A DNA stretch of 64,000 nucleotides. Source: Synechococcus sp. (GTDB lineage: Bacteria > Cyanobacteriota > Cyanobacteriia > PCC-6307 > Cyanobiaceae). Made by a program: the position numbers and the translations under genes. Positions 1-64,000 of the stretch are shown here, piece by piece (position 1 is the first letter of the stretch; each line of letters opens with the position of its first letter). The stretch lies in assembly GCA_047285535.1 (NCBI GenBank), contig JBJBDC010000001.1, positions 1,920,136 to 1,984,135 of the forward strand, written 5' to 3'. The notes under the pieces are model-generated. The model was not told the DNA's origin. It did no database searches and saw only the letters and a list, made by a program, of their open reading frames with translations.

Positions 1-252
1 TGCATCACTTTGAACAAGGGTCGCTCAATGCGAACCAACTCACTATTTTCATAGAGCTAACGAGGCATCAAACGGGGATCAAGGCCTGAAAACAGAACCC
101 GGATTGGCACCAACCAGCACAACTGACATTCACAACAACCACTTGAGTGCAGCAATAAATACCGCGTTTATCATGAAGTACAGAAGACGCTAAAGAGGAA
201 AGCAAACATTCTGAGCTCCCACCTCGTTCAACAACTTTCCAGGCCTCAAACA

Positions 253-567
253 ATGACAACTGAAGCTCACAAAACCAAAAGCCTGAAGATTGCCATTGGT
301 TCATTATCAGCCGCCATGTTCTTAAACGTGGGTTTACCTGCACAGTCCGCACTGCCGCCGCGATATCAAAACGTTAATAACCTGGAAACAATGACGAAGT
401 TCATCAAGCAACACCCCAAAGTTGCCAGCTCCCTTGAGGCCGTCAATGTCAGGGATGCCACGGTTCGGTTTGGTGCAGACTGCAAGGTCATATTCGAGTA
501 TCAAAATACAGGCTTGCTAGGCTCGTATCCGCTGGTCTTCAAGTCTTCCAATTGCCCTATTGATTAA
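253..567 (+). CDS. Small secreted hypothetical protein
   Basis: 104-aa ORF with a signal-peptide-like N-terminus (LKIAIGSLSAAMFLNVGLPAQSA) and two Cys. Confidence 0.55.
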   Translation: MTTEAHKTKSLKIAIGSLSAAMFLNVGLPAQSALPPRYQNVNNLETMTKFIKQHPKVASSLEAVNVRDATVRFGADCKVIFEYQNTGLLGSYPLVFKSSNCPID

Positions 568-1107
568 TACCGCCAATTCAAAACTGGTACGCGAACGGCA
601 ACCCCAACACAGCAAGACAGATTGATTCATAATTCCTATCAACGCCTACTCTAAAAAACACTTGAAAAAGACGTCTCTTCCACCTGCAACATCTTGAAAG
701 CAGATCACTTCCAACCCGCAAACCATGGCCCTCGCTCACGGAATCCCCTCGAACAGGGCAGCCTGACACTTGATAGCCCTCCACTATTCAGAGCCCTGGA
801 GGAAGGTTCAATGGACATGGAGCCAAACCGAATGCATGCCCATCAAAAGCATCAGCCCTGCACTGAATTCACCATCCTCCTTTATCTTCCCGAAAGCGCA
901 CAAGATTTGAGACAGACAATCAATTAATGACACCCAAGTCATCGCATAACAGGAAACAACTCAGTCCCAACTTGCGCCAAAACCCTTTCAACCCAAGAAC
1001 ACAATCGCGAAGATTCGATTCATTCAATTGGCTTAGATCATCCGTTCATTCAAGTTTCACCAACGATATGAGCCGCTGCATGGAGCATTGGGCATCATGA
1101 AGAGACG

Positions 1108-1554
1108 GTGCATCCAACTGATGCCTCGCCGATCCCAGGAGTCCCCATGGCCATCAATGCAGACACGGTTCGTCAAATCTTCTCGCCCCTCGAATCAGGT
1201 GATGGAGAAAAGTTCTTCGAGTGTGTTGCAGAGGATGTTGATTGGACGGTGGAGGGCACCCACCCGCTCGCCGGACACTATCAATCAAAGCAAGAGTTTT
1301 ACAGTCATACCTTTGCGCGACTCAACACTATTCTCCAAGAAGGCACTCAACTACATGTCCAGAATGTGCTCACCGATGGCGATTGGGCGGTCGTGGAATT
1401 GCGTTCCTATGCCTTCGCCAAGAGTGGAATGCGCTTCGACAACCGATACTGCTGGGTTGTTCGCTTCAACGACACCATGATTGTAGAAGTTAGAGCGTAT
1501 CTTGATTCCGCACTGGTCCAACAACTGATCGACGCCAATGAGACCTCTGCCTGA
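1108..1554 (+). CDS. NTF2/SnoaL-like (ketosteroid isomerase-like) protein; the start may be ATG 1147
   Basis: AEDVDWTVEG-HPLAG and FDNRYCWV...EVRAYLDS motifs. Confidence 0.8.
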   Translation: MHPTDASPIPGVPMAINADTVRQIFSPLESGDGEKFFECVAEDVDWTVEGTHPLAGHYQSKQEFYSHTFARLNTILQEGTQLHVQNVLTDGDWAVVELRSYAFAKSGMRFDNRYCWVVRFNDTMIVEVRAYLDSALVQQLIDANETSA

Positions 1555-1662
1555 GTTCGTGACATCGCACTCAACAGCAGTCAAACCACGGCTCGAGCTC
1601 AACGCTTGCGACCACCAAGACAAAAAGGGCCGTTTTAGTGAAGGATTGGCAAGCACATCTTG

Positions 1663-2847
1663 TTAGAGCCTTGTTTCCAGCAATGTCTTGATTTCTGATG
1701 GTGTGAGTGCAATTGGATTATTGCGGTTGCTTGCTGCGTCAACGATTCGATCCAGATCCCCATAGGTCATGCCGTAATCGCTCAAACGAGGAAGCTTGAG
1801 CTCATCCACCCATTGGCCCAGGCAATCCGTGAGGTGATCCACTGCAACCGTGTTCTGAGTGAGGTTGCTGCCACCAGGCATCAAACGGCCAACACGGGCC
1901 ATCCGTTCGACGGCAGGGTGATGGGGATCGCGTTGTTTCAGAGCGCTCCAGTTCTGTTGTTGCACCGCAGCCATCAACGTTCCGCAAATCACCCCGTGAG
2001 GCATCGGAAACCAACCCCCAATCGGCCCCGCCAACCCATGAACAAGTCCCAGGCCGGCATTCGCCAATCCAATCCCTGAGCAGAGAGAGCCATAGGCCAT
2101 GTTCAGTCGAACTTGCGGATCGGCTGATCCGTCCCCACAGGCACGACGCAAATTCGGCACCAAGTGCTGGAGCCCACTCCAGACGATCGCATCGCTCAGA
2201 GGTGACGCCGTTGGGGAGAGAAAGGGCTCAAGCAGCTGCGTGAAGGCATCCATACCGCACGCTGCCGTCACATCAACAGCGGCACCGGTCAAGAGTGCAC
2301 CATCCAGGATCACAGCGCTAGGAACCAAGTTGTCATGGCGCAACGACTTCTTGTAGCCATCAGGGCCCACATGGCTCAGCACTGCATTTTTCGACACCTC
2401 TCCACCGGTTCCTGAAGTGGTGGGAATCGCAAGCAAAGGCAAGGTGATTCCGCTGTGGGGCAGACCACGGCCCACACCTTCCAGGTGATCCAGCACAGAG
2501 TTTCCATGGGGAAGCATTGCGGCAATCGCTTTGCCGCAATCGATCACGCTGCCACCGCCGATGCCAATCACCGCATCAATGCCATGGCCAAACCATTGCT
2601 GCGTGGTGCGATCCACCAGCTCTGTACTGGGTTCCCCAGCGCACACCACATGGTGATGCCTGGTTCCAGCGTCTTCGATCAAGCTTGCCACCACGCTCAG
2701 CTGGCCCATCGCCTCCAGCGAAGCCCGGCCTGTGACAAGAAGAACCGATTCGGCCTGACATGAGCGCAGCCAGGCTGTGATCTGTTGGAGCGTTCCCATT
2801 CCGCAGTGAATCGGTGGAACGCGTGCAAAGGCAAACGAAACCGTCAT
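1663..2847 (-). CDS. Iron-containing alcohol dehydrogenase
   Basis: GIGGGSVIDCGK, AIPTTSGTGGEVS, GMDAFTQ, GLVHGLA and HG motifs; start placed at MTVSF to avoid overlapping the upstream gene. Confidence 0.9.
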   Translation of the reverse strand: MTVSFAFARVPPIHCGMGTLQQITAWLRSCQAESVLLVTGRASLEAMGQLSVVASLIEDAGTRHHHVVCAGEPSTELVDRTTQQWFGHGIDAVIGIGGGSVIDCGKAIAAMLPHGNSVLDHLEGVGRGLPHSGITLPLLAIPTTSGTGGEVSKNAVLSHVGPDGYKKSLRHDNLVPSAVILDGALLTGAAVDVTAACGMDAFTQLLEPFLSPTASPLSDAIVWSGLQHLVPNLRRACGDGSADPQVRLNMAYGSLCSGIGLANAGLGLVHGLAGPIGGWFPMPHGVICGTLMAAVQQQNWSALKQRDPHHPAVERMARVGRLMPGGSNLTQNTVAVDHLTDCLGQWVDELKLPRLSDYGMTYGDLDRIVDAASNRNNPIALTPSEIKTLLETRL

Positions 2848-2869
2848 GAGATCCATCGAGCCCATGGCA

Positions 2870-3160
2870 TCAGGGTGCAACGGATTCGTAGGGAACGCCC
2901 TTTCGCGGTTCAGCCATCCAATCTGCGACGGTTTCTCTCCACTTGAGGTAATGCGCTGTGCTCTTGTGTGCGGCAGCGGAGGCCTCGGATTCGTAAGCCT
3001 CGTAGAGCAGAAACAGGCTGGGGTTGTCTTTGCTTTGGAGGATGTCAAAGCGTTGATTGCCTGCTTCCTGGATGGATTCCTGGTGATTCAGGACGGAGGC
3101 CTGACGAAACTCCTCGATCCGTTCGGGTTTCACGTGGACGTGAACACAGGTGACGTACAT
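2870..3160 (-). CDS. Antibiotic biosynthesis monooxygenase / LsrG-like protein
   Basis: EAGNQRFDILQ...FLLYEAY...AHKSTAHY; same strand as the ADH and 22 bp from it. Confidence 0.85.
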   Translation of the reverse strand: MYVTCVHVHVKPERIEEFRQASVLNHQESIQEAGNQRFDILQSKDNPSLFLLYEAYESEASAAAHKSTAHYLKWRETVADWMAEPRKGVPYESVAP

Positions 3161-3679
3161 CGAAGACCAATGCAACGGTGACTTCCAATCCAACCATCCA
3201 GCGATCCGGCTTCCAAGCGTTCTCCCGCCATCAGGCGATGCAGTGATGGCAGACCAAGCCAACCGCCTGGCATCGCTGCTGCCTCTTATGCAGGGTCGCT
3301 GGAATCTGATCTGAAATGGGCAGCCATGATCGGCGCGATCGGATTGATCAAGGAAGCACCAGCTGCTCTCAACACCTTGCTTCAGCAAAGAAGGCTTCGG
3401 CGTCCTTAGCAGGACAACAGGATTTGTATTAAAGAAGTTTCCATGCCACGCCTAACCACAAGCGACCAGCTCATTCACCACAACAGGGCTAAACAGCTTG
3501 GTGACGCTTCAGCCCAGCCATCCACAGTTAGCGAGATTCAGCAGAGCAACATCACGGAATCGTTCACATCAAAAGCTCACAAAAGAGTCATCTTTTGATT
3601 TGAGCTAAACTTCAATATTCATACACTAAGGCATCGATTCAGTCCTTCAACCCTTGCAAACCATCGAGCTGAATTCAAC

Positions 3680-4528
3680 ATGCATTGGCCGTATGACCTC
3701 AACAATCCAACAAGAACGTACAAACTCCCGAACAAGTACAAAGAGATCTCAGGAATCACACCATGCGCAGATTCGAACTGTCTGGCCTTTGTGCAAGATG
3801 AAGCCATCCAACTATTCACTTTTGACCTTGAGGATCAAAACATTACGGAATACGAGAAACATCAATCCGGCGATGCAGAAGACCTCGTCATCGTTGGATC
3901 CAACGCCTATCTCTTACAAGCAGGAAAACAACCGTCCCTGTACAAAATCACTAACTTTGCAAGCTCACATGCACCAATTGAACGCTACGACTTAAATCTC
4001 AGCACAAAGCATGATCCAGAGGGTTTATGCCTGGATACCAAGCACCACCGCCTTCTGATTGCCTGCAAAGGATCTCCCATTGAAGACGACACCGATCGAG
4101 CAATCTTTGCCTTCGATCTCCAATCAGCCACAAGACTGGATTCACCTGTACTCACAATCGATTGCCAAAAGTTTCTAGGTGAATCACCCGATCGATTTCA
4201 TCCTTCAGGGATCGCGATACATCCTCAAACCAATGACATTTACATCATTGGTTCTAAAGGCATCAAGATAATCGTTTGCTATGGAATGGATGGCCAGTGG
4301 AAAGGAGCTTGGGAGCTGGATAAGCATCACTTTCTCCAACCTGAAGGCATCACATTCCTCAACTCTGGAGAACTAGTGATCTGCAGCGAAGGCAAAAAAG
4401 GCAAAAAAGCCAGAATCATGACATTTGCAAGAGATGATCAATCCCAAGAGAAGCTCTCAGATGGATCTCCAATCAAGATCAAGGAATCGAATGACAATGG
4501 CATCCATCAAACCAAGCCTTCAGATTGA
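3680..4528 (+). CDS. SdiA-regulated/YjiK-like beta-propeller protein
   Basis: Repeated EISGI, DAEDL, DPEGL, HPSGIA and QPEGITF blade motifs. Confidence 0.75.
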   Translation: MHWPYDLNNPTRTYKLPNKYKEISGITPCADSNCLAFVQDEAIQLFTFDLEDQNITEYEKHQSGDAEDLVIVGSNAYLLQAGKQPSLYKITNFASSHAPIERYDLNLSTKHDPEGLCLDTKHHRLLIACKGSPIEDDTDRAIFAFDLQSATRLDSPVLTIDCQKFLGESPDRFHPSGIAIHPQTNDIYIIGSKGIKIIVCYGMDGQWKGAWELDKHHFLQPEGITFLNSGELVICSEGKKGKKARIMTFARDDQSQEKLSDGSPIKIKESNDNGIHQTKPSD

Positions 4529-4643
4529 TGTCTGGAGATCAATCCTGACGACTAACACAGGCGCAAGTCCATGATCAAAAACGAAGAGATGGACATTTAA
4601 ATCTGGGCGATTCGATTCTGAAAGCTCAAGCAGCACCCTGGAC

Positions 4644-4675
4644 AATGAATTGTTTGATTAATCAATCAATTCATT
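4644..4675. repeat. 32-bp near-perfect AT-rich palindrome
   Basis: aatgaattgtttgattaatcaatcaattcatt, with one mismatched pair. Confidence 0.6.
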
Positions 4676-4747
4676 CATTGATTCATTCAAAGTTTCAGAC
4701 GACACACCCTGAGTTCATGGTTCGGTGATCATCAAGCTCTGCCTTCT

Positions 4748-5197
4748 TCACATCCGCTCCAACGTTCAATTCTCAACAATCCGAGACCAACCTTGAGCGT
4801 ATCGGCCGTGAACCGGCAAAGCGCCAGGCGTGATGGCAGCGCATCAGCGTCAGCCTTAAGTACCGGCACCTGCTCGTCGAAGCGGATGAACACCTGGCTG
4901 AGCTCAAAGAGATCGGCGCAGAGGCGATTGAGCAGCAACTCCTCCTCCACCTCGGCGATCACCGCATCGAACTTCAGCAGCTCACACATCAAGGACCACT
5001 CCTGGGGCTCGCTGAACTACAGCATTCCCGCCTCGGCCTCAGGATCTCCTCCCTTGCGCACGATCCCGGCGATGCGCACCTCCGCATAAAACAGATAGGG
5101 GGCTTTGTTCCCCTGCAAGGCCAGCATCCGATCGAAGCTGAACTGGTAAGTCGTGATCCGGTTCTGACTAAGGTCGGCGTACTTCACCGCCGCCAGC
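4748..5197 (-). pseudogene. argS: Diverged partial copy of the argS 3' end (anticodon-binding domain)
   Basis: [30 protein letters not shown]...[17 protein letters not shown] aligns with 8055-8507; in-frame TAG at about 5017 and a frameshift near the end. Confidence 0.9.
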
Positions 5198-5644
5198 AAA
5201 ATTCAAAATGAGCTGAGCATGGATCTCTTCCTTCTCATGCAAGAGAATCACCGGCCAAGAAGAGCCTATCTTGACCAACCATCTTTTCAACAAGACTGGA
5301 TAGATCGATCCGGCAACCATGATCCTTATACGACAAGATGAAATCTTTCACTCACCTGCGTTCTTTCAGCAGCCAATCAGCAAGTGATCCTCTGTCCCTG
5401 ATTTCTCATCAAAGCTTGACCCAGTAAGGTCAGCACTCGCAACATCAACAGAACAAATATTAGGAGCAAAACAGAAGAGACTGTGCCGAAAGAGATTTTG
5501 CATAACGATTTGAAGTACAACCGCATTCATGCCCTGTCAATTGCCTCTATCAACCTTTTTCGTCAAGAAAATACATCCGGCCTTACCAAGGCAATGACGA
5601 AACTATTCACAGGATTTATGCTTGGCTGAGCAAGCAAATTTCCA

Positions 5645-7111
5645 GTGGCTAATTATACTCAAGCAACAAATAAACCTACCCTCAGTAGAAGAAGAATTCT
5701 TCAGGGAGGCCTCGCCGGTGCAGGCCTGGTCGCTGCCAACGGGCTGAGAACGGCGCAAGCACAGAGCAGAAACAACAGGTCAGTCCTGCATTCCAGCTCA
5801 GCAGACGACTACATACCAACTCCATCGAGAACAAATTATGACTTCATTGTTCAACAAACAACATTAAACCCTGATGGGCAAAAGCCAATGCCAGGGATCA
5901 CAGTCAATGGGGAATTCCCTGGCCCTGAAATTAGGATCAAAAAGGGGGAGCAAGTCCGAATCCTGATGCAGAATTCACTTGCAAATGAACCCACGCTGCT
6001 GCACTGGCACGGGTTGCTTTTACCTGCCGGGATGGATGGCGTCCCAGGCGTTTCAAATCAAGCCACTCCTAGCCGGGAGATGTTTGTTTTCGAGTACCCG
6101 ATTCGGCAAAGCGGCAGTTACTGGTACCACTCGCACCAGGGACTGCAAGAGCAGATTGGTCTGTTTGGGGCATACATCATCGAAGATCCAGATGAACCAA
6201 ACCAAGCTGACAGAGATGCTGTGGTCTTGATCAGCGATTGGCTACATCGCGATCCTTACAAGGTGCTGAAAAACCTCGAGGAACCAGAATCAGAGAACCA
6301 AAAGAAATCCTCTGAACCCGACCTCGCTGATATTGATTATGAGTCCTATCTGATCAACGGAAAAAGCAACAACAAACCCTGGACAATGGAAGTCGAGACG
6401 GGTCAGAGCCTGCGTTTACGGGTCACCGGTGCCGGCGCCTCAACTTATTTTCGCATCTCTCTCGATGAACACGACATGGAAATCACGCATGTCAATGGAC
6501 CGGCTGTCGAACCTGTCTTGGTTGACGAATTCCTCATCGGTCCGGGCGAAGGGTATGACGCGCGTGTTCGGATCAAACAGTCCGGAAGTTACACACTCCA
6601 CGCCGTCACCCAAGAGGGTGATGCCCAAGTTGTAGGGGTAATCCATACACCTGGCGCCTTAAAAAAGCCCAACTTAGACATCCCCAAGCCTGGAAATCGT
6701 CCATTGCAGTTATCGATGTTGCGGGCGATTGAACCAACAACTTTACCGCCAGGTCCGCGACGAGATCTACGCGTCGAGCTTGGTGGTGACATGCAAAATT
6801 ACATCTGGACGATGAATGGACAGGCCTATCCGAACGCAGAACCCTTGGTCATTGGCGCTGGTGAACAGGTCGGCATCAAGTTAGTCAATAAAACCATGAT
6901 GTGGCATCCCATGCATCTCCACGGTCACTTTTTCCGAACCTTGGTTGGGGGTGGAGAACGTGCGCCATTGATGCACACAGTTAGCGTGCCACCACGAAAA
7001 ACCATCGACATTGAATTCACTGCCGACAACCCCGGATCTTGGTTCTTTCACTGTCACAATGCGTACCACCTTGAGGCAGGCATGGCACGCGAAATTATTT
7101 ACCAGGTTTAA
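5645..7111 (+). CDS. Tat-exported multicopper oxidase (CopA/PcoA-like)
   Basis: Twin-arginine signal LSRRRILQ; copper motifs HWHG, WYHSH, HPMHLHGH and HCHNAYH. Confidence 0.92.
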   Translation: MANYTQATNKPTLSRRRILQGGLAGAGLVAANGLRTAQAQSRNNRSVLHSSSADDYIPTPSRTNYDFIVQQTTLNPDGQKPMPGITVNGEFPGPEIRIKKGEQVRILMQNSLANEPTLLHWHGLLLPAGMDGVPGVSNQATPSREMFVFEYPIRQSGSYWYHSHQGLQEQIGLFGAYIIEDPDEPNQADRDAVVLISDWLHRDPYKVLKNLEEPESENQKKSSEPDLADIDYESYLINGKSNNKPWTMEVETGQSLRLRVTGAGASTYFRISLDEHDMEITHVNGPAVEPVLVDEFLIGPGEGYDARVRIKQSGSYTLHAVTQEGDAQVVGVIHTPGALKKPNLDIPKPGNRPLQLSMLRAIEPTTLPPGPRRDLRVELGGDMQNYIWTMNGQAYPNAEPLVIGAGEQVGIKLVNKTMMWHPMHLHGHFFRTLVGGGERAPLMHTVSVPPRKTIDIEFTADNPGSWFFHCHNAYHLEAGMAREIIYQV

Positions 7112-7391
7112 AGAATGATCCACTTCAAATATCATTTTTGCAGCCTAAAAACCTTCCATTCATCACATCTCACCATATCCACTGTGCCCAACTGGCGATC
7201 AACGTCAGTTGTTCAGTCAAGCTAGAGATTGAACCTCATCAGAGCTCACGACTTGGATCCCGCACACCATGTAAATGTCAGCCACCGAGGCTGCACGGCG
7301 TGAGTTAACGGTGAGGAAACAAAACCCATGCAATGTCTCAACCGCCTTGTTCATTGCTCATGCCGTGATCAATGAAGCTGCGCGCAAGGCA

Positions 7392-7631
7392 TCAGCTCAA
7401 CTCAACAACCTCACGCAGTCGTGCTGACAGCCCACGGCGATCAAGAGCCGCGAGCAATGCCAACAACAAAAGCACCCTTGCTTTCTGGGGATTGAGGCTG
7501 CCGATGCACAGGCCCCGAACCGCAGCGGTTGGCCCGCAGCATCAGCGGCCCAGACCCCGGACTGGACAACGCCCCACCCCTTGAGTCGACACCTTGGTGA
7601 CGGCGCGGGCGCCATGGATCTGACCATCCAT
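7392..7631 (-). pseudogene. ansA: L-asparaginase remnant with internal deletions
   Basis: Hand translation gives VVMDGQIHGARAVTKVSTQGVG / SSPGSGPL / MLRANRCGSGPVH / GSLNPQKARVLLLLAL, asparaginase motifs in order but in shifted frames. Confidence 0.75.
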
Positions 7632-8040
7632 CACCACCACCAGCGTCTAGGGCGCGGTGATCGCCAACTCGATGATTCGATCCGGCAGTAATCGGGTGCC
7701 TGTGGGGTTATTGGGATTGCAGATCAACAGCAATCGCGTTGGTTGCTGCTGCAACACCTCAGTGACAGCAGCCAATGGAAACACGAACGACTCCCCCTCG
7801 TAGGGAATGACCTCGATCGCCATCCCCTGCAGGCCAGCACAGGGGCTGTAGTAGCCAAAAGTAGGTGCGGTGGTGAGCAACGGATCCCCAGGATCGCCTG
7901 AGGTCAGGAACACCGCATCAATCGCGGCCTCAACAGCGTTGAACAGCCCCACCTGATCGGGCTTCAACCTCGGCGGCAGCCGCTTTCTTTCAAATTCTGC
8001 ACCACGGCCTGTTGCAGCCCGTCGTACTCCGGGCAAACGG
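7632..8040 (-). pseudogene. hisC: Histidinol-phosphate aminotransferase (class I/II PLP enzyme) fragment
   Basis: EYDGLQQAV, PTFGYY and ICNPNNPTG motifs; lacks the N-terminus and PLP-lysine region; stop at 7647. Confidence 0.75.
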
Positions 8041-8054
8041 TGTGTTGTTGGCAC

Positions 8055-9830
8055 TCACATACGGTCCAGGGTGGGAATGCCCAGCAGACCGAGCCCCAGC
8101 CTGAGGGTGTCTGCCGTCAAACGACAGAGGGCCAAACGAGATGGCAGGACCTCCGAATCAGCCTTGAGCACCGGCACCTGGTCGTAGAAGCGGTTGAACA
8201 CCTGGCTGAGCTCAAAGAGATAAGTGCAGAGACGATTGGGCAGCAACTCCTCTTCCACCTCGGCGATCACCGCATCGAACTTCAGCAGTTCGCGCACCAA
8301 CGCCCATTCCTGCGGCTCACTGAACTGCAATTGCGCCGTTGCAGCCGCATCCAGATCACCCCCCTTGCGGGCGATCCCGGCGATCCGCACCACCGCATAC
8401 AGCAGATAGGGCGCCGTGTTGCCCTGCAGCGCCAGCATCCGATCGAAGGAGAACTGGTAGTTGGTGATCCGGTTCTGGCTGAGATCGGCATACTTCACCG
8501 CCGCCAACCCAACGGTGCCAGCCGCATGGTTGATGAACTCCTCCGATTCCGAGCGATCCTCCTCCTGCAGGCGAGCACGCAGATCAGTCTCCGATCGCTC
8601 CACCGCTTCATCGAGCAGATCACGCAAGCGCACGGTGTCGCCTGAGCGAGTCTTGAGCTTCTTGCCGTCCTCCCCCTGCACCAACCCAAAGGGCACGTGT
8701 TGCAGGCGCGCCCCCTCCGGAATCCAACCAGCCCGTTCCGCCACCTGAAACACACCCGCGAAGTGATTCGCCTGGCCCGCATCGGTCACGTAGATCACCC
8801 GCCGGGCACCATCGCCATCCGGCAATGCCGCGAAGCGATAGCGGATCGCAGCCAGATCGGTTGTGGCGTAGTTGAAGCCGCCATCACTTTTCTGCACAAT
8901 CACCGGCAAGGGCTTACCGTCCTTGCCTTTCACACCCTCAAGGAACACACACTCCGCGCCATCGTCGGTGACCAGCAGGCCGGTTTGCTTCAACCCCGCA
9001 ATCACCGCTGGTAAGAACGGGTTGTAAAACGATTCGCCGCGTTCGCTCAGGCGGATGTCAAGCCGGTCATAGATCTTCTGAAACTCACGCCGTGACTGAT
9101 CACAGAGCAAGCCCCAGGCCTTGAGCGACAAGGGATCCCCGCCCTGCAGTTTCACCACCTCCTCTCGGGATGTGGTCTGAAACGCTTCGTCGTCATCGAA
9201 GCGCTTCTTGGCCTCGCGATAGAAGGCCACCAGATCTCCGAGATCAACCGCATCAGCCGTCTCCAGCGCTTCTGGCGCCACTTGCTTGAGGTGGGTGATC
9301 AGCATGCCGAACTGGGTGCCCCAATCACCCACATGGTTCAAGCGCAAAACAGGATGGCCACGGAACTCCAGCACCCGCGCCAGGGAATCGCCGATGATCG
9401 TGGAGCGCAGATGGCCCACGTGCATCTCCTTGGCGATGTTGGGGCTGGAGAAATCCACAATCACCGGCGCCCCGTTCTCCACGGCCGGCACCCCGAGCCG
9501 TTCATCCCCCAGCCGGGAGGCCACCTCGGCCGCCAAGCGCTCCGGACGGATCGTGAGGTTGATGAAGCCTGGGCCCGCGATCTGAGGCTCGAGGCACAGG
9601 GCTGTGAACTCGGCATCAGCCTGCAACTGCTCCACGATCGCCGCAGCGATCTGACGCGGCGCCTGCTTCAGGGGCTTCGCCAGGGGCAAGGCTCCATTGG
9701 CCTGGAAATCACCAAATTCAGGCTTGCTCGCTGCTGCCAGCTGGGGATCAAGCAGGGCGTCCACCTCCGGAAAGGCACGCTGCATCGCACCACGCAACTG
9801 GGTGTCTAGAGCCTGGGCGATGCGCAGCAT
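8055..9830 (-). CDS. argS: Arginine--tRNA ligase
   Basis: [31 protein letters not shown] and KLKTRSG motifs; C-terminal ..DRM. Confidence 0.98.
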
Positions 9831-10022
9831 GGAAAGCAGCGGTGAACGAAGTCAGCTCCTGATCATCCCCCGGCGCGGGGGTGCCCTCAGGCCCCGATTC
9901 ACCCAGCTGCCGCTGAAGACAGGCTCCAACCATCCGAACCAAGGCACGAGCAGAGAATCAGAGACGCCCATGCCGGCAACAGACAGGCCGACTACTCTCA
10001 GATCTTATAAAAGGGAAAACGA

Positions 10023-10673
10023 TTGGACCGCAAGATCTTCTACGACTGCATTCGAGATGATCTGTTCAACGGGGTGCTGAGGCAGCAGAACGTGAATGGC
10101 ATGGAGGCCATCCTGAACTTCTGGGACTCTCCACCCAACCCACCAACAGGCGAGTTCAAAACCAACTGGGACATCCGCTCCATCGGCTGGCTGGCTTACA
10201 TGCTCGCCACCACGAAACATGAGACCGCCTCCACGATGCAACCGATTGATGAATACGGAGATACCGCCTATTTCACACGGATGTATGAAAATCGCTCTGA
10301 CCTTGGCAACAACCAGCCTGGTGATGGAGCCAGATTTCATGGGAGGGGATTTGTGCAGCTCACAGGCCGAACTAACTACACGAAAATGACCGGGGTGGTG
10401 CAATCCATCTTCCCCGACGCACCCGATTTCACTGAACACCCTGATGCGGTCAAAGATGACCGCTATGCGGCAGTGATCATGTTTGACGGCATGTTTTGTG
10501 GAATTTTCACCGGATGGGCTCTCAAGAACTTCATCGGAGATCCTCACAAGGGCCAAATTGTGGACTACTTTCACGCCCGCAAAATCATCAACGGCATGGA
10601 CAAAGCCGATCTGATTGAAAGTTATGCCAAAAAATTCTCTACCGCACTCGACAAAGCAGGAGCAACCGCATGA
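10023..10673 (+). CDS. Glycoside hydrolase family 19 (chitinase/endolysin-like)
   Basis: AYMLATTKHET...E, FHGRGFVQLTGRTNY and ARKIING motifs; TTG start after an AGGGA RBS-like sequence. Confidence 0.85.
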   Translation: MDRKIFYDCIRDDLFNGVLRQQNVNGMEAILNFWDSPPNPPTGEFKTNWDIRSIGWLAYMLATTKHETASTMQPIDEYGDTAYFTRMYENRSDLGNNQPGDGARFHGRGFVQLTGRTNYTKMTGVVQSIFPDAPDFTEHPDAVKDDRYAAVIMFDGMFCGIFTGWALKNFIGDPHKGQIVDYFHARKIINGMDKADLIESYAKKFSTALDKAGATA

Positions 10674-10703
10674 ATGGTTTCAAGGATTGCTGAACTGACC
10701 CTC

Positions 10704-12323
10704 TCAGCCTGGTCCGCTCGGACGACTGGGAACCGCGATCCAGCTGATCTGGTGCTGACGCAACGTTTCGTCTGTGGCGCTCAACTCCTGCTCTGGATTA
10801 TTGCCTTCACCATAAAGAGCTAGTTCATAGAGAAGATTCATACAGAACTTGCCTTGAAAATATCCGCCGTGGCAATCAATCTTGCTGATCTTCAAAGGAC
10901 TAGCAAGCATCAAGATCAACGTGGCGGCGTAGTTGAAAAACCTCTGCGCGGCATTGCGAGCCGTGAACGCACTGAGATAACGCCCACCATCGTCGTAGTC
11001 GGTGCAGTCGATCACATTGAGCGGATAGCCGATCCATGGCTTGCAGCAGAAGGTCTTGTCATCGCAAAGGGTTTCCGTACGCAGCGCACCATGAAGCTCG
11101 AGATGACTCAGATCTGAAACACGCCTGCCGTATCCCTGGGCTCGCGTGCGCCCTTTGATGCTCAGGTTGCCGAGGCGATAGCCGCCGATGCGCGTCCCCG
11201 AGGGAAACACGAAGTAATTGGCCAGGGTTGAGGCGAGCCGAAGCACCATGTCGGCATCATTGACGAACAAAAAAGTCTGCTGAAAACGACGCAGGCAACT
11301 GGCCAGGTAATTGGAGCGACCTGTGGTGATCGTCCAGACCGGAATGTCAGCAGCAACGAGGATCAAACGATCAAGGGTGAAGAGATCACCGATCTGCGCC
11401 AGCTGCTGGCGCCAGCTTTCACTGGTGGCCTGATCGGATGACGTCGAGCTGCTCGAACCACCGAATGGTCCCAGCTGGGAATTCGCTGCCCAGAGGTGAG
11501 CATCCGCTTCGTTATCGAAGACATTGCTGAGAACACGGATCAGCATCGTTGTCAGGAACGTGCCCATGCTGTGACCCAGGAAACTGAGGCTGATCCTCTG
11601 GGCCTTGCCGCTCTGGAGATCAGCCAGATAGCTGCTGTCGCGAATGATCTCCATCACCAGGTGGTGAAGAGCCCTGACCATCTCAACGGCATCGAACACA
11701 CCAAACGTGCCGGCACGTTCACGGTCGCGGAAGTAGGTGACCGCGCGCAGCAGCGTGAGCGTGATTCCAATCCCCAGACACAACTGACCAATGGCAGCAA
11801 GCCAACCGCCGGCAAAGAAGGCGAGCAGGCTGCCCAGCGCGAACAGCAGCCAAAGGCCCATCGGCATGGCACCAATCCAGCGCAAGGGGCCTCCAGCACC
11901 GATCCGCTCAGACGGCCAGGCGTAGTGCACAAACAACACATAATCATCAGGGGGGGATTCCGTGAGCCGGCAGGCGTCGTCTCTGAACTTGCGTTCCGCC
12001 TGCTTGTATTCCTCCCTCACGCTCTTCAAGGGAACGTTGTAGCCGTGAATGCGAACCACCAGCCGCACACGCTGAGACCTGCCGTTGCTCTGCTGCCGTT
12101 GCAAGAACTCAGATAGATGGGTGCGCAGCTGCTCGAAGTTCTGGGCGTTGTTATCAAAATCCGCTCGAAAATCGGGTTGCGTGAGAGCCAAGCGAAAGGG
12201 CCGTTCGGCCTCCAGGGGTGCGGTACTGCAAACCAGCATGTGGCTGAAGCAGGGGTTCTGCGCTGAGGGGAAGGGCTGGTATTTGAGAAGGGCGAGTTCA
12301 GGATGCCGCGTGGTGGTTGTCAT
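10704..12323 (-). CDS. Membrane-anchored alpha/beta hydrolase (DUF900-like)
   Basis: IHGYNV, YAWPS, GHSMG, LILVAADIP and HGGYF motifs; two TM helices. Confidence 0.7.
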   Translation of the reverse strand: MTTTTRHPELALLKYQPFPSAQNPCFSHMLVCSTAPLEAERPFRLALTQPDFRADFDNNAQNFEQLRTHLSEFLQRQQSNGRSQRVRLVVRIHGYNVPLKSVREEYKQAERKFRDDACRLTESPPDDYVLFVHYAWPSERIGAGGPLRWIGAMPMGLWLLFALGSLLAFFAGGWLAAIGQLCLGIGITLTLLRAVTYFRDRERAGTFGVFDAVEMVRALHHLVMEIIRDSSYLADLQSGKAQRISLSFLGHSMGTFLTTMLIRVLSNVFDNEADAHLWAANSQLGPFGGSSSSTSSDQATSESWRQQLAQIGDLFTLDRLILVAADIPVWTITTGRSNYLASCLRRFQQTFLFVNDADMVLRLASTLANYFVFPSGTRIGGYRLGNLSIKGRTRAQGYGRRVSDLSHLELHGALRTETLCDDKTFCCKPWIGYPLNVIDCTDYDDGGRYLSAFTARNAAQRFFNYAATLILMLASPLKISKIDCHGGYFQGKFCMNLLYELALYGEGNNPEQELSATDETLRQHQISWIAVPSRPSGPG

Positions 12324-12503
12324 GGTGAATGGCTCTGCACGCTGATCTCCCCTGAGGTAGCCATCTCCCAAGAATCAGCCGCGGAATCAAACCGCTTCCT
12401 TCCAATTCATCAGCAGCGTTGCTGGCCTGAACAATCGTTCAAACGATCGCTCAGGCGCTGATCGTTGAAGATGGTGAGCCAGAACCACGATTAATCGCAC
12501 GCC

Positions 12504-13388
12504 GTGCCCCACAGCGCAGGACCAGCAGAGCAGCTCCGCACCTTGCTGGAGCAGGACACCTGCCATCTGATGCCCTGCTGTTTTGATGCCTTATCCGCAC
12601 GGCTGGTGGAGCAGGCCGGCTGCGCACTGACTTTTATGAGTGGCTTCTCCGTTGCTGCAGCCAGGGCTGGTCTGCCGGACACCGGCTTATTAACGGTGAC
12701 TGAAATGCTCGATCAGGGCCGCTCGATCTGTGATGCCGTGTCGATCCCCGTGATCGGTGATGGCGACACCGGCCATGGCAATGCGGCCAATGTGCAGCGC
12801 ACGATGCACCAGTTCGCCAAGGCGGGCTTTGCCGGAATCATGCTGGAGGATCAGGTGGCCCCCAAACGCTGCGGACACACCGGCGTGAAAGCCGTTGTCA
12901 ATCGCGATTCGGCGATCGCCAGGATTCAGTCAGCCGTTGATGCCCGCAACCAGGGGGCGGATCTGGTGATCGTGGCGCGCACGGATGCGCGATCGGCGCT
13001 GGCAACAAGCCACGGTGATCAGGCCGCCCTGGAGGAAGCGCTCTGGCGTTTGAAGGCCTTTGCTGACCTTGGCGCTGATGTGTTGTTTCTGGAGGCACCC
13101 CGCAGCGAGCAGGAAATGGAGCGGTTCTGCGAGGAGGTGCAAGGCACGCGCATGGCGAACATGCTGGAAGGAGGCATCACACCGTTGTTGTCGACCGAAC
13201 GCCTGGGGGCAATGGGCTTTGCTTTGGCGGCCTACCCACTCACCCTGCTGTCAACGGCCGCCTTCGCGATGCGACAAGCTCTGGTGGATCTCCAGGCAGG
13301 CCACACGCCAGAGCAGATGCTCAGCTTTGAGGAGATGAAAAGACTGGTGGGGTTTAACAGCTACACGAAAGCTACAGATCAGACTTGA
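12504..13388 (+). CDS. Isocitrate lyase/PEP mutase family protein
   Basis: DALSARL, DGDTGHG, EDQVAPKRCGH, ARTDA and NMLEGG motifs. Confidence 0.92.
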   Translation: MPHSAGPAEQLRTLLEQDTCHLMPCCFDALSARLVEQAGCALTFMSGFSVAAARAGLPDTGLLTVTEMLDQGRSICDAVSIPVIGDGDTGHGNAANVQRTMHQFAKAGFAGIMLEDQVAPKRCGHTGVKAVVNRDSAIARIQSAVDARNQGADLVIVARTDARSALATSHGDQAALEEALWRLKAFADLGADVLFLEAPRSEQEMERFCEEVQGTRMANMLEGGITPLLSTERLGAMGFALAAYPLTLLSTAAFAMRQALVDLQAGHTPEQMLSFEEMKRLVGFNSYTKATDQT

Positions 13389-13759
13389 TCCTGCTGCAAT
13401 TTGCATCCTTTCATCCATTTTAAGCACAGGCAAAAAACAATTTATAGAACAACACATATAAGCCATCTCTATAACGAATCAAACCATCAAACCCCGAGTA
13501 TATTCGAATAATTGTGATTGCCACGTTTCCATTTTGACCAAGTCGGCGATCAAACGCCTAATGCCATCAACAAAACCAAGATTGCGCAGAATCTCGTCGA
13601 AAGCTTAAAAAGTTAGCAACAAAAGCTACATACCCATGCAGCAGCTGAATATTGACACCATCCGAGCAACAAAAAGACCAAAGAAAACTGAATAAACCTA
13701 AAAAAGGAATCAAAGAGCAAAAATCGTCCATACGGTTGAAGTGCCAAGCTCATTAAGTC

Positions 13760-15043
13760 ATGTTCACAAAAGATCAAATCAATGCAGCGTTGTACGATCA
13801 CCCAGACAATCAAGCACCAAAGGTCTTTGACGACTTTGACGATAAGGGAACTCAAATAGGAGGACTAGGGAGGGGAATACTATGTAGAGATCAATCAGAC
13901 ATTTGGCAAAATTATTTCAACCCTTTAGATGATTACAATGTGCTGCCTGCAGCATGGCTTCATAACAGCATTAAAACACCTCATCCCCTCTACAACCTAG
14001 GAGTAACCTTTCACAAGGGTCCTAACCCCAATAAGCCTATTGGCAATTCAGCTGCAGTAGCTTGCATAAATTTTAGCCATCTGGATAATGTTTTTAATAC
14101 AGATGATTTAGCTAATTGGGGTTGGCATGATGGAGTTTTTTATCCACATGATGCTAACTCCTGTGACAAACGTGCAATATGGCTAAGAGATTTTAATGCC
14201 TGGGAAGGCCCTTGCTCATGGCAAGAATTACATAAAGACCCAGTGAAGGCACTAGATAAAATCGGGTCAGGAAGATACTCTGCTGGAAATCCCAGTCTAC
14301 TTTGTAATAATGGAAAAGGATTTGGAGGTGGCGGGACCGGCTACCACACTAATTTAAATCGCGCGGATGCGAGTAAAAGTCCCAACGCAAATCAAAACGA
14401 CTCTCTTTATGGAAAGGTTAATAATGTCGATTTTTATGATCAGAAAGATTGCGTCTGCTATTTCAAGATGGACCACAAGAATTTAAATCCCAATTGGATG
14501 ATGAAAAGTGGATTAGATGATTGGTCGCCTTTCATCATAGAAGTCAACAAAGCCGCCAATAACAAGTTCCATGGTCAATGCTCAATGCACGACGCGCTGG
14601 ATTCATTAGGCTGGGTAAATGATATTAGAGCAATGATTAGTATTCAAAACGCATTTTGGTGGCTCAGCGATAAATTTAATGGAAACCCAAAGAGTGGTGG
14701 TGGCATGTGGTATCCAAGAACTTACGAAAGTGCTTTTCAATGGGAAGGATGGAACGAAATCCCAATGGACAAACAACAGATGCTTGATATCAACAATTGG
14801 GACGGGCTCGCAGTTATGCTGCCAATTCCCAAAGAAGCAGATGCAACAAAAGGCATCACATATGATGATTTAAATGAAACATATGAAAAAGCCCTAATAC
14901 GCGAAAGCTGCCAGAAACACAATGATATTCCAAGCCTAAAGGGCATTGCGGACAAAGGCATCGCCATTATTCAACAGACCCTTACCGATGAACTCATGTT
15001 TACAAGAAAGTGCATTGAAGTTAGAACATTGGCAGAACTTTGA
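13760..15043 (+). CDS. Hypothetical protein (AT-rich gene; Trp/Cys/Asn-rich product)
   Basis: Uninterrupted 427-aa ORF in AT-rich DNA; no family recognised. Confidence 0.7.
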   Translation: MFTKDQINAALYDHPDNQAPKVFDDFDDKGTQIGGLGRGILCRDQSDIWQNYFNPLDDYNVLPAAWLHNSIKTPHPLYNLGVTFHKGPNPNKPIGNSAAVACINFSHLDNVFNTDDLANWGWHDGVFYPHDANSCDKRAIWLRDFNAWEGPCSWQELHKDPVKALDKIGSGRYSAGNPSLLCNNGKGFGGGGTGYHTNLNRADASKSPNANQNDSLYGKVNNVDFYDQKDCVCYFKMDHKNLNPNWMMKSGLDDWSPFIIEVNKAANNKFHGQCSMHDALDSLGWVNDIRAMISIQNAFWWLSDKFNGNPKSGGGMWYPRTYESAFQWEGWNEIPMDKQQMLDINNWDGLAVMLPIPKEADATKGITYDDLNETYEKALIRESCQKHNDIPSLKGIADKGIAIIQQTLTDELMFTRKCIEVRTLAEL

Positions 15044-15199
15044 AATCCGCAAAGCGTCTTCAGACTGTCTACTCTAATAACATCATCGCGCGATTTACGC
15101 ATTGAATATTTTTTTGTTTCATCAAATAGTATTTCTTGACTATATTCGATTGAGAATTTTCACAATCGGCACGGCTCGATTTCACTAAAAATCATAAAA

Positions 15200-15571
15200 T
15201 TTTTGATCTCGAGCCGATGCCAGCTATGGTTTTGTACTTTTCCCCTACTCCGGACAGAATATCCAAATGTCGAATCAGCGCAGGATTGATGATATGAATT
15301 TCCCTAACTAAGGCAAACCGCATCTAAGCAGCAAACGGCAATGGAAGCATCACCTGGATCCCAGCATGGTGCAAAAAGCGGTGAAACGTACTGTGGCCGC
15401 AGCTGCCATACCTTCCGACATTCATGTGCAACACACCTGCTGGAACGGGAACAGGACATCCGCACGATTCAGGAACTGCTGGATCATAAGGATTTGAGCA
15501 CTACCATGATCTATACCCAAGTTCTGAATTCAGGGCCTCTCAGTGTGCGTAGCCCCAACAACTTTGACTAG
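15200..15571 (+). pseudogene. intI: Integron integrase remnant (C-terminal part), a different paralog from the intact intI
   Basis: Fragments [28 protein letters not shown] and [43 protein letters not shown], with frameshifts and stops. Confidence 0.88.
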
Positions 15572-15819
15572 TACCATTAGTTGAGCCGGCTGACCTGGAG
15601 ATCATCAATAGTCTCGATCAAAAATCGTAAATTCGACAAGAACACAGCTCATACGAACAGTTCAACTTCCAGTTTTTACAGAAGCCAGAAATGAGAAAAA
15701 GGGAGCATCATTCCCTTTAAAGAGCAGTGAATTCGAAACAGCTATCACCAGTCAAAACGGCTTAACCCCCTAGTGGAGTGTGATGAGCGACAGCCAAATT
15801 GGCAGAGGCTTAAATATAT

Positions 15820-15945
15820 AGATATCGGAACCGTGAACCATGACTAAGGTTGGAGCAGGATCTGCTTAAAACAATGCCATCAAAGCGATCTGATCTAGGG
15901 CCAACTGCGGAGGGTCTGCAGTAAGCCAGACCATAGTGATCCATC
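15820..15945 (+). repeat. Repeat family copy 1 (partial; putative intI-3'/attI platform)
   Basis: cggaaccgtgaaccatgactaaggttggagcaggatct...aatgccatcaaagcgatc resembles 28285-28350, 30990-31055 and 31855-31910. Confidence 0.6.
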
Positions 15946-15965
15946 CAGAGACAAGAGACATCAAA

Positions 15966-16739
15966 ATGAGTCAAGCACTGGTTGTTGGAGCGAGCGGAGC
16001 AACTGGCCAATTGCTTGTTGCTGAATTACTGAATCGTGGAGTTGATGTCATTGCCATCGTCCGATCATCCAGTTCTCAGAAGCACAAATTCGGACTTTAT
16101 TCAAACTATCATGAAGTTTCAGGCAGCATCAGTGAGATGACTGAAGCTGAACTCATCCCACTGGTTGATCAGTGCGATTTTGTGTTTTCCTGCCTTGGCC
16201 ATAACCTGACATGGAAAGGCGTGTTTGGACAACCCCGACGGCTTGTGACAGATAGCATTCGCAAACTATCCCGAATCATTGAATCATTGCAATTCAACAA
16301 GAAAGTAAAAATCGTTTTAATGAATACAACGGGCAACAGTAACCGTGACTATCCAGAAATCCCACCGTTATCACAGAGAATTGTTGTTTTGATTTTGAGG
16401 GTTTTACTTCCGCCCCATGCTGATAATGAACAAGCTGCAGATTTTCTGAGAACGCAAATTGGACAGAATCACCCATCAATTGAATGGGTCGCAGTGAGGC
16501 CTGATGGCCTTACGAATCACACGAACGTAACTGACTATTCCATTCACCCCTCACCAACACGCAACGCGATCTTTGACGCAGGATCAACCAGCCGGATTAA
16601 TGTTGCCAATTTCATGGTGAACTTGGCAACCGATCTTGATTTATGGGGTGAATGGAAAGGGAAAATGCCTGTTATTTACAATGATACTTCACAAGAAGAT
16701 CATTCAAAAGATGATGTTTCACAAATGCATTCAGGCTGA
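15966..16739 (+). CDS. NAD(P)H-binding oxidoreductase (flavin reductase / atypical SDR)
   Basis: VVGASGATGQL Rossmann motif, WVAVRP and TSRINVANF. Confidence 0.85.
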   Translation: MSQALVVGASGATGQLLVAELLNRGVDVIAIVRSSSSQKHKFGLYSNYHEVSGSISEMTEAELIPLVDQCDFVFSCLGHNLTWKGVFGQPRRLVTDSIRKLSRIIESLQFNKKVKIVLMNTTGNSNRDYPEIPPLSQRIVVLILRVLLPPHADNEQAADFLRTQIGQNHPSIEWVAVRPDGLTNHTNVTDYSIHPSPTRNAIFDAGSTSRINVANFMVNLATDLDLWGEWKGKMPVIYNDTSQEDHSKDDVSQMHSG

Positions 16740-16796
16740 CTGGCAAACCTGTTCTGTGGCTCAGGATCATCAATGAAGACGATTGCCAGGTTACGA
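16716..16796 (+). mobile_element. Degenerate attC remnant
   Basis: gtttcACAAaTGCATtCAgGCtGACtgGCAAA matches the left arm of the intact attC (acctAACAAtTGCATaCAcGCgGACcGCAAA); ctggcaa/ttgccag inverted repeat. Confidence 0.5.
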
Positions 16797-17240
16797 CACT
16801 TTATTCAGAACTTCACCTTGCTGATCAAGCGGATTGGTCACGATGAGAACAGAATCTTTGCGGCTTGTTGATGGTGTAGACGTCACAATGAACGCTCATA
16901 TCAGTGATGGAACCTAGTAGGAGCTTATTGCCTAGTTAATTCCTTTCAATTCCGTTGAACAGTTGGTGATCGGACCTGGTAATCCTGGCTCATTTTGGAC
17001 ATGGAGTCACCAGAAACCATGCCATCAAAACAATCCAAAACCTGGTGTGCAGTTAAGTCTTCGTGGTTCGCGGAATGGGAGGTCTAAGTCTTTAGCAAGC
17101 CAATCAATGCCCCAGCAGTCTCAAGCCTGACCTGCAACTGCGGCCGCCGTTGCCCTTGAAACAGTTGCTCGTTGGCGCGGAGGTTGTGACGTTGATGGCC
17201 GCAGCGGGGAACTCTGAGAAGGAGGCCAAGTGCAGTATCG

Positions 17241-18215
17241 ATGCAGAGCACAGCAAGCGCGCCAGGACTGATCCAGCGCTACCGGGAGGAACTACAGGTA
17301 CGCCACTACGCCCGCCGAACGATTTCCACCTATGTGCAGTGGCTGCGTCGCTTTCTGCGATTTCATGAAATGCGCCATCCACGCGAGATGGGGGAGGCGG
17401 AGATCAATGCATTCCTGAGCCATCTGGCGACGAAGGAGAATGTGAGCGCCTCCACCCAGAACCAGGCCCTTGCTGCTTTGCTGTTTCTCTACCGACAGGT
17501 TCTGAACAGTGATGTGGGACGTCTGGAGGGCGTGATCAGAGCCCGAAGGCGCCAACGCCTCCCCGTAGTACTCACAGTGGGGGAGGTGCGCGCTGTTCTG
17601 AGCCATCTCAAAGGAACGGAGGCCCTCGTATCCCAAATGTTGTATGGCAGTGGCTTACGGCTCATGGAAGCACTGCGGTTGCGAATCAAGGATGTGGATC
17701 TGCAGCAACGCTGCATCACGGTGCATTCAGGCAAGGGAGACAAGGACCGCCGCACCGTGCTGCCGACCCGCCTGGTCGAGCCCTTGAAACAGCACCTGCA
17801 AGCCGTGAAACGCCTTCACCAGTCTGATCTCGCGGCTGGTTGGGGGGCCGTTGAGCTACCGCATGCTCTGGACAGGAAATACCCAAATGCACCCAAAGAA
17901 TGGAGCTGGCAATGGCTGTTTCCACAAAGCCACCGCTGGCGGAATCCACGACAGAACAACGAAGGTCGGCACCATCTCGATGCCAGCATTGTTCAACGCG
18001 CCGTGCGAAATGCTGTTCAGGCAGCTGGTGTCAACAAACCAGCCACATGCCATACCTTCCGCCATTCATTCGCCACACACTTGCTGGAGCAGGGCTCTGA
18101 CATCCGCATGATTCAGGAGCTCCTTGGTCACAGTGATGTGAAGACCACGATGATCTACACCCATGTGTTGAACCGAGGGCCCTCAGGGGTGCGCAGCCCC
18201 GCCGACCTACTTTGA
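17241..18215 (+). CDS. intI: Integron integrase
   Basis: Tyrosine recombinase residues (GLR, GKGDKDR, HTFRH, LGH, TMIY) plus the IntI-specific insert [30 protein letters not shown]. Confidence 0.97.
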
Positions 18216-18224
18216 TGCCAAGAA

Positions 18225-18383
18225 TGTTATGCAGACTGCATAACAAAAAACAGCAAAATAGAAATCCGCCGAAATCATTGCTAAAACTTGACTATTGATT
18301 TAGAGGTGTCGAGCTATTGGCAGCTTATGGAGAAAAAACTTATCTGCTAGTAGCTTATGCGGACCGCCGAAACACTGTTAGGT
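18225..18383 (+). mobile_element. attI region downstream of intI
   Basis: Palindrome tgttatgcag-a-ctgcataaca (18225-18245); second TTATGCRGACYGC copy at about 18356; core GTTAGGT at 18377-18383, 10 bp before the first cassette ATG. Confidence 0.8.
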
Positions 18384-18393
18384 TCGTTAAACG

Positions 18394-19344
18394 ATGAGCG
18401 ATATTCAACAACAGACATATTGGAATAACATCATTAAGCCGTTGCTGCCGGTCGCTTCAACAATTATTGTTGCCTTTGGTGGTTGGTTTATTACTCACAC
18501 ATATAACAGTGCTCAAATAAAATTAGAAAAACAGAAACAAACCGACAACAAAACAACATCGGAAATCAAAGCTTCTCTTTCGTATGTAGATTTTCTTGCT
18601 GGAAATCCTCCGCCAAGCGATGATCTAAAAGATCAAGCTCTTCTTGCCGTAGCCCCAGCGTTACCACCCGAACTTAGCTTTGATCTTGCTGTAGAGGCGT
18701 TGCCGGAAGATGATCGTGTTTTCAAACTCCTTCTGCGTATTCACCAGGAGGAATCTTGGAAATACGTATCACCGTTCATTGAAGATGAAAAGACTTCACA
18801 GTGCGTTTTGAAGGCATTGAATGACCAGAACTACCTAAACAAAGAATTTGCATATCTGATTTCTGAAAAAAATAGTCGGTCAAGTCACCGTTTGAAAGCG
18901 TTGTGGTTCTACTTTCGGTATGTCAATTCTCTTGCGGCCACACAAGACACAATGCTTGAAAGCATGAACCAAATGATTACAAAAGGAACCGCAAATGGAA
19001 TATCTGAAGATGCAAGAGCAGCATTACAACTAGCTGCTGCGATGTCTTTACTTGTCTATGACGAGGAAACTCTGGAGCAATTGCGAGACACCTTTAAGAG
19101 GTTAGATGCAGTAGAGTGGAAGAAACGGTTTTCATATGATCTTGGTTCCTTGAGTGGGCACAGATTTTATCGCTCTTTAAGTAAGGATAAGCAATTACAG
19201 CGAAAATATGCTGAGATGATGGTTGATTGGTATTACCAATATTCTAAAAATGGTTGGGGTATTCCAAAATTCTTATCTACGGTCGAAGAAGATCATAAGG
19301 ATCTCAGTATCAAGATCAGTGAAATATTCAAACGAATTGGGTAA
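18394..19344 (+). CDS. First-position integron cassette protein of unknown function, with an N-terminal TM helix
   Basis: 316-aa AT-rich ORF bounded by GTTAGGTTC and its reverse complement GAACCTAAC. Confidence 0.85.
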   Translation: MSDIQQQTYWNNIIKPLLPVASTIIVAFGGWFITHTYNSAQIKLEKQKQTDNKTTSEIKASLSYVDFLAGNPPPSDDLKDQALLAVAPALPPELSFDLAVEALPEDDRVFKLLLRIHQEESWKYVSPFIEDEKTSQCVLKALNDQNYLNKEFAYLISEKNSRSSHRLKALWFYFRYVNSLAATQDTMLESMNQMITKGTANGISEDARAALQLAAAMSLLVYDEETLEQLRDTFKRLDAVEWKKRFSYDLGSLSGHRFYRSLSKDKQLQRKYAEMMVDWYYQYSKNGWGIPKFLSTVEEDHKDLSIKISEIFKRIG

Positions 19345-19360
19345 AACTTGCCATGTATGA

Positions 19361-19447
19361 ACCTAACAATTGCATACACGCGGACCGCAAAAAGCGCCGC
19401 TCCTTCGTCGCTCTGCTTTTTGCGGCCGGTGATGCAAGGCGTTAGAA
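19361..19447 (+). mobile_element. attC site (87 bp, canonical)
   Basis: R'' ACCTAAC; L'' TGCATACAC against L' GTGATGCA (one extrahelical base); stem ccgcaaaaagc/gctttttgcgg; R' GTTAGAA. Confidence 0.93.
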
Positions 19448-19483
19448 GTACGGGAAGAAGTTCAACGATCGCGATTACAGCTA

Positions 19484-20224
19484 TTAGGCCCCCCCACACG
19501 AATGCTGGGTTGCTGGCATGATCCAAGACCGTAGATTTCGGAGATTTGTTGCTGAGTAGATCTTGCCGCGATCATCACCAGGCGGGCAATTTTTTGGAAT
19601 AGACACCAGGCAAAAAACAACTTGATCACCAATTCGTGAGGCCGCCACATCGGGATTAAATTCATAGGAGACTTGAAATCCTCCATTGTCATATTGAACG
19701 GTTGTTCCTTCGTTTTCCGTATAGCTCTTAGGTGGAACGACCATCTGTCGGTCATGAAACCGTGTACCGATGTCTTTGATCTTGGTTTGAGAGCACGTCC
19801 CGACTCTTTGAGGGACTCCACTCACCATTGGTGTCTTACCGTTTTCGATGAGGGAAAGTCTGTATGCACCAATCCATGGTGGCTTAGAAATGTTTGCTCC
19901 AACCTCATTGAGATCATCAATAATTTGATCCTGAGTGTCAAGGATGCAGAGCTTATTACTCCCACACGCATGGCGTACATCCAAGAAACTCAAAAGAAAG
20001 TCTTGCGCGATGGATCGACTTTCTCCCTTGATTTGGCCATAACCAAAAGAGGCTATTTGATCAAGTTCAGACAACTTCTGGTTATCGCAAATTGTGATTT
20101 CATCTTGATAACGTGCACGATTACAATCAAAACTTGGCCTAAAATCTTTTGCGCTGGCTTCCGATCCAAAAAGAAACACAAACAAGCCCATGAGGAGATG
20201 CATCCAACAGGCAAATTGAATCAT
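19484..20224 (-). CDS. Secreted Cys-rich protein with an LprI/DUF1311-like N-terminal domain
   Basis: Signal peptide, then PSFDC.RA...E..IC....LS.LD....R.AC....CI pattern. Confidence 0.7.
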   Translation of the reverse strand: MIQFACWMHLLMGLFVFLFGSEASAKDFRPSFDCNRARYQDEITICDNQKLSELDQIASFGYGQIKGESRSIAQDFLLSFLDVRHACGSNKLCILDTQDQIIDDLNEVGANISKPPWIGAYRLSLIENGKTPMVSGVPQRVGTCSQTKIKDIGTRFHDRQMVVPPKSYTENEGTTVQYDNGGFQVSYEFNPDVAASRIGDQVVFCLVSIPKNCPPGDDRGKIYSATNLRNLRSWIMPATQHSCGGA

Positions 20225-20453
20225 GGAATTTTCAATGAACTCATTCTATTTTCTTGTTAATCAGACTTGTGGTGCTTGCCAAGTAAATGCTGGTATCAGC
20301 TTTCTGATCCTTGAAAGCCGATGACTGCCAAGCTGAGTTCATCCAAACTTCTATGTCCAGCTTCTCCACTCGCTCCTCAGGAAGCCAGGCAGACCCGAAG
20401 CTCTTTGCCCTTTTGGTAATAGGTCTCAAGGGGTCTACTGGGGGAGAGAAGAC

Positions 20454-20664
20454 AACCAGGGCACTGATCTGATGATCGTGGCGCGCTCTGATGAACGATC
20501 AGCGCTGGCAACAAGCCACGGCGATAGCCCGCCTGGAGTCAGCACTCTGGAGGCTGTGGGCCTTGGCTAACCGAGCAGGAGATGCATCATTTCCGCTAGG
20601 AGATCCCGGGCAAGCACAAGGCGAAGATGCTGGAAGTTGGCATCACACCGTTGTTGTCGACCGA
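20454..20664 (+). pseudogene. Degenerate partial copy of the PEP-mutase-family gene (matches 12948-13199)
   Basis: Shares blocks gatcgtggcgcgc, gcgctggcaacaagccacgg and ggcatcacaccgttgttgtcgaccga; has an internal deletion. Confidence 0.85.
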
Positions 20665-20746
20665 GGGGAGGCTCCAGGAATAACATCGCCAGCGATGATG
20701 AGTTCCTTGCGGGGCAACTCTGCTGAACTCTTGATTGCGGCTGACA

Positions 20747-21748
20747 ATGGGTGAGCAGACATTTGAAATCCCAGCTTTTGAACCGCAATGCGGAGGCACC
20801 ATCAACCTCAAGCTCGCCTACCGGGTGTATGGCGAACTCAGTGCGACAAAAGACAACCTGATCGTTTTTCCCACCCACTACGGGGGCCGTTCGGACGACG
20901 TTGCATTCCTCATTGGCGAGGAGATGGCTCTCGATCCTAGGAAATACTGCATCGTCGTCCCCAATCTGTTTGGAAACGGGGTGTCATCCTCGCCGAGCAA
21001 TACCCCTGCCCCCTTTGCTGCTAAGACGTTCCCGACGCTCACCTACTACGACAACGTCGTCTGCCAACGACGGATGATCGAGGCTGTTTTCGGGGTGAAG
21101 CGTATACGCCTCGTCGTAGGGTTCTCCATGGGTGCGATGCAAGCCTACGAATGGGCAACACAGGCCCACAATTTGGTTCAACGCTTCGCGGCAATTTGCG
21201 GTAGCGCTCGTACCTATGAACACAACCAGCTGTTCCTCGATTCCGTTTGTGCTGCGCTAACTGCCGACTCCGCCTATCGCGATGGAACGTACACGTCTCC
21301 TCCCACGAGAGGTCTTGAAGCATTCAGCGTCGCCTATGCCGCCTGGTTTGCCTCTCAACAGTTCTACAGCGAGCAGATCTATCGAGCCGCTGGGTTCGAG
21401 CGGATGCAAGACGTCGTCGACCTTGCGAAGTCGGTATTTATGGCTCAAGACGCGAATGACCTTCTCGCCATGGCGGCAACCTGGCGTGCTGGGGACCCCA
21501 GCGCCAATCCGGTCTATAACGGCGACTTCGAGAAGGCGCTTCGCTCGATCACCGCACGCGGGCTCGTGATGCCCTGTGTGAGCGATCTCTACTTTCGAGT
21601 TTCCGATAACAAGCGCGAAGTGGACTTACTCCGCAACGCTGAGCTCGCTCCCATCCAGTCAGATTACGGACACCTAGCCGGGGCGGGGCTCGACCCCTCA
21701 GCAGTCATGTTCATCAATGGCAAGCTCTCCGAGCTGCTGGCGTCTTGA
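20747..21748 (+). CDS. Homoserine acetyltransferase-like alpha/beta hydrolase
   Basis: LAY..YG.L, GNG.SSSPSN, GFSMG, SDLYF and GHLAG motifs. Confidence 0.85.
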   Translation: MGEQTFEIPAFEPQCGGTINLKLAYRVYGELSATKDNLIVFPTHYGGRSDDVAFLIGEEMALDPRKYCIVVPNLFGNGVSSSPSNTPAPFAAKTFPTLTYYDNVVCQRRMIEAVFGVKRIRLVVGFSMGAMQAYEWATQAHNLVQRFAAICGSARTYEHNQLFLDSVCAALTADSAYRDGTYTSPPTRGLEAFSVAYAAWFASQQFYSEQIYRAAGFERMQDVVDLAKSVFMAQDANDLLAMAATWRAGDPSANPVYNGDFEKALRSITARGLVMPCVSDLYFRVSDNKREVDLLRNAELAPIQSDYGHLAGAGLDPSAVMFINGKLSELLAS

Positions 21749-21796
21749 ACACGGCACGGACCATCGAACCTTGGGCCATCACCATCAGATCCAACA

Positions 21797-22474
21797 ATGC
21801 GCTCCCATTACTTGAAGCATGTCCCGTTTGAAGGCCTGGGAAGTATTGAGCACTGGTTCCAAAGCAAGGGTTACGCCATATCAAGACCGAATGGTTTCAT
21901 TCGCAGCTTCTCCCTGCCCTTGAAGACGTTGATCTACTTGTTGTGGTGGGTGAGCGGATGTCAGTTAACGATGAAACAGACCATCCATGGCATGCCAAAG
22001 AGAAGGAATTCATCAGACGTGCCATTGAGGCCGGGAAGCCCGTTCTTGGAATTTGTTTGGGTGCTCAACTCATTGCTGATGCGAAGGGAGCCATCGTTGT
22101 CTCCAATTCAACAAAAGAAATTGGCTGGTTTCCTGTTGAATCCGTTTCTTCAGACCATGCGTCTGTCTTTCAATTTCCAGACGTCACAGAAGTCTTCCAT
22201 TGGCATGGCGGAACCTTTGACCTGCCTGAAGGAGCTGCTCAAATCGCCAGAAGCAAGGGTTGTGAAAATCAGACTTTTCCACTCGGCAGCAATGTGATTT
22301 TGGCTTGCAATTCCACTTGGAAACAACCCCGAAATCTACAACAGCGATTGTCGACCATTGCAGAGAGGAACGCGTGTAAGAGAAATAGATCCAATCAGAA
22401 GCGGTGATCCTTTCTGCTCCCGAAGCACGCTATTCGCCCATCAACGCTTTAATGGCAAACATCCTTGGCCATAA
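21797..22474 (+). pseudogene. Type 1 glutamine amidotransferase, frameshifted
   Basis: HVPFEGLGSI, LGICLGAQL and FHWHG motifs are split across frames. Confidence 0.8.
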
Positions 22475-22520
22475 ATGCAGAAGTCAGAGCTAAGATCAGA
22501 ACCCTCAAAAGCATGCAGCT

Positions 22521-23285
22521 TTGCCGAACAAAATCAAGGTATTCGACAGTCATTTTCATATCATCGATTCTCGTTTTCCACTAATACGGAACAATGGCTA
22601 TTTACCCGGGGAATTCACTCATCAAGACTACAAAAAACGACTATCAACATTCGACCTTGTTGGCGGAACAATCGTTTCTGGATCGTTTCAGGGCTTTGAC
22701 CAAGGCTATCTTTTGTCGGCCTTGAAATCATTTGGTCCTGGATATGCTGGGGTCACTCAATTGCCACATCACACACCAGACAGCACAATCATTGAGCTTC
22801 ATTCGGCAGGAGTGAGAGCACTACGATTCAACCTTTATCGCGGAGGATCTGCAAGCCTTGCTGTGATGATTGCAATGGCAAAACGAGTTCATGAACTCGT
22901 AAAATGGCATATCGAGTTATATCTAGATTCCACAGACCTTGAGGAGATATCCACGGCATTAATGTCGCTACCTGCCGTCTGCATTGATCACCTAGGCATG
23001 AAAAAAGAAGGTTTTCACCATCTCCTGAAGCTTGTAGAACAAGGCCATAAAGTGAAGGCCACTGGATTTGGCCGCATCGATTTCAGCCCATCTGAAGCAA
23101 TCAAAACATTGTATCGAGCCAACCCAGATTCATTACTGTTTGGCACTGATTTACCATCAACAAGAGCAGCAAAACCCTTCCAAATCAGCGATGTGAATAT
23201 CATTCTCAATTCCCTTGGCCGTGAAGCTTCAAACAAAGTATTGAAAGATAATGCGATTGCGTTTTACAAACTAAAAGTTGGCTAA
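22521..23285 (+). CDS. Amidohydrolase_2 family protein (lactonase-like)
   Basis: DSHFH, GVRALRFN, IDHLG and FGTDLP motifs. Confidence 0.85.
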   Translation: MPNKIKVFDSHFHIIDSRFPLIRNNGYLPGEFTHQDYKKRLSTFDLVGGTIVSGSFQGFDQGYLLSALKSFGPGYAGVTQLPHHTPDSTIIELHSAGVRALRFNLYRGGSASLAVMIAMAKRVHELVKWHIELYLDSTDLEEISTALMSLPAVCIDHLGMKKEGFHHLLKLVEQGHKVKATGFGRIDFSPSEAIKTLYRANPDSLLFGTDLPSTRAAKPFQISDVNIILNSLGREASNKVLKDNAIAFYKLKVG

Positions 23286-23299
23286 CTGGTGCAAGAACG

Positions 23300-23376
23300 C
23301 GCTAATAAAAAAGCTAAATCCGACCGCCCAAAATGCCGACGGCACTTTGGGCGGCGGCTGTGACTTGCCATTAGAC
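23300..23376 (+). mobile_element. attC-like site with variant cores
   Basis: CGCTAAT...ccgcccaaaatgcc/ggcactttgggcgg...ATTAGAC, just after the stop codon. Confidence 0.6.
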
Positions 23377-23479
23377 AATGCTCTTTTCCCATGTAGGATG
23401 CATAATTAACACACAGCTTCTATCCTTCTACACAGCTTGCCTTCACAAATAATAGCTATGATCATGCATAAAGCATTTC

Positions 23480-24043
23480 ATGGTAGATCCCAACGATAGA
23501 GCATCTGAAGCTCCTATCTCCGTGATCGTTGATAGGAATGTGTTACCAGGAAAGACAAAAGAATTCGAAGAGTACGTACAAAAGATTATTGAAGCCTCAA
23601 GTCGCTTTCCAGGGTATATTGGAACTGACGTCATTAATCCTGATAGAGAAAATAGATATATTGTAGTTTTTCGTTTTGCGTCAAAAGAACAACTTGAGAC
23701 TTGGACCTCATCACAAGAGAGAGCTTACTGGATTCATAAAATCGATCGAGTGATAGAACAACCTACCAAGCTAGTTTCTCTTACGGGCCTAGAAACTTGG
23801 TTTGTCCTATCCAAATCCAATAGATTTTATCCACCCCCGAAGCACAAAATGGCAGTTGTTGTGTATCTGGCAATCTCTTTAACTTTAACTGTTTTTGATT
23901 TCTTCTTTGGTGGCTACTTTGCCTCAATACCCATTCCACTGAAATTTTGGGCGACCAGCCCATTTATTGTTATCATAATGACCTATCTATCCATGCCAAT
24001 CCTGACGAAAGCGTTTAAAAAATTCCTATTTTACCAAAGCTAA
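23480..24043 (+). CDS. ABM-domain protein with two C-terminal TM helices
   Basis: FPGYIG, VVFRF..E.L..W..S.ER, GLETWF, PPKHKMA and MTY..MP motifs. Confidence 0.85.
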   Translation: MVDPNDRASEAPISVIVDRNVLPGKTKEFEEYVQKIIEASSRFPGYIGTDVINPDRENRYIVVFRFASKEQLETWTSSQERAYWIHKIDRVIEQPTKLVSLTGLETWFVLSKSNRFYPPPKHKMAVVVYLAISLTLTVFDFFFGGYFASIPIPLKFWATSPFIVIIMTYLSMPILTKAFKKFLFYQS

Positions 24044-24104
24044 TGTTCGCTTAAGAAAAAATATGGATTGTTGCGGCTACAGAATTGCTGGTCGTATTTC
24101 TACG

Positions 24105-24180
24105 ATTTAATACAGTGGGCCGGGGCAATCTCTGGCTTTGATCGAAAGATTTGAGCCGCTACTGGCCTCAGATGTTAGGC
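24105..24180 (+). mobile_element. Degenerate attC-like site
   Basis: ATTTAAT..ggcc..aatct/agatt..ggcc..GTTAGGC. Confidence 0.45.
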
Positions 24181-24394
24181 ATGGTTTGACGGTTTGATGT
24201 TGCCTGAGCCAGGGAATTGGACTCTGCAAAACAGAGCGTTTCAAGAATGCAAGCCCAGGACATTGCCAACCCCTGGGTGAACCCGGGCCTGCATTAATCA
24301 CATCCTGCATCGCCCTTGAATTCAATCCACAAGCCAGCTTGCGGCTGCCCAAAGTTTTGGCTACCGAAAGCTTGTCAGCTTGCAGCATTCGCCT

Positions 24395-25990
24395 ATGGCC
24401 GAAGTGATGTTGCTAACGCTGCTGGTCGCCCTGCCCCTCACCCTGGCGCTATCGGCCCTGATTGCCTGGCGCTACAGGAACACCGTGCGCAAGCTGATGC
24501 GGCTTGCCCCATCCCCAAACGACAGCGACAGCCCAGTTGTAGTCAAATCGGAGCTGGAAGCCCTAGCCATGGCGCCGGCCGATCGACCAGTGCGGCTGTC
24601 AGCATCGCTGTCTGCAAGAGAACGGCAGCTGAACCTGAGCCTTGCTCTCTGCAGTGTGCTGATTAGCACCACCGGGGCCTGGCTTTATCTCCTGGTGCAT
24701 CAGCAGGAGATCGGTGGCATCACCCCCCTACGACTGCTGCTGGTGAGCCTGGTGTGGTGCAGCCCGGGGCTGGTGCTCCAGGCCTTGGTGCTGCGCTGGC
24801 CCCTGTCGCGACAGTTGCCCGTGCTGCTGGGCTGGGGCACTGCCCTGGTACTGCTGCTGGCGGCGATGAGCTCCGGGGGCTTCTCTGTCGCATCCCTGAG
24901 CTTCGTAGTCGTGCACATCCTGCTGCCGCTAGTGGTGCTTGGGCTGCTCTTTGGTGTGCCGGTTCTGCGAGCCATCGCCCCCTATCTATTTCCTGTGGTG
25001 GCCGCTCTCTGCCTAGCGGTGAACGCGGCCTTCGATGCCCTGGCAGCGCTGGTGGAGCAAGAATCAGCCTGGATCGGCTCTGTGTTGCCGGTCAGCGGCG
25101 CAATGGGGCTGATCCTGCTCGTGGCGCTGGTGGCCTTGTTGGCGACCTGCCTACCTGCCCATTCTCTGGTCAAGGTGCTGGGCGGGCTCTACCGCCGCCA
25201 GGTCTTCTCTGATCTCTCCTATCTGTTTGGTGCCAGCTGGCTGCTGGTGTTGACTCTGGAACTGATACCGACCATCAGAGCAGCCGGAGCAGGCCTGGCT
25301 TCCCTTCTGCCATTGCTGGCTTGGCTGTGGATTCCCCTGCTATTCCGCTGGCTGCCACGGCTGATGCCGCCGCCGCCCCCCTCCTGCAGGCCCCCGCGAC
25401 TGCTGGTGTTGCGGGTATTCCGGCGAGGCGGGCCGATGGCCTGGCTCTTCGACCATGTGGTGCAGCGCTGGCGCTTGATCGGACCGGTACTGTTGATCAC
25501 CGCCGCCGACCTGGCCTCGCGAACCATTGAGCCCCACGAGTTGGTGGCCTTCGTGGAGGGCCGCTTGCACAATCGCTACATCAGCACTGCGACCCAGCTC
25601 CAGACTCAGCTGGACCAGATCCAGGACCAACCCGATCACGATGGTCGCTGGCGTGTGCATGAATTCTGTTGCTACGCCAACAGCTGGAAACAAAGCCTGG
25701 ATGCTCTGTTGAGTCGATCCGATGTGGTTCTGATGGATCTTCGCGGATTTAGCAGCCGCAATGCCGGCTGCCGCCATGAGTTGCGCCGTATCGGCCAGAG
25801 CAACCATCTACGAGCTGCTGTGCTGTTAATGGATCGCCACACCGATCAAACTGCGGCCCAGGAAGCGCTTGGTGCCCAACCTGCCGCTGCCATCACCTGG
25901 CAACCAGCCGAGCAGCGACGCATCCCCGCGAGTACTGCCGTGCTTGAGCCGCTGCTGCAGCCCTTCCAATCGCCATCGAGACATCTCTAA
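24395..25990 (+). CDS. Multi-pass membrane protein with a C-terminal TIR/deoxyribosyltransferase-like alpha/beta domain
   Basis: About 9 hydrophobic segments, then LLVLRVF...SDVVLMDLRGFS..NAGC.HEL. Confidence 0.7.
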   Translation: MAEVMLLTLLVALPLTLALSALIAWRYRNTVRKLMRLAPSPNDSDSPVVVKSELEALAMAPADRPVRLSASLSARERQLNLSLALCSVLISTTGAWLYLLVHQQEIGGITPLRLLLVSLVWCSPGLVLQALVLRWPLSRQLPVLLGWGTALVLLLAAMSSGGFSVASLSFVVVHILLPLVVLGLLFGVPVLRAIAPYLFPVVAALCLAVNAAFDALAALVEQESAWIGSVLPVSGAMGLILLVALVALLATCLPAHSLVKVLGGLYRRQVFSDLSYLFGASWLLVLTLELIPTIRAAGAGLASLLPLLAWLWIPLLFRWLPRLMPPPPPSCRPPRLLVLRVFRRGGPMAWLFDHVVQRWRLIGPVLLITAADLASRTIEPHELVAFVEGRLHNRYISTATQLQTQLDQIQDQPDHDGRWRVHEFCCYANSWKQSLDALLSRSDVVLMDLRGFSSRNAGCRHELRRIGQSNHLRAAVLLMDRHTDQTAAQEALGAQPAAAITWQPAEQRRIPASTAVLEPLLQPFQSPSRHL

Positions 25991-25997
25991 ACCCACC

Positions 25998-26462
25998 ATG
26001 ACCATGTTGGATTCCGACGCCTATCTGCACGACCGCCTCAACCAGCAACTGTCCTGGCTCAGCAAGGCCAGCCGCGGCAACAAAAGAAACTTTCTTCAGT
26101 TGCGAATCCTTGAGGTGCTGCTGGGCATCGGCATCACGATCTTCAGCCCTTTCGCAATGCAATGGGGCTGGAGGGGGGCACTGGTGCTGTCGCTAGCGGG
26201 AGGTGGCATCGCCGTGTGCGGTTCTCTGCTGGCGTTGAATCATCATCAAGAAAACTGGCTGCGCTACCGCGGCCTGGCCGAAGCGCTCAAGCGCCAAAAA
26301 TATCTCTTTCTGACAGGAACCTGCCCCTATGACGACGCCTCCACAGCGTTCCCGCGCCTGGTGTCGACCTGCGAATCTCTACTGAGTGTTGAAAACAACC
26401 AGTGGAGCCAGGAGATGAGCAAGCTGTCTGAGGCGAAGGTCGCCGGAACACGGAACAGCTGA
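25998..26462 (+). CDS. DUF4231 (SLATT-related) 2-TM protein
   Basis: Y...RL..Q..W....., two TM helices, ENWLRYR..AE.LK..K.LFL...PY and E.LL..EN..W. Confidence 0.85.
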   Translation: MTMLDSDAYLHDRLNQQLSWLSKASRGNKRNFLQLRILEVLLGIGITIFSPFAMQWGWRGALVLSLAGGGIAVCGSLLALNHHQENWLRYRGLAEALKRQKYLFLTGTCPYDDASTAFPRLVSTCESLLSVENNQWSQEMSKLSEAKVAGTRNS

Positions 26463-26709
26463 ACCCAAACAACGACAAAACACTTGAAGGCCTGAGACCG
26501 TGGTACCGAGTCTCCCAGCACCCCTCACCTTCGGAGGCGTTGAAGTGATTCCAGAAGGAGTGGACGCAGGTGAGAGTCTCACTTCGGCGATCAGTGCCAC
26601 TGATCAATGACACTGAGGAAGATCCACTCAAACAACAACCACTGCCATGCACCACAATGGCTGGAGTCATTCAAAAGCCTTTCTTCATTCAAGAAGCGAT
26701 AAAGAGATT

Positions 26710-26796
26710 GTCCAACTACAGCTTGCACCCGACCCGGCATCAAGTTGAGGTATGCCGCTGAAGTTGCATGCGGAAGTGGGGAGATGAGTTTTAGGC
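26710..26796 (+). mobile_element. Degenerate attC-like site (87 bp)
   Basis: GTCCAAC-tacagcttgcacccgac...cggcat/atgccg...TTTAGGC. Confidence 0.5.
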
Positions 26797-26891
26797 ATAC
26801 ATAATCTCAAACTAAAATACATCAACTTGAGTAAACTTAGAGCTGGCCAAACCCTAATAGAGCGGAGATCAATTCAGCTAAGAACAACATC

Positions 26892-28058
26892 ATGACGCAC
26901 TCATCAGCCCACGCGGCCCCTTTGGATATAGCAATTATCGGTGCAGGGCCCGGCGGACTCAGTGCAGCTCACGCATTGGCAAACCGAGGTTTTTCTGTAG
27001 GCATTTTTGACCGAGCCCAAATTCTGCGCCCGATTGGAGCAGCTCTTGGACTTGCCGAACAGGGATATGCTGCTCTCAATGCAATTAGTCCTGATCTTTC
27101 TAAGCAAGTTCAGTCCAAAGCCATCAATCCCAGACAACAACTTCTCATGCGGCCAAATAGTGAGGTCTTGTTCGCAGATGAATCGCCGATGGCAGGGACA
27201 AGTTTCACCTGGCTGGGATGGTTTAATTTGCAAGCTTGTCTTTGTGAAGCTCTTCCCAACTCAGTTCAGTTAAACCTTAACCACAGTCTTACCGAATTCA
27301 TTTCTGATCGACTTGACACACCCATCTGTCTCAAATTTCGGGATCAAGCTGACCAATTTGCTCGAATTTTGATAGGAGCCGATGGCTATCGCTCAGTGGT
27401 CAGAAACAAAACAGTTGGAGATGGTCCTCCTGTGTACACAGGCACGATGACTTGGCGAGGCACTCTGCCCAGAGAAAAACTAGTTCCTCTTGAAGAACCT
27501 TTCATCGAAGGAGCTGGTTTTCAGCTGGTTGTAGGAGAACAAAAGAATTTTTGGATAATGGATGCTGGTGCCAATCAAATAGCCTGGGGTGGCACTGCAC
27601 CTCAAGCCAGCTCAGAGAAAAGTGAATCTGCTGTCAATACTGCACTTCATGTCTTTGAGGATTGGCCTGCCATTGTGCAAAAGATGATTCTTACGACAGA
27701 TCCTTTAAGCATCATTGAGACAGGTGTATTCGATCGAAAACCCGTGTCTCAATGGGGAGATGGTCAACGCATAACCCTTTTAGGTGATGCTGCCCATCCG
27801 ATTCGTCCATCCTTGGGTCTAGGAACAACTCTCGCTTTACAAGATGCAGTGACTCTTGCCGAAGTGCTTGAGGCAATAACACCTACAGACATTCCATCTG
27901 TTTCAGCTGCTCTCTCGCGGTACGAACAAAAGAGAATTGAGATCACAACACCCTTGCAGAAAAAAGCCTCTGAACAGGGGTTAGCGTCCCATGCTGACGA
28001 TCAAGCGGATCGGCTAAAAATAGGTTTTGAGGCCGCTTTAGCGAGTCGAAAAAAATAA
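26892..28058 (+). CDS. FAD-dependent monooxygenase
   Basis: GAGPGGL, IGADGYRSVVR and LLGDAAHP...G.G....LQDA motifs. Confidence 0.92.
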   Translation: MTHSSAHAAPLDIAIIGAGPGGLSAAHALANRGFSVGIFDRAQILRPIGAALGLAEQGYAALNAISPDLSKQVQSKAINPRQQLLMRPNSEVLFADESPMAGTSFTWLGWFNLQACLCEALPNSVQLNLNHSLTEFISDRLDTPICLKFRDQADQFARILIGADGYRSVVRNKTVGDGPPVYTGTMTWRGTLPREKLVPLEEPFIEGAGFQLVVGEQKNFWIMDAGANQIAWGGTAPQASSEKSESAVNTALHVFEDWPAIVQKMILTTDPLSIIETGVFDRKPVSQWGDGQRITLLGDAAHPIRPSLGLGTTLALQDAVTLAEVLEAITPTDIPSVSAALSRYEQKRIEITTPLQKKASEQGLASHADDQADRLKIGFEAALASRKK

Positions 28059-28109
28059 TTGCCTCTTCCCTTTGATTCCTAAGCCAGTGTTCCTGCGCCA
28101 AACCGCGAA

Positions 28110-28196
28110 GTCCACCAATCCGTTGCAGCGCACTGGCAAAAGAACTCTTGTTGTTGCTCCAGAGTTACAAACAGAAGATGAAAGCAATCGTTAGGC
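28110..28196 (+). mobile_element. Degenerate attC-like site (87 bp)
   Basis: GTCCACC-aatccgttgcagcg...aactct/agagtt...gcaatcGTTAGGC. Confidence 0.5.
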
Positions 28197-28223
28197 GTGT
28201 TGGTAATAGCCAATTCCCGATCA

Positions 28224-28442
28224 ATCAAACATCCGACATGCTGAAGCTCGCTTTATCGCCATAGACCCGGCTGAAGCTTGGGTTAACGGACCGATGAACC
28301 ATGTCTAAATTGGAGCAGGATCTTGTTGAGCCATGCGCCCACAGTGATCAAACAGGTGCCAGGCCCCGCAGAACTACGCGGTTCACAGGTGCAGCCGCAT
28401 GTGCGGCATCGCAATCAGAACCACCCATACAATTCAGAAGGC
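28224..28442 (+). repeat. Repeat family copy 2 (putative attI platform)
   Basis: atcaaacatc..tgaagctcgctttatcgccatagacccggctgaa is near-identical to 31785-31836; ends atcagaaccacccatacaattcAGAAGGC. Confidence 0.75.
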
Positions 28443-28458
28443 AACTGCTATCAACATC

Positions 28459-29100
28459 ATGCATCAAATCTTGATCTATTCGGACAGCTTAACCTGGGGA
28501 ATTATCCCAGATTCCAGAGAACGTTTATCATTTGAAAAGCGATGGCCTGGTGTTTTTGAACATTCACTGATTGAGGCCGGAAAAAATGTCAGGGTTATAG
28601 AAAACTGTCTTAATGGTCGTAGAACAGTATGGAGTGATCCCTTCAAGGAAGGGCGAGATGGCTCGCAAGGACTCGCTCAAGTCATAGAAATGATGTCACC
28701 ACTGAAGCTGGTGATTTTGATGTTGGGCTCAAATGATTTTCAATGTACGCACAACAACAATGCTTGGTTATCTGCACAAGGAACAGCCAAACTGATCCAA
28801 ATCGTTCGCCAAGCACCTATAGAGCCCGTTATGCCCGTGCCCGACATCATGGTCGTCGCTCCACCAGCGATCATTCAGCCCAAAGGAGTGATTGCCAGCA
28901 AATTCGAGGGGGCAGAAAAACGGTGTGCAGGGTTGGCAAATGAACTCAAGAAAGTGGCTAATGAACACTCAGCGCATTATTTCAATGCAGGAAATGTCAC
29001 CAAAGCCAGCGCTATCGATGGCATCCATTTAGATGAAAATCAACATCAATTATTGGGTAAAGCCCTGGCAGATGCAGTCTCTGAAAGTTTAGCCTTCTAA
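28459..29100 (+). CDS. SGNH/GDSL hydrolase
   Basis: SDSLTWG, LNGRRT, MLGSND and DGIH motifs. Confidence 0.92.
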   Translation: MHQILIYSDSLTWGIIPDSRERLSFEKRWPGVFEHSLIEAGKNVRVIENCLNGRRTVWSDPFKEGRDGSQGLAQVIEMMSPLKLVILMLGSNDFQCTHNNNAWLSAQGTAKLIQIVRQAPIEPVMPVPDIMVVAPPAIIQPKGVIASKFEGAEKRCAGLANELKKVANEHSAHYFNAGNVTKASAIDGIHLDENQHQLLGKALADAVSESLAF

Positions 29101-29149
29101 TAAGTGGCTAATGCGTACGATGCACTTCGCCGCAAGCCGAGCATTATCC
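29095..29149 (+). mobile_element. Short attC-like site overlapping the stop codon
   Basis: TTCTAAT-aagtggctaatgc...gcaagccgagc-ATTATCC. Confidence 0.6.
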
Positions 29150-29184
29150 GCCCAGATTAAATTCACTCAGATGGAACTCGACGC

Positions 29185-29577
29185 ATGTCTGACACCATCA
29201 TTGACCACTTTTTTCAATGTGTAGTTGATGGCGACACTGACGGCGCCATCAAGCTCACGACGGATGACGTCACGTTTGAAGTGCAAGGACCCGCAAGTGT
29301 TCCCATTTACGGCAAATTTCATGGCCATGATGGTGCTCGCAAGTTCTTTGCAACGCTCCGCGAGTTGTTGGACTCGGAAGCTTTTGCAGTTCACTCAACG
29401 CTTGCAAACGACCAAATAGCGTTTGGGTACGGAACCATGCAGCACCGCGTGAAACAAACAGGTCGGCTATTCCAATCCGAATGGGCTCTGTATTGCGTTC
29501 TCTTCGATGGAAAAATATCTCACTATCGGATTTTTGAGGACACTGCCGCTTTGGCAGCCGCTTACGTCAACCATTGA
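29185..29577 (+). CDS. NTF2/SnoaL-like protein
   Basis: DDV...GP..VP..G.FHG and GKI..YRIFEDT motifs. Confidence 0.8.
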   Translation: MSDTIIDHFFQCVVDGDTDGAIKLTTDDVTFEVQGPASVPIYGKFHGHDGARKFFATLRELLDSEAFAVHSTLANDQIAFGYGTMQHRVKQTGRLFQSEWALYCVLFDGKISHYRIFEDTAALAAAYVNH

Positions 29578-29776
29578 GAGTGGTCGTTCAGCAAGCCCTA
29601 AGACATCAGCCCGGCAGACTGCTCTCATCCAAGCGAGCATGCGGTCGTTTCAAAGGGACAAGTTGGAACGTCATGCAAGCTTTAAGGATTGAGCTCCGAT
29701 CGTCAGCTCCCTGGTTCTCAGCTTGCAAGCCCAAGGCTTGAAAGCGCAGAACAACCCTTCAGCCAAGAAAGCATCC

Positions 29777-30724
29777 ATGACAAGTTCTGGATCAGAACCA
29801 GTCTCCGGTCAACAAACGGAGAAGACCTTGGATCCAATCGTCCTGGAGCGATGTCGCGATCTGGTGGGATTGCTTTTCCCATGGGACATGAACCGGGCAC
29901 TGGAACTGGCCTTGCTCAAAACCTTTTGCCTGCCATCAATCTCAGGCTTGCTGCAGCAGACCGGTGAGTTTGAACAACGCCCCCGCAAGCGCTACGACGA
30001 CACTGCTCTGATCGTGGCAGAACTGGTACGGCTTGGCCCTGATAGCCCAGGGGGCCGGGCCATCATCCAGCGCCTCAATCGGATTCACTCCACCTACGCC
30101 ATTCGCCAGGAGGATTACACCTACGTGCTCTCCGGTTTCGTCGCCGAACCGATTCACTGGATCGAGAATTACGGCTGGAGAGCTCTGCAACCCATTGAAC
30201 AAGAGGCGTTGGTCTTGTTCTGGGATCATGTGGGCAGTCTGATGAATCTTGAGCAACGCCCATGCAGTTTGCGGGAACTGATGGAGCTCAATCAGCGCGC
30301 CAATCTCAAACTGTTTGCCAGCGCCGAGAGCAACCAGCGTGTTGCAGACGCCACTATCGCCATGCTTCTGGCCCCTTGGCCTGGTCCATTGCACCGATGG
30401 CTCCGTTCCATCATGAGCAGTGTGTTGGAACCAGAAACGCTCAGCAGTCTGAACTGGCCCTCCCCTCCGGCCTGGCAGACCAAAGTCGTGTGGGGAGTGC
30501 TCCACTGCCGCAGCTTCATCCTCTGCACAGTCCTGCGTTTCTGGCCTCCCCAGCGACGACGCTTTTTCTCCGAGCGACCCACGACAAGCTATGGCAAGCA
30601 TTTCAGCCTGGAACAGATCGGCCCTCCATCACTGCTGCAACAGCTGAACAGCTCCAACCTTCGTGATGACTCGAAATACCGAAGAGAGGCTGACAACTCG
30701 CTGAATGACATTGGGAAATCTTGA
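29777..30724 (+). CDS. MpaB/DUF2236 oxygenase family protein
   Basis: PSIS.LL..TGEF...PRKRYDDT and RLNRIH..Y.I..EDY.YVL motifs. Confidence 0.85.
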   Translation: MTSSGSEPVSGQQTEKTLDPIVLERCRDLVGLLFPWDMNRALELALLKTFCLPSISGLLQQTGEFEQRPRKRYDDTALIVAELVRLGPDSPGGRAIIQRLNRIHSTYAIRQEDYTYVLSGFVAEPIHWIENYGWRALQPIEQEALVLFWDHVGSLMNLEQRPCSLRELMELNQRANLKLFASAESNQRVADATIAMLLAPWPGPLHRWLRSIMSSVLEPETLSSLNWPSPPAWQTKVVWGVLHCRSFILCTVLRFWPPQRRRFFSERPTTSYGKHFSLEQIGPPSLLQQLNSSNLRDDSKYRREADNSLNDIGKS

Positions 30725-30977
30725 ACCAAGATGCCACCTTTGTGATGTTGCACTGCTAAAGGTGACCTCCTCGCACTGATCTCAAGAACTTCAACATCAG
30801 CATCGATTGCACTACTTGAGTGAGCAACTCTCTGCCTCCATTATTTTCTTTGAAAGATGTAGCCATTCCTACGCAGAGCCTCTGAAAGCTGGCGATGTTT
30901 CAATCAAAGATCATTTTTGAAAAAAAGTTCTTTAAGGCCGCGCGACAACCTTGCCAGTTAAATCGAAAAGGAATAGG

Positions 30978-31141
30978 TGATCCTCGGCCCCGTGAATCAT
31001 GGCTACGATCGAAACAACCTGGAGCATGAAGCCATGCAGCCAAAGCGATCTCAGAGTTGCTATCCGTGGAGAGCTCCGTGATTTGCAGACGCAGCAAAAT
31101 ATGCCGAGTAGTGATCGGAACCGTCCAATCAATCATTAGGG
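30978..31141 (+). repeat. Repeat family copy 3 (putative attI platform)
   Basis: gtgaatcatggct...agccatgca..aaagcgatc...tatccgtggagagctcc...cagacgc...gtgatcggaaccgtccaatcaatcATTAGGG, 28 bp before an ATG. Confidence 0.75.
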
Positions 31142-31169
31142 CCCACACAACAACCGAGGTCGCATTGCA

Positions 31170-31712
31170 ATGAACGTTCGCGAACGATTAGAGGCAGGCC
31201 GTGCTACCACGAAAGACGCTTTTGAGGTCTTCGATTCACTTGAGCCCGTCGATGTTGGTTTTATGATTGGTAATTGGAAGGGTGAAAGCTTCCATACCAA
31301 TCACCCAATGGACGGCCTTCTTGAGGTCTATCACTGGTATGGAAAACGTTTTGAAAGTCTCGAAGATGTGCATCCGTTGGTGTTTTCAACACTTCGCGGC
31401 GGCGTGACCACTGTCAATCCCGCCTTGATGGGGTCGGCATTGCATGTGCCCATGCCAAAGTCAGCGATGGTGGGTCGTCTCTTCCAAACACTGTTGCCTT
31501 TGCTGTCAACGTCCCGGTCTACAGCTCGGCTGCGCATGACAACGTATCGGGGCAAGTCGAGCGCAACCATGATTTACGACCAGCTACCGATTAACGACGT
31601 GTTTCGCAAAATTGATCAGGATGCCGTGCTGGGCGTCATGGATTTGAAGGGAATGAAGGTGCCGTTCTTCTTCATCCTTCACCGTGAACATGGGGGCAAA
31701 AAATCCCCTTAA
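31170..31712 (+). CDS. GXWXG/DUF4334 domain protein
   Basis: FDSLEPV, GNWKG, HPMDG.L, WYGKRF and MIYDQLPINDVFRK motifs. Confidence 0.88.
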   Translation: MNVRERLEAGRATTKDAFEVFDSLEPVDVGFMIGNWKGESFHTNHPMDGLLEVYHWYGKRFESLEDVHPLVFSTLRGGVTTVNPALMGSALHVPMPKSAMVGRLFQTLLPLLSTSRSTARLRMTTYRGKSSATMIYDQLPINDVFRKIDQDAVLGVMDLKGMKVPFFFILHREHGGKKSP

Positions 31713-31784
31713 GGCAGTGAGTCTAGATGGTCCATTGTCTTCACTCAAGCGTGCGACTTAGTCATCACAGTTCATTTCATACAG

Positions 31785-32005
31785 ATCAAACATCTGTCTG
31801 GATGAAGCTCGCTTCATCGCCATAGACCCGGCTGAACAGTTGGTTATCGGATGGGTGAACCATGGCTCTTATTTGGCAAGAAGTTTCAAAGCCATGCGAT
31901 CAAAACGATCCGAGCACTCTTATCCATGCAGAGCTCCATGGTTCACAGACGCTGGTGAAGATGGGGAGTGGTGATCGGAACCCTCTAATCAATAAATTGT
32001 TGCTA
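31785..32005 (+). repeat. Repeat family copy 4 (putative attI platform)
   Basis: Collinear with copies 2 and 3; ends gtgatcggaaccctctaatcaataaattGTTGCTA. Confidence 0.75.
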
Positions 32006-32144
32006 GTCCTTTGCTGGGTAAGACAACAGCAACCTGAAATCCCATCAACAAAGCTCTGCTTCAAGACGAAAGATTTGTAATGCTTGTGGCTTCATTGCTG
32101 TGCCCTTGCCATAACAGGCCAATGGTTTCTCGCCTAAGAGGCGA

Positions 32145-35100
32145 ATGGCACCACCCTCCTCTTCAAAACCAAGCCGGCAAGGATCATCGGGCGGAGGCCA
32201 AACAGCCAGGCAGCAGCCTGGTGGTTGGGGTGCTCAAGGCGCATCAGAAAGCGGATCCAACCAAAGCCAAGCCCAGGCCCACCTGATCCAGAGTCCAAGC
32301 ATCAGCCTCCCAAAAGGAGGCGGCGCGATCCGAGGCATGGGTGAGAAGTTCAGCGCCAACCCGGTCACCGGCAGCGGTTCGATGACCGTGCCGATCGCTA
32401 CCAGTCCTGGGCGGAGCGGCTTTGATCCTCAGCTCAGCCTGAGCTACGACTCTGGAGCAGGCAACGGGCCCTTCGGCTTCGGTTGGAGCTTGGCGCTGCC
32501 CGCGATCACCCGCAAGACGGACCAAGGCCTGCCCCGCTACAGCGATTGGAGGAGCGATCCGCAGGAGGCGGATGTGTTCGTGCTCTCCGGAGCGGAAGAC
32601 CTGGTGCCGGTGCTGCGCCAGGGGGCCGCAGAGCTGGAGATCCACGACGACGTGATCGATGGCTACCGGGTGCGCCGTTACCGCCCCCGCATTGAAGGCC
32701 TCTTCGCCCGCATCGAGCGCTGGCAGTGGATCCCCACCAGCGCCGACCCGCGCCCGGAGGCCGAGCAGCGGGCTGATGTGCACTGGCGCTCGATCTCCAG
32801 AGACAACATCCTCACGATTTACGGCGCCGATGCCGGCAGCCGTATCGCCGATCCCAAGGATCCCGAGCGCATCTTCAGCTGGCTGATCTGCGAAAGCCGT
32901 GACGACAGAGGCAATGGCATCCGCTACCTCTATAAGGCGGAAGACGGCAACACCACCCTGCGGCCCGGGCAGGCTGATCCCTTCCGGGCCGCTCATCAAC
33001 GCAACCGTGGGACAGCGAACGATCTATCCCGCACCGCCCAGCGCTACCTGCAGCGCATCCTCTACGGCAACCGCAGGCCACTGCTCGATGCCCAGGGGCA
33101 ACGCCCGCGGCGATTGAGCAATCTGCCTGCCCCACCCACCGACAACACCGCCGACTGGCTGTTCGAGGTGCGCTTCGACTACGGCGAACTCAACTCAGAG
33201 GATCCCACCGGCACCCCCGAGCAGCCCTGGCTCTACCGCCCGGATGCCTTCTCTACCTACCGCAGCGGCTTCGAGGTACGCACCTGCCGCCGCTGCGAGC
33301 GGGTGCTGATGCTGCACCACATCCCCGATCAGGCCGCCACTGCCGATCGCCCCCTCCAGCCCGGGTACGAAGGCATGGTGCGCAGCACCGAGTTCGTCTA
33401 TGACGACGAGATTGATCCCACGCTCGCCAGCAAACCCGTCTACAGCTTCCTCAGCCAGGTTGTGCAACGGGGCTGGAAGCAGGAGGGCGACGCCATTACC
33501 ACCAAAACGCTGCCTCCTCTGGAGTTCCGCTACAGCCGGCCCACCCTTGGAGAAGACGTGGAGGAGGTTGATCCTGCCAACCTCGAGAACCTGCCGGTCG
33601 GCCTCGATGGCAGCTCTTATCGATGGGTTGACCTTCATGGTGAGGGGCTGCCCGGCATCCTCACCGAACAAGCTGGGGCATGGTTCTACAAGCGCAACCT
33701 CAGCCCGATGAGTCAACGGCTGCGGGCCGATGCCCAGGCCGATGTGGCCACCTTTGCCGCGCTGGAAACGGTCGCCAACCGGCCCAATGTGAGTCTGGCG
33801 GGTGGTGCCCAGATGCTCGATTTGGCCGGCGATGGCCTACCCGATGTGGTGAGCTTCAGCGCCCCCATACCGGGCCTCTATGAACACGACGGCGCCGAGG
33901 GCTGGCAGCCCTTCCGCTCCTTCCGCGAGCTGCCGAACATTGATTTCAACGACCCCAACCTGCGATTCGTCGACCTCGATGGCGACGGCCATGCCGATCT
34001 GTTGATCAGCGAAGGCGATGTGTTCGTGTGGCATCGCTCCCTTGAGGAAAAGGGGTTTGAGACTGCCCAGCGGGTGCCGCTGCCTTGGGACGAAGAAAAA
34101 GGTCCGCGGGTGGTGTTCGCCGACAGCAACGAAAGCATCCATCTGGCGGACATGAGCGGTGATGGACAGGCGGATGTGGTGCGCATCCGCGCCGGCGTCC
34201 ACGGCCGCGAGATCTGCTACTGGCCAAATCTGGGCTACGGTCACTTCGGGGCCAAGGTGTCGATGGATAACCCGCCCCTGTTCGATCATCCGGAACTGTT
34301 TGACCCCAAACGGCTACTGCTGGCCGACATCGATGGCAGCGGCACCACGGACCTGATCTACCTCCACGCCGAGGGGGTGCGGCTCTATTTCAACCAGGCG
34401 GGCAACGGCTGGAGCGACGCAGTGCCCCTGAAGGTGTTCCCGCCGATCCACAACATGGCCCAGGTGGCCACCGTGGATCTGCTGGGCAATGGCACCGCCT
34501 GCCTGGTGTGGTCGTCGCCGCTGGCGGGCGACAGCGGCCGCCAGATGCGCTACGTGCCGCTGATGACCGAAGGAAAGCCGCATCTGCTCACCACCAGCAT
34601 CAACAACCTCGGCGCCGAAACGCAGGTGCGCTATTGCTCTTCCCTGCGCTTCTACCTGGAGGACAAGCTCAACGGCAAACCCTGGATCACGCGCCTGCCG
34701 TTTCCGGTGCATGTGGTGGAGCGGGTGGAAACGATCGACCACATCAGCCGCAATCGCTTCGTCTCGCGCTATGCCTACCACCACGGTTATTTCGATGGCG
34801 AGGAAAGGGAATTCAGGGGCTTCGGCATGGTGGAGCAGTTCGATACCGAAGCATTCGAAGACTATGTCGTTGGCGTTCAGACAGCTGGAGGCTCACAAGA
34901 ACTGGCGCCTGAGCTGAACCAGCCGCCGGTCACGACCCGCACCTGGTATCACACCGGGGCATTTCTCGATCAGCCGCGAATCCTGCACCAGTACCGACAC
35001 GAGTACTACCAGCAAGAGCAGCACATCCCCGAGCCCTTCTTGCCTGCAGGTCTGAGTGCAGACGAACTGCGCGAATGCATTCGTGCCTTGAAGGGTCTGC

Positions 35101-38100
35101 CGCTACGGCAGGAGATCTACAGCCACGACGACTCGGCTGAACAAGAGCACCCATACACGGTCACGGAGAACAATTTCGAGATTCGCTGGCTTCAACCGCA
35201 TAGCAACCAGCGGCACGGCGTCTTTTTTCCGGTGGGCCGGGAATCCATCTCGCTCAACTACGAGCGCAATCCGGCCGACCCTCGCATCTCGCACACCTTC
35301 GGGCTGGAGCTGGATCAGTACGGCAACGTCCGTAAGTCCTGTTCGGTCGTGTATGGCCGCAAGATTGGCGACGCCTCCCTTCCCCCCGAGGTCAACCGCG
35401 ATCAGCAGCAGCGCTACATCACCTATGCCGAGGCGGACTACACGCCCGACATCGATCAAGCAGAGCCGATCGAATCCTACCGCTTGCGTGTGTCCTTCGA
35501 ATCCAGGAACTACGAGATCAACGGTATCGCTCCGGACGCTGCCTTCTTCCAGTTCGAGGAGATCAAGAACAAGATCGCCGCTGCCGCCCCGATCGACTAC
35601 GAAGTTGTCGCGGACAGCGTCACGCCACAGATTCGGCTGCTCTCCCACGGCCGCACGCTCTTCCTCGACAACGCGCTGAACCCCTTGCCATTGGGCCAAT
35701 GGGACTCACTGGGGCTCGACTACCAAAGCTACAAGCTCGTCTTCACTCCTGGCATCACGGCCGCCCATTACGCCGGCAAGGTGAGCGACGCCGAGTTTAC
35801 CGCTGCGGGATATGTGCACTTCGCTGGTGACGCCAACTGGTGGATAACCTCTGGCACGGCTGTCTATCCAGCAAATCCGCGCGACACTTTCTACCTCCCG
35901 ATCGGCACCAAGGATCCTTTCGGACTGGAAACGATTGCGACCTTCGATCAGCACGTCCTCCTGATCGAAAAGGTGGAGGTCAAGCAAGCCGCTTGGAACG
36001 TCGTCGCAGCGGTCAATGACTACCGCATCTTCGGCCCGATGCTGATGACAGACCCCAATGGGAACCGCTCGGCCGTCGAACACGACGAGTTGGGCATGGT
36101 GGTCAAGACCGCCATCATGGGCAAGGCTGGCTCGACGGATGGCGACACGCTGGCCGACCCGACCACGCGGATGGAATACGAGTTGTTCAACTGGAAGAAC
36201 AACCGCAAGCCCAACTTCGTGCATACCTTCGCGCGCGAGCAGCACGGCGCTGCCAATCCGCGCTGGCAGGAGAGTTATGCCTTCTCCAACGGAAGCGGCG
36301 GTGTGGCGATGGTCAAGGCCCAGGCGCATCCCGGCAAGGCGTTTAAGGTGAATATGGACGGCAGCAAAGCCGAAGTGGATGCCGATCCGCGTTGGGTGGG
36401 CAACGGGCGCACCGTGCTCAACAACAAGGGCAAGCCGGTCAAGCAGTACGAGCCTTACTTCAGTACCACCCACGAATACGAAGACGAAAAGGTGCTGCGT
36501 GAGATCGGCGTCACGCCCGTCCTCTACTACGACCCGGTCGGGCGCAACATCCGCACGCTGTTTCCCAACGGCACCTTCGCCAAGGTCGAGTTCACGCCCT
36601 GGTGGCAAAAAGTCTTTGACGCCAACGACACCGTCAAGCAAAGCCAGTGGTACGTCGACCGGGGCAGGCCTGATCCGACAGCAGAGCCCGAACCGCTGAA
36701 CGACCCGGAACGCCGCGCCGCCTGGCTTGCCTCCAAACACGCCGACACGCCTGGCGTCATCCATTTCGACAGCCTGGGCCGACCCGTCTACGCCGTTTCC
36801 GATTACGGCGAAGGAAAGACGGCGGCGGTGCGCTCGGAAAGCGACCTGACTGGGCGCCTCTCGACGATGTTCGATCAGCAGCAACGAGAAGTCGCAAGCG
36901 GCTTCGTTGGCATGGAGGACACCCCCATCGTCGGCGACAGCGCCGAGAAGGGCCGTCGCTGGACCTTCCAGAACGTGCTCGGTGCGCTGGTTAAGACCTG
37001 GGACGAACACGGCCGCCAGTTCCGCGCCGAGTACGACGAGTTGCACCGCCCTGTTAGCACCTTCGTGAAGCAGGCCGGACAAGGGGAGATCCTGTTCAAT
37101 TACATCGTCTATGGCGACCGTCTTGCCAATGCCGGGCAACTCAACCTGCTCGGCACCGCCCATCTGACCTTCGACCAAGCCGGCTTGATGCGAGTGCCGG
37201 AACTGGACTTCAAAGGTAACCCGAAGGCCGTCGATCGCATCCTGGCCAAGGACTACAAAAACGATCTCGACTGGAGCACTCTGCCAGGTCAAACAAATGT
37301 CACCGCCGTCCAAGCCGCCGCAGATCCCGAGCTGGAAGACGCCGAAGTCTTCTCCGCCAGTTCCTTGTACGACGCGCTGAATCGTCCAACTCGGGTCACG
37401 TTGCCCGATGGCACCATCATCATGCCCAGCTACAACGAGGCCAACTTCCTGACCTCACTGAAGGCGCAAATTCGTGGTCAAGGCAATTTCATCGAATTCC
37501 TCAAAGGCCAGGATTACGACGCCAAGGGCCAGCGCCAGTTCGCGCATTACGGCAACGAAGTCTTCACCCGCTACTTCTACGACCCCAAAACCTTCCGCCT
37601 GAGCAATCTGTTGACCTACAAGTCAGGTGCAGACCCGCAGACCCAAGGGCTGCAGAACCTGAACTACTGCTACGACCCGGTCGGCAACATCACCCAGATC
37701 CGCGACGACGCGCAGCAAACCCATTACTTCAACAACGCCGTCGTCAAGCCTGAAAGCCTGTACGAATACGACGCGATCTATCAGCTCTTCCGCGCCAGGG
37801 GTCGGGAACTCGCCGGTGGGGTTAACGACGCCATCTGCACGCACACCGATTTGGATTTCGTCCAACTTCCGCACCCAAACAATGTCAACGCGGTGCGCAA
37901 TTACACCGAGGAATACGAATACGACCTGCTCGGCAATATCAAGGTGATGAAACATCGCTTCCAATCCCAAGCCGGTATCGGTGGCGGCTGGACGCGCCAT
38001 TACCTTTATGCCTTTGACAACGCGCCGGGCAATCGCACCAACCGCCTAACCGCCACCAGCCAGCCAGGCGACCCGGATGCAGGCCCTTATACCGGCACCT

Positions 38101-39896
38101 ACGACTACGACGCCTACGGCAACATGACCCGCATGCCGCACCTAGCGGCCATGGACTGGAACTTCATGGACCAGTTGCACCGGGTGGACTTGGGCGGCGG
38201 CGGGACGGCTTATTACGTCTATGGCCTGGACGGTCAGCGTCTGCGCAAGGTGATCGAGCGCAACGGCAACCTGAAGCTCGAATGGATCTTTCTCGGCGCG
38301 GTGATGATCTTCCGCCGTCGTCGGCGCAACACCAACGATTTGCGTCTGGAACGCTGGACGGTCCACATCAGCGACAACACTGACCACATCGCGCAGGTGG
38401 ATACCAAGACGCGGGACGATGACAACGACGATCCGGCCAATCCGCTCAATGTTCCGCTCATTCGGTATCAGCATGCCAATCACCTCGGCTCAGCGGTGCT
38501 GGAGACAAACGAAGACAGCGACCTGATCTCCTATGAGGAGTACCACCCCTACGGCACCACGGCATATCGCTCGGCTAAACCTGGATTCGATATAAGTCTG
38601 AAGCGATATCGATTCAGCGGGAAGGAGCGGGATGACGAAACTGGGTTGTACTACATCGGCACGAGGTATTACGCGCTATGGCTTGGGAGATGGACTAGTA
38701 CTGATTCAGCTGGATTCGTTGACGGCGTCAACCTATATCGGTATTGCCGGAATTCCCCAACCGTCCATGTAGACCCCACAGGCCTCGATCCTGAGTACCT
38801 TCCCGGAACACCTGAGGATAGGCTCACACCTAAATCAACACAGGCTGAGCGTGAGGCGTTTGCGCGAAGAAGGGGATTCAGGGTTATCGATCCAAATCCA
38901 GAGCAGCAACGCTGGGTAGGGACACCAGAAGCTGGAAGTTGGGAATTGAGCCCTGAAGGAAGACTAGAGAGAATTACTCCAGAAGGAACGCACAGCAGTA
39001 AGCCAGCCCCTAGTACAGGAAATGAAGAACTAGCTACACCAGAACCCCCATTACCAAATAACCCATCTCCAGCGCCCACTCCTGAATCGTCAGAATCAAG
39101 TGATACGAGAAACGGAGAAGGTAGTGAGAGGAGTTTCTTTACCAGCAGCTTCTTCAAAGGATTGGCTGTGGGTCTTGCTGTCACTGTTGCTGTGGTGGCA
39201 GTCGTCGCAACAGGTGGAGCAGCTCTTGCTGCAATTGCGCCGGCTGCTTCAGCCGCAATTGCTTCATCTGGAGTTGGCACAGCAATCGCCATAGCCGGCA
39301 CAACGGTTGCTGTCGCCAACACTGTTCAATCGGTGCGTCAGCGTGATCTCTGGAATAACCCCATCTCGGAGGAGCAAGCCAACTTCAATCTTGGTCTAGG
39401 AGTGGGCTCTTTTGCTTCAGGAGCACTCTCACGCCCAATTTCTGGGGCTGTTAGTCCGCTCGGGCAAAGCTTAGGTCGCGGCGCAGGCCAAGGAATTGAA
39501 AACATGTCGTCAGGAATGTTTATCCCGGCATTGCCTGGTGGAGGAACTTTTGGAGGCGCCATTTCGACTACCGCGGCTGCGGGTGTGAATACAACGTCAG
39601 CTGTAACGGCAGCTGGCACTGCCATGGGAGCCAATGTTCTCATGATGTCCGGCAATCAGGGGGATGATTGGGATGACCAAGGCTGGCGTCCAAAGAAAGC
39701 CAAGGGAAAGACATTTCGCGGAGGAAGAAAGAGCTCTCGAGACAACTGGTATGGGTTTGATCGAGATAAAAATTTCGTCAGATGGTGGCATCGCCAAGGA
39801 AAGTCAGAATTTGGAGGAAATGATATTGATAACGCTGCAGAGGCCAAAGAGATCTATACCTACTGGGTTAGCATTGGAAAGCCGGCGCCAAAATGA
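32145..39896 (+). CDS. Tc toxin complex TcB-TcC fusion (SpvB-like N-terminus, FG-GAP repeats, YD/Rhs shell, Rhs core protease, variable C-terminal cargo)
   Basis: SLPKGGGAIRGMGEKF..YDSGAGNGPFGFGW; DxxGDGxxD repeats; EREFRGFG; RYRFSGKERDDETGLYY; NLYRYCRNSPTVHVDPTGL. Confidence 0.95.
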   Translation: MAPPSSSKPSRQGSSGGGQTARQQPGGWGAQGASESGSNQSQAQAHLIQSPSISLPKGGGAIRGMGEKFSANPVTGSGSMTVPIATSPGRSGFDPQLSLSYDSGAGNGPFGFGWSLALPAITRKTDQGLPRYSDWRSDPQEADVFVLSGAEDLVPVLRQGAAELEIHDDVIDGYRVRRYRPRIEGLFARIERWQWIPTSADPRPEAEQRADVHWRSISRDNILTIYGADAGSRIADPKDPERIFSWLICESRDDRGNGIRYLYKAEDGNTTLRPGQADPFRAAHQRNRGTANDLSRTAQRYLQRILYGNRRPLLDAQGQRPRRLSNLPAPPTDNTADWLFEVRFDYGELNSEDPTGTPEQPWLYRPDAFSTYRSGFEVRTCRRCERVLMLHHIPDQAATADRPLQPGYEGMVRSTEFVYDDEIDPTLASKPVYSFLSQVVQRGWKQEGDAITTKTLPPLEFRYSRPTLGEDVEEVDPANLENLPVGLDGSSYRWVDLHGEGLPGILTEQAGAWFYKRNLSPMSQRLRADAQADVATFAALETVANRPNVSLAGGAQMLDLAGDGLPDVVSFSAPIPGLYEHDGAEGWQPFRSFRELPNIDFNDPNLRFVDLDGDGHADLLISEGDVFVWHRSLEEKGFETAQRVPLPWDEEKGPRVVFADSNESIHLADMSGDGQADVVRIRAGVHGREICYWPNLGYGHFGAKVSMDNPPLFDHPELFDPKRLLLADIDGSGTTDLIYLHAEGVRLYFNQAGNGWSDAVPLKVFPPIHNMAQVATVDLLGNGTACLVWSSPLAGDSGRQMRYVPLMTEGKPHLLTTSINNLGAETQVRYCSSLRFYLEDKLNGKPWITRLPFPVHVVERVETIDHISRNRFVSRYAYHHGYFDGEEREFRGFGMVEQFDTEAFEDYVVGVQTAGGSQELAPELNQPPVTTRTWYHTGAFLDQPRILHQYRHEYYQQEQHIPEPFLPAGLSADELRECIRALKGLPLRQEIYSHDDSAEQEHPYTVTENNFEIRWLQPHSNQRHGVFFPVGRESISLNYERNPADPRISHTFGLELDQYGNVRKSCSVVYGRKIGDASLPPEVNRDQQQRYITYAEADYTPDIDQAEPIESYRLRVSFESRNYEINGIAPDAAFFQFEEIKNKIAAAAPIDYEVVADSVTPQIRLLSHGRTLFLDNALNPLPLGQWDSLGLDYQSYKLVFTPGITAAHYAGKVSDAEFTAAGYVHFAGDANWWITSGTAVYPANPRDTFYLPIGTKDPFGLETIATFDQHVLLIEKVEVKQAAWNVVAAVNDYRIFGPMLMTDPNGNRSAVEHDELGMVVKTAIMGKAGSTDGDTLADPTTRMEYELFNWKNNRKPNFVHTFAREQHGAANPRWQESYAFSNGSGGVAMVKAQAHPGKAFKVNMDGSKAEVDADPRWVGNGRTVLNNKGKPVKQYEPYFSTTHEYEDEKVLREIGVTPVLYYDPVGRNIRTLFPNGTFAKVEFTPWWQKVFDANDTVKQSQWYVDRGRPDPTAEPEPLNDPERRAAWLASKHADTPGVIHFDSLGRPVYAVSDYGEGKTAAVRSESDLTGRLSTMFDQQQREVASGFVGMEDTPIVGDSAEKGRRWTFQNVLGALVKTWDEHGRQFRAEYDELHRPVSTFVKQAGQGEILFNYIVYGDRLANAGQLNLLGTAHLTFDQAGLMRVPELDFKGNPKAVDRILAKDYKNDLDWSTLPGQTNVTAVQAAADPELEDAEVFSASSLYDALNRPTRVTLPDGTIIMPSYNEANFLTSLKAQIRGQGNFIEFLKGQDYDAKGQRQFAHYGNEVFTRYFYDPKTFRLSNLLTYKSGADPQTQGLQNLNYCYDPVGNITQIRDDAQQTHYFNNAVVKPESLYEYDAIYQLFRARGRELAGGVNDAICTHTDLDFVQLPHPNNVNAVRNYTEEYEYDLLGNIKVMKHRFQSQAGIGGGWTRHYLYAFDNAPGNRTNRLTATSQPGDPDAGPYTGTYDYDAYGNMTRMPHLAAMDWNFMDQLHRVDLGGGGTAYYVYGLDGQRLRKVIERNGNLKLEWIFLGAVMIFRRRRRNTNDLRLERWTVHISDNTDHIAQVDTKTRDDDNDDPANPLNVPLIRYQHANHLGSAVLETNEDSDLISYEEYHPYGTTAYRSAKPGFDISLKRYRFSGKERDDETGLYYIGTRYYALWLGRWTSTDSAGFVDGVNLYRYCRNSPTVHVDPTGLDPEYLPGTPEDRLTPKSTQAEREAFARRRGFRVIDPNPEQQRWVGTPEAGSWELSPEGRLERITPEGTHSSKPAPSTGNEELATPEPPLPNNPSPAPTPESSESSDTRNGEGSERSFFTSSFFKGLAVGLAVTVAVVAVVATGGAALAAIAPAASAAIASSGVGTAIAIAGTTVAVANTVQSVRQRDLWNNPISEEQANFNLGLGVGSFASGALSRPISGAVSPLGQSLGRGAGQGIENMSSGMFIPALPGGGTFGGAISTTAAAGVNTTSAVTAAGTAMGANVLMMSGNQGDDWDDQGWRPKKAKGKTFRGGRKSSRDNWYGFDRDKNFVRWWHRQGKSEFGGNDIDNAAEAKEIYTYWVSIGKPAPK

Positions 39897-40408
39897 ATGA
39901 CATTAAAACAGCCACATTTCATCAACTAATAGATCACATTAAGAGTGACGATTCGCATAGAATCATAGAAGCTGTCCGCGAGTGTGCCTCGCGTCAAGAA
40001 GAAGTCGCTGCTCCTTATTTGCTGAATATTCTCCAAGTGACCCAAGACGCTGCAGTGAGAAACGCCGCTGCGCTCGCTTTGAGCGATCTAAAGAATCCCG
40101 CCGCATTTGGCATATTAGTGGAGTTACTGAAAAGCGACCATGCCCGTGAAAGCCAGGGGACGCTTTTATATGCACTCGACACGTACGACTGTTCACCAAT
40201 CTTGCCCTTATTAGTAAATCTGGTTATTGATGGAAATTTTGAGGTTAGTCGACAAGCATTTAGCCTGATCTCTGGCATTGAAACTGAGCTAGACGATCGT
40301 GTTTGGCAAAGCTGTAGAGAACGACTACAGTCTGCAATTGTGGTTACCACAGAAGATCAGCGGCCAGTACTGGAGGAACTGCTCAAGCTGTTCGAGCAGG
40401 ATGAATAG
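39893..40408 (+). CDS. HEAT-repeat-like protein, candidate immunity protein
   Basis: ATGA overlap with the toxin stop; VRNAAALALSDL..AF.ILVELL HEAT pattern; AT-richer, like the toxin tip. Confidence 0.75.
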   Translation: MNDIKTATFHQLIDHIKSDDSHRIIEAVRECASRQEEVAAPYLLNILQVTQDAAVRNAAALALSDLKNPAAFGILVELLKSDHARESQGTLLYALDTYDCSPILPLLVNLVIDGNFEVSRQAFSLISGIETELDDRVWQSCRERLQSAIVVTTEDQRPVLEELLKLFEQDE

Positions 40409-41497
40409 GTGAGCTAGACCGCTTTTTTGAACTAGAAAACTTGGACGATGGAACTTACGCTATTCACCGACCTAATCGACGCCCCCGGCAATGTCGCCGG
40501 CGGCCTGAAAGCCATCGTCAACCTGCCCTAAGCCGAAGGCGAAGCGATACTCCGGTCGCTAGACGAGACCTATCTCCTCATCAACACCACGCTCAACATG
40601 CTGTTCATCGGCCAGCAACTCGCCAATAACGCCCGCAGCGCCACTCGCGACAACCAACGCATCCCTCCTGTTTGAAATGCACTGAGCACATTTCACCCTG
40701 TGCTAAGCCCCGAACGGATAAAAACAATTAAACGAGAACTCGCGTTTTTGAAAGTGCAGAGTCGACACGCCAAGACTCCAATCTGGCTTACCTACGTCTC
40801 TGTAATTCCGGCAGAAGAGCTTATTAACACCATGATTCCCCACCGGCTCTAACTACTCCTACGTGGTCTCCATCAATCAGCAACTGCTCTTGCTAAAGGT
40901 GGCGGCCGCCTGGTTCACCTACTGGTGATTCTTGATCCGTTTGACTCCACACCATCAGCGTGGATCTAGTCGTCAACGAGGCAGTGCAGTTGCAGCGACA
41001 AGGAGATTCTTTGGATCGTGAATCCGGCCGACTCTGCTTTTCTGCAACATTGCCAACTGCAGGGCCAAACGAAGAATAACCAGCTCTGGCCTCTGTCTTT
41101 GGTCTGAGTGCCGCAACATCTTCAAACGGCTCAAACCCTTACCACCTGAATCACCTGACACTTCAGGCCACTGTTGTCATAAAGGGAGAAGGCAACGGGA
41201 CCACCTAGTCCCCCACCTCAAAAAAACTATGGCTGCCTCCCCAGCTTCGGCCACTCCCCTCTACGCGGGGCCACACCCGATGGCAAGGCCCAGCTCGCCA
41301 AGAGCGCAGACCACGCCAACTGAATTCCTGATCGGTCGCGCCCCATCCAACCCACTCAATGGGATGGGGTGGGAATAACACTCATCATCGTGCGATTGGA
41401 ACACAAGCCTTCTCCCCGCGGTAGGGGGGCGTTTTGAAAGCGATACGACGGACCTAGCGAGACCCCTAACGCAGTACGTACTTCCGAGGACTTTCAG

Positions 41498-44400
41498 ATG
41501 GAAAAAATCGTCGCCCCGATTTCGCGCATGATGAAAAATGCCGCGGTAGCGAACTTGCACGCGGCGTTGAAGGCCCTCGGCAGATCGCTGCCCGACATCG
41601 AGACGAAAACGAACTATTTCGGCAGCGAAACCGCAAAAAGCGTCGCTGCTCTGCAGGAGGCAGCCGGGCTCCAGCAAACGGGCGATGTGGATACCGCGAC
41701 TGCGAAGCATCTCAACAAAATACTGGCCGAAAAGGGCCTTTTCGACGATGCGCCACCCGACGGCGATGGCCGAGGTTCTGGCGGCAGCGAGCGGAACGGC
41801 AACACCGATAAGCCAGAAACGGTCCACGTCTTCGGGCGCGTGATCTCCCACAAGGAGCGCCCGGCACAGGGAGTGGTCACGATCTTCCGCGCAGCGTTCC
41901 GCACCGAGGAAAAACTGGTGGCGTTCGAAACGGACCAGAAGGGACGATACGAGGGCAAACTGATCCGCGATCCCGCCACGGGCCCGCTCAACATCTTTGC
42001 CCGAATTACGCTGAATAACGGCACGACGATCACCTCAGACCTTGTCTTCAACGCCGCGGGGAAGGTCGAACTAAACCTCAATGCCGCAGGTCGACTGATC
42101 CCGACTCAAAGCGTCTTCGAGGAGATCGAGACGAATGTCCGCATGGTCATCGGGTCTGCAGCCATCGCATCGCTGCGCGAAACCAGAACTCAGACTGATA
42201 TCACCTACCTGGCGCAGGACCGCAAGCTCGACCCCGAGATGCTGGCGCGCCGCGCGATGGCCGAACGCATCGGCAAGGCGCAGAAGATCGCCCCCGAAGT
42301 GATCTTCGCCTTCCTCGCGCAGAGCGAGCCTGCTGTTCTGCCTAGCTCCAGCCTGACCGCGACGCCGACGCAGGACGCAGCTGACGACCTCGAAAACCGG
42401 GTTTTTGCCGGGATCGTCACCCTCGACGAACCGACCCAGCGACGGATCCTGCAGAAAGCGATCGCCAAGGACCTTGTGCGCTTCGACATAGCAGAGGCCA
42501 TCGACGAGGCCATCAAGTCGCTGCGTACGCGACGGGGGCTTGTGCTGGCCAACGCACCCTTCGGGGCAGGCAAGAAGTCGATGAACGATCTGCTAAGTGC
42601 CACGAGCCTGAACCAGACCCAGCGCACAACCTTTGTGAACTACTCCATGAAGGTGCAGGCCGAAGGAGGCCTGCTCTGGGAGGCGTTGGAAATGAATGAG
42701 GCGATCCCGGCCGCCAAGCTCAGGGAGGCGCGTGCCACCTTCGCCTTCGGCGCGATGTCGAAGAATCACATCCCCTTTATCGAGTACGCCAAGGCCGCCC
42801 TGCCCGACGAGATGACCGGGGAACCCGGGCGGGTCGCCTACCTGACTTTGAAGGAATGGACCACCTTCCTCAACAGAGGAGTTGAAGCAGGCAAAGAAGT
42901 AATTCCAGACAATATCGACGGTGAGACCCAGGAGGATCGTGTTGGCGCCTTCGCGCAGATGCTGATGGAGCGTGCCGAAGATAACTATCCAGCGATGGCA
43001 ACGATTGGCCGCATCCGCGAACGCGACGACGTGAAGCTCGACGCCGCCGGAGAGCTGGTCGCAGCCGTGTCGAAGGTTCCGGACATGAATCTGCGGACGC
43101 TGAACATCAACGCAGTGCGGCTCGGGCGCGATGTGGCGCTGGGGGAGGAGACGCTGGCCAAGACGCTGCGCACCACGATCAAGATCGTCTCTGACATGTC
43201 CGACGAGTCGGTCGCTGATCTCAAGCGCGCGCAGCGGGCGGTGCGCCTTGCCCCTAACGCGACCGCGGCCGCGGCGCTGCTAGCCACAGGACAGGATTCG
43301 GCCCACCTGATCCACAAGCGAGGGCGCAGCAATTTCATCGCCGACGCGATCAAGGCGGGGATGACCGACCTGCAAGCGGGTCAGACCTTCAACCGCGCCA
43401 AGGCGAGTTATGGATATCTCGTCGCCCGCTTCCTTGAATACCGGCTCGATCTCGACAAGGCCTCGCCCGCGGCCGTGGGCGGCGCGTGGAAGAGCGACGA
43501 CCTGATCGCCGAGGTCGAAAACGACCCGTCGCTGCGGACCCTTTTCGGATCTCTCGACAGCTGCGGCTGCGAATGGTGCGAAAGCGTGCATGGCCCGGCT
43601 GCCTATCTGACCGACGTGCTGCGCTGGCTCGGCGAACGGCGGGCGAGGAGCGGCAGCGGCTTCGCAAGCGCCCGGGCGGTGCTGGAAGACCGGCGGGGGG
43701 ACATCCTCGACATCCTGCTGAACTGCCAGAACACCGACACGTTGATGCCCTACATCGACCTCGTGAACGAGGTGCTGGAAGAGGCCGTCTCGCCCACCGG
43801 CGTCGCACGGCAGACGAACTGGCGCAGCGAGGAGCTGATGGCCGAGCCCGAGCATGTCAACGATGACGCCTATGCCCTGCTCGCTGTGGCATCTCACGCG
43901 CCAGGCCTGCCCTTCGACCTGAGGGACACCGAAGCGCAGACCTATCTCGCCCATCTGCGCCTGACCCGGGCCGAGGTGATGGAGGCGCTCCGCAAGCAGA
44001 CCAACGGCCTGCCCTCAGAGCGCGACATCGCGGCGGCCTACTTCGGCATCTCCAATGCGGCGAGCGTCATCATTACGAAAGCCGACCCAGCGGCCCAGGC
44101 CACGTTCTGGGCCTACAGCGCACCCAGCGAGCTGATCCCCAACGCCTCGTGCGAGACGCTGATGGCACGGGCAGACATCTCCCACAACGATTTGGCGGAA
44201 TTACTGAACGTCGAATTCGTGAACGGCACCGCGCCGCGTTCGACATTCCAGCCGGAGTTCGAATGCGACCTGATCGACCGCCGGGTCACGCAGCTTTCGG
44301 TCGAGCGGCTCGACCGGATGAACCGCTTCATCCGCCTCTGGCGCCATCTTGGCTGGAAGATGTGGGAGCTCGACCGCGCGATCATGGCGATGGGCGGCGT

Positions 44401-47400
44401 GCTGAACGATGCGACGCTGCTCGGACTGATGCGGCTGCAGAAAATCCGCGATGCCTGGCGGCTCACCGTAGAGGAGGTGCTGGCCTTGATCGCACCTCTC
44501 GACATTCGGGTGCGCGACTGGCTGACGGGGGACGGACGGTCGCTCTACACCGACCTCTTCGAGGATCGCGCGGTACAGAACCCACCCGATCCTGACCTCT
44601 CCATCACCGCCGTGACCGCCGCGGTGCCGCCCGCGCTGATCGGCAGCAAGGCGGCGATCCTCTCGGCCAGCATCGCCATCACCGCCGACGATTTCGCTCT
44701 TCTAGTGCCGACCACCGCCGACCCCGATCTCGCCCTTCCCGTCGCGAGCGACCGTGCGTCACTGAGCGCTATTTCGCAGGTTTATCGCTTCTCGAGGCTG
44801 GGCCAGGTCCTTCGGCTGCGGGTGTCCGAGCTGCTGGACTTCGCCCGACTTGCCAGGGCGCCGCTGAATGCGGACGGGCGGGTCGATCCCTTCCAGACGG
44901 TGCAGACGCTGACCGATTTCCTGACAATGTTCAGCCGTCACTCGGCGAGCGGTCTTGCCATCGGGGAATCGCGCCACGCCACGACCTTCTGGCCCGAGTC
45001 CATCTTCGGCGCTGGGGACAGCGCGATCTCGGCCAATCTCGAAGAAATCCGCACTGCGCTTGCCGACCTTCGGGCCGAGACCATCGTGCCCGCGGAAGAG
45101 CGCGCCGCTGCGCTTGAGCGCCATTTGCCTGGGGTTGCAGACTTCAAGGATGCAGCGATCCGCGCAACCGCCATCGCGATCATCGACGACAGCTATGCCG
45201 ACACGCTCGCCAACCGGAACGCCTTCATCACCAGCCATTTCAGCGCGCTGATGCCGGTGGCCGCGGCCATCGCCGCCTTCGCGCCCTATGGCGGGCCGCC
45301 CGCCGGCGGCGATGCGGCGGTCGACGCGCGCAGGCTGATCGGGTTGCAGGCGGTCTACAACGCGCTCGGCCGCACCGCCATCACCGCCGCCGTAACAGGC
45401 CAGACCGGAGCCAGGTCGGAGGCCGAGGCGGCCGACTTCCTGTCCTGGTCCATGCAACGCAGCGGGCTCGACAGCCTCGGCGCGCTGATCCTGGCCGAGA
45501 GCGACTTCCTCACGCGCACCGCTGATGACAGCGCCTACCTCCTGACCGCCGACAGCACCGACATGCCCGATATCTTCGAGGCGGCGCAGCTCGTGGACAA
45601 GCTCGCCTTCATTAAGGAGGCGCTCGGCTGGAGCGATGCGCAGCTGATTTGGTTCGTCAGCAACGAAGGGAGCTTCGGATTACCACAGCTGACCGCGCTG
45701 CCCGTCAAGGCGGGCGACGGTCCCGCAGCCTTCGTGGAGTGGCTGACACTGCTGCGCTGGACGCAGGTCATGAACGCCTTCCCCAGCTCCGAGACCCTAT
45801 CGCTGCCAGGCATTCTCGGCCAGATCGGGAGCGCGGGTTACAACGCCACACAACTGGCCGAGGACCTCGCCGTCTGGACCCAGCGGGTACCCGAGACGAT
45901 GTCGGGTGCCATCGCCGAGCTTGCGCTTGCCTATCCCGGTGATTTCCGCACGGTCGGCGCCTACGAGCGGCTACTGACCGCGCTCGAGGTGATCAAGCTC
46001 GCCGGTGTGACCCCGGCCCAGCTCACCGCCTGGGCGCAGCCCGGCGTGACCCCTGCCGTGGCGCAGCAGATCAAGCTCGCCGCCAAGGCGCGCAATTCGC
46101 TCGATGAATGGCTGAAGAACGCGCCGCCGCTGCAGGACCGCCTGCGCGAGGCCAAGCGCGTCGCGCTCATTACCTACCTGACGACCCGACCCGCCTCAGC
46201 CGGACCGTCGTGGCGCGACGCGAACGCGCTATTCGCGCATTTCCTGATCGACCCCGAGATGACCGCCTGCCGCAAGTCCTCGCGGCTGGTGCAGGCCACG
46301 GGATCGCTGCAGCTTTTCGTGCAGCGCTGCCTGATGAACCTCGAACCCGCCGTGCTGGCCGATGGCGATGACGATGGCTGGAACGAATGGGACTGGATGT
46401 ATGCCTACCGCCTCTGGGAAGCCGCGCGGAAGGTCTTCCTCTGGCCCGAGAACGTGATCCGGCCCGAGCTCAACCGGATGAAATCCCCGGCGCTCCTGCA
46501 GCTTGAACAGAAGCTGTCGCAGATGGAGATGACCGAGGAGAACGCCGAGATCGCAATGGAGCAGTACCTCGAGACGCTTGACGGCATCGCGAATATGGAC
46601 GTCCTCGCCATGTACGAGGAAACGACTGGCCGCGACCGTCTCATTCACACGCTGGCCCGCACCAAGGGCCAGCCGCAGACCTACTACTACCGGCAGAGGG
46701 TCTTTCCCAACAACGCCGCATCCGCCTACTGGACGCCGTGGGAGAAGCTCGACATCGAGATCGGCGGCACGCCGATTTTCGGCTTCATCAACCGCAAGCT
46801 GCATCTCTTCTGGCTGTTCTTCACCAAGAGAGCGGACCCAACCCAGCGTATGCCTCCCTCGCAGGCGTCAAACCAGCCGCCGCCTGACACGATCAACATG
46901 TGGGAAATCCAGCTTTGCTGGTCAGTCCGGCGGCAAGGTCACTGGCAGCCGGCGCAGAAGGGCGAACGCAAGTGGTTCTACCCACAATTCCGACCCAAGC
47001 GCAGCTTCCACTTGCGCACCGCGGCCTATGCCGGCGACCGATTGGCGATCAACGTCTTCGTCTCAACCTCGCCGGAATTCAACGACTACGCCCCTTGGAC
47101 CTATTTGTCCACCAGTGTGGGAACAATCCAACTACAACGGGATCCGGTGCGGCATAACGAGGACACGCGACCTTTTCATGTCGCTCGCTTCGTCTTCAAG
47201 AGCAACGTGGACGAGATCCAGATGAGCCAACGCGGGCAGACCTACCCATCTGACATTTTCGGGGGCTCTTACGGGGCCGAGGCCGCCGAGATGAAAGAGC
47301 TGACAAACCCGCTCGCTGACCTAACCATGCCGACCGACATGAAATATGTCGGCCAGACGATTCAGAACCAGTCCGATAATGACTCGAACCTCCATGCCCT

Positions 47401-50400
47401 TCCGTCGGCGGGCCCGGCCCTGCGGCTTGACAGCGGCAAGCTGCTCGATGACGCGCCCGCCCCGTTCGGCATTGTCCCATCGTCGCAGCGCGCGCAGTTC
47501 GACTCAACCCGGCCCTTCTTCTACACCGATCGCGAGCGCAGCTTCTTCGTGCGGCCGACCAAGGAATGGCGCGTGGACCATTCCTTCACAACCGAGGAAC
47601 CTTCTCTGTCGGGGGTCACCGACTACAGGGTCAAATACACGTTCGACCGCAATTATCACCCGTTCACCGGCTTCTACCTCGACGAACTAGCAACCGGCGG
47701 GTTGAGTGGCTTATTCAAACGCTCGAACCAGCTTTCGCCACCCTCGTCCTTCAGCTTCGCCGAGTACGACCCCGAACAAATGGTCAAAGCCGACCATCCG
47801 AACGACATCGTCGATTTCGGATTCTCGGGGACTTATTCCCTTTACAACTGGGAATTACTGTTTCACGCTCCATTCCTGATTGCGAACCGGCTATCGGAGA
47901 ACCAGCGCTTTGACGAAGCGCTCAACTTCCTCCGCTACATCTTTAATCCGACTAATACCGGCAGCGATAACGCTCCGCAGCGGTTCTGGATCACGAAGCC
48001 TTTCTACCAAATGAGCTCCGGGGCTTATCACTCCAGCCGGATCGAACGCCTACTGGAACTCGTCAATGGCGGATCTTCAACTCATATAGCTCAAGTTGAG
48101 CAATGGCGCAACGATCCCTTCGATCCTCACATGCTCGCACGGCTCCGGCCCGTCGCCTATCAACGCGCCGTGGTGATGGCCTATATCGGCGCCCTGCTGG
48201 ACTGGGGTGAACAGGAGTTCCGGCGCTTCACCACCGAGAGCCTCAACCTCGCCACGCAATACTTCGTGCGTGCACAGGACCTGCTAGGACGGCGGCCCGA
48301 GACCGTTGTGGTCGACCGGCGCACCGAGGCGAAAAGCTTCCGCGAGGTCGAAACCGATCTTGACGCATTCGGCAACCTGCTGTCCGAGGTCGAGAACCTG
48401 CTGCCGCCTCCACCTCCAGGCGGCCCCGGCGGGTCAGAACCGCTGCCCCCGATCACCATCTTTTATTACTGCATCCCCGGAAACGACAAGCTTCTGGACT
48501 ACTGGGACCGAGTGGAGCGCAACCTCTTCAATCTGCGCCATTGCCGCGATATCGAAGGTGTCTCCAAGCCTTTACCACTTTTCGCGCCACCGATCGACCC
48601 GGCGATGCTGGTGCGAGCAGCGTCCGCAGGCATCGACCTCGCGACGCTGGCGGGCGGAACGGCCTCGGCTCTGCCGAAATACCGCTTCCGCTTTATCCTT
48701 CAGCGTGCCTACGACTTCGCCTCCCAGGTCGAGCGGTTGGGCGCGGCCCTGCTATCTGCCTTTGAACGCAAGGACGAGGTGGCGCTCGCTGAGCTGCGCG
48801 AAAGCCACGTGGCTGAAATCCACACGCTTCGCGAAGACATCGCGTCACTCCGAATCAATGAGGCCAAGGCCGAGTTGGACCGACTGAAGGAGTCCAAGAA
48901 ACTCGTCGGTCTTCGAGAAACGTTCTACAAGAAGAAGACCGAAACGCCGGTTGGTGTGTTGGAGACGATCGGCATCGGGCTGAAGGGAACGAGCTTCCTT
49001 TTGAGCAGCACCTCCTTCGGGCTGAAGCTTGCGAGCGGCGGGCTGTACTGGATACCTGACTTCCAAGGCGGTGCCTCTGGTGTGGGTGGCACCCCGCATG
49101 CAACGCTCAAAGCAGGTGGCAAGCAGGCTGGAGACAGCACCAAAACGCTCTCAGATGGCTTCAAGGAACTGGCCTACTTAGCTGACAAGGGTGCTGAACT
49201 GAGCTTCAAGATCCAGTATTTCCTCGACCGTCACAAGCAGTACGAACACCAGCTCAAGCTTGCCGAACAGGAGATTGTCGCGATCGAGAAGCAGGAGGCC
49301 AAGGCTGAGATCCTCCAACAGATCGCCGAGCAGGAGTCCGATGTTCAGAAGCAGCATTCCGAAAACGCCGAGGCAACGTTGGCTTTCTTGCGGTCGCGCT
49401 ACACCAACAAGGAGCTCTACGACTGGCTGATCGCGCAACTTTCGACGATCTATTTCCAGTCGTACCAGAGCGCATTCGCCATGGCGCTCTCTGCCGCGGC
49501 TTGCGCCGAACGCGAGGTGGGGCTGATCGGCACGAACTACATCAAGTTCGGCTACTGGGACAGCCTGCGCAAGGGCCTACTGTCGGGCGAGAAGCTGAGC
49601 CAAGACCTCAGACGGCTTGAGACGGCCTATCTCGACCGCAACCAGAGGCTCTACGAGATCCAGAAGGACGTCTCTGTGGCGCTTCTGGATGCGGAGGCCC
49701 TGCTGACCCTGCGTGCGACAGGGGCCTGCGAGATCGAAGTGCCCGAGCTGATCTTCGACTGCGACTATCCGGGCCACTACAAGCGCCGCATCAAGTCCGT
49801 CGCGATTACCATCCCAACTGTCGCAGGTCCTTACACCTCGGTCAATTGCAAACTGACGCTGCTACGCGACGAGATACGTCTGAACACAAGCCTCGCGCTG
49901 GGCTATCCGCGCACCTCGATGACCGATGACGACCGCTTCGCCGACAACTGGGCGGCGACTAATGCCATCGTGACCTCAAAGGCGATCAATGATGCTGGTC
50001 TCTTCGCGCTCGATCTCGAAGACGACCGCTATCTGCCTTTCGAGGGCGCGGGAGCCGTTGGCCGCTGGCGGATTGAGCTACCGGCCGACACCAATGCCTT
50101 CGCGCTCGATTCGGTTTCAGACGTCGTACTGCACCTCCGCTACACCGCGATGGAAGGCGGCGAGACACTTGCCGAGGCAGCACGCGCGGTCGCCTCGAAG
50201 CGCGAGGTAGCGAAAAGCGCCAGGATCATGCGCCTCGACCAGGCTTACGCCGCGGCATGGCAAAGTCTCGTCTCTGCTCCTGGCACTGGGCAGGATCAGG
50301 CAATGTCTCTCGCGTTCACCAAGGAGCTCTTGCCCTATCTCGACCGGGTCCGCGACCTGAAGGTGACGTCTATCGCCCTCTCCGCCATAGACGCAACCGG

Positions 50401-50641
50401 TGACCTGACAGCAGAGATTACGGCGCCAGGTGGGATGGTGGGAACCATCGAGATGACAACGGACAGCGACCTTGGTGGTCGCATCTCGGGCGATACAGCG
50501 GGCAGCTTCGCAGCGGGTGTGCCCCTAGGAGACTTCACGCTGAAGCTGCGCATGTCGACTGCCATGGACAACCGCTCCCTGACCGAAGCGGACCTGTCAG
50601 GTTTGTACGCCGTGGTCTTCTACGAAGCGGAACTGCCGTGA
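41498..50641 (+). CDS. Tc toxin complex subunit A-like protein with an N-terminal peptidoglycan-binding-like domain
   Basis: FG.ET...V..LQ...GL..TG.VD..T; LFGSLD.C.C..C.SV.GPAAYL; HFLID.EM; YRLWEA.RKVFL.PEN; YNWELLFHAP; FAPPIDP; GLLSGEKL; RRIKSV; YLPFEG.GA. Confidence 0.93.
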   Translation: MEKIVAPISRMMKNAAVANLHAALKALGRSLPDIETKTNYFGSETAKSVAALQEAAGLQQTGDVDTATAKHLNKILAEKGLFDDAPPDGDGRGSGGSERNGNTDKPETVHVFGRVISHKERPAQGVVTIFRAAFRTEEKLVAFETDQKGRYEGKLIRDPATGPLNIFARITLNNGTTITSDLVFNAAGKVELNLNAAGRLIPTQSVFEEIETNVRMVIGSAAIASLRETRTQTDITYLAQDRKLDPEMLARRAMAERIGKAQKIAPEVIFAFLAQSEPAVLPSSSLTATPTQDAADDLENRVFAGIVTLDEPTQRRILQKAIAKDLVRFDIAEAIDEAIKSLRTRRGLVLANAPFGAGKKSMNDLLSATSLNQTQRTTFVNYSMKVQAEGGLLWEALEMNEAIPAAKLREARATFAFGAMSKNHIPFIEYAKAALPDEMTGEPGRVAYLTLKEWTTFLNRGVEAGKEVIPDNIDGETQEDRVGAFAQMLMERAEDNYPAMATIGRIRERDDVKLDAAGELVAAVSKVPDMNLRTLNINAVRLGRDVALGEETLAKTLRTTIKIVSDMSDESVADLKRAQRAVRLAPNATAAAALLATGQDSAHLIHKRGRSNFIADAIKAGMTDLQAGQTFNRAKASYGYLVARFLEYRLDLDKASPAAVGGAWKSDDLIAEVENDPSLRTLFGSLDSCGCEWCESVHGPAAYLTDVLRWLGERRARSGSGFASARAVLEDRRGDILDILLNCQNTDTLMPYIDLVNEVLEEAVSPTGVARQTNWRSEELMAEPEHVNDDAYALLAVASHAPGLPFDLRDTEAQTYLAHLRLTRAEVMEALRKQTNGLPSERDIAAAYFGISNAASVIITKADPAAQATFWAYSAPSELIPNASCETLMARADISHNDLAELLNVEFVNGTAPRSTFQPEFECDLIDRRVTQLSVERLDRMNRFIRLWRHLGWKMWELDRAIMAMGGVLNDATLLGLMRLQKIRDAWRLTVEEVLALIAPLDIRVRDWLTGDGRSLYTDLFEDRAVQNPPDPDLSITAVTAAVPPALIGSKAAILSASIAITADDFALLVPTTADPDLALPVASDRASLSAISQVYRFSRLGQVLRLRVSELLDFARLARAPLNADGRVDPFQTVQTLTDFLTMFSRHSASGLAIGESRHATTFWPESIFGAGDSAISANLEEIRTALADLRAETIVPAEERAAALERHLPGVADFKDAAIRATAIAIIDDSYADTLANRNAFITSHFSALMPVAAAIAAFAPYGGPPAGGDAAVDARRLIGLQAVYNALGRTAITAAVTGQTGARSEAEAADFLSWSMQRSGLDSLGALILAESDFLTRTADDSAYLLTADSTDMPDIFEAAQLVDKLAFIKEALGWSDAQLIWFVSNEGSFGLPQLTALPVKAGDGPAAFVEWLTLLRWTQVMNAFPSSETLSLPGILGQIGSAGYNATQLAEDLAVWTQRVPETMSGAIAELALAYPGDFRTVGAYERLLTALEVIKLAGVTPAQLTAWAQPGVTPAVAQQIKLAAKARNSLDEWLKNAPPLQDRLREAKRVALITYLTTRPASAGPSWRDANALFAHFLIDPEMTACRKSSRLVQATGSLQLFVQRCLMNLEPAVLADGDDDGWNEWDWMYAYRLWEAARKVFLWPENVIRPELNRMKSPALLQLEQKLSQMEMTEENAEIAMEQYLETLDGIANMDVLAMYEETTGRDRLIHTLARTKGQPQTYYYRQRVFPNNAASAYWTPWEKLDIEIGGTPIFGFINRKLHLFWLFFTKRADPTQRMPPSQASNQPPPDTINMWEIQLCWSVRRQGHWQPAQKGERKWFYPQFRPKRSFHLRTAAYAGDRLAINVFVSTSPEFNDYAPWTYLSTSVGTIQLQRDPVRHNEDTRPFHVARFVFKSNVDEIQMSQRGQTYPSDIFGGSYGAEAAEMKELTNPLADLTMPTDMKYVGQTIQNQSDNDSNLHALPSAGPALRLDSGKLLDDAPAPFGIVPSSQRAQFDSTRPFFYTDRERSFFVRPTKEWRVDHSFTTEEPSLSGVTDYRVKYTFDRNYHPFTGFYLDELATGGLSGLFKRSNQLSPPSSFSFAEYDPEQMVKADHPNDIVDFGFSGTYSLYNWELLFHAPFLIANRLSENQRFDEALNFLRYIFNPTNTGSDNAPQRFWITKPFYQMSSGAYHSSRIERLLELVNGGSSTHIAQVEQWRNDPFDPHMLARLRPVAYQRAVVMAYIGALLDWGEQEFRRFTTESLNLATQYFVRAQDLLGRRPETVVVDRRTEAKSFREVETDLDAFGNLLSEVENLLPPPPPGGPGGSEPLPPITIFYYCIPGNDKLLDYWDRVERNLFNLRHCRDIEGVSKPLPLFAPPIDPAMLVRAASAGIDLATLAGGTASALPKYRFRFILQRAYDFASQVERLGAALLSAFERKDEVALAELRESHVAEIHTLREDIASLRINEAKAELDRLKESKKLVGLRETFYKKKTETPVGVLETIGIGLKGTSFLLSSTSFGLKLASGGLYWIPDFQGGASGVGGTPHATLKAGGKQAGDSTKTLSDGFKELAYLADKGAELSFKIQYFLDRHKQYEHQLKLAEQEIVAIEKQEAKAEILQQIAEQESDVQKQHSENAEATLAFLRSRYTNKELYDWLIAQLSTIYFQSYQSAFAMALSAAACAEREVGLIGTNYIKFGYWDSLRKGLLSGEKLSQDLRRLETAYLDRNQRLYEIQKDVSVALLDAEALLTLRATGACEIEVPELIFDCDYPGHYKRRIKSVAITIPTVAGPYTSVNCKLTLLRDEIRLNTSLALGYPRTSMTDDDRFADNWAATNAIVTSKAINDAGLFALDLEDDRYLPFEGAGAVGRWRIELPADTNAFALDSVSDVVLHLRYTAMEGGETLAEAARAVASKREVAKSARIMRLDQAYAAAWQSLVSAPGTGQDQAMSLAFTKELLPYLDRVRDLKVTSIALSAIDATGDLTAEITAPGGMVGTIEMTTDSDLGGRISGDTAGSFAAGVPLGDFTLKLRMSTAMDNRSLTEADLSGLYAVVFYEAELP

Positions 50642-51072
50642 TGGAACAGCCTCTGCAAACCTCCAGCGGCTCTGTCGATGCAGTGGAAGAAGTCGCGAGC
50701 AGGCTGGAGCCAGAGCGAGCGATTGCCCTGAAACGCGCGGTCAGCGTCCTGAAGGAATTTTACGATCCTCCAGCGATCTTCCTCTTTGGCTCATCAGCCA
50801 AAAACAAGGCCAGCACATTGAGCGATCTGGACCTTTTAATCCGCATGCAGAGCCGAGAAAGACGTAGCGCACGCGGCACCGAATTCAAAGAGGTGTTCCT
50901 TAGCAGCTATCCGCGGGTCGACCTCGTCGTCTTCAACGATGACGAGGTACGCCATCATCTCGCCAACCCGTATTCCTTCCTATCGAGTGTGATGGCTAGC
51001 GCACGGCCACTTTTTCTGAAATCGCCACATGACGAGCCGCTCCTGCAGGGTGCACGGGGACTGAACTATTAA
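50638..51072 (+). CDS. Minimal nucleotidyltransferase (Pol-beta superfamily)
   Basis: IFLFGSSA......SDLDLLI and VDLVV motifs; GTGA overlap with the tcA stop. Confidence 0.85.
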   Translation: MMEQPLQTSSGSVDAVEEVASRLEPERAIALKRAVSVLKEFYDPPAIFLFGSSAKNKASTLSDLDLLIRMQSRERRSARGTEFKEVFLSSYPRVDLVVFNDDEVRHHLANPYSFLSSVMASARPLFLKSPHDEPLLQGARGLNY

Positions 51073-51148
51073 GGCGAGACCCGACGCGGTCTAGCCGGCT
51101 GAGCCTTCGCCATTGACCATGGTCCGATTCATATTGGCCACTTCATCG

Positions 51149-51247
51149 GAATTGCCCACCAACTTGCGTACATTCGATGATTCCACCATCACCGATGTGG
51201 TGTTTTGCGTCAGCTACACGCCAAGAGATGGCGGAAGCAGTTTCCGA
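51149..51247 (+). pseudogene. Remnant of a second TcA-like C-terminus
   Basis: ELPTNLRTFDDSTITDVVFCVSYTPRDGG resembles ELPADTNAFALDSVSDVVLHLRYTAMEGG at about 50075. Confidence 0.65.
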
Positions 51248-51559
51248 TCTCCGGTGCAAGCAATCGTCGCTCTAGACCACCTCAGATGTTGGCCTTACCC
51301 ATAGCGGCCGAAAGCAAAGAAAAGGAATTGATTTCTGATTTTGCAAATCAGCTGGAAGCTTATGAATTTGGATTCATTCTGGCCTTAACAGAATATTTTG
51401 AAAATGCAGAATCTATTGATCTTGTAGCGAAATCAGGCTCCAAAGACGGAGATAAAGAGGCGGTTTTAAATACTCTCAACAGATATTGAGCAGGCCTCAC
51501 TCTATACAAAGACAAAATAGATTCAGTGCTGTCTCTCATCAAAGAGCAATCGATACAAT

Positions 51560-52621
51560 CCTGGTACTGAGCCCATCCTGTTTGGTCCTGTTCACAACCC
51601 GTGGAAGCTTGGGCGTAGCGCCGACGGGTCCAGCGGTGGATCAGCAGCAGCTGTTGCCGCAGGGATTATCCCGCTCGCGCATGCCAATGACGGGGGTGGC
51701 TCGATTCGTATTCCCGCCTCTTGCAACGGCCTGGTGAGTCTCAACCCATCCCGTGACCGGGTCCAAACGGGCCCAGACTATTCCGACCCCCTCTGTGGAC
51801 TGACCTGTGAGTTTGTCGTTTCACGCAGCGTGCGTGATTGTGCGACCTTATTGGACAGTGTGGCGGGGGCCGATGTGGGCGCGTCGGGACTGCCTCTACC
51901 ACCCACCCGTCCCTATCGAGCAGAGGCTGGCATCTAACCTGGTCGACTGCGGATCGCGTGGACGACGACACCGGCATCCGGAGACAAGGTGGATCCAAAA
52001 TGCGAGAAAGACGTGCACGAGACCGTCCAGTTGCTGCAAGACCTCGGCCATACCCTTGTCGAAGATCGCCCCAGGTATGACTGGGACGAATTTCTTGACA
52101 ATATTCACGTCATTTGAACCAGCGCCAATGCCAAGGCGCTGAACGAGTTGGCCTCCATCATGGGCCGTACGCTTGGACCGGAGACTCTCGAGTCAGTCAC
52201 CTTGGCCTGCTGCAAAGACGGTGAGCGCTACTCAGCTGTTGATTTGCTCAACGCCATGGACCATAGAGGACGCCTATCCCGCCTGGTTGGTCGTTTCTTC
52301 CAAGAGATTGATGTCTTGGTGATGCCAACAATTGCTTGCCTACCTGCTGCACACGGCGAGATTAATCAGAACCGACCCGGCATGACCGCCATGGAATGGA
52401 CCCTCCACGTCTTTTCCTATGCGCCCCTCACTCCTCTGTTTAATTCCACGGGCCAGCCTTCCATCGCACTGCCTTTGCACTGAAGCAGCGATGGGCTTCC
52501 CGTCGGGGTCCAATTTGCAAGTCGACGCGGCGATAAAGCCACACTGTTGCGCGTGGCTTCTCAGCTTGAGCAGGCGCGACCCTGGGCGAACAAGCGACCA
52601 CCTGTCCATGTGGCGAACTGA
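51560..52621 (+). pseudogene. Amidase-signature family pseudogene
   Basis: [21 protein letters not shown]...[15 protein letters not shown] and TPLFNSTGQPSI.LP motifs; truncated, with frameshifts and stops. Confidence 0.85.
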
Positions 52622-53132
52622 CCCAACACTGGAGAAGCAACGATGCAATAGGGATCAGACGAACCACGCCTCGCCACTCTCGTGGTAGTGGACAGAGATC
52701 CTGCTTGCCTGTCACTAACGCCTACCTGGATAGGGAACGGATCACCACTGAGGTCCTCCCTTTGTAAGGCCATTGGGCACACAGCAGCAGGCCAGCAGAA
52801 CACGGGAAGCGATGGTGCACCAGGAGGCCAGAAAGATATTGTCATCCGATAGCAATGGTCTGCTGCTGAGAGGCGCTGTGGCGGCAAAGCCAGGGGGGTG
52901 GAGCAGAGGCTGACGCAGTGTCAGCGAGTGTTGCCAGAAAGCACCACGATCAAGGAGGATTGATCAGAACGACGGATCAACAACCCAATCGTGTCGTTGC
53001 ATTGAACAGGATCAGGAGAGAACCTTGCATTCCTTGTCCACGCTTCTTAGATCAAGATAAAGAGGAAAATAACATCATTCAATCTGAGCTATTTTCAGGA
53101 CTCATTGAAAATACAAAACGGAGAACAATTGA

Positions 53133-53981
53133 ATGCATGATGCAAAGAAAATTAATCAATCTAATCCAAGCGCTGGGTACTATCCCGCACCAGGATGGGA
53201 ATGGCAAAATCCCGATCCAAAGACCTATCTCGTCGACAACAACTTAGCCCAATACGCCCAGTCCTGGATTTTAAATCTGGTTGAGTTTGTTCATTGGCTC
53301 CCTTTCATTCCGACGTTCATTCTCTCTTTTATTATTTTTCAGCATGCCGACTCGTTACGCACGCTTCTCGGCAGCGACATTCAAGTCTTTTTGATCTTGC
53401 TCAGCCCCTTAGTGCAAACATTCGGAGGGCTTATGGGCATCACAATGCATGAGTACGAAGGCTGGCAAGTCGCCTTGTTTCAGAACCCACTCGACACTGA
53501 CTTCAACATCAGAGATTGCAATAACGAATGGCTGCGAGAAGTAGCCTACAAACTGTTATTTTTCTTACAAGGTGCAGGTCTTTTAGCGTTTTCACTGGGC
53601 GTCTTTGGCATTAACAAAATCACACTGAGTTTTGCTCTTATCAGTGGAGTTATTGCATTCATTGGCCCCCAGAACCCAAAGGCAACGTTCACCTTCAACA
53701 AGCAGCCCGTCTTCCCTCTGGCCCTGTCAATACTGGCAGTATTTATCATCAATGCCATAGTCAACTTTATTGCTTATTTTTATTTATTTGATGCGGCTCT
53801 TATCAAAGCACATTTACCGATCATTCTCGCAGGAACAGCTCCTCTTCTCCTGATGCTCGGTGGCGTAATTGAAGGTGTTATCGCCGAATCAACATTCAAC
53901 CAGTGGTGGCATTTTATCGCAGTAGTCTTTCTCAATCTTGGCATGGTGGTTCAGATTTATTTCTTCAAATTACTATGGTGA
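53133..53981 (+). CDS. Multi-pass membrane protein of unknown function
   Basis: 282 aa with about 7 TM helices; MHEYEGW and AESTFNQWWH motifs. Confidence 0.75.
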   Translation: MHDAKKINQSNPSAGYYPAPGWEWQNPDPKTYLVDNNLAQYAQSWILNLVEFVHWLPFIPTFILSFIIFQHADSLRTLLGSDIQVFLILLSPLVQTFGGLMGITMHEYEGWQVALFQNPLDTDFNIRDCNNEWLREVAYKLLFFLQGAGLLAFSLGVFGINKITLSFALISGVIAFIGPQNPKATFTFNKQPVFPLALSILAVFIINAIVNFIAYFYLFDAALIKAHLPIILAGTAPLLLMLGGVIEGVIAESTFNQWWHFIAVVFLNLGMVVQIYFFKLLW

Positions 53982-54318
53982 TCCTATAATTCATTACCAT
54001 GCACAACTCCTCACATCAGCCTGGGCTACGGATGCCTTCAATCAAATGAAGTTGTGCATGAACTGGAATTTATTTCAATGCGTTTGATCCTGGTTATACC
54101 CCAAAATTAACCATGACATCAACGCTTGGGCTCGCCGGTCCCAGGGAGCGCTCAGTGTGCTCTAACAGGAAGTGTTCTTTGCTGCCCTCACCATGGCAGC
54201 AAGCTGTCACAACATCCGGACGCCATAGCAACGCATCAACATCAAACTGTTGCTGTTGATTAGCGACTGAAACTGAGCACCCGTTAGCGCAGCATCCCGA
54301 GACGACTGAGTCGTTCGA

Positions 54319-55074
54319 TCAGATCCGTGTCATGACCGAAAAACTTGATGCTTGCCAAGTCCCATCTACGGAATATTCAATTACAGATTTTTGGAGCAGC
54401 CCAGCGTCACAGCACCAGTAGCTTTCAAAGGAGAATGCTTGGGTGATGTCATCAACCGAGGGAAGAGAGGCAGCTCCTCTATCGTGAAAATACACCAGCT
54501 TCGCTGACAAGGACGTGTCAACGCGAGATTCAAACTCATCAAAACTTGAGTGGGGCCAGCTTTGATTAGTGAACGTTCTTTTGGAGACACGCCAGGACCC
54601 AACCATCAAAGAATCATCCATCAAACTGTCGTTTAATGGAGCAGTCAAACCATCGGCTTCTCGAATCAAGGTTCTAGAAAAAACCCCTTGCGTTCGATCA
54701 AACAGAAACACCTGCCTATGCCTTCTTTTGGCTTTAATAAATGAAAATTCAACTTTCGAGACTTCATCTTCTTTCATTGCAAGTGTAGCCGCACAGAAAG
54801 CACCGCCCGGAAAATAGATATACTCTTTGGTGAATGATTTAAGACGCATCATAATTTCCTTTTCAGGATCTCCACCGCCAAGCCCTTGATTCGCATCCCA
54901 AAGTCTCAGACGAAAATCAAGGCAATTCTTTTCCTCCGATTGCTTGAACTCCAGTCTTGATAAAGACTGAGAGATCATCGTCATTCGATCATCATAGCGA
55001 GTGAAAGTACCATTCCAGTCGCCAAGATTTTCGCAGACAGCCTTCCACTGCATCTCAAAGCTCGATTGGTCCAT
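54319..55074 (-). CDS. DUF3598-like protein
   Basis: QW....NLGDWNGTFT N-terminus and ..YSVDGTW C-terminus. Confidence 0.7.
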   Translation of the reverse strand: MDQSSFEMQWKAVCENLGDWNGTFTRYDDRMTMISQSLSRLEFKQSEEKNCLDFRLRLWDANQGLGGGDPEKEIMMRLKSFTKEYIYFPGGAFCAATLAMKEDEVSKVEFSFIKAKRRHRQVFLFDRTQGVFSRTLIREADGLTAPLNDSLMDDSLMVGSWRVSKRTFTNQSWPHSSFDEFESRVDTSLSAKLVYFHDRGAASLPSVDDITQAFSFESYWCCDAGLLQKSVIEYSVDGTWQASSFSVMTRI

Positions 55075-55549
55075 CACTAGTCCTCTCCCATGGAAACCAC
55101 ATTGCGCCAGCAATCAATCAAGCAACGCAGGATATCGATTCGGCAAATTGATTTTCTTGACTGGTGCTATCTAGACGTGAACTTTGTCAACCAGTCAGCA
55201 CAGAAACAAGGGCGTCACCCAGAACTCTCCTCCATCCCCTCATCACGTCTCAGATGTCCGAACAGAGGAGTCGGAATGTCGCCACAGTTTTCAAAGCTGC
55301 CGACGGGCTGCGTTGAGGACGCGCACTGAACAAAAGCCACCGGCCTTGAGGGTCCCTGCGGAACCGTTTCAGCGTCAGCCTGGCCTGCTCCGCCTGAAAT
55401 CGGCCATAGGATTGAGCCGAGGAGTGCCATCCCACAGTCAAGTCATCAGCACCATCACGTCACCGAACCATCGTCATCCGCCCCTCAAGACAAGCAGGCA
55501 GGAGCTGGATGATCACCGGGTCGCCTGAAGCCTTGACCATCCTTCAACC

Positions 55550-56389
55550 ATGACTGACATCGTCAAGCCTGTGCATCAAGCGGACTACGTGCTCGGTCAT
55601 TCAGTCCGAGAGCTCAATCGACTGGAACAACAGGAACTCCTGATCGGCCCCTTCACCCGTCGTTCCTTTCGTGAAGCCGGTATCAAGCCTGGATTTCGCG
55701 TGCTGGATATCGGTAGCGGCGTCGGCGATGTGAGCTTTCTCACCGCCGACATGGTCGGTGCAGACGGCACTGTTGTAGGCATCGATCGTTCAGCGACCGC
55801 CGTCGCAACGGCGCGTCGTCACGCAGAAACCCGTGGTGTCCTCAATGTCGACTTTCACGTTGGCGATCCAACAGAACGAAGCTTTGAACAGCCGTTCGAC
55901 GCCGTTGTTGGCCGTTACGTCTTGCTGTTTCAACCAGAGATCCCTCGATTTCTAAGCAACCTGAGAAGTCATCTGAAGCCGGGCGGCCTCATGATTTTTC
56001 ATGAGCCTGATCTGTGCAGCCTTCGCTCTCAGCCACCAGCTCCTGCCTACGACCGTTGCAGTGACTGGATCTACGAAGCGTTTCGCCTGAGTGGCAACGA
56101 AGTCAACATGGCGGCTCGCATCCTTGAGGCCTTCATGCAGGCCGACCTGCCCACTCCCCAGTTGAGAATGGAAACCTATCTGGCAGGACCTTCTCAGTGC
56201 TCGCCCTGGCTGAACGCCATGGCAGAACTGGCCGAAAGCCTGCTCACAGCCATGGTGTCATTTGGAATTGCCACGGCTGAGGACGTTGCCACTGAGAGCC
56301 TAGTCATGCGCATGCAACACGACATCAACCAGAGCAACAGCGTTGTCTTCGGTCGCACTGAAGTCTGCGCCTGGTCTCAACTCCCCTGA
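55550..56389 (+). CDS. Class I SAM-dependent methyltransferase
   Basis: VLDIGSGVG, GID, FDAVVGR and LKPGG motifs. Confidence 0.9.
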   Translation: MTDIVKPVHQADYVLGHSVRELNRLEQQELLIGPFTRRSFREAGIKPGFRVLDIGSGVGDVSFLTADMVGADGTVVGIDRSATAVATARRHAETRGVLNVDFHVGDPTERSFEQPFDAVVGRYVLLFQPEIPRFLSNLRSHLKPGGLMIFHEPDLCSLRSQPPAPAYDRCSDWIYEAFRLSGNEVNMAARILEAFMQADLPTPQLRMETYLAGPSQCSPWLNAMAELAESLLTAMVSFGIATAEDVATESLVMRMQHDINQSNSVVFGRTEVCAWSQLP

Positions 56390-56551
56390 GATCAGCACTT
56401 CAGCAGGATGCGCGACAGTCACGACGATGGCATGAGCACCCGTTCAGGCACCTGATCAGCAACGGCATCAACCGCGTGACCCTGCAACTGGTGTTGATGC
56501 TGGAGGCGATCTGCTGCGGAACAGGCATCCAGCCACCTCGAGGGGAGCAGA

Positions 56552-57391
56552 TCATCGACTTCTGTCAGACCCCAGATAAAAACGAGCACAGTTGCTGCCC
56601 CAGAACCCCTTGGCCTGCTCCGGTTCGAGGTGACGCACATAGGCCCGTGCCAGCCCCTCGACCTGCTCATAGCCTGCCGCCAGCAGGCAGACCGGCCAGT
56701 CGCTGCCGAACATCAACCGCTCAGGCTGGAACGCCTCGAACACCACGTCGAGGTAGGGCCGGAAGTCGGCGACGTCCCAATTCTGATGATCGGCCTCGGT
56801 CACCAGGCCCGAGACCTTGCAGCAGACGTTCGGATGGAGGGCCAGCTCCTGGATCAGAGAGGCCCAGGGCTCGATGACCCCCTCCCGAATCCTCGGCTTG
56901 GCGATGTGATCGAGGACGAAGGCCTGCTCCGGACACCGCTGCACGAGTTCGATCGCAGCGGGCAGCTGGCTCGGATAGATCACAAGGTCATAGGTCAGCC
57001 CGAACTGACGCAGCGCCCCAATGCCGCGCACCACCGACGGCCGGACAAGAAATCGGGCATCGGGCTCGTCCTGCGCAAGGTGGCGGACGCCAACGAATCG
57101 AGGGTGCTCCGCCAGAGACGCCAGGCTGTCCTCAACCCGATCGGACTGGAGGTCCACCCAGCCGACCACTCCCTTCACACTCGGATCCGCATCGGCCAGT
57201 CCCAGAAGCCACCATGATTCAGCCAGCGACTGACGCGCCTCCACAACGATGGAACCGTCGAACCCCAGCGACCGGTGAATCCGCCCGAGGTCCTCAGGCA
57301 GCCAGTCACGCTGAAGAGCTGATCCCTGCGGGATCCAGGGATGCTCAGCGGCGGTGTATCTCCAGAAATGCTGGTGAGCGTCGATCTTCAT
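56552..57391 (-). CDS. Amidohydrolase_2 family protein (L-fuconolactonase-like)
   Basis: IDAHQHFW, VGWVDL, DHIAKP, KVSGL and FGSDWPV motifs. Confidence 0.9.
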   Translation of the reverse strand: MKIDAHQHFWRYTAAEHPWIPQGSALQRDWLPEDLGRIHRSLGFDGSIVVEARQSLAESWWLLGLADADPSVKGVVGWVDLQSDRVEDSLASLAEHPRFVGVRHLAQDEPDARFLVRPSVVRGIGALRQFGLTYDLVIYPSQLPAAIELVQRCPEQAFVLDHIAKPRIREGVIEPWASLIQELALHPNVCCKVSGLVTEADHQNWDVADFRPYLDVVFEAFQPERLMFGSDWPVCLLAAGYEQVEGLARAYVRHLEPEQAKGFWGSNCARFYLGSDRSR

Positions 57392-57550
57392 AGACTCATG
57401 TTGTCAGCACACCACAGCACTGGCAGCTTGGATGGTGCAGGCAGCAGAACCCCCTGTTCAGGCCCCAACGCGTCAAGAGGGTTGATGAGGCCGTGGCGTT
57501 CCCTCCAGGAAATGGCTATGAAAACTAGCGGCCGAGCCAGAGATGCACCG

Positions 57551-58810
57551 ATGAAATCCGGCCTGTTCTGCACGCTCTGGATCGGACTGCTGGTGATGGA
57601 GGCTCTGTCGGTCACCGCTGCCGCTGAGATGGCTGCACCGCCGATTGTGGTGGGTGACCCCAGGGTCCGCTGCGAGGACGATCCCAGTTGCATGAATCGC
57701 CTGCACCCCGCGATTCCCACGGTGGCGGAAGCAGCACCCGGACAACGGATCGTTTTCCATAGCCGCGATGCCTTCGATCTGACGCTCGACCCGGATCAGT
57801 GGTCCAGCGCAAAGACCATTCCCCGCCGCGGAGTGGGAATCGCCCATGCCCTGACGGGTCCGGTCTCCATCATCGGCGCCAAAGCGGGAGACGTTCTGGC
57901 TGTCACCATCGAGAGGATCGAACCAGCCAAGGTCGGCTGGACCCAGGCGGGGGCCTTCGGCTTTGCCGCCGACCGGTTCGGCAGCGACGAACTCTTCATC
58001 GTCTGGCGTCTGAACGACCGCGAGGCCGTCAGTGATGCACTGCCGGGTATCCGCATCCCCAACAGCAGTTTCCCGGGGGTGGTGACCACTCTGCCCAGCA
58101 AGCAGTTTCTTGCGACGGTGCTGGCGCGGGAAACAGAACTGCTGAACGCAGGCGGCAGCGTCTTCAATCCTGACCCTGACGAAGCTAGACCTACAGCAGT
58201 GTGTGGGCCGGGGGGGACGCACGCAGCGGAATGCCTGCGAACGGTGCCACCACGGGAGCAGGGCGGCAACATGGACATCCGTTACCTCACTGCCGGCACC
58301 ACGGTTTATCTGCCCTGCATGGTGGATGGTTGCGGACTCGCGGTTGGCGACTTTCACTATGCACAGGGCGATGGAGAAGTGTCCGGATCTGCGATCGAGA
58401 TGGGCGGAAGCCTCACGGTCACGACCAGGATTGCCACCAATCCTCCGGATCTGTCCTATGGCCCTCACTATGAAGGCCCCGCTTCGGCACTGACCATTCC
58501 GTCCCGTCGCTTTTACGCCGTCACTGGAATCCCGGTCAAAGAACCGGGAACCGTTCCCTCGGATCTGGCTTATCTGGCCTCCCCGAAACTTGCGGGACTG
58601 AGCAACCTCTCAGGAAACATCAGCCTCGCTGCCCAGAACGCTTTGGCCGCCATGATCGACTACATCACAAGGAACTACGGCTACAGCCGGATTCAGGCCT
58701 ACCTCATCGCCAGCGTTGCCGTCGATCTGCGGATCACACAACTCGTTGATGTCCCGAACATGGGAGTGACTGCCATCCTGCCCTTGGACATCTTTGTTGG
58801 GCGCGACTAG
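57551..58810 (+). CDS. Acetamidase/formamidase family protein
   Basis: NRLHP.IP, HALTGP, LRTVPPRE.GGNMD and GDFHYAQGDGEV..AIEM motifs; start position uncertain. Confidence 0.9.
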   Translation: MKSGLFCTLWIGLLVMEALSVTAAAEMAAPPIVVGDPRVRCEDDPSCMNRLHPAIPTVAEAAPGQRIVFHSRDAFDLTLDPDQWSSAKTIPRRGVGIAHALTGPVSIIGAKAGDVLAVTIERIEPAKVGWTQAGAFGFAADRFGSDELFIVWRLNDREAVSDALPGIRIPNSSFPGVVTTLPSKQFLATVLARETELLNAGGSVFNPDPDEARPTAVCGPGGTHAAECLRTVPPREQGGNMDIRYLTAGTTVYLPCMVDGCGLAVGDFHYAQGDGEVSGSAIEMGGSLTVTTRIATNPPDLSYGPHYEGPASALTIPSRRFYAVTGIPVKEPGTVPSDLAYLASPKLAGLSNLSGNISLAAQNALAAMIDYITRNYGYSRIQAYLIASVAVDLRITQLVDVPNMGVTAILPLDIFVGRD

Positions 58811-58959
58811 CAGCTTGCGGCTTGCGCTGAGTGTTCAGACAAATGCCACGGGCTGAACGGGGGAGTGTGCATCCCTTCGCAACACGCCAATGAACTCCAG
58901 TCGCAAGGAAAGACGAGTGGCCAAGAAACTGAACTGATTCAGCGATGGAGGGCCTCATC

Positions 58960-58996
58960 GCCATGAAGCCTTCAGATGGTCTGAAGGCTTCATGGC
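58960..58996. terminator. Perfect 17-bp-arm hairpin between convergent genes
   Basis: gccatgaagccttcaga-tgg-tctgaaggcttcatggc. Confidence 0.7.
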
Positions 58997-59018
58997 TGCC
59001 AACGGGTGAGACCTGGCT

Positions 59019-59453
59019 TCAGGCCCCGAGCCACTGCAGCGACACCCTGCGCTGGCGTGGACCGTCGAGCTCCACCAGCATCACGTCTTGATACTGCCCC
59101 AATTGCAGTTCTCCCTTGCTGACATTCACGATGACCTCATTGCCAAGCATCAGAGCCTGCAGATGAGCATGGGCATTGCGCGGTTCATCGTCTGGGATGC
59201 CGTGGCGTAATTCCAAGTCGTCATGCTTCCAGGCAGCACCTGGGGGTGCCTGCTGGCTCAGCCATCGCTTCAGATCCATCAACAACCGTTCCTCCATTTC
59301 ATTGATGATCACGGCGGTGGTGGTGTGCTGACCTGACACAACGACGGCGCCATCACCTCGACCCTGAATCTGAACGAAGCGACGTAGCTCTGCCGTGAGA
59401 GGCAGACATTGAAAGGGTGCCTCAGTGCGGAGGCTCAGGAGCTGGGATGTCAT
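59019..59453 (-). CDS. yjbQ: YjbQ/UPF0047 family protein
   Basis: HTTTA..INE, N.HAHL and LG.YQ.V.LVELDGPR motifs. Confidence 0.88.
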   Translation of the reverse strand: MTSQLLSLRTEAPFQCLPLTAELRRFVQIQGRGDGAVVVSGQHTTTAVIINEMEERLLMDLKRWLSQQAPPGAAWKHDDLELRHGIPDDEPRNAHAHLQALMLGNEVIVNVSKGELQLGQYQDVMLVELDGPRQRRVSLQWLGA

Positions 59454-59501
59454 GCCGTCATGCTGGCGTCTAGAACAGCTCCATGGTCTAGGAGACATTG
59501 C

Positions 59502-59678
59502 ATGGCCCTGATTCCCCGCTGGCAGTACATGACAGACACGAGCAAGGCATTGGTCAAGCGCGGTGTGGTGAGTGTGCTGGTGCTGTTTGTGGCGATCGTG
59601 GTTTTACGGGGGCTGCTGCCCTGGGTGCTGCTGGGACTGGTCGCCTGGTTCGTTTGGACCTGGGTCCGAGGGCGCTGA
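59502..59678 (+). CDS. Small membrane protein
   Basis: 58 aa starting MALIPRWQYM after an AGGAG RBS; hydrophobic. Confidence 0.65.
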   Translation: MALIPRWQYMTDTSKALVKRGVVSVLVLFVAIVVLRGLLPWVLLGLVAWFVWTWVRGR

Positions 59679-60050
59679 CATCGATCGCTTGCCGCTCAAG
59701 GTGGCTGGACAGCTGCGATGGCGGCCAACCTTCAACGATGGAGATCAGAGCAACAGCGCCAACCTGGATGTGAGCCACCAGCTCGATCCAAGCCTTCACC
59801 CATCGCGGTGGGTGAACAAAATCATTCAGCGTGATCCATAAATCGCCCTCTCCAATCAAAAGCGATCCACAACAGAGGCGAACAAAGTCTCAGAGAATAA
59901 AAAACAAACAAAGCTGGTACATAGCCTGCATCAAGCCATTAATCCAAAACCAAAAGGCCAAACGAAGCGACCTGATGAATTGAGCCCAAGAAGAGCGAAA
60001 CTGTTACAATTAACCTTCAACAATTAGCCATAAAAAGAGTCACGGCCAAC

Positions 60051-60416
60051 ATGTTTAAGGTGATCAAAAACATTAAACTTCACTGGCTCAACATCAGTAT
60101 AATCATCTTTTTGGCGATCACCATTCTGTCGCTGCACCCTCTTGACAACCTGCCTGAAGCGCCAGGATCCGACAAAACACACCATTTCATTTCATACGCA
60201 GCGCTTGCCTATCCCACCGCACTACGCAAGCCAAATCGATGGCTTTATATCATTACATTGTTTGCAATTTATAGCGGCCTCATGGAGTTAATCCAGCCTC
60301 ATGTCAATCGCTACGGGGAATGGATGGATTTTCTAGCCAATATTGGTGGACTACTCCTTGGCGTCATACTGGCCCTTTTAACCAACACACTTGAGAAACA
60401 AACTGGAAACCAATAA
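60051..60416 (+). CDS. VanZ-like membrane protein
   Basis: DKTHHF..Y and ELIQP.VNR.GEW.DF.AN motifs. Confidence 0.85.
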   Translation: MFKVIKNIKLHWLNISIIIFLAITILSLHPLDNLPEAPGSDKTHHFISYAALAYPTALRKPNRWLYIITLFAIYSGLMELIQPHVNRYGEWMDFLANIGGLLLGVILALLTNTLEKQTGNQ

Positions 60417-60810
60417 ACCTGAGCGATAGAGACTGGAAGGCTATCTTTAATTTCCTCAACCCCCCATCCAGTTCAACAGCAGAACCAGCAAACACCTGCT
60501 TTCAATATCAATCAAGACTCCAGTGAAATGTTGATGACATGACATATTGATGACATGACATCCGATCAGCAGCCAGCTCCTCGGACGGACTCAATGGAAA
60601 CAACAACTCCATTCAAAACGCTATTGCTTCATGAGCTGGTTGCAGAAAAAAGAAAAAAGCAAAGCGTCCACCTCAGGAAAGACTCCTTGCATCGGCCATT
60701 GCATTAGTGATTGCATCGCGCAATCCATGGCTGATTGCATCGCCTCACCAACTGGCTTCATGGGTGTTGGCGATCCAAAGCATCAACGGCAGCGAGCGCC
60801 CAGCCCATGA

Positions 60811-61701
60811 TCACCTTCCAGCGGGGGTGAAGCGCATGCTCAAATCCAACCAGGAGCTGCGGGTCACCGGAGCACTGGTGGAAATCAAATCAACCCCCGT
60901 AGGCGCATAAGCCCTGAGATCAGCAGGGTTCACCCCAGAGGCTTCAAGCACAACAGGAGAGCCTCCTGCTCGATCCAACGCCAGGGACCGCAGGATCGGC
61001 ACCAAAGAACTGAGCTCCTGCGCAGAGAATTCATCCAACAGCACACCGTCAGCACCAGCCGCCACCGCGGCTTCCGCCTCCTTCACCGTTTCCGCCTCAA
61101 CAATCACTCGCGCGGGCCAGGGAGCCTCAGCCCGCACGGCCTTGATGGCGGAGGCAACACCACCCGCCCAGGCCAGGTGATTTTCCTTGAGCATTGCCGC
61201 ATCATCCAGACCCATCCGATGATTGATCCCGCCACCACAACGGACGGCATATTTCTCGAGATCCCTTAAGCCAGGAGTCGTTTTACGGGTGTCCACCAAC
61301 TGCACACCACTGCCCTCAAGGTGTTGAACCAGGACCGCTGTCGCTGTGGCAATACCAGACAGATGCATCACCAAATTGAGTGCGGTGCGTTCCAGCGCCA
61401 CCAACACCTCGGCCGGGCCATGGAGCTCCAAGAGCCGATCCCCAACCGCAATCCCTACCCCATCACGCACCAACAGCTGAAGTTCAACCTGGTGTCCACA
61501 AGGCCCCACCAGCTCAGACAGCAACGGTTGGAGCAACACACCCCCGCAGAACACACCATCGGCTTTAGCGAGCCAATGCGCCCCAGCCGATTGTCCTCGG
61601 ACCGCAGAGGCAGAAAGATCACCGCGACCCAGATCTTCCTGCAACCAGTCACCCAGCCTGCGGCGAAGACCTGGGGTGATGGCAAGCGTGCTGGACGCCA
61701 T
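60811..61701 (-). CDS. nadC: Nicotinate-nucleotide diphosphorylase (carboxylating)
   Basis: EDLGRGD, ERTALN, DTRKTTPGLR, NHRMGL and KENH motifs. Confidence 0.97.
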   Translation of the reverse strand: MASSTLAITPGLRRRLGDWLQEDLGRGDLSASAVRGQSAGAHWLAKADGVFCGGVLLQPLLSELVGPCGHQVELQLLVRDGVGIAVGDRLLELHGPAEVLVALERTALNLVMHLSGIATATAVLVQHLEGSGVQLVDTRKTTPGLRDLEKYAVRCGGGINHRMGLDDAAMLKENHLAWAGGVASAIKAVRAEAPWPARVIVEAETVKEAEAAVAAGADGVLLDEFSAQELSSLVPILRSLALDRAGGSPVVLEASGVNPADLRAYAPTGVDLISTSAPVTRSSWLDLSMRFTPAGR

Positions 61702-61770
61702 CAGAAATCATGAGTGGACGTCGCTTCATGATGACCGCAATTCCTCGATGAGAACGAAAGCGAACCAGGA

Positions 61771-63138
61771 TCACTTGCCGATGCAGAAGCGTGAAAAGAT
61801 CCGATCCAAGATCGACTCCGTGAGTTGCTCTCCTGTGATCTCACCAAGGCTATGGATCGCCTGGCGCAAGTCGATCGTCCAAAAATCCCAGGGCAGGCCA
61901 TCAGCCGCCACCTGCTGACTGCGGGCCAGGGCCTCAGCCGCCGTAGCCGCCAGATCAGACTGACGCTGATTCAAGGCCAGAAGCAGGGGCTGTTCGCCCA
62001 AACCGCCACAACCCGCAAGCAGAGCCTGGACCAGATCCTGCTCGCCAGCGCCTGTGACTGCACTCAGGCGTACATCAGCAACTGCCTGAGGCCCGGAATC
62101 AAGATCTGCTTTGTTACCTACCCGTAGATAGGGCACCCCCTCGGGCATCAATGCCAGCAGGTCCTGATCCTCCTCAGTCCACCCCTGAGTCAAATCAAAC
62201 AACAGCACCACCAGATCGGCACTCGCCAACGCGTCGTGACTGCGGGCAATGCCCAACTGTTCCACTGCATCATCAGTGGACCTGATCCCTGCGGTATCCA
62301 ACAGGGTGATCGGAACCCCATCCAGGACGATCTCACTTTCAAGCAAATCCCTTGTCGTGCCTGGCAAGTCGGTCACAATCGAGCGCTGCTGGCGACTGAG
62401 CCTATTGAGCAAAGAGCTTTTTCCCACATTGGGGCGGCCCACCAGCGCAACCCTCAAGCCATGGCGTAGAACAGCCCCTCTCTCTCCATCGGCAACGAGC
62501 GCGAGCAGGTCTGAGCGCACGGACTGCAACTCCTGCAACAACGCCTCACCATCCAAAGGGGGTAGATCCTCCTCAAAGTCCACTCGGGCCTCCAGCTCAC
62601 TGAGCTGATTGAGTAATCGCTGCCGCAAGGCCATCATTTTTGTCTGGACCCCGCCATCGAGTCCGGCCATCGCCAACTGAGCGGCGCGCTCACTGCGTGC
62701 CGCCACCAGATCACTCATCGCCTCAGCACGGGTGAGATCAAGACGACCGTTCAGCACCGCACGCTGGCTGAATTCGCCAGGCAGGGCTCGTCGCACTCCT
62801 GGCTGCTCCAGAACTCGAGCCAGGACCCGCTGCACAGCAATCACCCCGCCGTGACAATGAATCTCCACGACATTTTCACCGGTGAAACTGCGTGGCGCCA
62901 ACATCAGGAGCACGAGCACTTCATCGAGTCGTTCCACTCCATCCGCAGCGACAACATGGCCATACAGAACCCGGTGGCTCTCCCAAGGTTGTTGTCCAGG
63001 AATCAGCGTGATCGCAGCAACAGCAGCTAACGCCTTGGGCCCCGACACACGAATGACAGCAATGCCACCCTGACCTGGTGCCACGGCACTTGCAATCGCC
63101 GCGATCGTCAGCGTCTGATCTGGCCCAATCCCAGACAT
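61771..63138 (-). CDS. mnmE: tRNA modification GTPase MnmE/TrmE
   Basis: GRPNVGKSS, GTTRD, DTAG, NKAD and FCIGK motifs. Confidence 0.98.
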   Translation of the reverse strand: MSGIGPDQTLTIAAIASAVAPGQGGIAVIRVSGPKALAAVAAITLIPGQQPWESHRVLYGHVVAADGVERLDEVLVLLMLAPRSFTGENVVEIHCHGGVIAVQRVLARVLEQPGVRRALPGEFSQRAVLNGRLDLTRAEAMSDLVAARSERAAQLAMAGLDGGVQTKMMALRQRLLNQLSELEARVDFEEDLPPLDGEALLQELQSVRSDLLALVADGERGAVLRHGLRVALVGRPNVGKSSLLNRLSRQQRSIVTDLPGTTRDLLESEIVLDGVPITLLDTAGIRSTDDAVEQLGIARSHDALASADLVVLLFDLTQGWTEEDQDLLALMPEGVPYLRVGNKADLDSGPQAVADVRLSAVTGAGEQDLVQALLAGCGGLGEQPLLLALNQRQSDLAATAAEALARSQQVAADGLPWDFWTIDLRQAIHSLGEITGEQLTESILDRIFSRFCIGK

Positions 63139-63218
63139 TCCTCTAGCCCTGCGACCATCACACACTCCTTCCTACGATCCCAGAGCTTCCACTGCCGCAC
63201 TGGCGGCTAGAAGGTTCG

Positions 63219-63710
63219 ATGAAGCGATTGCGGACCAAATTGCAGCGCCGCTTTGGCCGATGGCTGCAGTGGCTCTGGCAACAGGAAGGAACCGCAGGCC
63301 AGAGAGCACGTGGACTTGCAGCAGGGGTCTTTTGCGGATGCTTTCCCTTCTTTGGATTTCAGACCTTGCTGGGGGTTGGCCTGGCGAGCCTTGTACGAGG
63401 CAACCATTTGATCGCCGCTGCTGGCACCTGGATCAGTAACCCCTTCACCTATGTACCGCTGTTTTGGTTCAACTACCGCTTAGGGGCTGTGCTGCTGGGC
63501 CAAGGCGCTGGCTGGCCAGGATTCAATAACATGAATCAGACAATGCTCGCCACGGCGGGATGGGATGTCATGAGCAGACTCCTGCTTGGCTCCACCCTGA
63601 CTGGAACAGCGTTGAGCCTCCTCGCCTGGTGGTTCACCCTGCGCTGGCTGCAACCCAAAAGGGACAGGGCCATGCCCCCGCTGCTTCATCAACAACAGAG
63701 GAAGAGATGA
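63219..63710 (+). CDS. DUF2062 family membrane protein
   Basis: RARGLAAGVF.G.FP..G.QT and W.SNP.T motifs; divergent from mnmE. Confidence 0.85.
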   Translation: MKRLRTKLQRRFGRWLQWLWQQEGTAGQRARGLAAGVFCGCFPFFGFQTLLGVGLASLVRGNHLIAAAGTWISNPFTYVPLFWFNYRLGAVLLGQGAGWPGFNNMNQTMLATAGWDVMSRLLLGSTLTGTALSLLAWWFTLRWLQPKRDRAMPPLLHQQQRKR

Positions 63711-64000
63711 TTGACTCCAACAAGAATCCTTGCCATTCCAAATAACAAGGTCTTAATGAAATCAATATCTCAAAACTTTCCCGCCAATCAGGTAACCACA
63801 GGGTCCTGACAGTCGAAAACCTGAACCAGAAAGCCAACACCTAAAACAATCAAAATCCACTGACATATTCAATCACCCATTGCATCACAATGACGCAGAA
63901 AGATTCAGCATGCCCTTCACCACTGATTCGAACGATGAACAGCGTCCACTCAAACTCATCACGACTGCATGGTCCTTAGCAGCATCCTCTTTTTCAACAT

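Follow-up and report, generated by a model that had tools for sequence, protein, structure and literature searches.

Results

The window, a stretch of 64,000 nucleotides from a Synechococcus sp. genome, contains a live integron and five copies of a non-coding repeat of about 175 bp, all on the + strand. The integron is headed by an intact integrase gene of the type-A clade (17241..18215, + strand; TIGR02249, 476 bits against a cut-off of 265), which is co-oriented with its cassettes and whose product groups with the IntI of a relative, G026 (support 100/99). Since intI and cassettes are co-oriented in this group of integrons, attI lies just 3′ of intI, and homology to the DNA 3′ of intI in G026 places a type-A attI at 18216..18383 (+), with two AGCTTATG boxes, CCGAAACACT and GTTAGGT at 18377-18383. 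This attI is single-copy in the whole genome; its homologs lie directly 3′ of intI in G026 (twice), with orphan copies in G017, G026 and L055. The attC of the first cassette (19357..19449, +; ACCTAAC ... GTTAGAA; R2 89.5 bits) folds on the bottom strand at -26.7 kcal/mol with compensatory pairs present (z -5.27, equalled by 0 of 200 shuffles), and a second clear attC, ending ATTAGAC, lies at 23297..23378 (+; R2 70.5 bits, E 8e-15). With an IntI above the family cut-off and at least one attC on its cassette side, this is a complete integron.

The repeat is referred to here as the type-B element. When a profile of the copies was run against the whole 3.03-Mb genome, the five window copies were recovered at E 3e-29 to 7e-43, the next-best match had an E-value of 0.044, and no copy was found outside the window. 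An earlier sequence-only reading had described a diverged repeat in four copies; these are present where it placed them, but a fifth, at 16955-17125, had been missed. Each copy is non-coding and lies, as that reading held, immediately 5′ of a co-oriented gene on the + strand. The copies are 70-75% alike and equally distant from those of G017. In a full type-B element the GTGGTTCNCGGAA box occurs three times in direct orientation and once inverted, immediately behind the first; box 2 is a 13-bp near-palindrome (GGTTC-TCG-GAACC), and the element ends in CCAATnAnnA followed by the core G|TTRRRY.

Copy 1 (15810..15992, +; covariance model R1, 104 bits, E 1.6e-27) has an intact box 1, while its middle box, box 2 and core are eroded and the crossover place lacks GTT. 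The intI pseudogene expected upstream was confirmed at 15248..15571 (+) as the C-terminal third of an integrase (TIGR02249 positions 201-311, 77.9 bits; 79.9 bits for the ORF piece 15341-15571) with three in-frame stops, two TGA and one TAA. It belongs to the type-B-linked clade, with 77-84% identity to type-B-linked IntIs over 55-56 C-terminal residues, compared with 68% to the intact IntI of the window, and lies ~240 bp from copy 1, the same spacing as in G017. Copy 1 is followed by a gene for an NAD(P)H-binding (Rossmann) protein (15966..16739, +; PF13460 E 2.6e-18 on ORF 15936-16739), the likely start, ATG 15966, being our own reading of the sequence. That this gene ends in an attC remnant also held: a truncated palindrome spanning 16740-16789 (arms 16740-16754 and 16775-16789), then GTTACGA, lies within an attC-like remnant (16713..16796, +) that has direct-repeat family D6 in common with the attC at 19365 and contains inverted repeat I16, though the attC model gave it no score, even at E 10. 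Copy 1b (16955..17125, +; nhmmer E 8.4e-34, R1 112.7 bits), 115 bp 5′ of the intact intI, retains box 1, the middle box and CCAATCAAT; box 2 is gone and GTT is absent.

Copy 2 (28224..28446, +; R1 133 bits, model match 28271-28446) carries 47 extra nucleotides at its 5′ side that are common to copy 4. It is orthologous to the G017 copy G017_c within a 3-kb block of 89% identity, and its core is degenerate (TTCAGAAGGC). Just 5′ of it is a weak attC remnant ending GTTAGGC (28106..28198, +; R2 13.3 bits, E 0.11 with filters off), which marks no differing cassette boundary, since the homology with G017 continues through it. The gene that follows encodes an SGNH/GDSL hydrolase (28459..29100, +, likely ATG 28459; PF13472 E 6.4e-12). 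The complementarity of AGAAGGC, at the end of copy 2, and GCCTTCT, at the end of this gene, had been taken for a cassette signature and was not upheld: no attC was detected after the gene with covariance-model filters off and E up to 10, the bottom-strand fold has a z of -0.77, and the orthologous G017 block reads AGAAGAC and GATTTAT, which are not complementary. Copy 3 (30969..31146, +; R1 144.3 bits) is the best preserved, with every box present and a core of ATTAGGG in which the crossover G has become A; it precedes a GXWXG/DUF4334 gene (31170..31712, +; PF14231 E 6.7e-26, PF14232 E 1.6e-25). Copy 4 (31785..32006, +; R1 148.5 bits) comprises a model match at 31832-32006 plus the 5′ extension common to copy 2. 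Its boxes are intact, AATTGTT stands in place of the core, and a Tc-like giant gene (32145) lies downstream. A search for intI remnants 5′ of copies 1b, 2, 3 and 4 detected none. An attC model built from six sites gave no match after copies 2, 3 and 4, the only remnant being that behind the gene of copy 1; because those six sites come from only two genomes, misses by this model are uninformative.

Among 151 genomes of the taxonomic family, the type-B family was matched in 46, with up to 15 copies per genome. The sequence-only reading had proposed that homologs immediately 3′ of intI genes would support it, and such homologs were found: G017 (twice), G025, G052, L055 and many other genomes of the family carry the element directly 3′ of an intI gene or its remnant, in the same orientation. 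At the best-hit loci of other genomes, intI or a remnant is directly 5′ of the element in 12 of 29, and by hand tally ~39 of 139 copies outside this genome abut one; the other ~100 have no detectable adjacent intI, short remnants having been sought only in five genomes and the 29 loci. An intI or remnant is present in 41 of the 46 element-positive genomes compared with 9 of the 105 element-negative ones (hand tally, same 151), counts that are not independent since the genomes compared are kin. By hand tally, 13 of ~36 near-full-length intI genes bear a type-B element, and type B is therefore one attI type among several. With the six-site model, an attC was found downstream on the same strand at 10 of the 29 loci (11 matches) and upstream at none. 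In G017 the array runs intI, element, ORF, attC, element, ORF, attC, and onward, and one array holds attI-like copies of both types, two of B and two of A, each after an attC. Contig 37 of G147 holds three units of intI remnant plus element inside 12.7 kb, and L055 shows a mirror arrangement, with type A and type B on opposite sides of one intI ([type A]-intI-[type B]).

The 5′ end of the element lies 10-20 bp past the intI stop codon, or ~240 bp past it in one sub-type. When 37 copies were anchored on box 2, information content dropped to zero just past ..AGTTRG, and two G017 copies, G017_a and G017_d, are near-identical through ..AATAGTTA and unrelated beyond it, diverging at GTTA. GTT occupies the crossover place in 32 of 35 copies outside the genome of the window, against none of the five window copies; among the 29 outside copies with the full 7-mer, 27 read GTTR and 15 GTTRRRY. 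The name "orphan attI regions", proposed from the sequence, is a good one for the family, because the element ends in the integron core GTTRRRY and conservation stops there. The ends of the two attI types are also related, the tail of the family consensus aligning to that of type A with a score equalled by only 0.4% of 2000 shuffles. The resemblance to the real attI end that had been claimed for copies 2-4 stood for copy 3 (0.1% of 2000 shuffles), but not for copies 2 and 4 taken alone (58% and 62%). The attI type follows the IntI clade: the type-A IntIs (G000, G026) form one clade (100/99), and the copy-1 pseudogene is nearest the type-B IntIs.

A relative, G227, has foreign DNA at the core of the element: a 2.47-kb module abuts ..CCAATnAnnA|GTT precisely in four copies, of which one is linked to intI and the other three are orphans. 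The module copies are 99.4-100% identical; each consists of an IS91-family element with an added tyrosine recombinase, and the fold of the right end resembles that of a short attC. In G173, one element copy has the left end of this module after its core. These insertions may have been made by the tyrosine recombinase of the module or by its IS91 transposase, and not by IntI.

Discussion

We put at roughly three in four the probability that the repeat represents diverged copies of the attI region of one picocyanobacterial integron lineage, type B, and that the window holds a live type-A integron together with five type-B relics. This reading builds on direct observations, namely the homology of the copies, their position, the GTT boundary, the linkage to intI and attC, and the insertions at the core in a relative. 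By position and anatomy, type B is, at the level of sequence, an attI-type region, and the data point to a widely scattered, previously unrecognised attI-type family in picocyanobacteria. An IntI of the matching clade would bind the terminal site, probably with the boxes as accessory sites, and would then catalyse recombination at G|TT between that site and the folded attC of a cassette, so that captured DNA would join the element at the core G|TTRRRY. Since all five window copies have lost GTT and the sole intact IntI belongs to another clade with its own, shorter type-A attI, the window copies look like relic platforms; judged by their cores, they are most probably what is left of earlier or stacked platforms and not working docking sites. 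One still trails the pseudogene of a type-B-clade intI. The remaining four are orphans, of which one lies 5′ of the live intI and three farther along the island; their origin, like the loss of activity of the type-B copies, is a matter we infer. The proposed stacking of platforms whose integrases decayed is directly visible in the copy-1 pseudogene, contig 37 of G147 and the G017 array, but no intI remnant was detected 5′ of copies 1b, 2, 3 and 4, where integrase decay is presumed. That the platforms serve one IntI in trans, as the sequence-only reading supposed, is doubtful here, given that 0/5 window copies have GTT at the crossover place against 32/35 elsewhere, and that the sole intact IntI is of the type-A clade and has its own attI.

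The persistence of the boxes in window copies whose core is gone could reflect a function other than recombination, and the same observation favours a mainly regulatory element, an operator and/or promoter with leader, in which a dimeric protein on the boxes controls the downstream gene and the position after intI serves to control cassette expression. The placement of every window copy directly 5′ of a co-oriented gene would suit this, as would the near-palindromic box (GGTTC-N3-GAACC), which is what a dimeric regulator would bind, and a possible -10 box (CTA-N3-T, our own reading, weakly conserved) 3′ of box 1 in many copies. However, a consensus scan, a weak test for cyanobacteria, called a sigma-70-like promoter inside no copy, box matches elsewhere in the genome show no enrichment (2 hits against 5.9 expected; 12 hits against 6.0 expected), and regulation leaves unexplained why conservation ends exactly at GTTRRRY and why foreign DNA is joined there. 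A regulatory role is also compatible with the attI reading, as attI1 too has a cassette promoter region nearby; as the main function of the element we regard it as unlikely. A decayed coding remnant or small ORF is the least credible account: ORFs of 47-72 codons do start at an ATG inside GAACCATGG in copies 2, 3 and 4, with copies 3 and 4 in the same frame, but copy 1 stops after nine codons, copy 1b lacks an ATG, by our reading copy 2 is in a different frame at its 3′ end, the family consensus does not retain the ATG, and conservation follows the boxes without a three-base period.

A non-autonomous, MITE-like repeat, or a preferred landing site of the IS91-plus-integrase module, that spread by itself with a secondary link to intI would account for the dispersed copies in relatives (up to 15 per genome), for the majority without a neighbouring intI, and for the module at four G227 copies and its left end at one in G173. 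Nevertheless, neither terminal inverted repeats nor target duplications appeared in alignments with flanks, the copies that share a genome are old (70-75% alike in the window, not near-identical), and element orientation is always that of the downstream gene. In dozens of cases the 5′ end is constant at 10-20 bp past the intI stop, and the intI remnants, though of varied length, run to the native stop without exception, as expected if intI decayed and not if a repeat inserted; we consider self-spreading very improbable. A structured non-coding RNA, or a leader resembling a riboswitch, is scarcely more attractive than a coding origin. Its long-range stem, GTGAACC(..)/(..)GGTTCAC, is paired at 11 of 11 positions in copies 3 and 4, and over 40 sequences 80.9% of cells pair, compared with 75.0% in shuffles (equalled by 0 of 500), but the alignment behind that figure had been fitted to the structure, and the stem is accounted for because the DNA box has an inverted copy. 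Rfam 15 gave no match at gathering score in the window and none at the copies with E up to 5 (15000-32300), single copies fold no better than shuffles (z -1.3 to +1.1), and the consensus fold, whose covariation term is 0, reaches no more than -3.1 kcal/mol.

If type B is an attI-type family, a more speculative extension, which we hold tentatively and think rather doubtful, is that of "distributed integrons", in which selection would keep dispersed attI pads without intI, to be used in trans by one or a few IntIs and by parasites such as the IS91-plus-integrase module. Gene capture would then take place at many chromosomal islands, not at one array, and the window would be an end state, its type-B network dead through mutated cores and a type-A integron in its place.

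To our knowledge, only a handful of integron classes have attI sites that have been described. The present family provides a sequence-defined attI for a large environmental bacterial group, together with a covariance model that detects it, and its integrase-less majority offers a concrete origin for cassette islands without intI. Service of several docking sites in trans by one integrase is now testable, a mobile element homing to attI-type sites is flagged, and an island of the Synechococcus genome is explained as a live integron stacked upon the fossil remains of a different one. The IntegronFinder paper states that attI is not searchable in most integrons (PMC4889954).

Comparison with known systems

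The attI1 site of class 1 integrons, 5′ of intI, consists of a simple site (L/R) and the direct repeats DR1 and DR2, in ~65 bp. Type B resembles it in lying beside intI, in a GTTRRRY end that is the cassette-joining point, in an inverted L-like half-site that precedes the core by a few bases (CCAATAAC-TA-GTTAGG in type B), in upstream direct repeats that are candidate accessory binding sites, and in having one recombinase clade per attI type. It differs in its length of ~175 bp, in its three direct and one inverted 13-bp near-palindromic boxes, whose sequence is unrelated to DR1 and DR2, in lying 3′ and not 5′ of intI, and in its multiple copies per genome, most of which have no intI. Integron sites are also the targets of mobile elements such as the IS1111-attC insertion sequences and the group IIC-attC introns. 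Like these, the G227 module is found at an integron recombination site, joined to the core of several copies; unlike them, it sits at an attI-type core and not at attC, and combines the IS91 family with a tyrosine recombinase.

IntegronFinder distinguishes CALIN, clusters of attC without intI, from In0, intI without attC, and the accompanying paper considers that partial integrons could originate when one of several integrons loses its intI (PMC4889954). The copies described here are likewise parts of degraded or partial integrons, but those classes rest on attC and intI only, and among the categories that account sets out there is none for orphan attI copies (PMC4889954). The layout of the live integron in the window is that of the co-oriented "Treponema-type" chromosomal integrons, among which Synechococcus IntI is placed and in which intI is transcribed toward attI and the cassettes (PMC3607928). 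That account, in the portion bearing on attI, gives one attI per integron and treats attI as poorly conserved, without further analysis (PMC3607928), whereas the type-B elements form a conserved attI family with orphan copies.

The repeat and its copies in the window

A diverged repeat spans 15.2-32 kb of the window, where a repeat search joined sites at 15823, 28284, 30982 and 31845 with 16956-17036. The sequence-only reading had listed four copies; the repeat proved real, but the count is five, 16955-17125 having been overlooked. The copies, here called 1, 1b, 2, 3 and 4 (15810-15992, 16955-17125, 28224-28446, 30969-31146 and 31785-32006), align with a mean column identity of 60%, including blocks of invariant columns. 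When the 3,025,339-base genome was searched with a profile of their core, these five, each on the + strand, were the only copies recovered (E 7e-43 to 3e-29); the next-best match had E 0.044. As had been claimed, a co-oriented gene lies directly downstream of every copy: an NAD(P)-binding gene after copy 1, an intact integron integrase gene (intI) after copy 1b, which ends 115 bp upstream of it, an SGNH hydrolase gene after copy 2, a GXWXG/DUF4334 gene after copy 3 and a Tc-like gene of 2583 residues after copy 4. Also as read earlier, copy 1 is preceded by an intI pseudogene, a C-terminal remnant with three stops at 15248-15571. It is 77-84% identical to IntIs linked to the same repeat family (type B) in relatives, versus 68% to the window's intact IntI. 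A profile of the 3′-terminal 130 nt of intI detected no remnant upstream of copies 1b, 2, 3 and 4; across the window and the loci of G017, a relative of the same genus, this profile matched the two known intI ends only and nothing upstream of orphan copies. Copy 2 belongs to a block of 3 kb that G017 has too (89% identity), and was thus inherited or transferred within it.

The island is flanked by other genes of note. Directly after copy 4 lies a pair resembling Tc toxin complexes (32145-39896 and 41498-50641), encoding a TcB/TcC-like protein of 2583 aa with SpvB, TcdB middle and RHS domains and a TcA-like protein of 3047 aa with ABC_toxin_N, neuraminidase-like and TcA_TcB_BD domains; the DNA of this pair is GC-richer (∼60% versus 44-50% in the cassette region). 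A PEP mutase/isocitrate lyase family gene (12504-13388) that closely precedes the island may mark phosphonate metabolism.

Anatomy of the type-B element

A 40-sequence alignment gave the consensus ctGAACAggTGGTTaTCGGACCCGTGAACCA ... cGTGGTTCaCGGAA ... cGTGGTTCtCGGAACCgTCCAATaActAGTTAGg. The element carries three direct copies of a 13-bp box (box 1, middle box, box 2) and an inverted one directly after the first, and box 2 is itself a near-palindrome. The element ends with an L-like half-site, then 2-3 bases and the core GTTRRRY. When copies were anchored on box 2, conservation fell to zero right after AGTTRG. Outside the window's genome, GTT stands at the core in 32 of 35 copies, and the full 7-mers (n = 29) read GTTR in 27 cases and GTTRRRY in 15. 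The box motif was not enriched elsewhere in the window's genome.

Other readings of the repeat were weighed. As an RNA, it has an apparent long-range stem, paired at 80.9% versus 75.0% in shuffles in an alignment that had been fitted to the stem; its two arms are the inverted and the middle box, and it needs no explanation beyond the DNA level. Rfam matched nothing at the copies, whether the whole window was searched at the gathering score or 15000-32300 at E up to 5. No genes for tRNA or tmRNA were found, single-strand folds of six stretches gave z scores of -1.3 to +1.1, and the RNAalifold consensus was weak; the RNA reading was rejected. A small gene was likewise rejected: the frames from a shared ATG are not conserved, that of copy 1 stopping after nine codons and copy 1b having no ATG. 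Scans with promoter and terminator consensus sequences found nothing within the copies, with counts at shuffle level. The boxes that the window copies retain may serve expression. Elsewhere, at 25137-25198, a sub-threshold Rfam match to the Pseudomonas sRNA P10 (26.5 bits, gathering score 37, E 0.006) falls within a coding region and is probably due to chance.

Association with integron integrases in relatives

In several relatives the DNA directly after intI is the repeat. In G017 one copy, with the end ..CCAATAAATA-GTTAGGC, lies ∼250 bp after an intact intI. Another, nearly identical to it, stands after a second intI fragment at a distance of 1.4 Mb, and the two diverge right after ..AATAGTTA. 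In two genomes of another genus (G025 and G052) the element starts ∼20 bp past the intI stop and ends GTTCGCT and GTTGGGC, respectively, and on the Synechococcus MAG contig L055 intI (673-1638) is followed by the element at 1855-2032. Of 151 genomes from the family, 46 contain full-length matches to a covariance model built from 11 sequences (R1), at most 15 each. Among the 29 best-hit loci in other genomes, 12 have an intI or its remnant that ends shortly before the element on the same strand. By hand tally, ∼39 of 139 matches outside the window's genome adjoin an intI or remnant, a lower bound since short remnants were sought in part of the matches. Conversely, the element directly follows 13 of ∼36 near-full-length intI genes. 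Among element-positive genomes 41 of 46 had an intI or remnant, as against 9 of 105 among element-negative ones; since the genomes are related, the counts are not independent. Nearly all of the 120 stretches from a 15-mer scan of genome contigs were chance matches; L055 and L159 alone contain the element in full, and L059 in part. BLAST of copy 4 against 101 relatives gave a clear match in G017 only (6 of 101 genomes at E 0.01, the window's own included).

The intact integron and its type-A attI

The intact intI of the window (17241-18215, + strand) scores 476 bits with TIGR02249 (cut-off 265). The 168 bp on its 3′ side (18216-18383) end in GTTAGGT (18377-18383), and the first cassette ends with an attC of textbook form at 19357-19449. 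Folding of its bottom strand gave -26.7 kcal/mol (z -5.3; 0 of 200 shuffles as low), and there is another attC at 23297-23378. The same 168-bp region follows both the main and a fragmentary intI of another relative, G026, and was named type-A attI. It is single-copy in the window's genome, and the window's intact IntI forms a clade with that of G026, the other type-A carrier. The tail of the type-B consensus resembles the type-A tail, a likeness matched by 0.4% of shuffles, indicating that the two attI types are distant homologs.

Orphan copies of type A were also seen, on L040 of G017 (reverse complement 4540-4658 and 5532-5686), L045 of G026 (17653-17822) and L055 (167-298), every one of them preceded by an attC or lying upstream of an intI. 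In G017 the homology to the window's type-A attI begins exactly at the would-be intI stop codon, and local alignment of the 95-137 bp before the G017 orphans to the intI region of the window's genome was no better than for shuffles. In G042, 1.3 kb separate an intact intI (72% identity to the window's IntI) from an intI C-terminal fragment upstream of it (L047 680-790; 94.6% identity), with an apparent IS3-type OrfA frame, read from translated DNA, between them; this is a further stacked arrangement.

Cassettes and stacking

A crude regex and fold scan for attC had found no real site and gave way to a model based on six clear ones. Across the 29 loci, same-strand matches lay downstream of the element in 10 (11 matches) and upstream in none. 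The G017 array opens with intI, a type-B element, an ORF and an attC, continues with a type-B element, an ORF and an attC, and then has two units each of a type-A copy, an ORF and an attC, before blocks 89-93% identical to window 19360-20378, 20675-21924 and 27619-30671. This order indicates that both attI types exist as orphans within arrays, each following an attC.

The G017 array, syntenic in its other parts, lacks the 5.7 kb at window 21925-27618. Encoded there are an amidohydrolase, a DUF4231/SLATT membrane protein and an ABM monooxygenase, along with the 5′ portion of an FAD monooxygenase gene; the junction at 27619 falls within a 388-aa FAD-binding ORF. A leader, TGAGnGAGCAAC(AAC), is conserved at four places (window 30817-30828; L040 of G017, reverse strand, rc 1462, 4414 and 5442), starting 5-6 nt past a crossover core (GTTAGGC; GATTGCA in the window), with an attI-like copy within ∼100 bp downstream at three of the four.

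The proposal that the island grew by serial capture of whole integrons whose integrases then decayed is directly visible at copy 1, on contig 37 of G147, where three units of remnant plus element lie at 6211-6641, 7931-8411 and 18391-18871, and in the mirror-image arrangements of L055 ([type A]-intI-[type B]) and the window ([type B]-intI-[type A]); for copies 1b to 4 we infer it.

The core as a recombination target

In the relative G227, a 2.47-kb module is present five times (L202-L206) at 99.4-100% identity, encoding a tyrosine recombinase (SAM_4 and Phage_integrase) and an IS91-family transposase (Y2_Tnp, Zn_Tnp_IS91). Four of the five abut an element copy (three orphans and one linked to intI), with the junction precisely at its ..CCAATnAnnA|GTT; the fifth is inserted at an unrelated GTG|GTT. 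The right end of the module folds like a short attC (z -2.4). These four junctions show that the element core, orphans included, is a live recombination target in this relative; they do not identify the acting enzyme. The module begins GTTGAAC and ends in a hairpin with GTTCAAC. On L194 of G173 the same left end follows the core of an element copy, and the observation extends to L188.

In the window, none of the five copies has GTT at the crossover place: the core reads ATTAGGG in copy 3, AATTGTT in copy 4 and TTCAGAAGG in copy 2, box 2 and core are gone from copy 1b, and copy 1 keeps nothing beyond box 1. The reported likeness of copy ends to the real attI end stood for copy 3 against the type-A end (0.1% of shuffles match) and failed for copies 2 and 4. 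Neither the attC model nor a fold test found an attC downstream of copies 2-4, and the AGAAGGC/GCCTTCT pairing taken as a cassette signature is absent from the G017 ortholog of copy 2. Since the cores are lost and the window's IntI is of a different clade, the suggested use of the copies in trans by this IntI is unlikely.

Comparison with known integrons

Taken together, these data make it probable, at roughly three in four, that the repeat family is an attI-type region, and the window holds a live type-A integron stacked among the probable fossils of a type-B system. Searches of main-text literature for attI families in cyanobacteria, picocyanobacteria or Synechococcus and for orphan or multiple attI (one of them noisy), and for IS91 with tyrosine recombinases and integrons, found no such family described. 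Passages of two studies describe one poorly conserved attI per integron (PMC3607928) and an attI unknown for most integrons (PMC4889954). The window's intI is co-oriented with its downstream genes; according to the former passages, co-orientation with the cassette genes is the layout of Treponema-type integrons, with which the Synechococcus IntI groups (PMC3607928).

Follow-up and report, generated by a model that had tools for sequence, protein, structure and literature searches.

A probable Tc toxin locus with an exchangeable tip cassette in a picocyanobacterial genome

Genes and domains of the locus

The locus lies in a window of 64,000 nucleotides from Synechococcus sp. (contig JBJBDC010000001.1), whose genome comprises a single contig of 3.03 Mb with 13 phycobilisome-protein matches. 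The ORF list with translations places all four open reading frames claimed by the first-pass annotation on the + strand, as are all other features given below. They encode a TcB-TcC fusion, a small HEAT-repeat protein, TcA and a nucleotidyltransferase, and Pfam confirms the expected domains in each. There is only one TcA in the whole genome and its TcB-binding domain is present in a single copy. The Tc locus is surrounded by a variable-GC island with an integrase. Related genomes are cited as G714 (the sister), G636, G461, G398 and G797.

The fusion gene (32145..39896) encodes a protein of 2583 amino acids, which was assigned by Pfam, NCBIfam and PDB sequence searches. Its parts are arranged in the order SpvB, FG-GAP propeller, TcdB middle domains, RHS shell, Rhs-associated core and a tip of 369 amino acids, and the Pfam matches include SpvB (E 6.5e-99), TcdB_toxin_midN (8.3e-33), TcdB_toxin_midC (6e-32), FG-GAP_3 (1.4e-13) and RHS_repeat. 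The frame is open throughout, in agreement with the earlier description of an intact TcB-TcC/Rhs fusion. The Rhs-associated core (NCBIfam TIGR03696, Rhs_assc_core) occupies amino acids 2133-2214, matches profile positions 1-76 of 76 (E 1.2e-23), carries a predicted autoproteolytic site and terminates in DPTGL at position 2214, beyond which lies the hypervariable region. Therefore, the tip start that had been placed at 38787 (amino acid 2215) is exact. In the PDB sequence search the fusion matches TcdB2-TccC3 (E 5e-204), and its TcBC core has a dN/dS of 0.12 relative to G714.

The TcA gene (41498..50641) encodes 3047 amino acids and was assigned by Pfam and PDB sequence searches. The protein includes VRP1 (amino acids 688-764), ABC_toxin_N (1547-1670), Neuraminidase-like (1701-1823) and C-terminal TcB-binding (2598-2884) domains. 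PF18413 and PF20220 are matched with E-values of 1.4e-24 and 5.8e-39, and the TcB-binding domain (49289..50149) matches PF18276 (TcA_TcB_BD) over profile positions 1-287 of 287 with an E-value of 4.3e-106. The PDB sequence matches, which are YenA2, TcdA4 and TcdA1, cover only approximately amino acids 2104-2899, with E-values of 1e-101 to 1e-71 for the TcA channel regions. The dN/dS of TcA relative to G714 is 0.19.

TcA is intact, and the PG_binding_1-like motif that had been noted at its N-terminus is supported by Pfam and by the predicted fold. This domain (41537..41713, amino acids 14-72) matches PF01471 with an E-value of 2.1e-9 and 37.8 bits, which is above the curated cut-off of 23, and the AF2 model depicts a helical bundle (helices at 15-26, 33-37, 43-55 and 66-78) with a pLDDT of about 90 over amino acids 1-80. 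Foldseek matches of the N-terminus include SleC, a lytic transglycosylase that we take to be a bearer of a PG-binding domain. There is no evident signal peptide, because the first residues of TcA already belong to this fold. The motif is kept in 15 aligned TcA N-termini, and PG_binding_1 is found on 18 of 34 long TcA relatives. A disordered linker then leads to a beta-sandwich (41816..42070, amino acids 107-191) that AF2 and Foldseek liken to transthyretin and CarboxypepD_reg domains, wherein the Foldseek matches are hydroxyisourate hydrolase, transthyretin and the teneurin TTR domain. CarboxypepD_reg matches are also found in related TcAs. As judged by sequence comparison, the PG_binding_1 plus transthyretin-like layout is common to a TcA subfamily that crosses phyla (Cyanobacteria and Myxococcota).

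The tip toxin and the downstream HEAT gene

Three parts make up the tip, with a linker first, a hydrophobic pre-toxin module in the middle and a basic toxin domain (about 65 amino acids) at the end. The linker (38787..39131, tip amino acids 1-115) is acidic (pI 4.7) and rich in proline. It is followed by a Gly/Ala/Val-rich module (39132..39686, tip amino acids 116-300) that was delimited by hydropathy and that includes a stretch resembling a membrane span at tip amino acids 118-163. There are no Pfam matches for this module, and its homologues precede a Pput2613-like deaminase (P0065), a barnase-type ribonuclease (P0095) and, on a VgrG-like protein, an ADP-ribosyl cyclase (P0212). Fragment P0065 is 57% identical over tip amino acids 3-301, yet it ends in a different toxin.

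The toxin domain itself (39693..39893, TcBC amino acids 2517-2583, pI 10.2) was defined by alignment, and 36 aligned sequences share the motif F[RK]GG-K--RD-W[YF]G ... F--WWHR-GK ... D ... W---G[KR]P. There are 175 representative proteins that carry the domain at E <= 0.001 (80 at <= 1e-10), and it is located at their C-terminal ends. A Pfam scan of carriers covered 30 of the 150 matches listed. Among these 30, RHS repeats are found in 11, eCIS_core in three, PT-HINT in two and PT-TG in one, and 12 lack any family; three match the hydrophobic module only and end in a deaminase, a ribonuclease or an ADP-ribosyl cyclase. Thus, the same C-terminal domain resides on unrelated carriers, and it is predicted to be an uncatalogued C-terminal toxin that is widespread among Rhs, HINT, PT-TG and eCIS-core proteins. 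Neither the tip nor any of the 36 toxin-domain members matches Pfam, Ntox and Tox families included, and the best E-value of the domain among PDB sequences is only 0.34. Its model (83 amino acids) consists of just two helices with a mean pLDDT of 76; Foldseek gives no match to it at E <= 0.001, and the best VIA Z-score is 3.8. Perhaps the domain could act by binding instead of by catalysis. The whole tip is also present on a fragment from a metagenome (P0250), which is 81% identical over the C-terminal domain.

The HEAT gene (39893..40408), which was evaluated by Pfam and synteny, encodes a protein of 171 amino acids with a pI of 4.6 that matches HEAT_2 (E 1.8e-10, 41.4 bits, cut-off 27.7). 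Its start is joined to the TcBC stop by an ATGA overlap (39893-39896), and so the ATGA-coupled, HEAT-like gene that had been described is present in both sequence and domain. There are 63 homologues of about 171 amino acids, the named members of which come from Pseudomonadota, Actinoplanes and Minicystis. In five of 16 other genome loci the toxin domain lies directly upstream of the HEAT homologue, with junctions consisting of GTGA, ATGA or spacers of 12, 5 and 13 nucleotides; counting our own locus, the downstream gene travels with the toxin domain in six places, and this tight coupling is conserved in other phyla. The remaining 11 loci lack an adjacent toxin domain, and there the HEAT gene could serve another purpose. 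TcA is absent from all 16. Across six pairs, the pairwise identities of toxin and HEAT proteins co-vary (r = 0.85, a value reached by 4 of 720 permutations), and the basic toxin domain and the acidic HEAT protein are complementary in charge. One of the pairs is carried on a Paenibacillus Rhs protein of 1600 amino acids.

The flanks were scanned in eight loci that have the HEAT gene but lack an adjacent toxin. In five of them, all from Bacillota, the gene is located among small genes of the SUFU, DUF3885, YxiJ, DMP19 and DUF4279 families. We read these arrays as resembling immunity islands, wherein SUFU alone is a named immunity family in the literature excerpts available. HEAT is itself a named immunity class in the available text of Zhang et al. 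(2012). We therefore read the HEAT protein as the putative cognate immunity protein of the tip toxin.

Cassette exchange and relation to known systems

A blastn comparison with G714 delimits a Tc block (32063..51277) that is common to both genomes except for the tip cassette. Identity is 86% over 32063-38732, 81-87% over 41487-51096 and 80% over 51089-51277. The genes that flank the block differ between the two genomes, and outside it only one ORF of the G714 flank has a match in the window, which lies at a different place and is 38% identical. The synteny break (38733..40447) has no DNA match to G714 and encompasses the tip and the HEAT gene, whose GC3 values (0.40 and 0.43) differ from those of the TcBC core (0.77) and TcA (0.79). 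G714 thus shares the locus at 86-87% identity, yet its tip is PIN-like (19.6 bits, under the Pfam cut-off of 23.6) and its downstream gene is a helical ORF of 196 amino acids that belongs to no family; both differ from ours.

Immediately after the cassette, tblastn and translation detect a remnant of the G714-type downstream gene (40445..40756), which is 73% identical to amino acids 5-59 and 44% identical to amino acids 141-195 of the G714 ORF and which bears two in-frame stops and an internal deletion. These features indicate that the tip and HEAT gene entered the locus together as a low-GC cassette, in which case they replaced a PIN-like tip, and that the former downstream gene decayed after the cassette arrived. 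From its position and the decay of our copy, the 196-amino acid ORF of G714 may be an immunity gene as well. Two further tips are found in G636 and G461, namely an SsdA_C deaminase (29.6 bits, cut-off 27) and a LysM-bearing tip. A gene behind the tip is not universal among related Tc loci, since just 259 bp separate TcBC from TcA in G398.

Among close relatives the carrier is therefore conserved whereas the C-terminal toxin domain varies. The earlier proposal of a polymorphic-toxin architecture for the locus is borne out by the mobile toxin module, the coupled HEAT gene and the joint exchange of the cassette. We consider it probable that this is an intact Tc (ABC) toxin of the environmental type, with TcB and TcC in one protein and with polymorphic-toxin logic.

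The locus resembles TcdA1/TcdB2-TccC3 of Photorhabdus luminescens and YenA/YenB/YenC of Yersinia entomophaga in having a TcA with neuraminidase-like and TcB-binding domains, a TcB part made of SpvB, propeller and middle domains, and a TcC part with an RHS shell, an Rhs-associated core and a variable tip. It differs in that TcB and TcC are naturally one gene located ahead of TcA, and in that TcA is about 500 amino acids longer, with PDB similarity confined to amino acids 2104-2899 and with the PG_binding_1 and transthyretin-like domains at its N-terminus. The tips of insect-pathogen Tc toxins are of ADP-ribosyltransferase and deamidase kinds. The tip examined here matches no Pfam family of either kind and is instead a polymorphic-toxin module with a candidate cognate downstream gene, and its host is a free-living cyanobacterium.

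In its DPxGL core end, exchangeable C-terminal toxin, tightly coupled downstream gene and decayed modules left by displaced cassettes, the locus is similar to Rhs toxin/immunity systems such as type VI Rhs effectors and the wall-associated Rhs proteins of WapA type. Unlike those systems, delivery would use the adjacent TcA syringe and not a type VI or type VII apparatus. The HEAT gene recalls Imm-HEAT as presented in the available text of Zhang et al. (2012), where a small all-alpha HEAT-repeat protein directly follows a polymorphic toxin domain and is paired with Ntox34 and Tox-REase-7; the partner toxin in our locus is a different domain that is absent from Pfam. The same excerpts list a SpvB/TcdB-TcaC route among the trafficking modes of toxin domains with named immunity families, and its SpvB, propeller and RHS carrier is comparable to ours. 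That class is treated there as an export route, with no mention in those excerpts of TcA partners, of swaps in complete Tc loci or of cyanobacterial hosts, and Cyanobacteria are missing from its phyletic list.

The first-pass annotation had started from the premise that Tc toxins generally lack immunity genes. This agrees with the loci in the available portion of Song et al. (2021), which are without immunity genes and among which B-C fusions were set aside. It does not extend to the SpvB/TcdB-TcaC route or to our Myxococcota Tc sample, in which TcB-TcC fusions are followed by a SUKH gene in one case and by an ankyrin gene in another. Therefore, the design of our locus is not unique.

Target cell and alternative functions

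In Tc toxins, TcA is a pentameric syringe that is capped by TcB-TcC in the form of a closed RHS cocoon. Within this cocoon the C-terminal tip is cleaved off by the Rhs core, and the unfolded tip is pushed through the TcA channel into the target. The proteins described above would follow the same steps, with release of the tip by the Rhs core and its injection by a TcA pentamer into the target cell. The hydrophobic module may help the toxin to cross or enter a membrane. In the cytoplasm of the producer, the acidic HEAT protein would bind and neutralise the basic toxin, and the molecule that the toxin attacks would therefore have to exist in bacteria too, with nucleic acid or the translational machinery as probable candidates.

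It is possible, and we suggest it tentatively, that the machine serves against eukaryotic grazers and that an immunity gene exists only since the target of the toxin is universal. PG_binding_1 would then hold TcA on the wall or debris of the producer, which would be swallowed, and the complex would fire in the acidified food vacuole. As far as is known, all characterised Tc toxins have eukaryotic cells as their targets, in line with the available portion of Song et al. (2021), and a pH shift triggers them. TcA has no evident signal peptide, and the Tc toxin of Yersinia is reported to be released by lysis; however, holin and endolysin families are absent among the ORFs scanned in the window. 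The locus is found in only four of 401 genomes of this picocyanobacterial family and in none of the 36 others of the genus, a rarity that fits an accessory defence trait, and there are no orphan HEAT genes (E <= 1e-12) in the 400 other genomes of the family. Against a grazer target, the tip carries no eukaryote-specific domain and the toxin/HEAT pair otherwise occurs in bacterial Rhs contexts, and the tethering to the wall is speculation.

It seems unlikely that the machine is instead aimed at bacteria, such that PG_binding_1 engages the wall of the target, the channel breaks through its outer layer, the basic toxin crosses the cytoplasmic membrane by means of the hydrophobic module, and HEAT protects the producer and its kin. 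Peptidoglycan occurs in bacteria only, and the toxin/HEAT pair resides on Paenibacillus Rhs proteins and in other bacteria without TcA. The toxin-less HEAT genes in the immunity-island-like arrays of Bacillota, the SUKH and ankyrin genes of Myxococcota, the placement of the hydrophobic module ahead of cytoplasm-acting toxins (one of them on a VgrG-like protein) and the origin of related cyanobacterial Tc tips in the interbacterial repertoire (SsdA_C deaminase, PIN-like) are consistent with the same target. However, we know of no Tc toxin that acts on bacteria. A 1.5-MDa pentamer presumably could not reach the wall of a diderm from outside, because peptidoglycan lies beneath the outer membrane. 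With orphan HEAT genes lacking, an arms race among relatives is not apparent, and any toxin with a universal target needs an immunity gene, whichever cell is attacked. The current understanding in the available text of Song et al. (2021) is also that the target is eukaryotic. The complete scheme, wherein a Tc syringe docks on a bacterial wall through its PG-binding TcA, the module ferries in a universal toxin and the HEAT protein confers immunity, is decidedly unlikely; if true, Tc toxins would become a third large class of interbacterial injection machinery beside type VI secretion and contractile injection systems.

The nucleotidyltransferase (50638..51072) is a minimal protein of 144 amino acids with an intact GS...SDLDL motif and a match to NTP_transf_2 (E 1.3e-7, 32.4 bits, cut-off 21). 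The claimed domain and the overlap of the gene with the TcA stop are real; the sequence at 50638-50643 is GTGATG, and therefore the start could be GTG, with the GTGA overlap first described, or the in-frame ATG of the next codon, with a one-base overlap of the stop. G714 has its counterpart at the same position, with 79% identity by blastp and 77% in the codon alignment, and a dN/dS of 0.18 indicates purifying selection. Thus, this is a conserved gene that is co-inherited with the Tc block. A working part in the toxin, such as the modification of TcA, the toxin or the target, is doubtful. The overlap with TcA, the conserved position, the intact catalytic motif and the lack of a HepT/HEPN partner point in that direction: the three downstream ORFs have no Pfam match at E <= 10, and no such partner is present nearby in G714, where the additional DNA that follows the gene consists of an HTH_Tnp_1 transposase ORF. 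However, the gene is seen only in two closely related loci, none of 10 Myxococcota loci gave a nucleotidyltransferase match with this gene as query, and in G636 a + strand ORF follows the - strand TcA. It could also be a toxin-antitoxin remnant carried with the block. Among NCBIfam families the gene comes closest to the MntA antitoxin (NF047752), at 28 bits and hence below the cut-off of 60, and it shares with MntA/HepT type VII systems a minimal nucleotidyltransferase with a GS...D-x-D motif; its coupling to TcA sets it apart from them.

The immunity assignment of the HEAT protein has its own rival, which we regard as quite improbable, namely that it is a chaperone or assembly factor that loads the hydrophobic tip, or an unrelated HEAT protein akin to bilin lyases. 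HEAT repeats bind generically, the closest solved sequences are artificial alphaRep binders, and type VI secretion has chaperones for effectors with membrane-spanning segments. However, the gene travels with the 65-amino acid toxin domain and not with the hydrophobic module, and in loci L009, L015 and L002 the upstream frames are short (116-373 amino acids between stop codons), with the toxin domain at their end. HEAT genes are also found alone among immunity-type genes. The NCBIfam matches to a putative lyase and CpcF (E 0.001 and 0.009) score 15-18 bits relative to cut-offs of 220-275, and the HEAT family is absent from the 400 other genomes of a family that bears phycobilisomes.

That the locus is a relic left by horizontal transfer, silent or in decay, as its island setting and the mobile elements striking related loci (a DDE_Tnp_1_assoc ORF in G636, the HTH_Tnp_1 ORF in G714 and a split TcA in G797) might suggest, is very hard to credit, since the frames of 2583 and 3047 amino acids are open, dN/dS is 0.12-0.19 relative to G714, and the recent cassette swap indicates ongoing selection for a working tip.

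The Tc locus and the exchange of its tip

The first-pass annotation described four genes with their overlaps and domains, and this description agrees with the ORF list, with Pfam and NCBIfam, and with the sequence at the junctions. The first gene (32145-39896, + strand) encodes a TcB-TcC fusion of 2583 amino acids that matches the Pfam families SpvB, TcdB midN, TcdB midC, FG-GAP and RHS, and whose Rhs-associated core as defined by NCBIfam spans residues 2133-2214 and has DPTGL at its end. It is followed on the same strand by a gene for a HEAT_2 protein of 171 amino acids (39893-40408, Pfam), by a gene for a TcA of 3047 amino acids (41498-50641) that carries VRP1, ABC_toxin_N, Neuraminidase and TcA_TcB_BD (Pfam), and by a gene for a minimal nucleotidyltransferase of 144 amino acids (50638-51072). 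An ATGA overlap couples the TcB-TcC gene to the HEAT gene, and an overlap that can be read as GTGA or TGATG couples TcA to the nucleotidyltransferase. The host genome is a single contig of 3.03 Mb with 13 matches to phycobilisome proteins and one TcA. Purifying selection acts on the core genes of the block, with dN/dS values relative to the sister genome G714 of 0.12 (TcB-TcC core), 0.19 (TcA) and 0.18 (nucleotidyltransferase), and at the level of sequence every part of the Tc machine is shown to be intact. A scan of 31700-51600 for promoters and terminators gave 4 and 11 predictions, against 4.8 and 18.1 expected from shuffled sequence, and thus counts no higher than chance. A repeat search revealed no direct or inverted repeat flanking the block at 32063-51277.

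PF18276, the TcA C-terminal domain, occurs in four of the 401 genomes of the family when the host genome itself is counted, and in none of the 36 other genomes of the genus. When 401 genomes sampled from the phylum were searched with the N-terminus of the TcA, two matched. The block recurs in G714, with 86-87% DNA identity from 32063 to 51277 and with different flanking genes. Homology between the two stops exactly over 38733-40447, a gap that opens shortly ahead of where the Rhs core ends and closes shortly after the HEAT gene. The GC3 values of the tip (0.40) and of the HEAT gene (0.43) lie below those of the TcB-TcC core (0.77) and TcA (0.79). Here G714 has a tip of unrelated sequence, for which a PIN match of 19.6 bits lies below the Pfam cut-off of 23.6, and then an ORF for a helical protein of 196 amino acids without a family. 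A remnant of this ORF is located at 40445-40756 in the window, wherein two in-frame stops are present and residues ~60-140 are missing.

The simplest reading is a swap in three steps. The ancestral locus would have had a tip of the G714 type together with the partner gene of that tip; a foreign cassette consisting of the present tip and HEAT gene would have replaced this tip via recombination at the conserved Rhs core; and the orphaned partner gene of the replaced tip would then have decayed. Such a displacement pattern is known from Rhs and CDI loci. The whole tip is also borne by the metagenome fragment P0250, whose C-terminal domain is 81% identical and whose Rhs core ahead of the tip is related and, judged by eye, about as close. 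Therefore, the cassette circulates among related carriers. The comparisons show a tip that is evidently modular and exchanged, and an earlier partner gene that has decayed. It had been proposed that the downstream gene should vary with the tip, and this is the pattern observed. The two sister loci thus amount to a natural experiment in which only the tip and the gene that follows it differ and the displaced gene has decayed. This swap directly connects Tc machines with the economy of cassettes and immunity genes seen in the toxins used in bacterial warfare.

The toxin domain and its HEAT-repeat partner

Pfam has no matching family for the 369 tip residues that follow the Rhs core. When 1.84 billion representative proteins were searched in full with HMMER, the tip had 175 matches at E <= 0.001, including 80 at <= 1e-10. 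Among the best 150 of these 175, which range from 47 to 2385 amino acids in length, most align only with tip residues ~303-369, and the matched part is their own C-terminal end. Pfam was applied to 30 of these 150 proteins, chosen as the longer ones and those matching the middle of the tip. The carriers include RHS repeats in 11 cases, eCIS_core in three, PT-HINT in two, PT-TG in one and DUF6443/Ig_7 in one, while 12 have no family. In three of the 30, the match is confined to the hydrophobic middle of the tip and the C-terminal toxin is another one, namely a Pput2613-like deaminase, a ribonuclease of the barnase type or an ADP-ribosyl cyclase, the last on a carrier that also has a VgrG-type Phage_GPD domain. 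The sequences share a conserved block that includes a hydrophobic stretch of ~45 residues. The tip therefore consists of an acidic linker, a pre-toxin module of hydrophobic character that recurs with other toxins, and a basic C-terminal domain of ~65 amino acids.

The pre-toxin module (39132-39686) is a conserved unit on its own, also in the tip-matching sequences P0065, P0068, P0095 and P0212. On Rhs and VgrG-like carriers, the toxins that follow it are a deaminase, a ribonuclease or an ADP-ribosyl cyclase. Neither Pfam nor NCBIfam describes the module, and the analysis thereby yields an uncatalogued module that is common to several toxin types.

The C-terminal toxin domain has a pI of 10.2. 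When the fragment from the window is aligned with 35 of these listed matches, each no longer than 125 amino acids (n=36), the positions G-G, R-D, G and F are invariant and W-W-H-R, G-K, D, W and G are nearly so. There is little resemblance to known families: the best E among these 36 members against Pfam is no better than 0.017, and the best match among PDB sequences has an E of 0.34. An AlphaFold2 model consists of two helices (mean pLDDT 76), for which Foldseek returned no significant match and a wide VIA search reached a Z of 3.8 at best, with weak and scattered hits that rule out no family. The ESM Atlas has no entry for this domain or for the tip-matching fragment P0074. Passages of the preprint by Danov et al., together with its section 9, mention neither a HEAT immunity protein nor the toxin-domain motif, and the domain may be one of the nine new toxins of that work.

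There are 63 homologues of the HEAT protein, mostly 160-181 amino acids long, and those with a named source come from Pseudomonadota, Actinoplanes and Minicystis. An alignment of 20 of them was used to scan species-representative genomes, which gave 16 loci, none with a TcA. Five of these 16 have the toxin domain immediately ahead of the HEAT gene, with 44-78% identity: Myxococcales, Pseudomonadota, Beijerinckiaceae and Stellaceae MAGs, and a Paenibacillus Rhs protein of 1600 amino acids. The five toxin/HEAT junctions comprise a GTGA, an ATGA and spacers of 12, 5 and 13 nucleotides. Over six pairs including that of the window, toxin and HEAT identities co-vary with r = 0.85, a value reached by 4 of 720 permutations that is not by itself proof of physical co-evolution. 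This covariation shows that both genes are transferred and diverge together, as a unit. Moreover, the longest contigs of a toxin-bearing fragment and of a HEAT homologue are equal in size in three cases (2968, 2361 and 2976 bp), which is consistent with further pairs. Taken as sequence evidence, these data show a conserved and coupled pair, and they add a widespread, uncatalogued toxin domain with a HEAT partner. In two alphaproteobacterial MAGs (L009 9624-10537 and L015 8153-9806) the two genes form a small pair that stands alone among common genes of metabolism; no Rhs carrier is visible there, and the pair resembles a toxin-antitoxin module.

The HEAT gene has no adjoining toxin in the other 11 of the 16 loci. 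From eight such loci, 41 of 75 flanking ORFs were scanned; the HEAT genes were set aside, as were the majority of long ORFs and almost every ORF on the minus strand. Five Bacillota loci have the HEAT gene inside a same-strand run of small genes, which include SUFU and DUF3885 (L010), YxiJ (L013), DMP19 and DUF1871 (L017), DUF4279 (L007) and DUF7674 (L012). Besides SUFU, whose immunity status is documented, we take these neighbours to be probably immunity-like. The HEAT protein is acidic (pI 4.6), in contrast to the basic toxin. A function as phycobilin lyase was rejected, as the NCBIfam lyase models score 15-18 bits against cut-offs of 220-275. In the relevant passages of Zhang 2012, SUFU is a named immunity family and HEAT repeats are a named immunity class, there with other partner toxins.

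Related Tc loci and the possible target

There are other Tc loci with variable tips. In G636, a genome of the same family, the tip of the TcB-TcC fusion matches SsdA_C, a single-strand DNA deaminase toxin (29.6 bits, cut-off 27), and a DDE_Tnp_1_assoc ORF lies between TcB-TcC and TcA. In the more distant cyanobacterium G398, just 259 bp separate the two genes. In G461, also of the family, the end of the tip has a weak LysM match of 19.9 bits against a cut-off of 20.9 and is followed by a membrane NUDIX protein (L033 11563-13762); this LysM would be the second domain related to peptidoglycan among picocyanobacterial Tc loci.

Among Myxococcota, 15 of 301 sampled genomes contain PF18276. Ten of the 20 matching places were fetched, chosen for long frames on long contigs, and in eight of them a TcB-TcC fusion adjoins TcA. 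Two of these genomes, G1049 and G797 (Minicystis), have the same order as the window, in which small ORFs separate the fusion from TcA. Pfam was applied to 12 small ORFs close by and to six of the seven tips, that of G1026a being left out for an X in its translation, and none of the six tips has a match. Downstream of the fusion, G1046 has an SMI1_KNR4 (SUKH) protein and G1026a an ankyrin protein, and in G949 an ORF of 140 amino acids overlaps the TcB-TcC stop by 4 nucleotides. Thus, immunity-type genes at complete Tc loci are not limited to the genome examined here, which we regard as a further result, and the locus is less singular than at first sight because Myxococcota share its design. 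Mobile elements strike related Tc loci in G636 (L031), G714 (L029) and G797 (L076/L077), and in the last of these TcA is split by ~3 kb of opposite-strand ORFs.

The putative peptidoglycan-binding N-terminus of TcA also recurs. PG_binding_1 occupies residues 14-72 of the window's protein (Pfam, 37.8 bits, cut-off 23), and PF01471 is found in 18 of the 34 long TcA-like proteins that match its first 700 residues, itself included. The closest relative is an Aphanothece protein with 80% identity. In 15 aligned N-termini the PG_binding_1 motif is kept and is followed by a V-G-V...G-P...G-Y pattern. When Pfam was applied to 14 other N-termini, PG_binding_1 passed the cut-off in G714 and the Myxococcota G1049 and G908, fell slightly under it in G636 (22.1 against 23 bits), and had no match in G398. 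An AlphaFold2 model of residues 1-330 (mean pLDDT 87) has a helical domain at 15-78, a disordered linker at 87-102, a beta-sandwich at 107-191 and then more helices. In Foldseek the sandwich resembles the transthyretin/hydroxyisourate hydrolase fold, and the model also has a hit to SleC, a lytic transglycosylase. Likeness to solved TcA structures is limited to the channel and TcB-binding part (residues 2104-2899), and a metagenome scan with the N-terminus found one locus with only 898 bp of upstream sequence. The recurrence of this N-terminus delineates a TcA subfamily that extends across phyla.

The nucleotidyltransferase, whose start overlaps the TcA stop, is present at the same position in G714 with 79% identity by blastp and 77% in a codon alignment, and it retains a GS...SDLDL motif. 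Its best named match, the MntA antitoxin, scores 28 bits, which is well under the cut-off of 60. No HEPN partner was found, as the three ORFs downstream have no Pfam match at E <= 10. G714 has an extra 460 bp after this gene that hold an HTH_Tnp_1 ORF, and among the fetched Tc loci only that of G714 has a matching nucleotidyltransferase. We therefore treat it as an apparently co-inherited gene and leave its role unassigned.

In established Tc biology, TcA forms a pentamer, an RHS cocoon encloses the cleaved tip, and injection occurs via the TcA channel. By analogy, the TcA described here would form a pentamer, the cocoon would hold the tip and the tip would be cut off inside it, and injection would proceed through the TcA channel. 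Judging from the anatomy of the locus, the HEAT protein would neutralise toxin that is free in the producer, and therefore the target of the toxin would be one that is also present in bacteria. The hydrophobic module might aid membrane passage, since it precedes toxins that act in the cytoplasm.

Tc toxins have been studied as insecticidal and anti-animal weapons. The earlier reading of the locus as a polymorphic toxin system is well supported and gains strength from the tip/HEAT swap. One possibility is that the target is a bacterium, as suggested by the origin of the cassette, the immunity genes and the peptidoglycan-binding domain. Tethering of TcA to the wall is a hypothesis as well. The alternative target is a eukaryotic grazer, which is favoured by everything known of Tc toxins, by the fact that peptidoglycan is out of reach from outside a diderm cell, and by the lack of orphan HEAT immunity genes in 400 related genomes, for each of which at most eight candidates were scored. 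Whatever cell is attacked, the producer of a universal toxin must have an immunity gene, and therefore this gene alone does not settle the target. Passages of Song 2021 report no predicted immunity proteins in any examined Tc locus, in a study that excluded B-C fusions, and take this as a sign that only eukaryotes are targeted. In parts of Zhang 2012, the SpvB/TcdB-TcaC route is given for numerous toxin domains that have named immunity families. Full-text searches found no paper joining 'Tc toxin' and 'Synechococcus'. For 'Tc toxin', TcA and 'peptidoglycan binding' they found Song 2021 alone, where the term, in the passages retrieved, refers to VgrG proteins. For Tc toxins, immunity protein, TcA and interbacterial, no antibacterial Tc toxin appears in the text returned for the matches listed. 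The locus is a Tc toxin crossed with an Rhs polymorphic toxin, both of known kinds, with an uncatalogued toxin/HEAT pair and a peptidoglycan-binding type of TcA. Taken together, the results make the question of what environmental Tc toxins attack testable in a culturable and harmless phototroph.

The surrounding island

The window covers an island of variable GC content with core genes on either side, and there are no tRNA genes anywhere in its 64 kb. A tyrosine recombinase (17241-18215; Phage_integrase with a SAM-like N-terminus) is located in a region of variable GC ~14 kb upstream of the Tc block. A two-transmembrane effector-type protein with DUF4231/SLATT_1 (25869-26462) overlaps the end of an ORF for 536 amino acids without a Pfam family (24380-25990), and the two may form a pair of the defence type within this island. 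A direct repeat of 105 nucleotides with 74% identity (31029-31133 and 31889-31993) encloses the GXWXG/DUF4334 gene that immediately precedes the Tc block, and the second repeat copy ends ~70 nucleotides ahead of the start of synteny with G714. The region at 51200-52900 holds short ORFs only. An ORF for 111 amino acids at 52148-52483 is probably a gene fragment, since it matches only positions 319-421 of the 445 in the Amidase profile.
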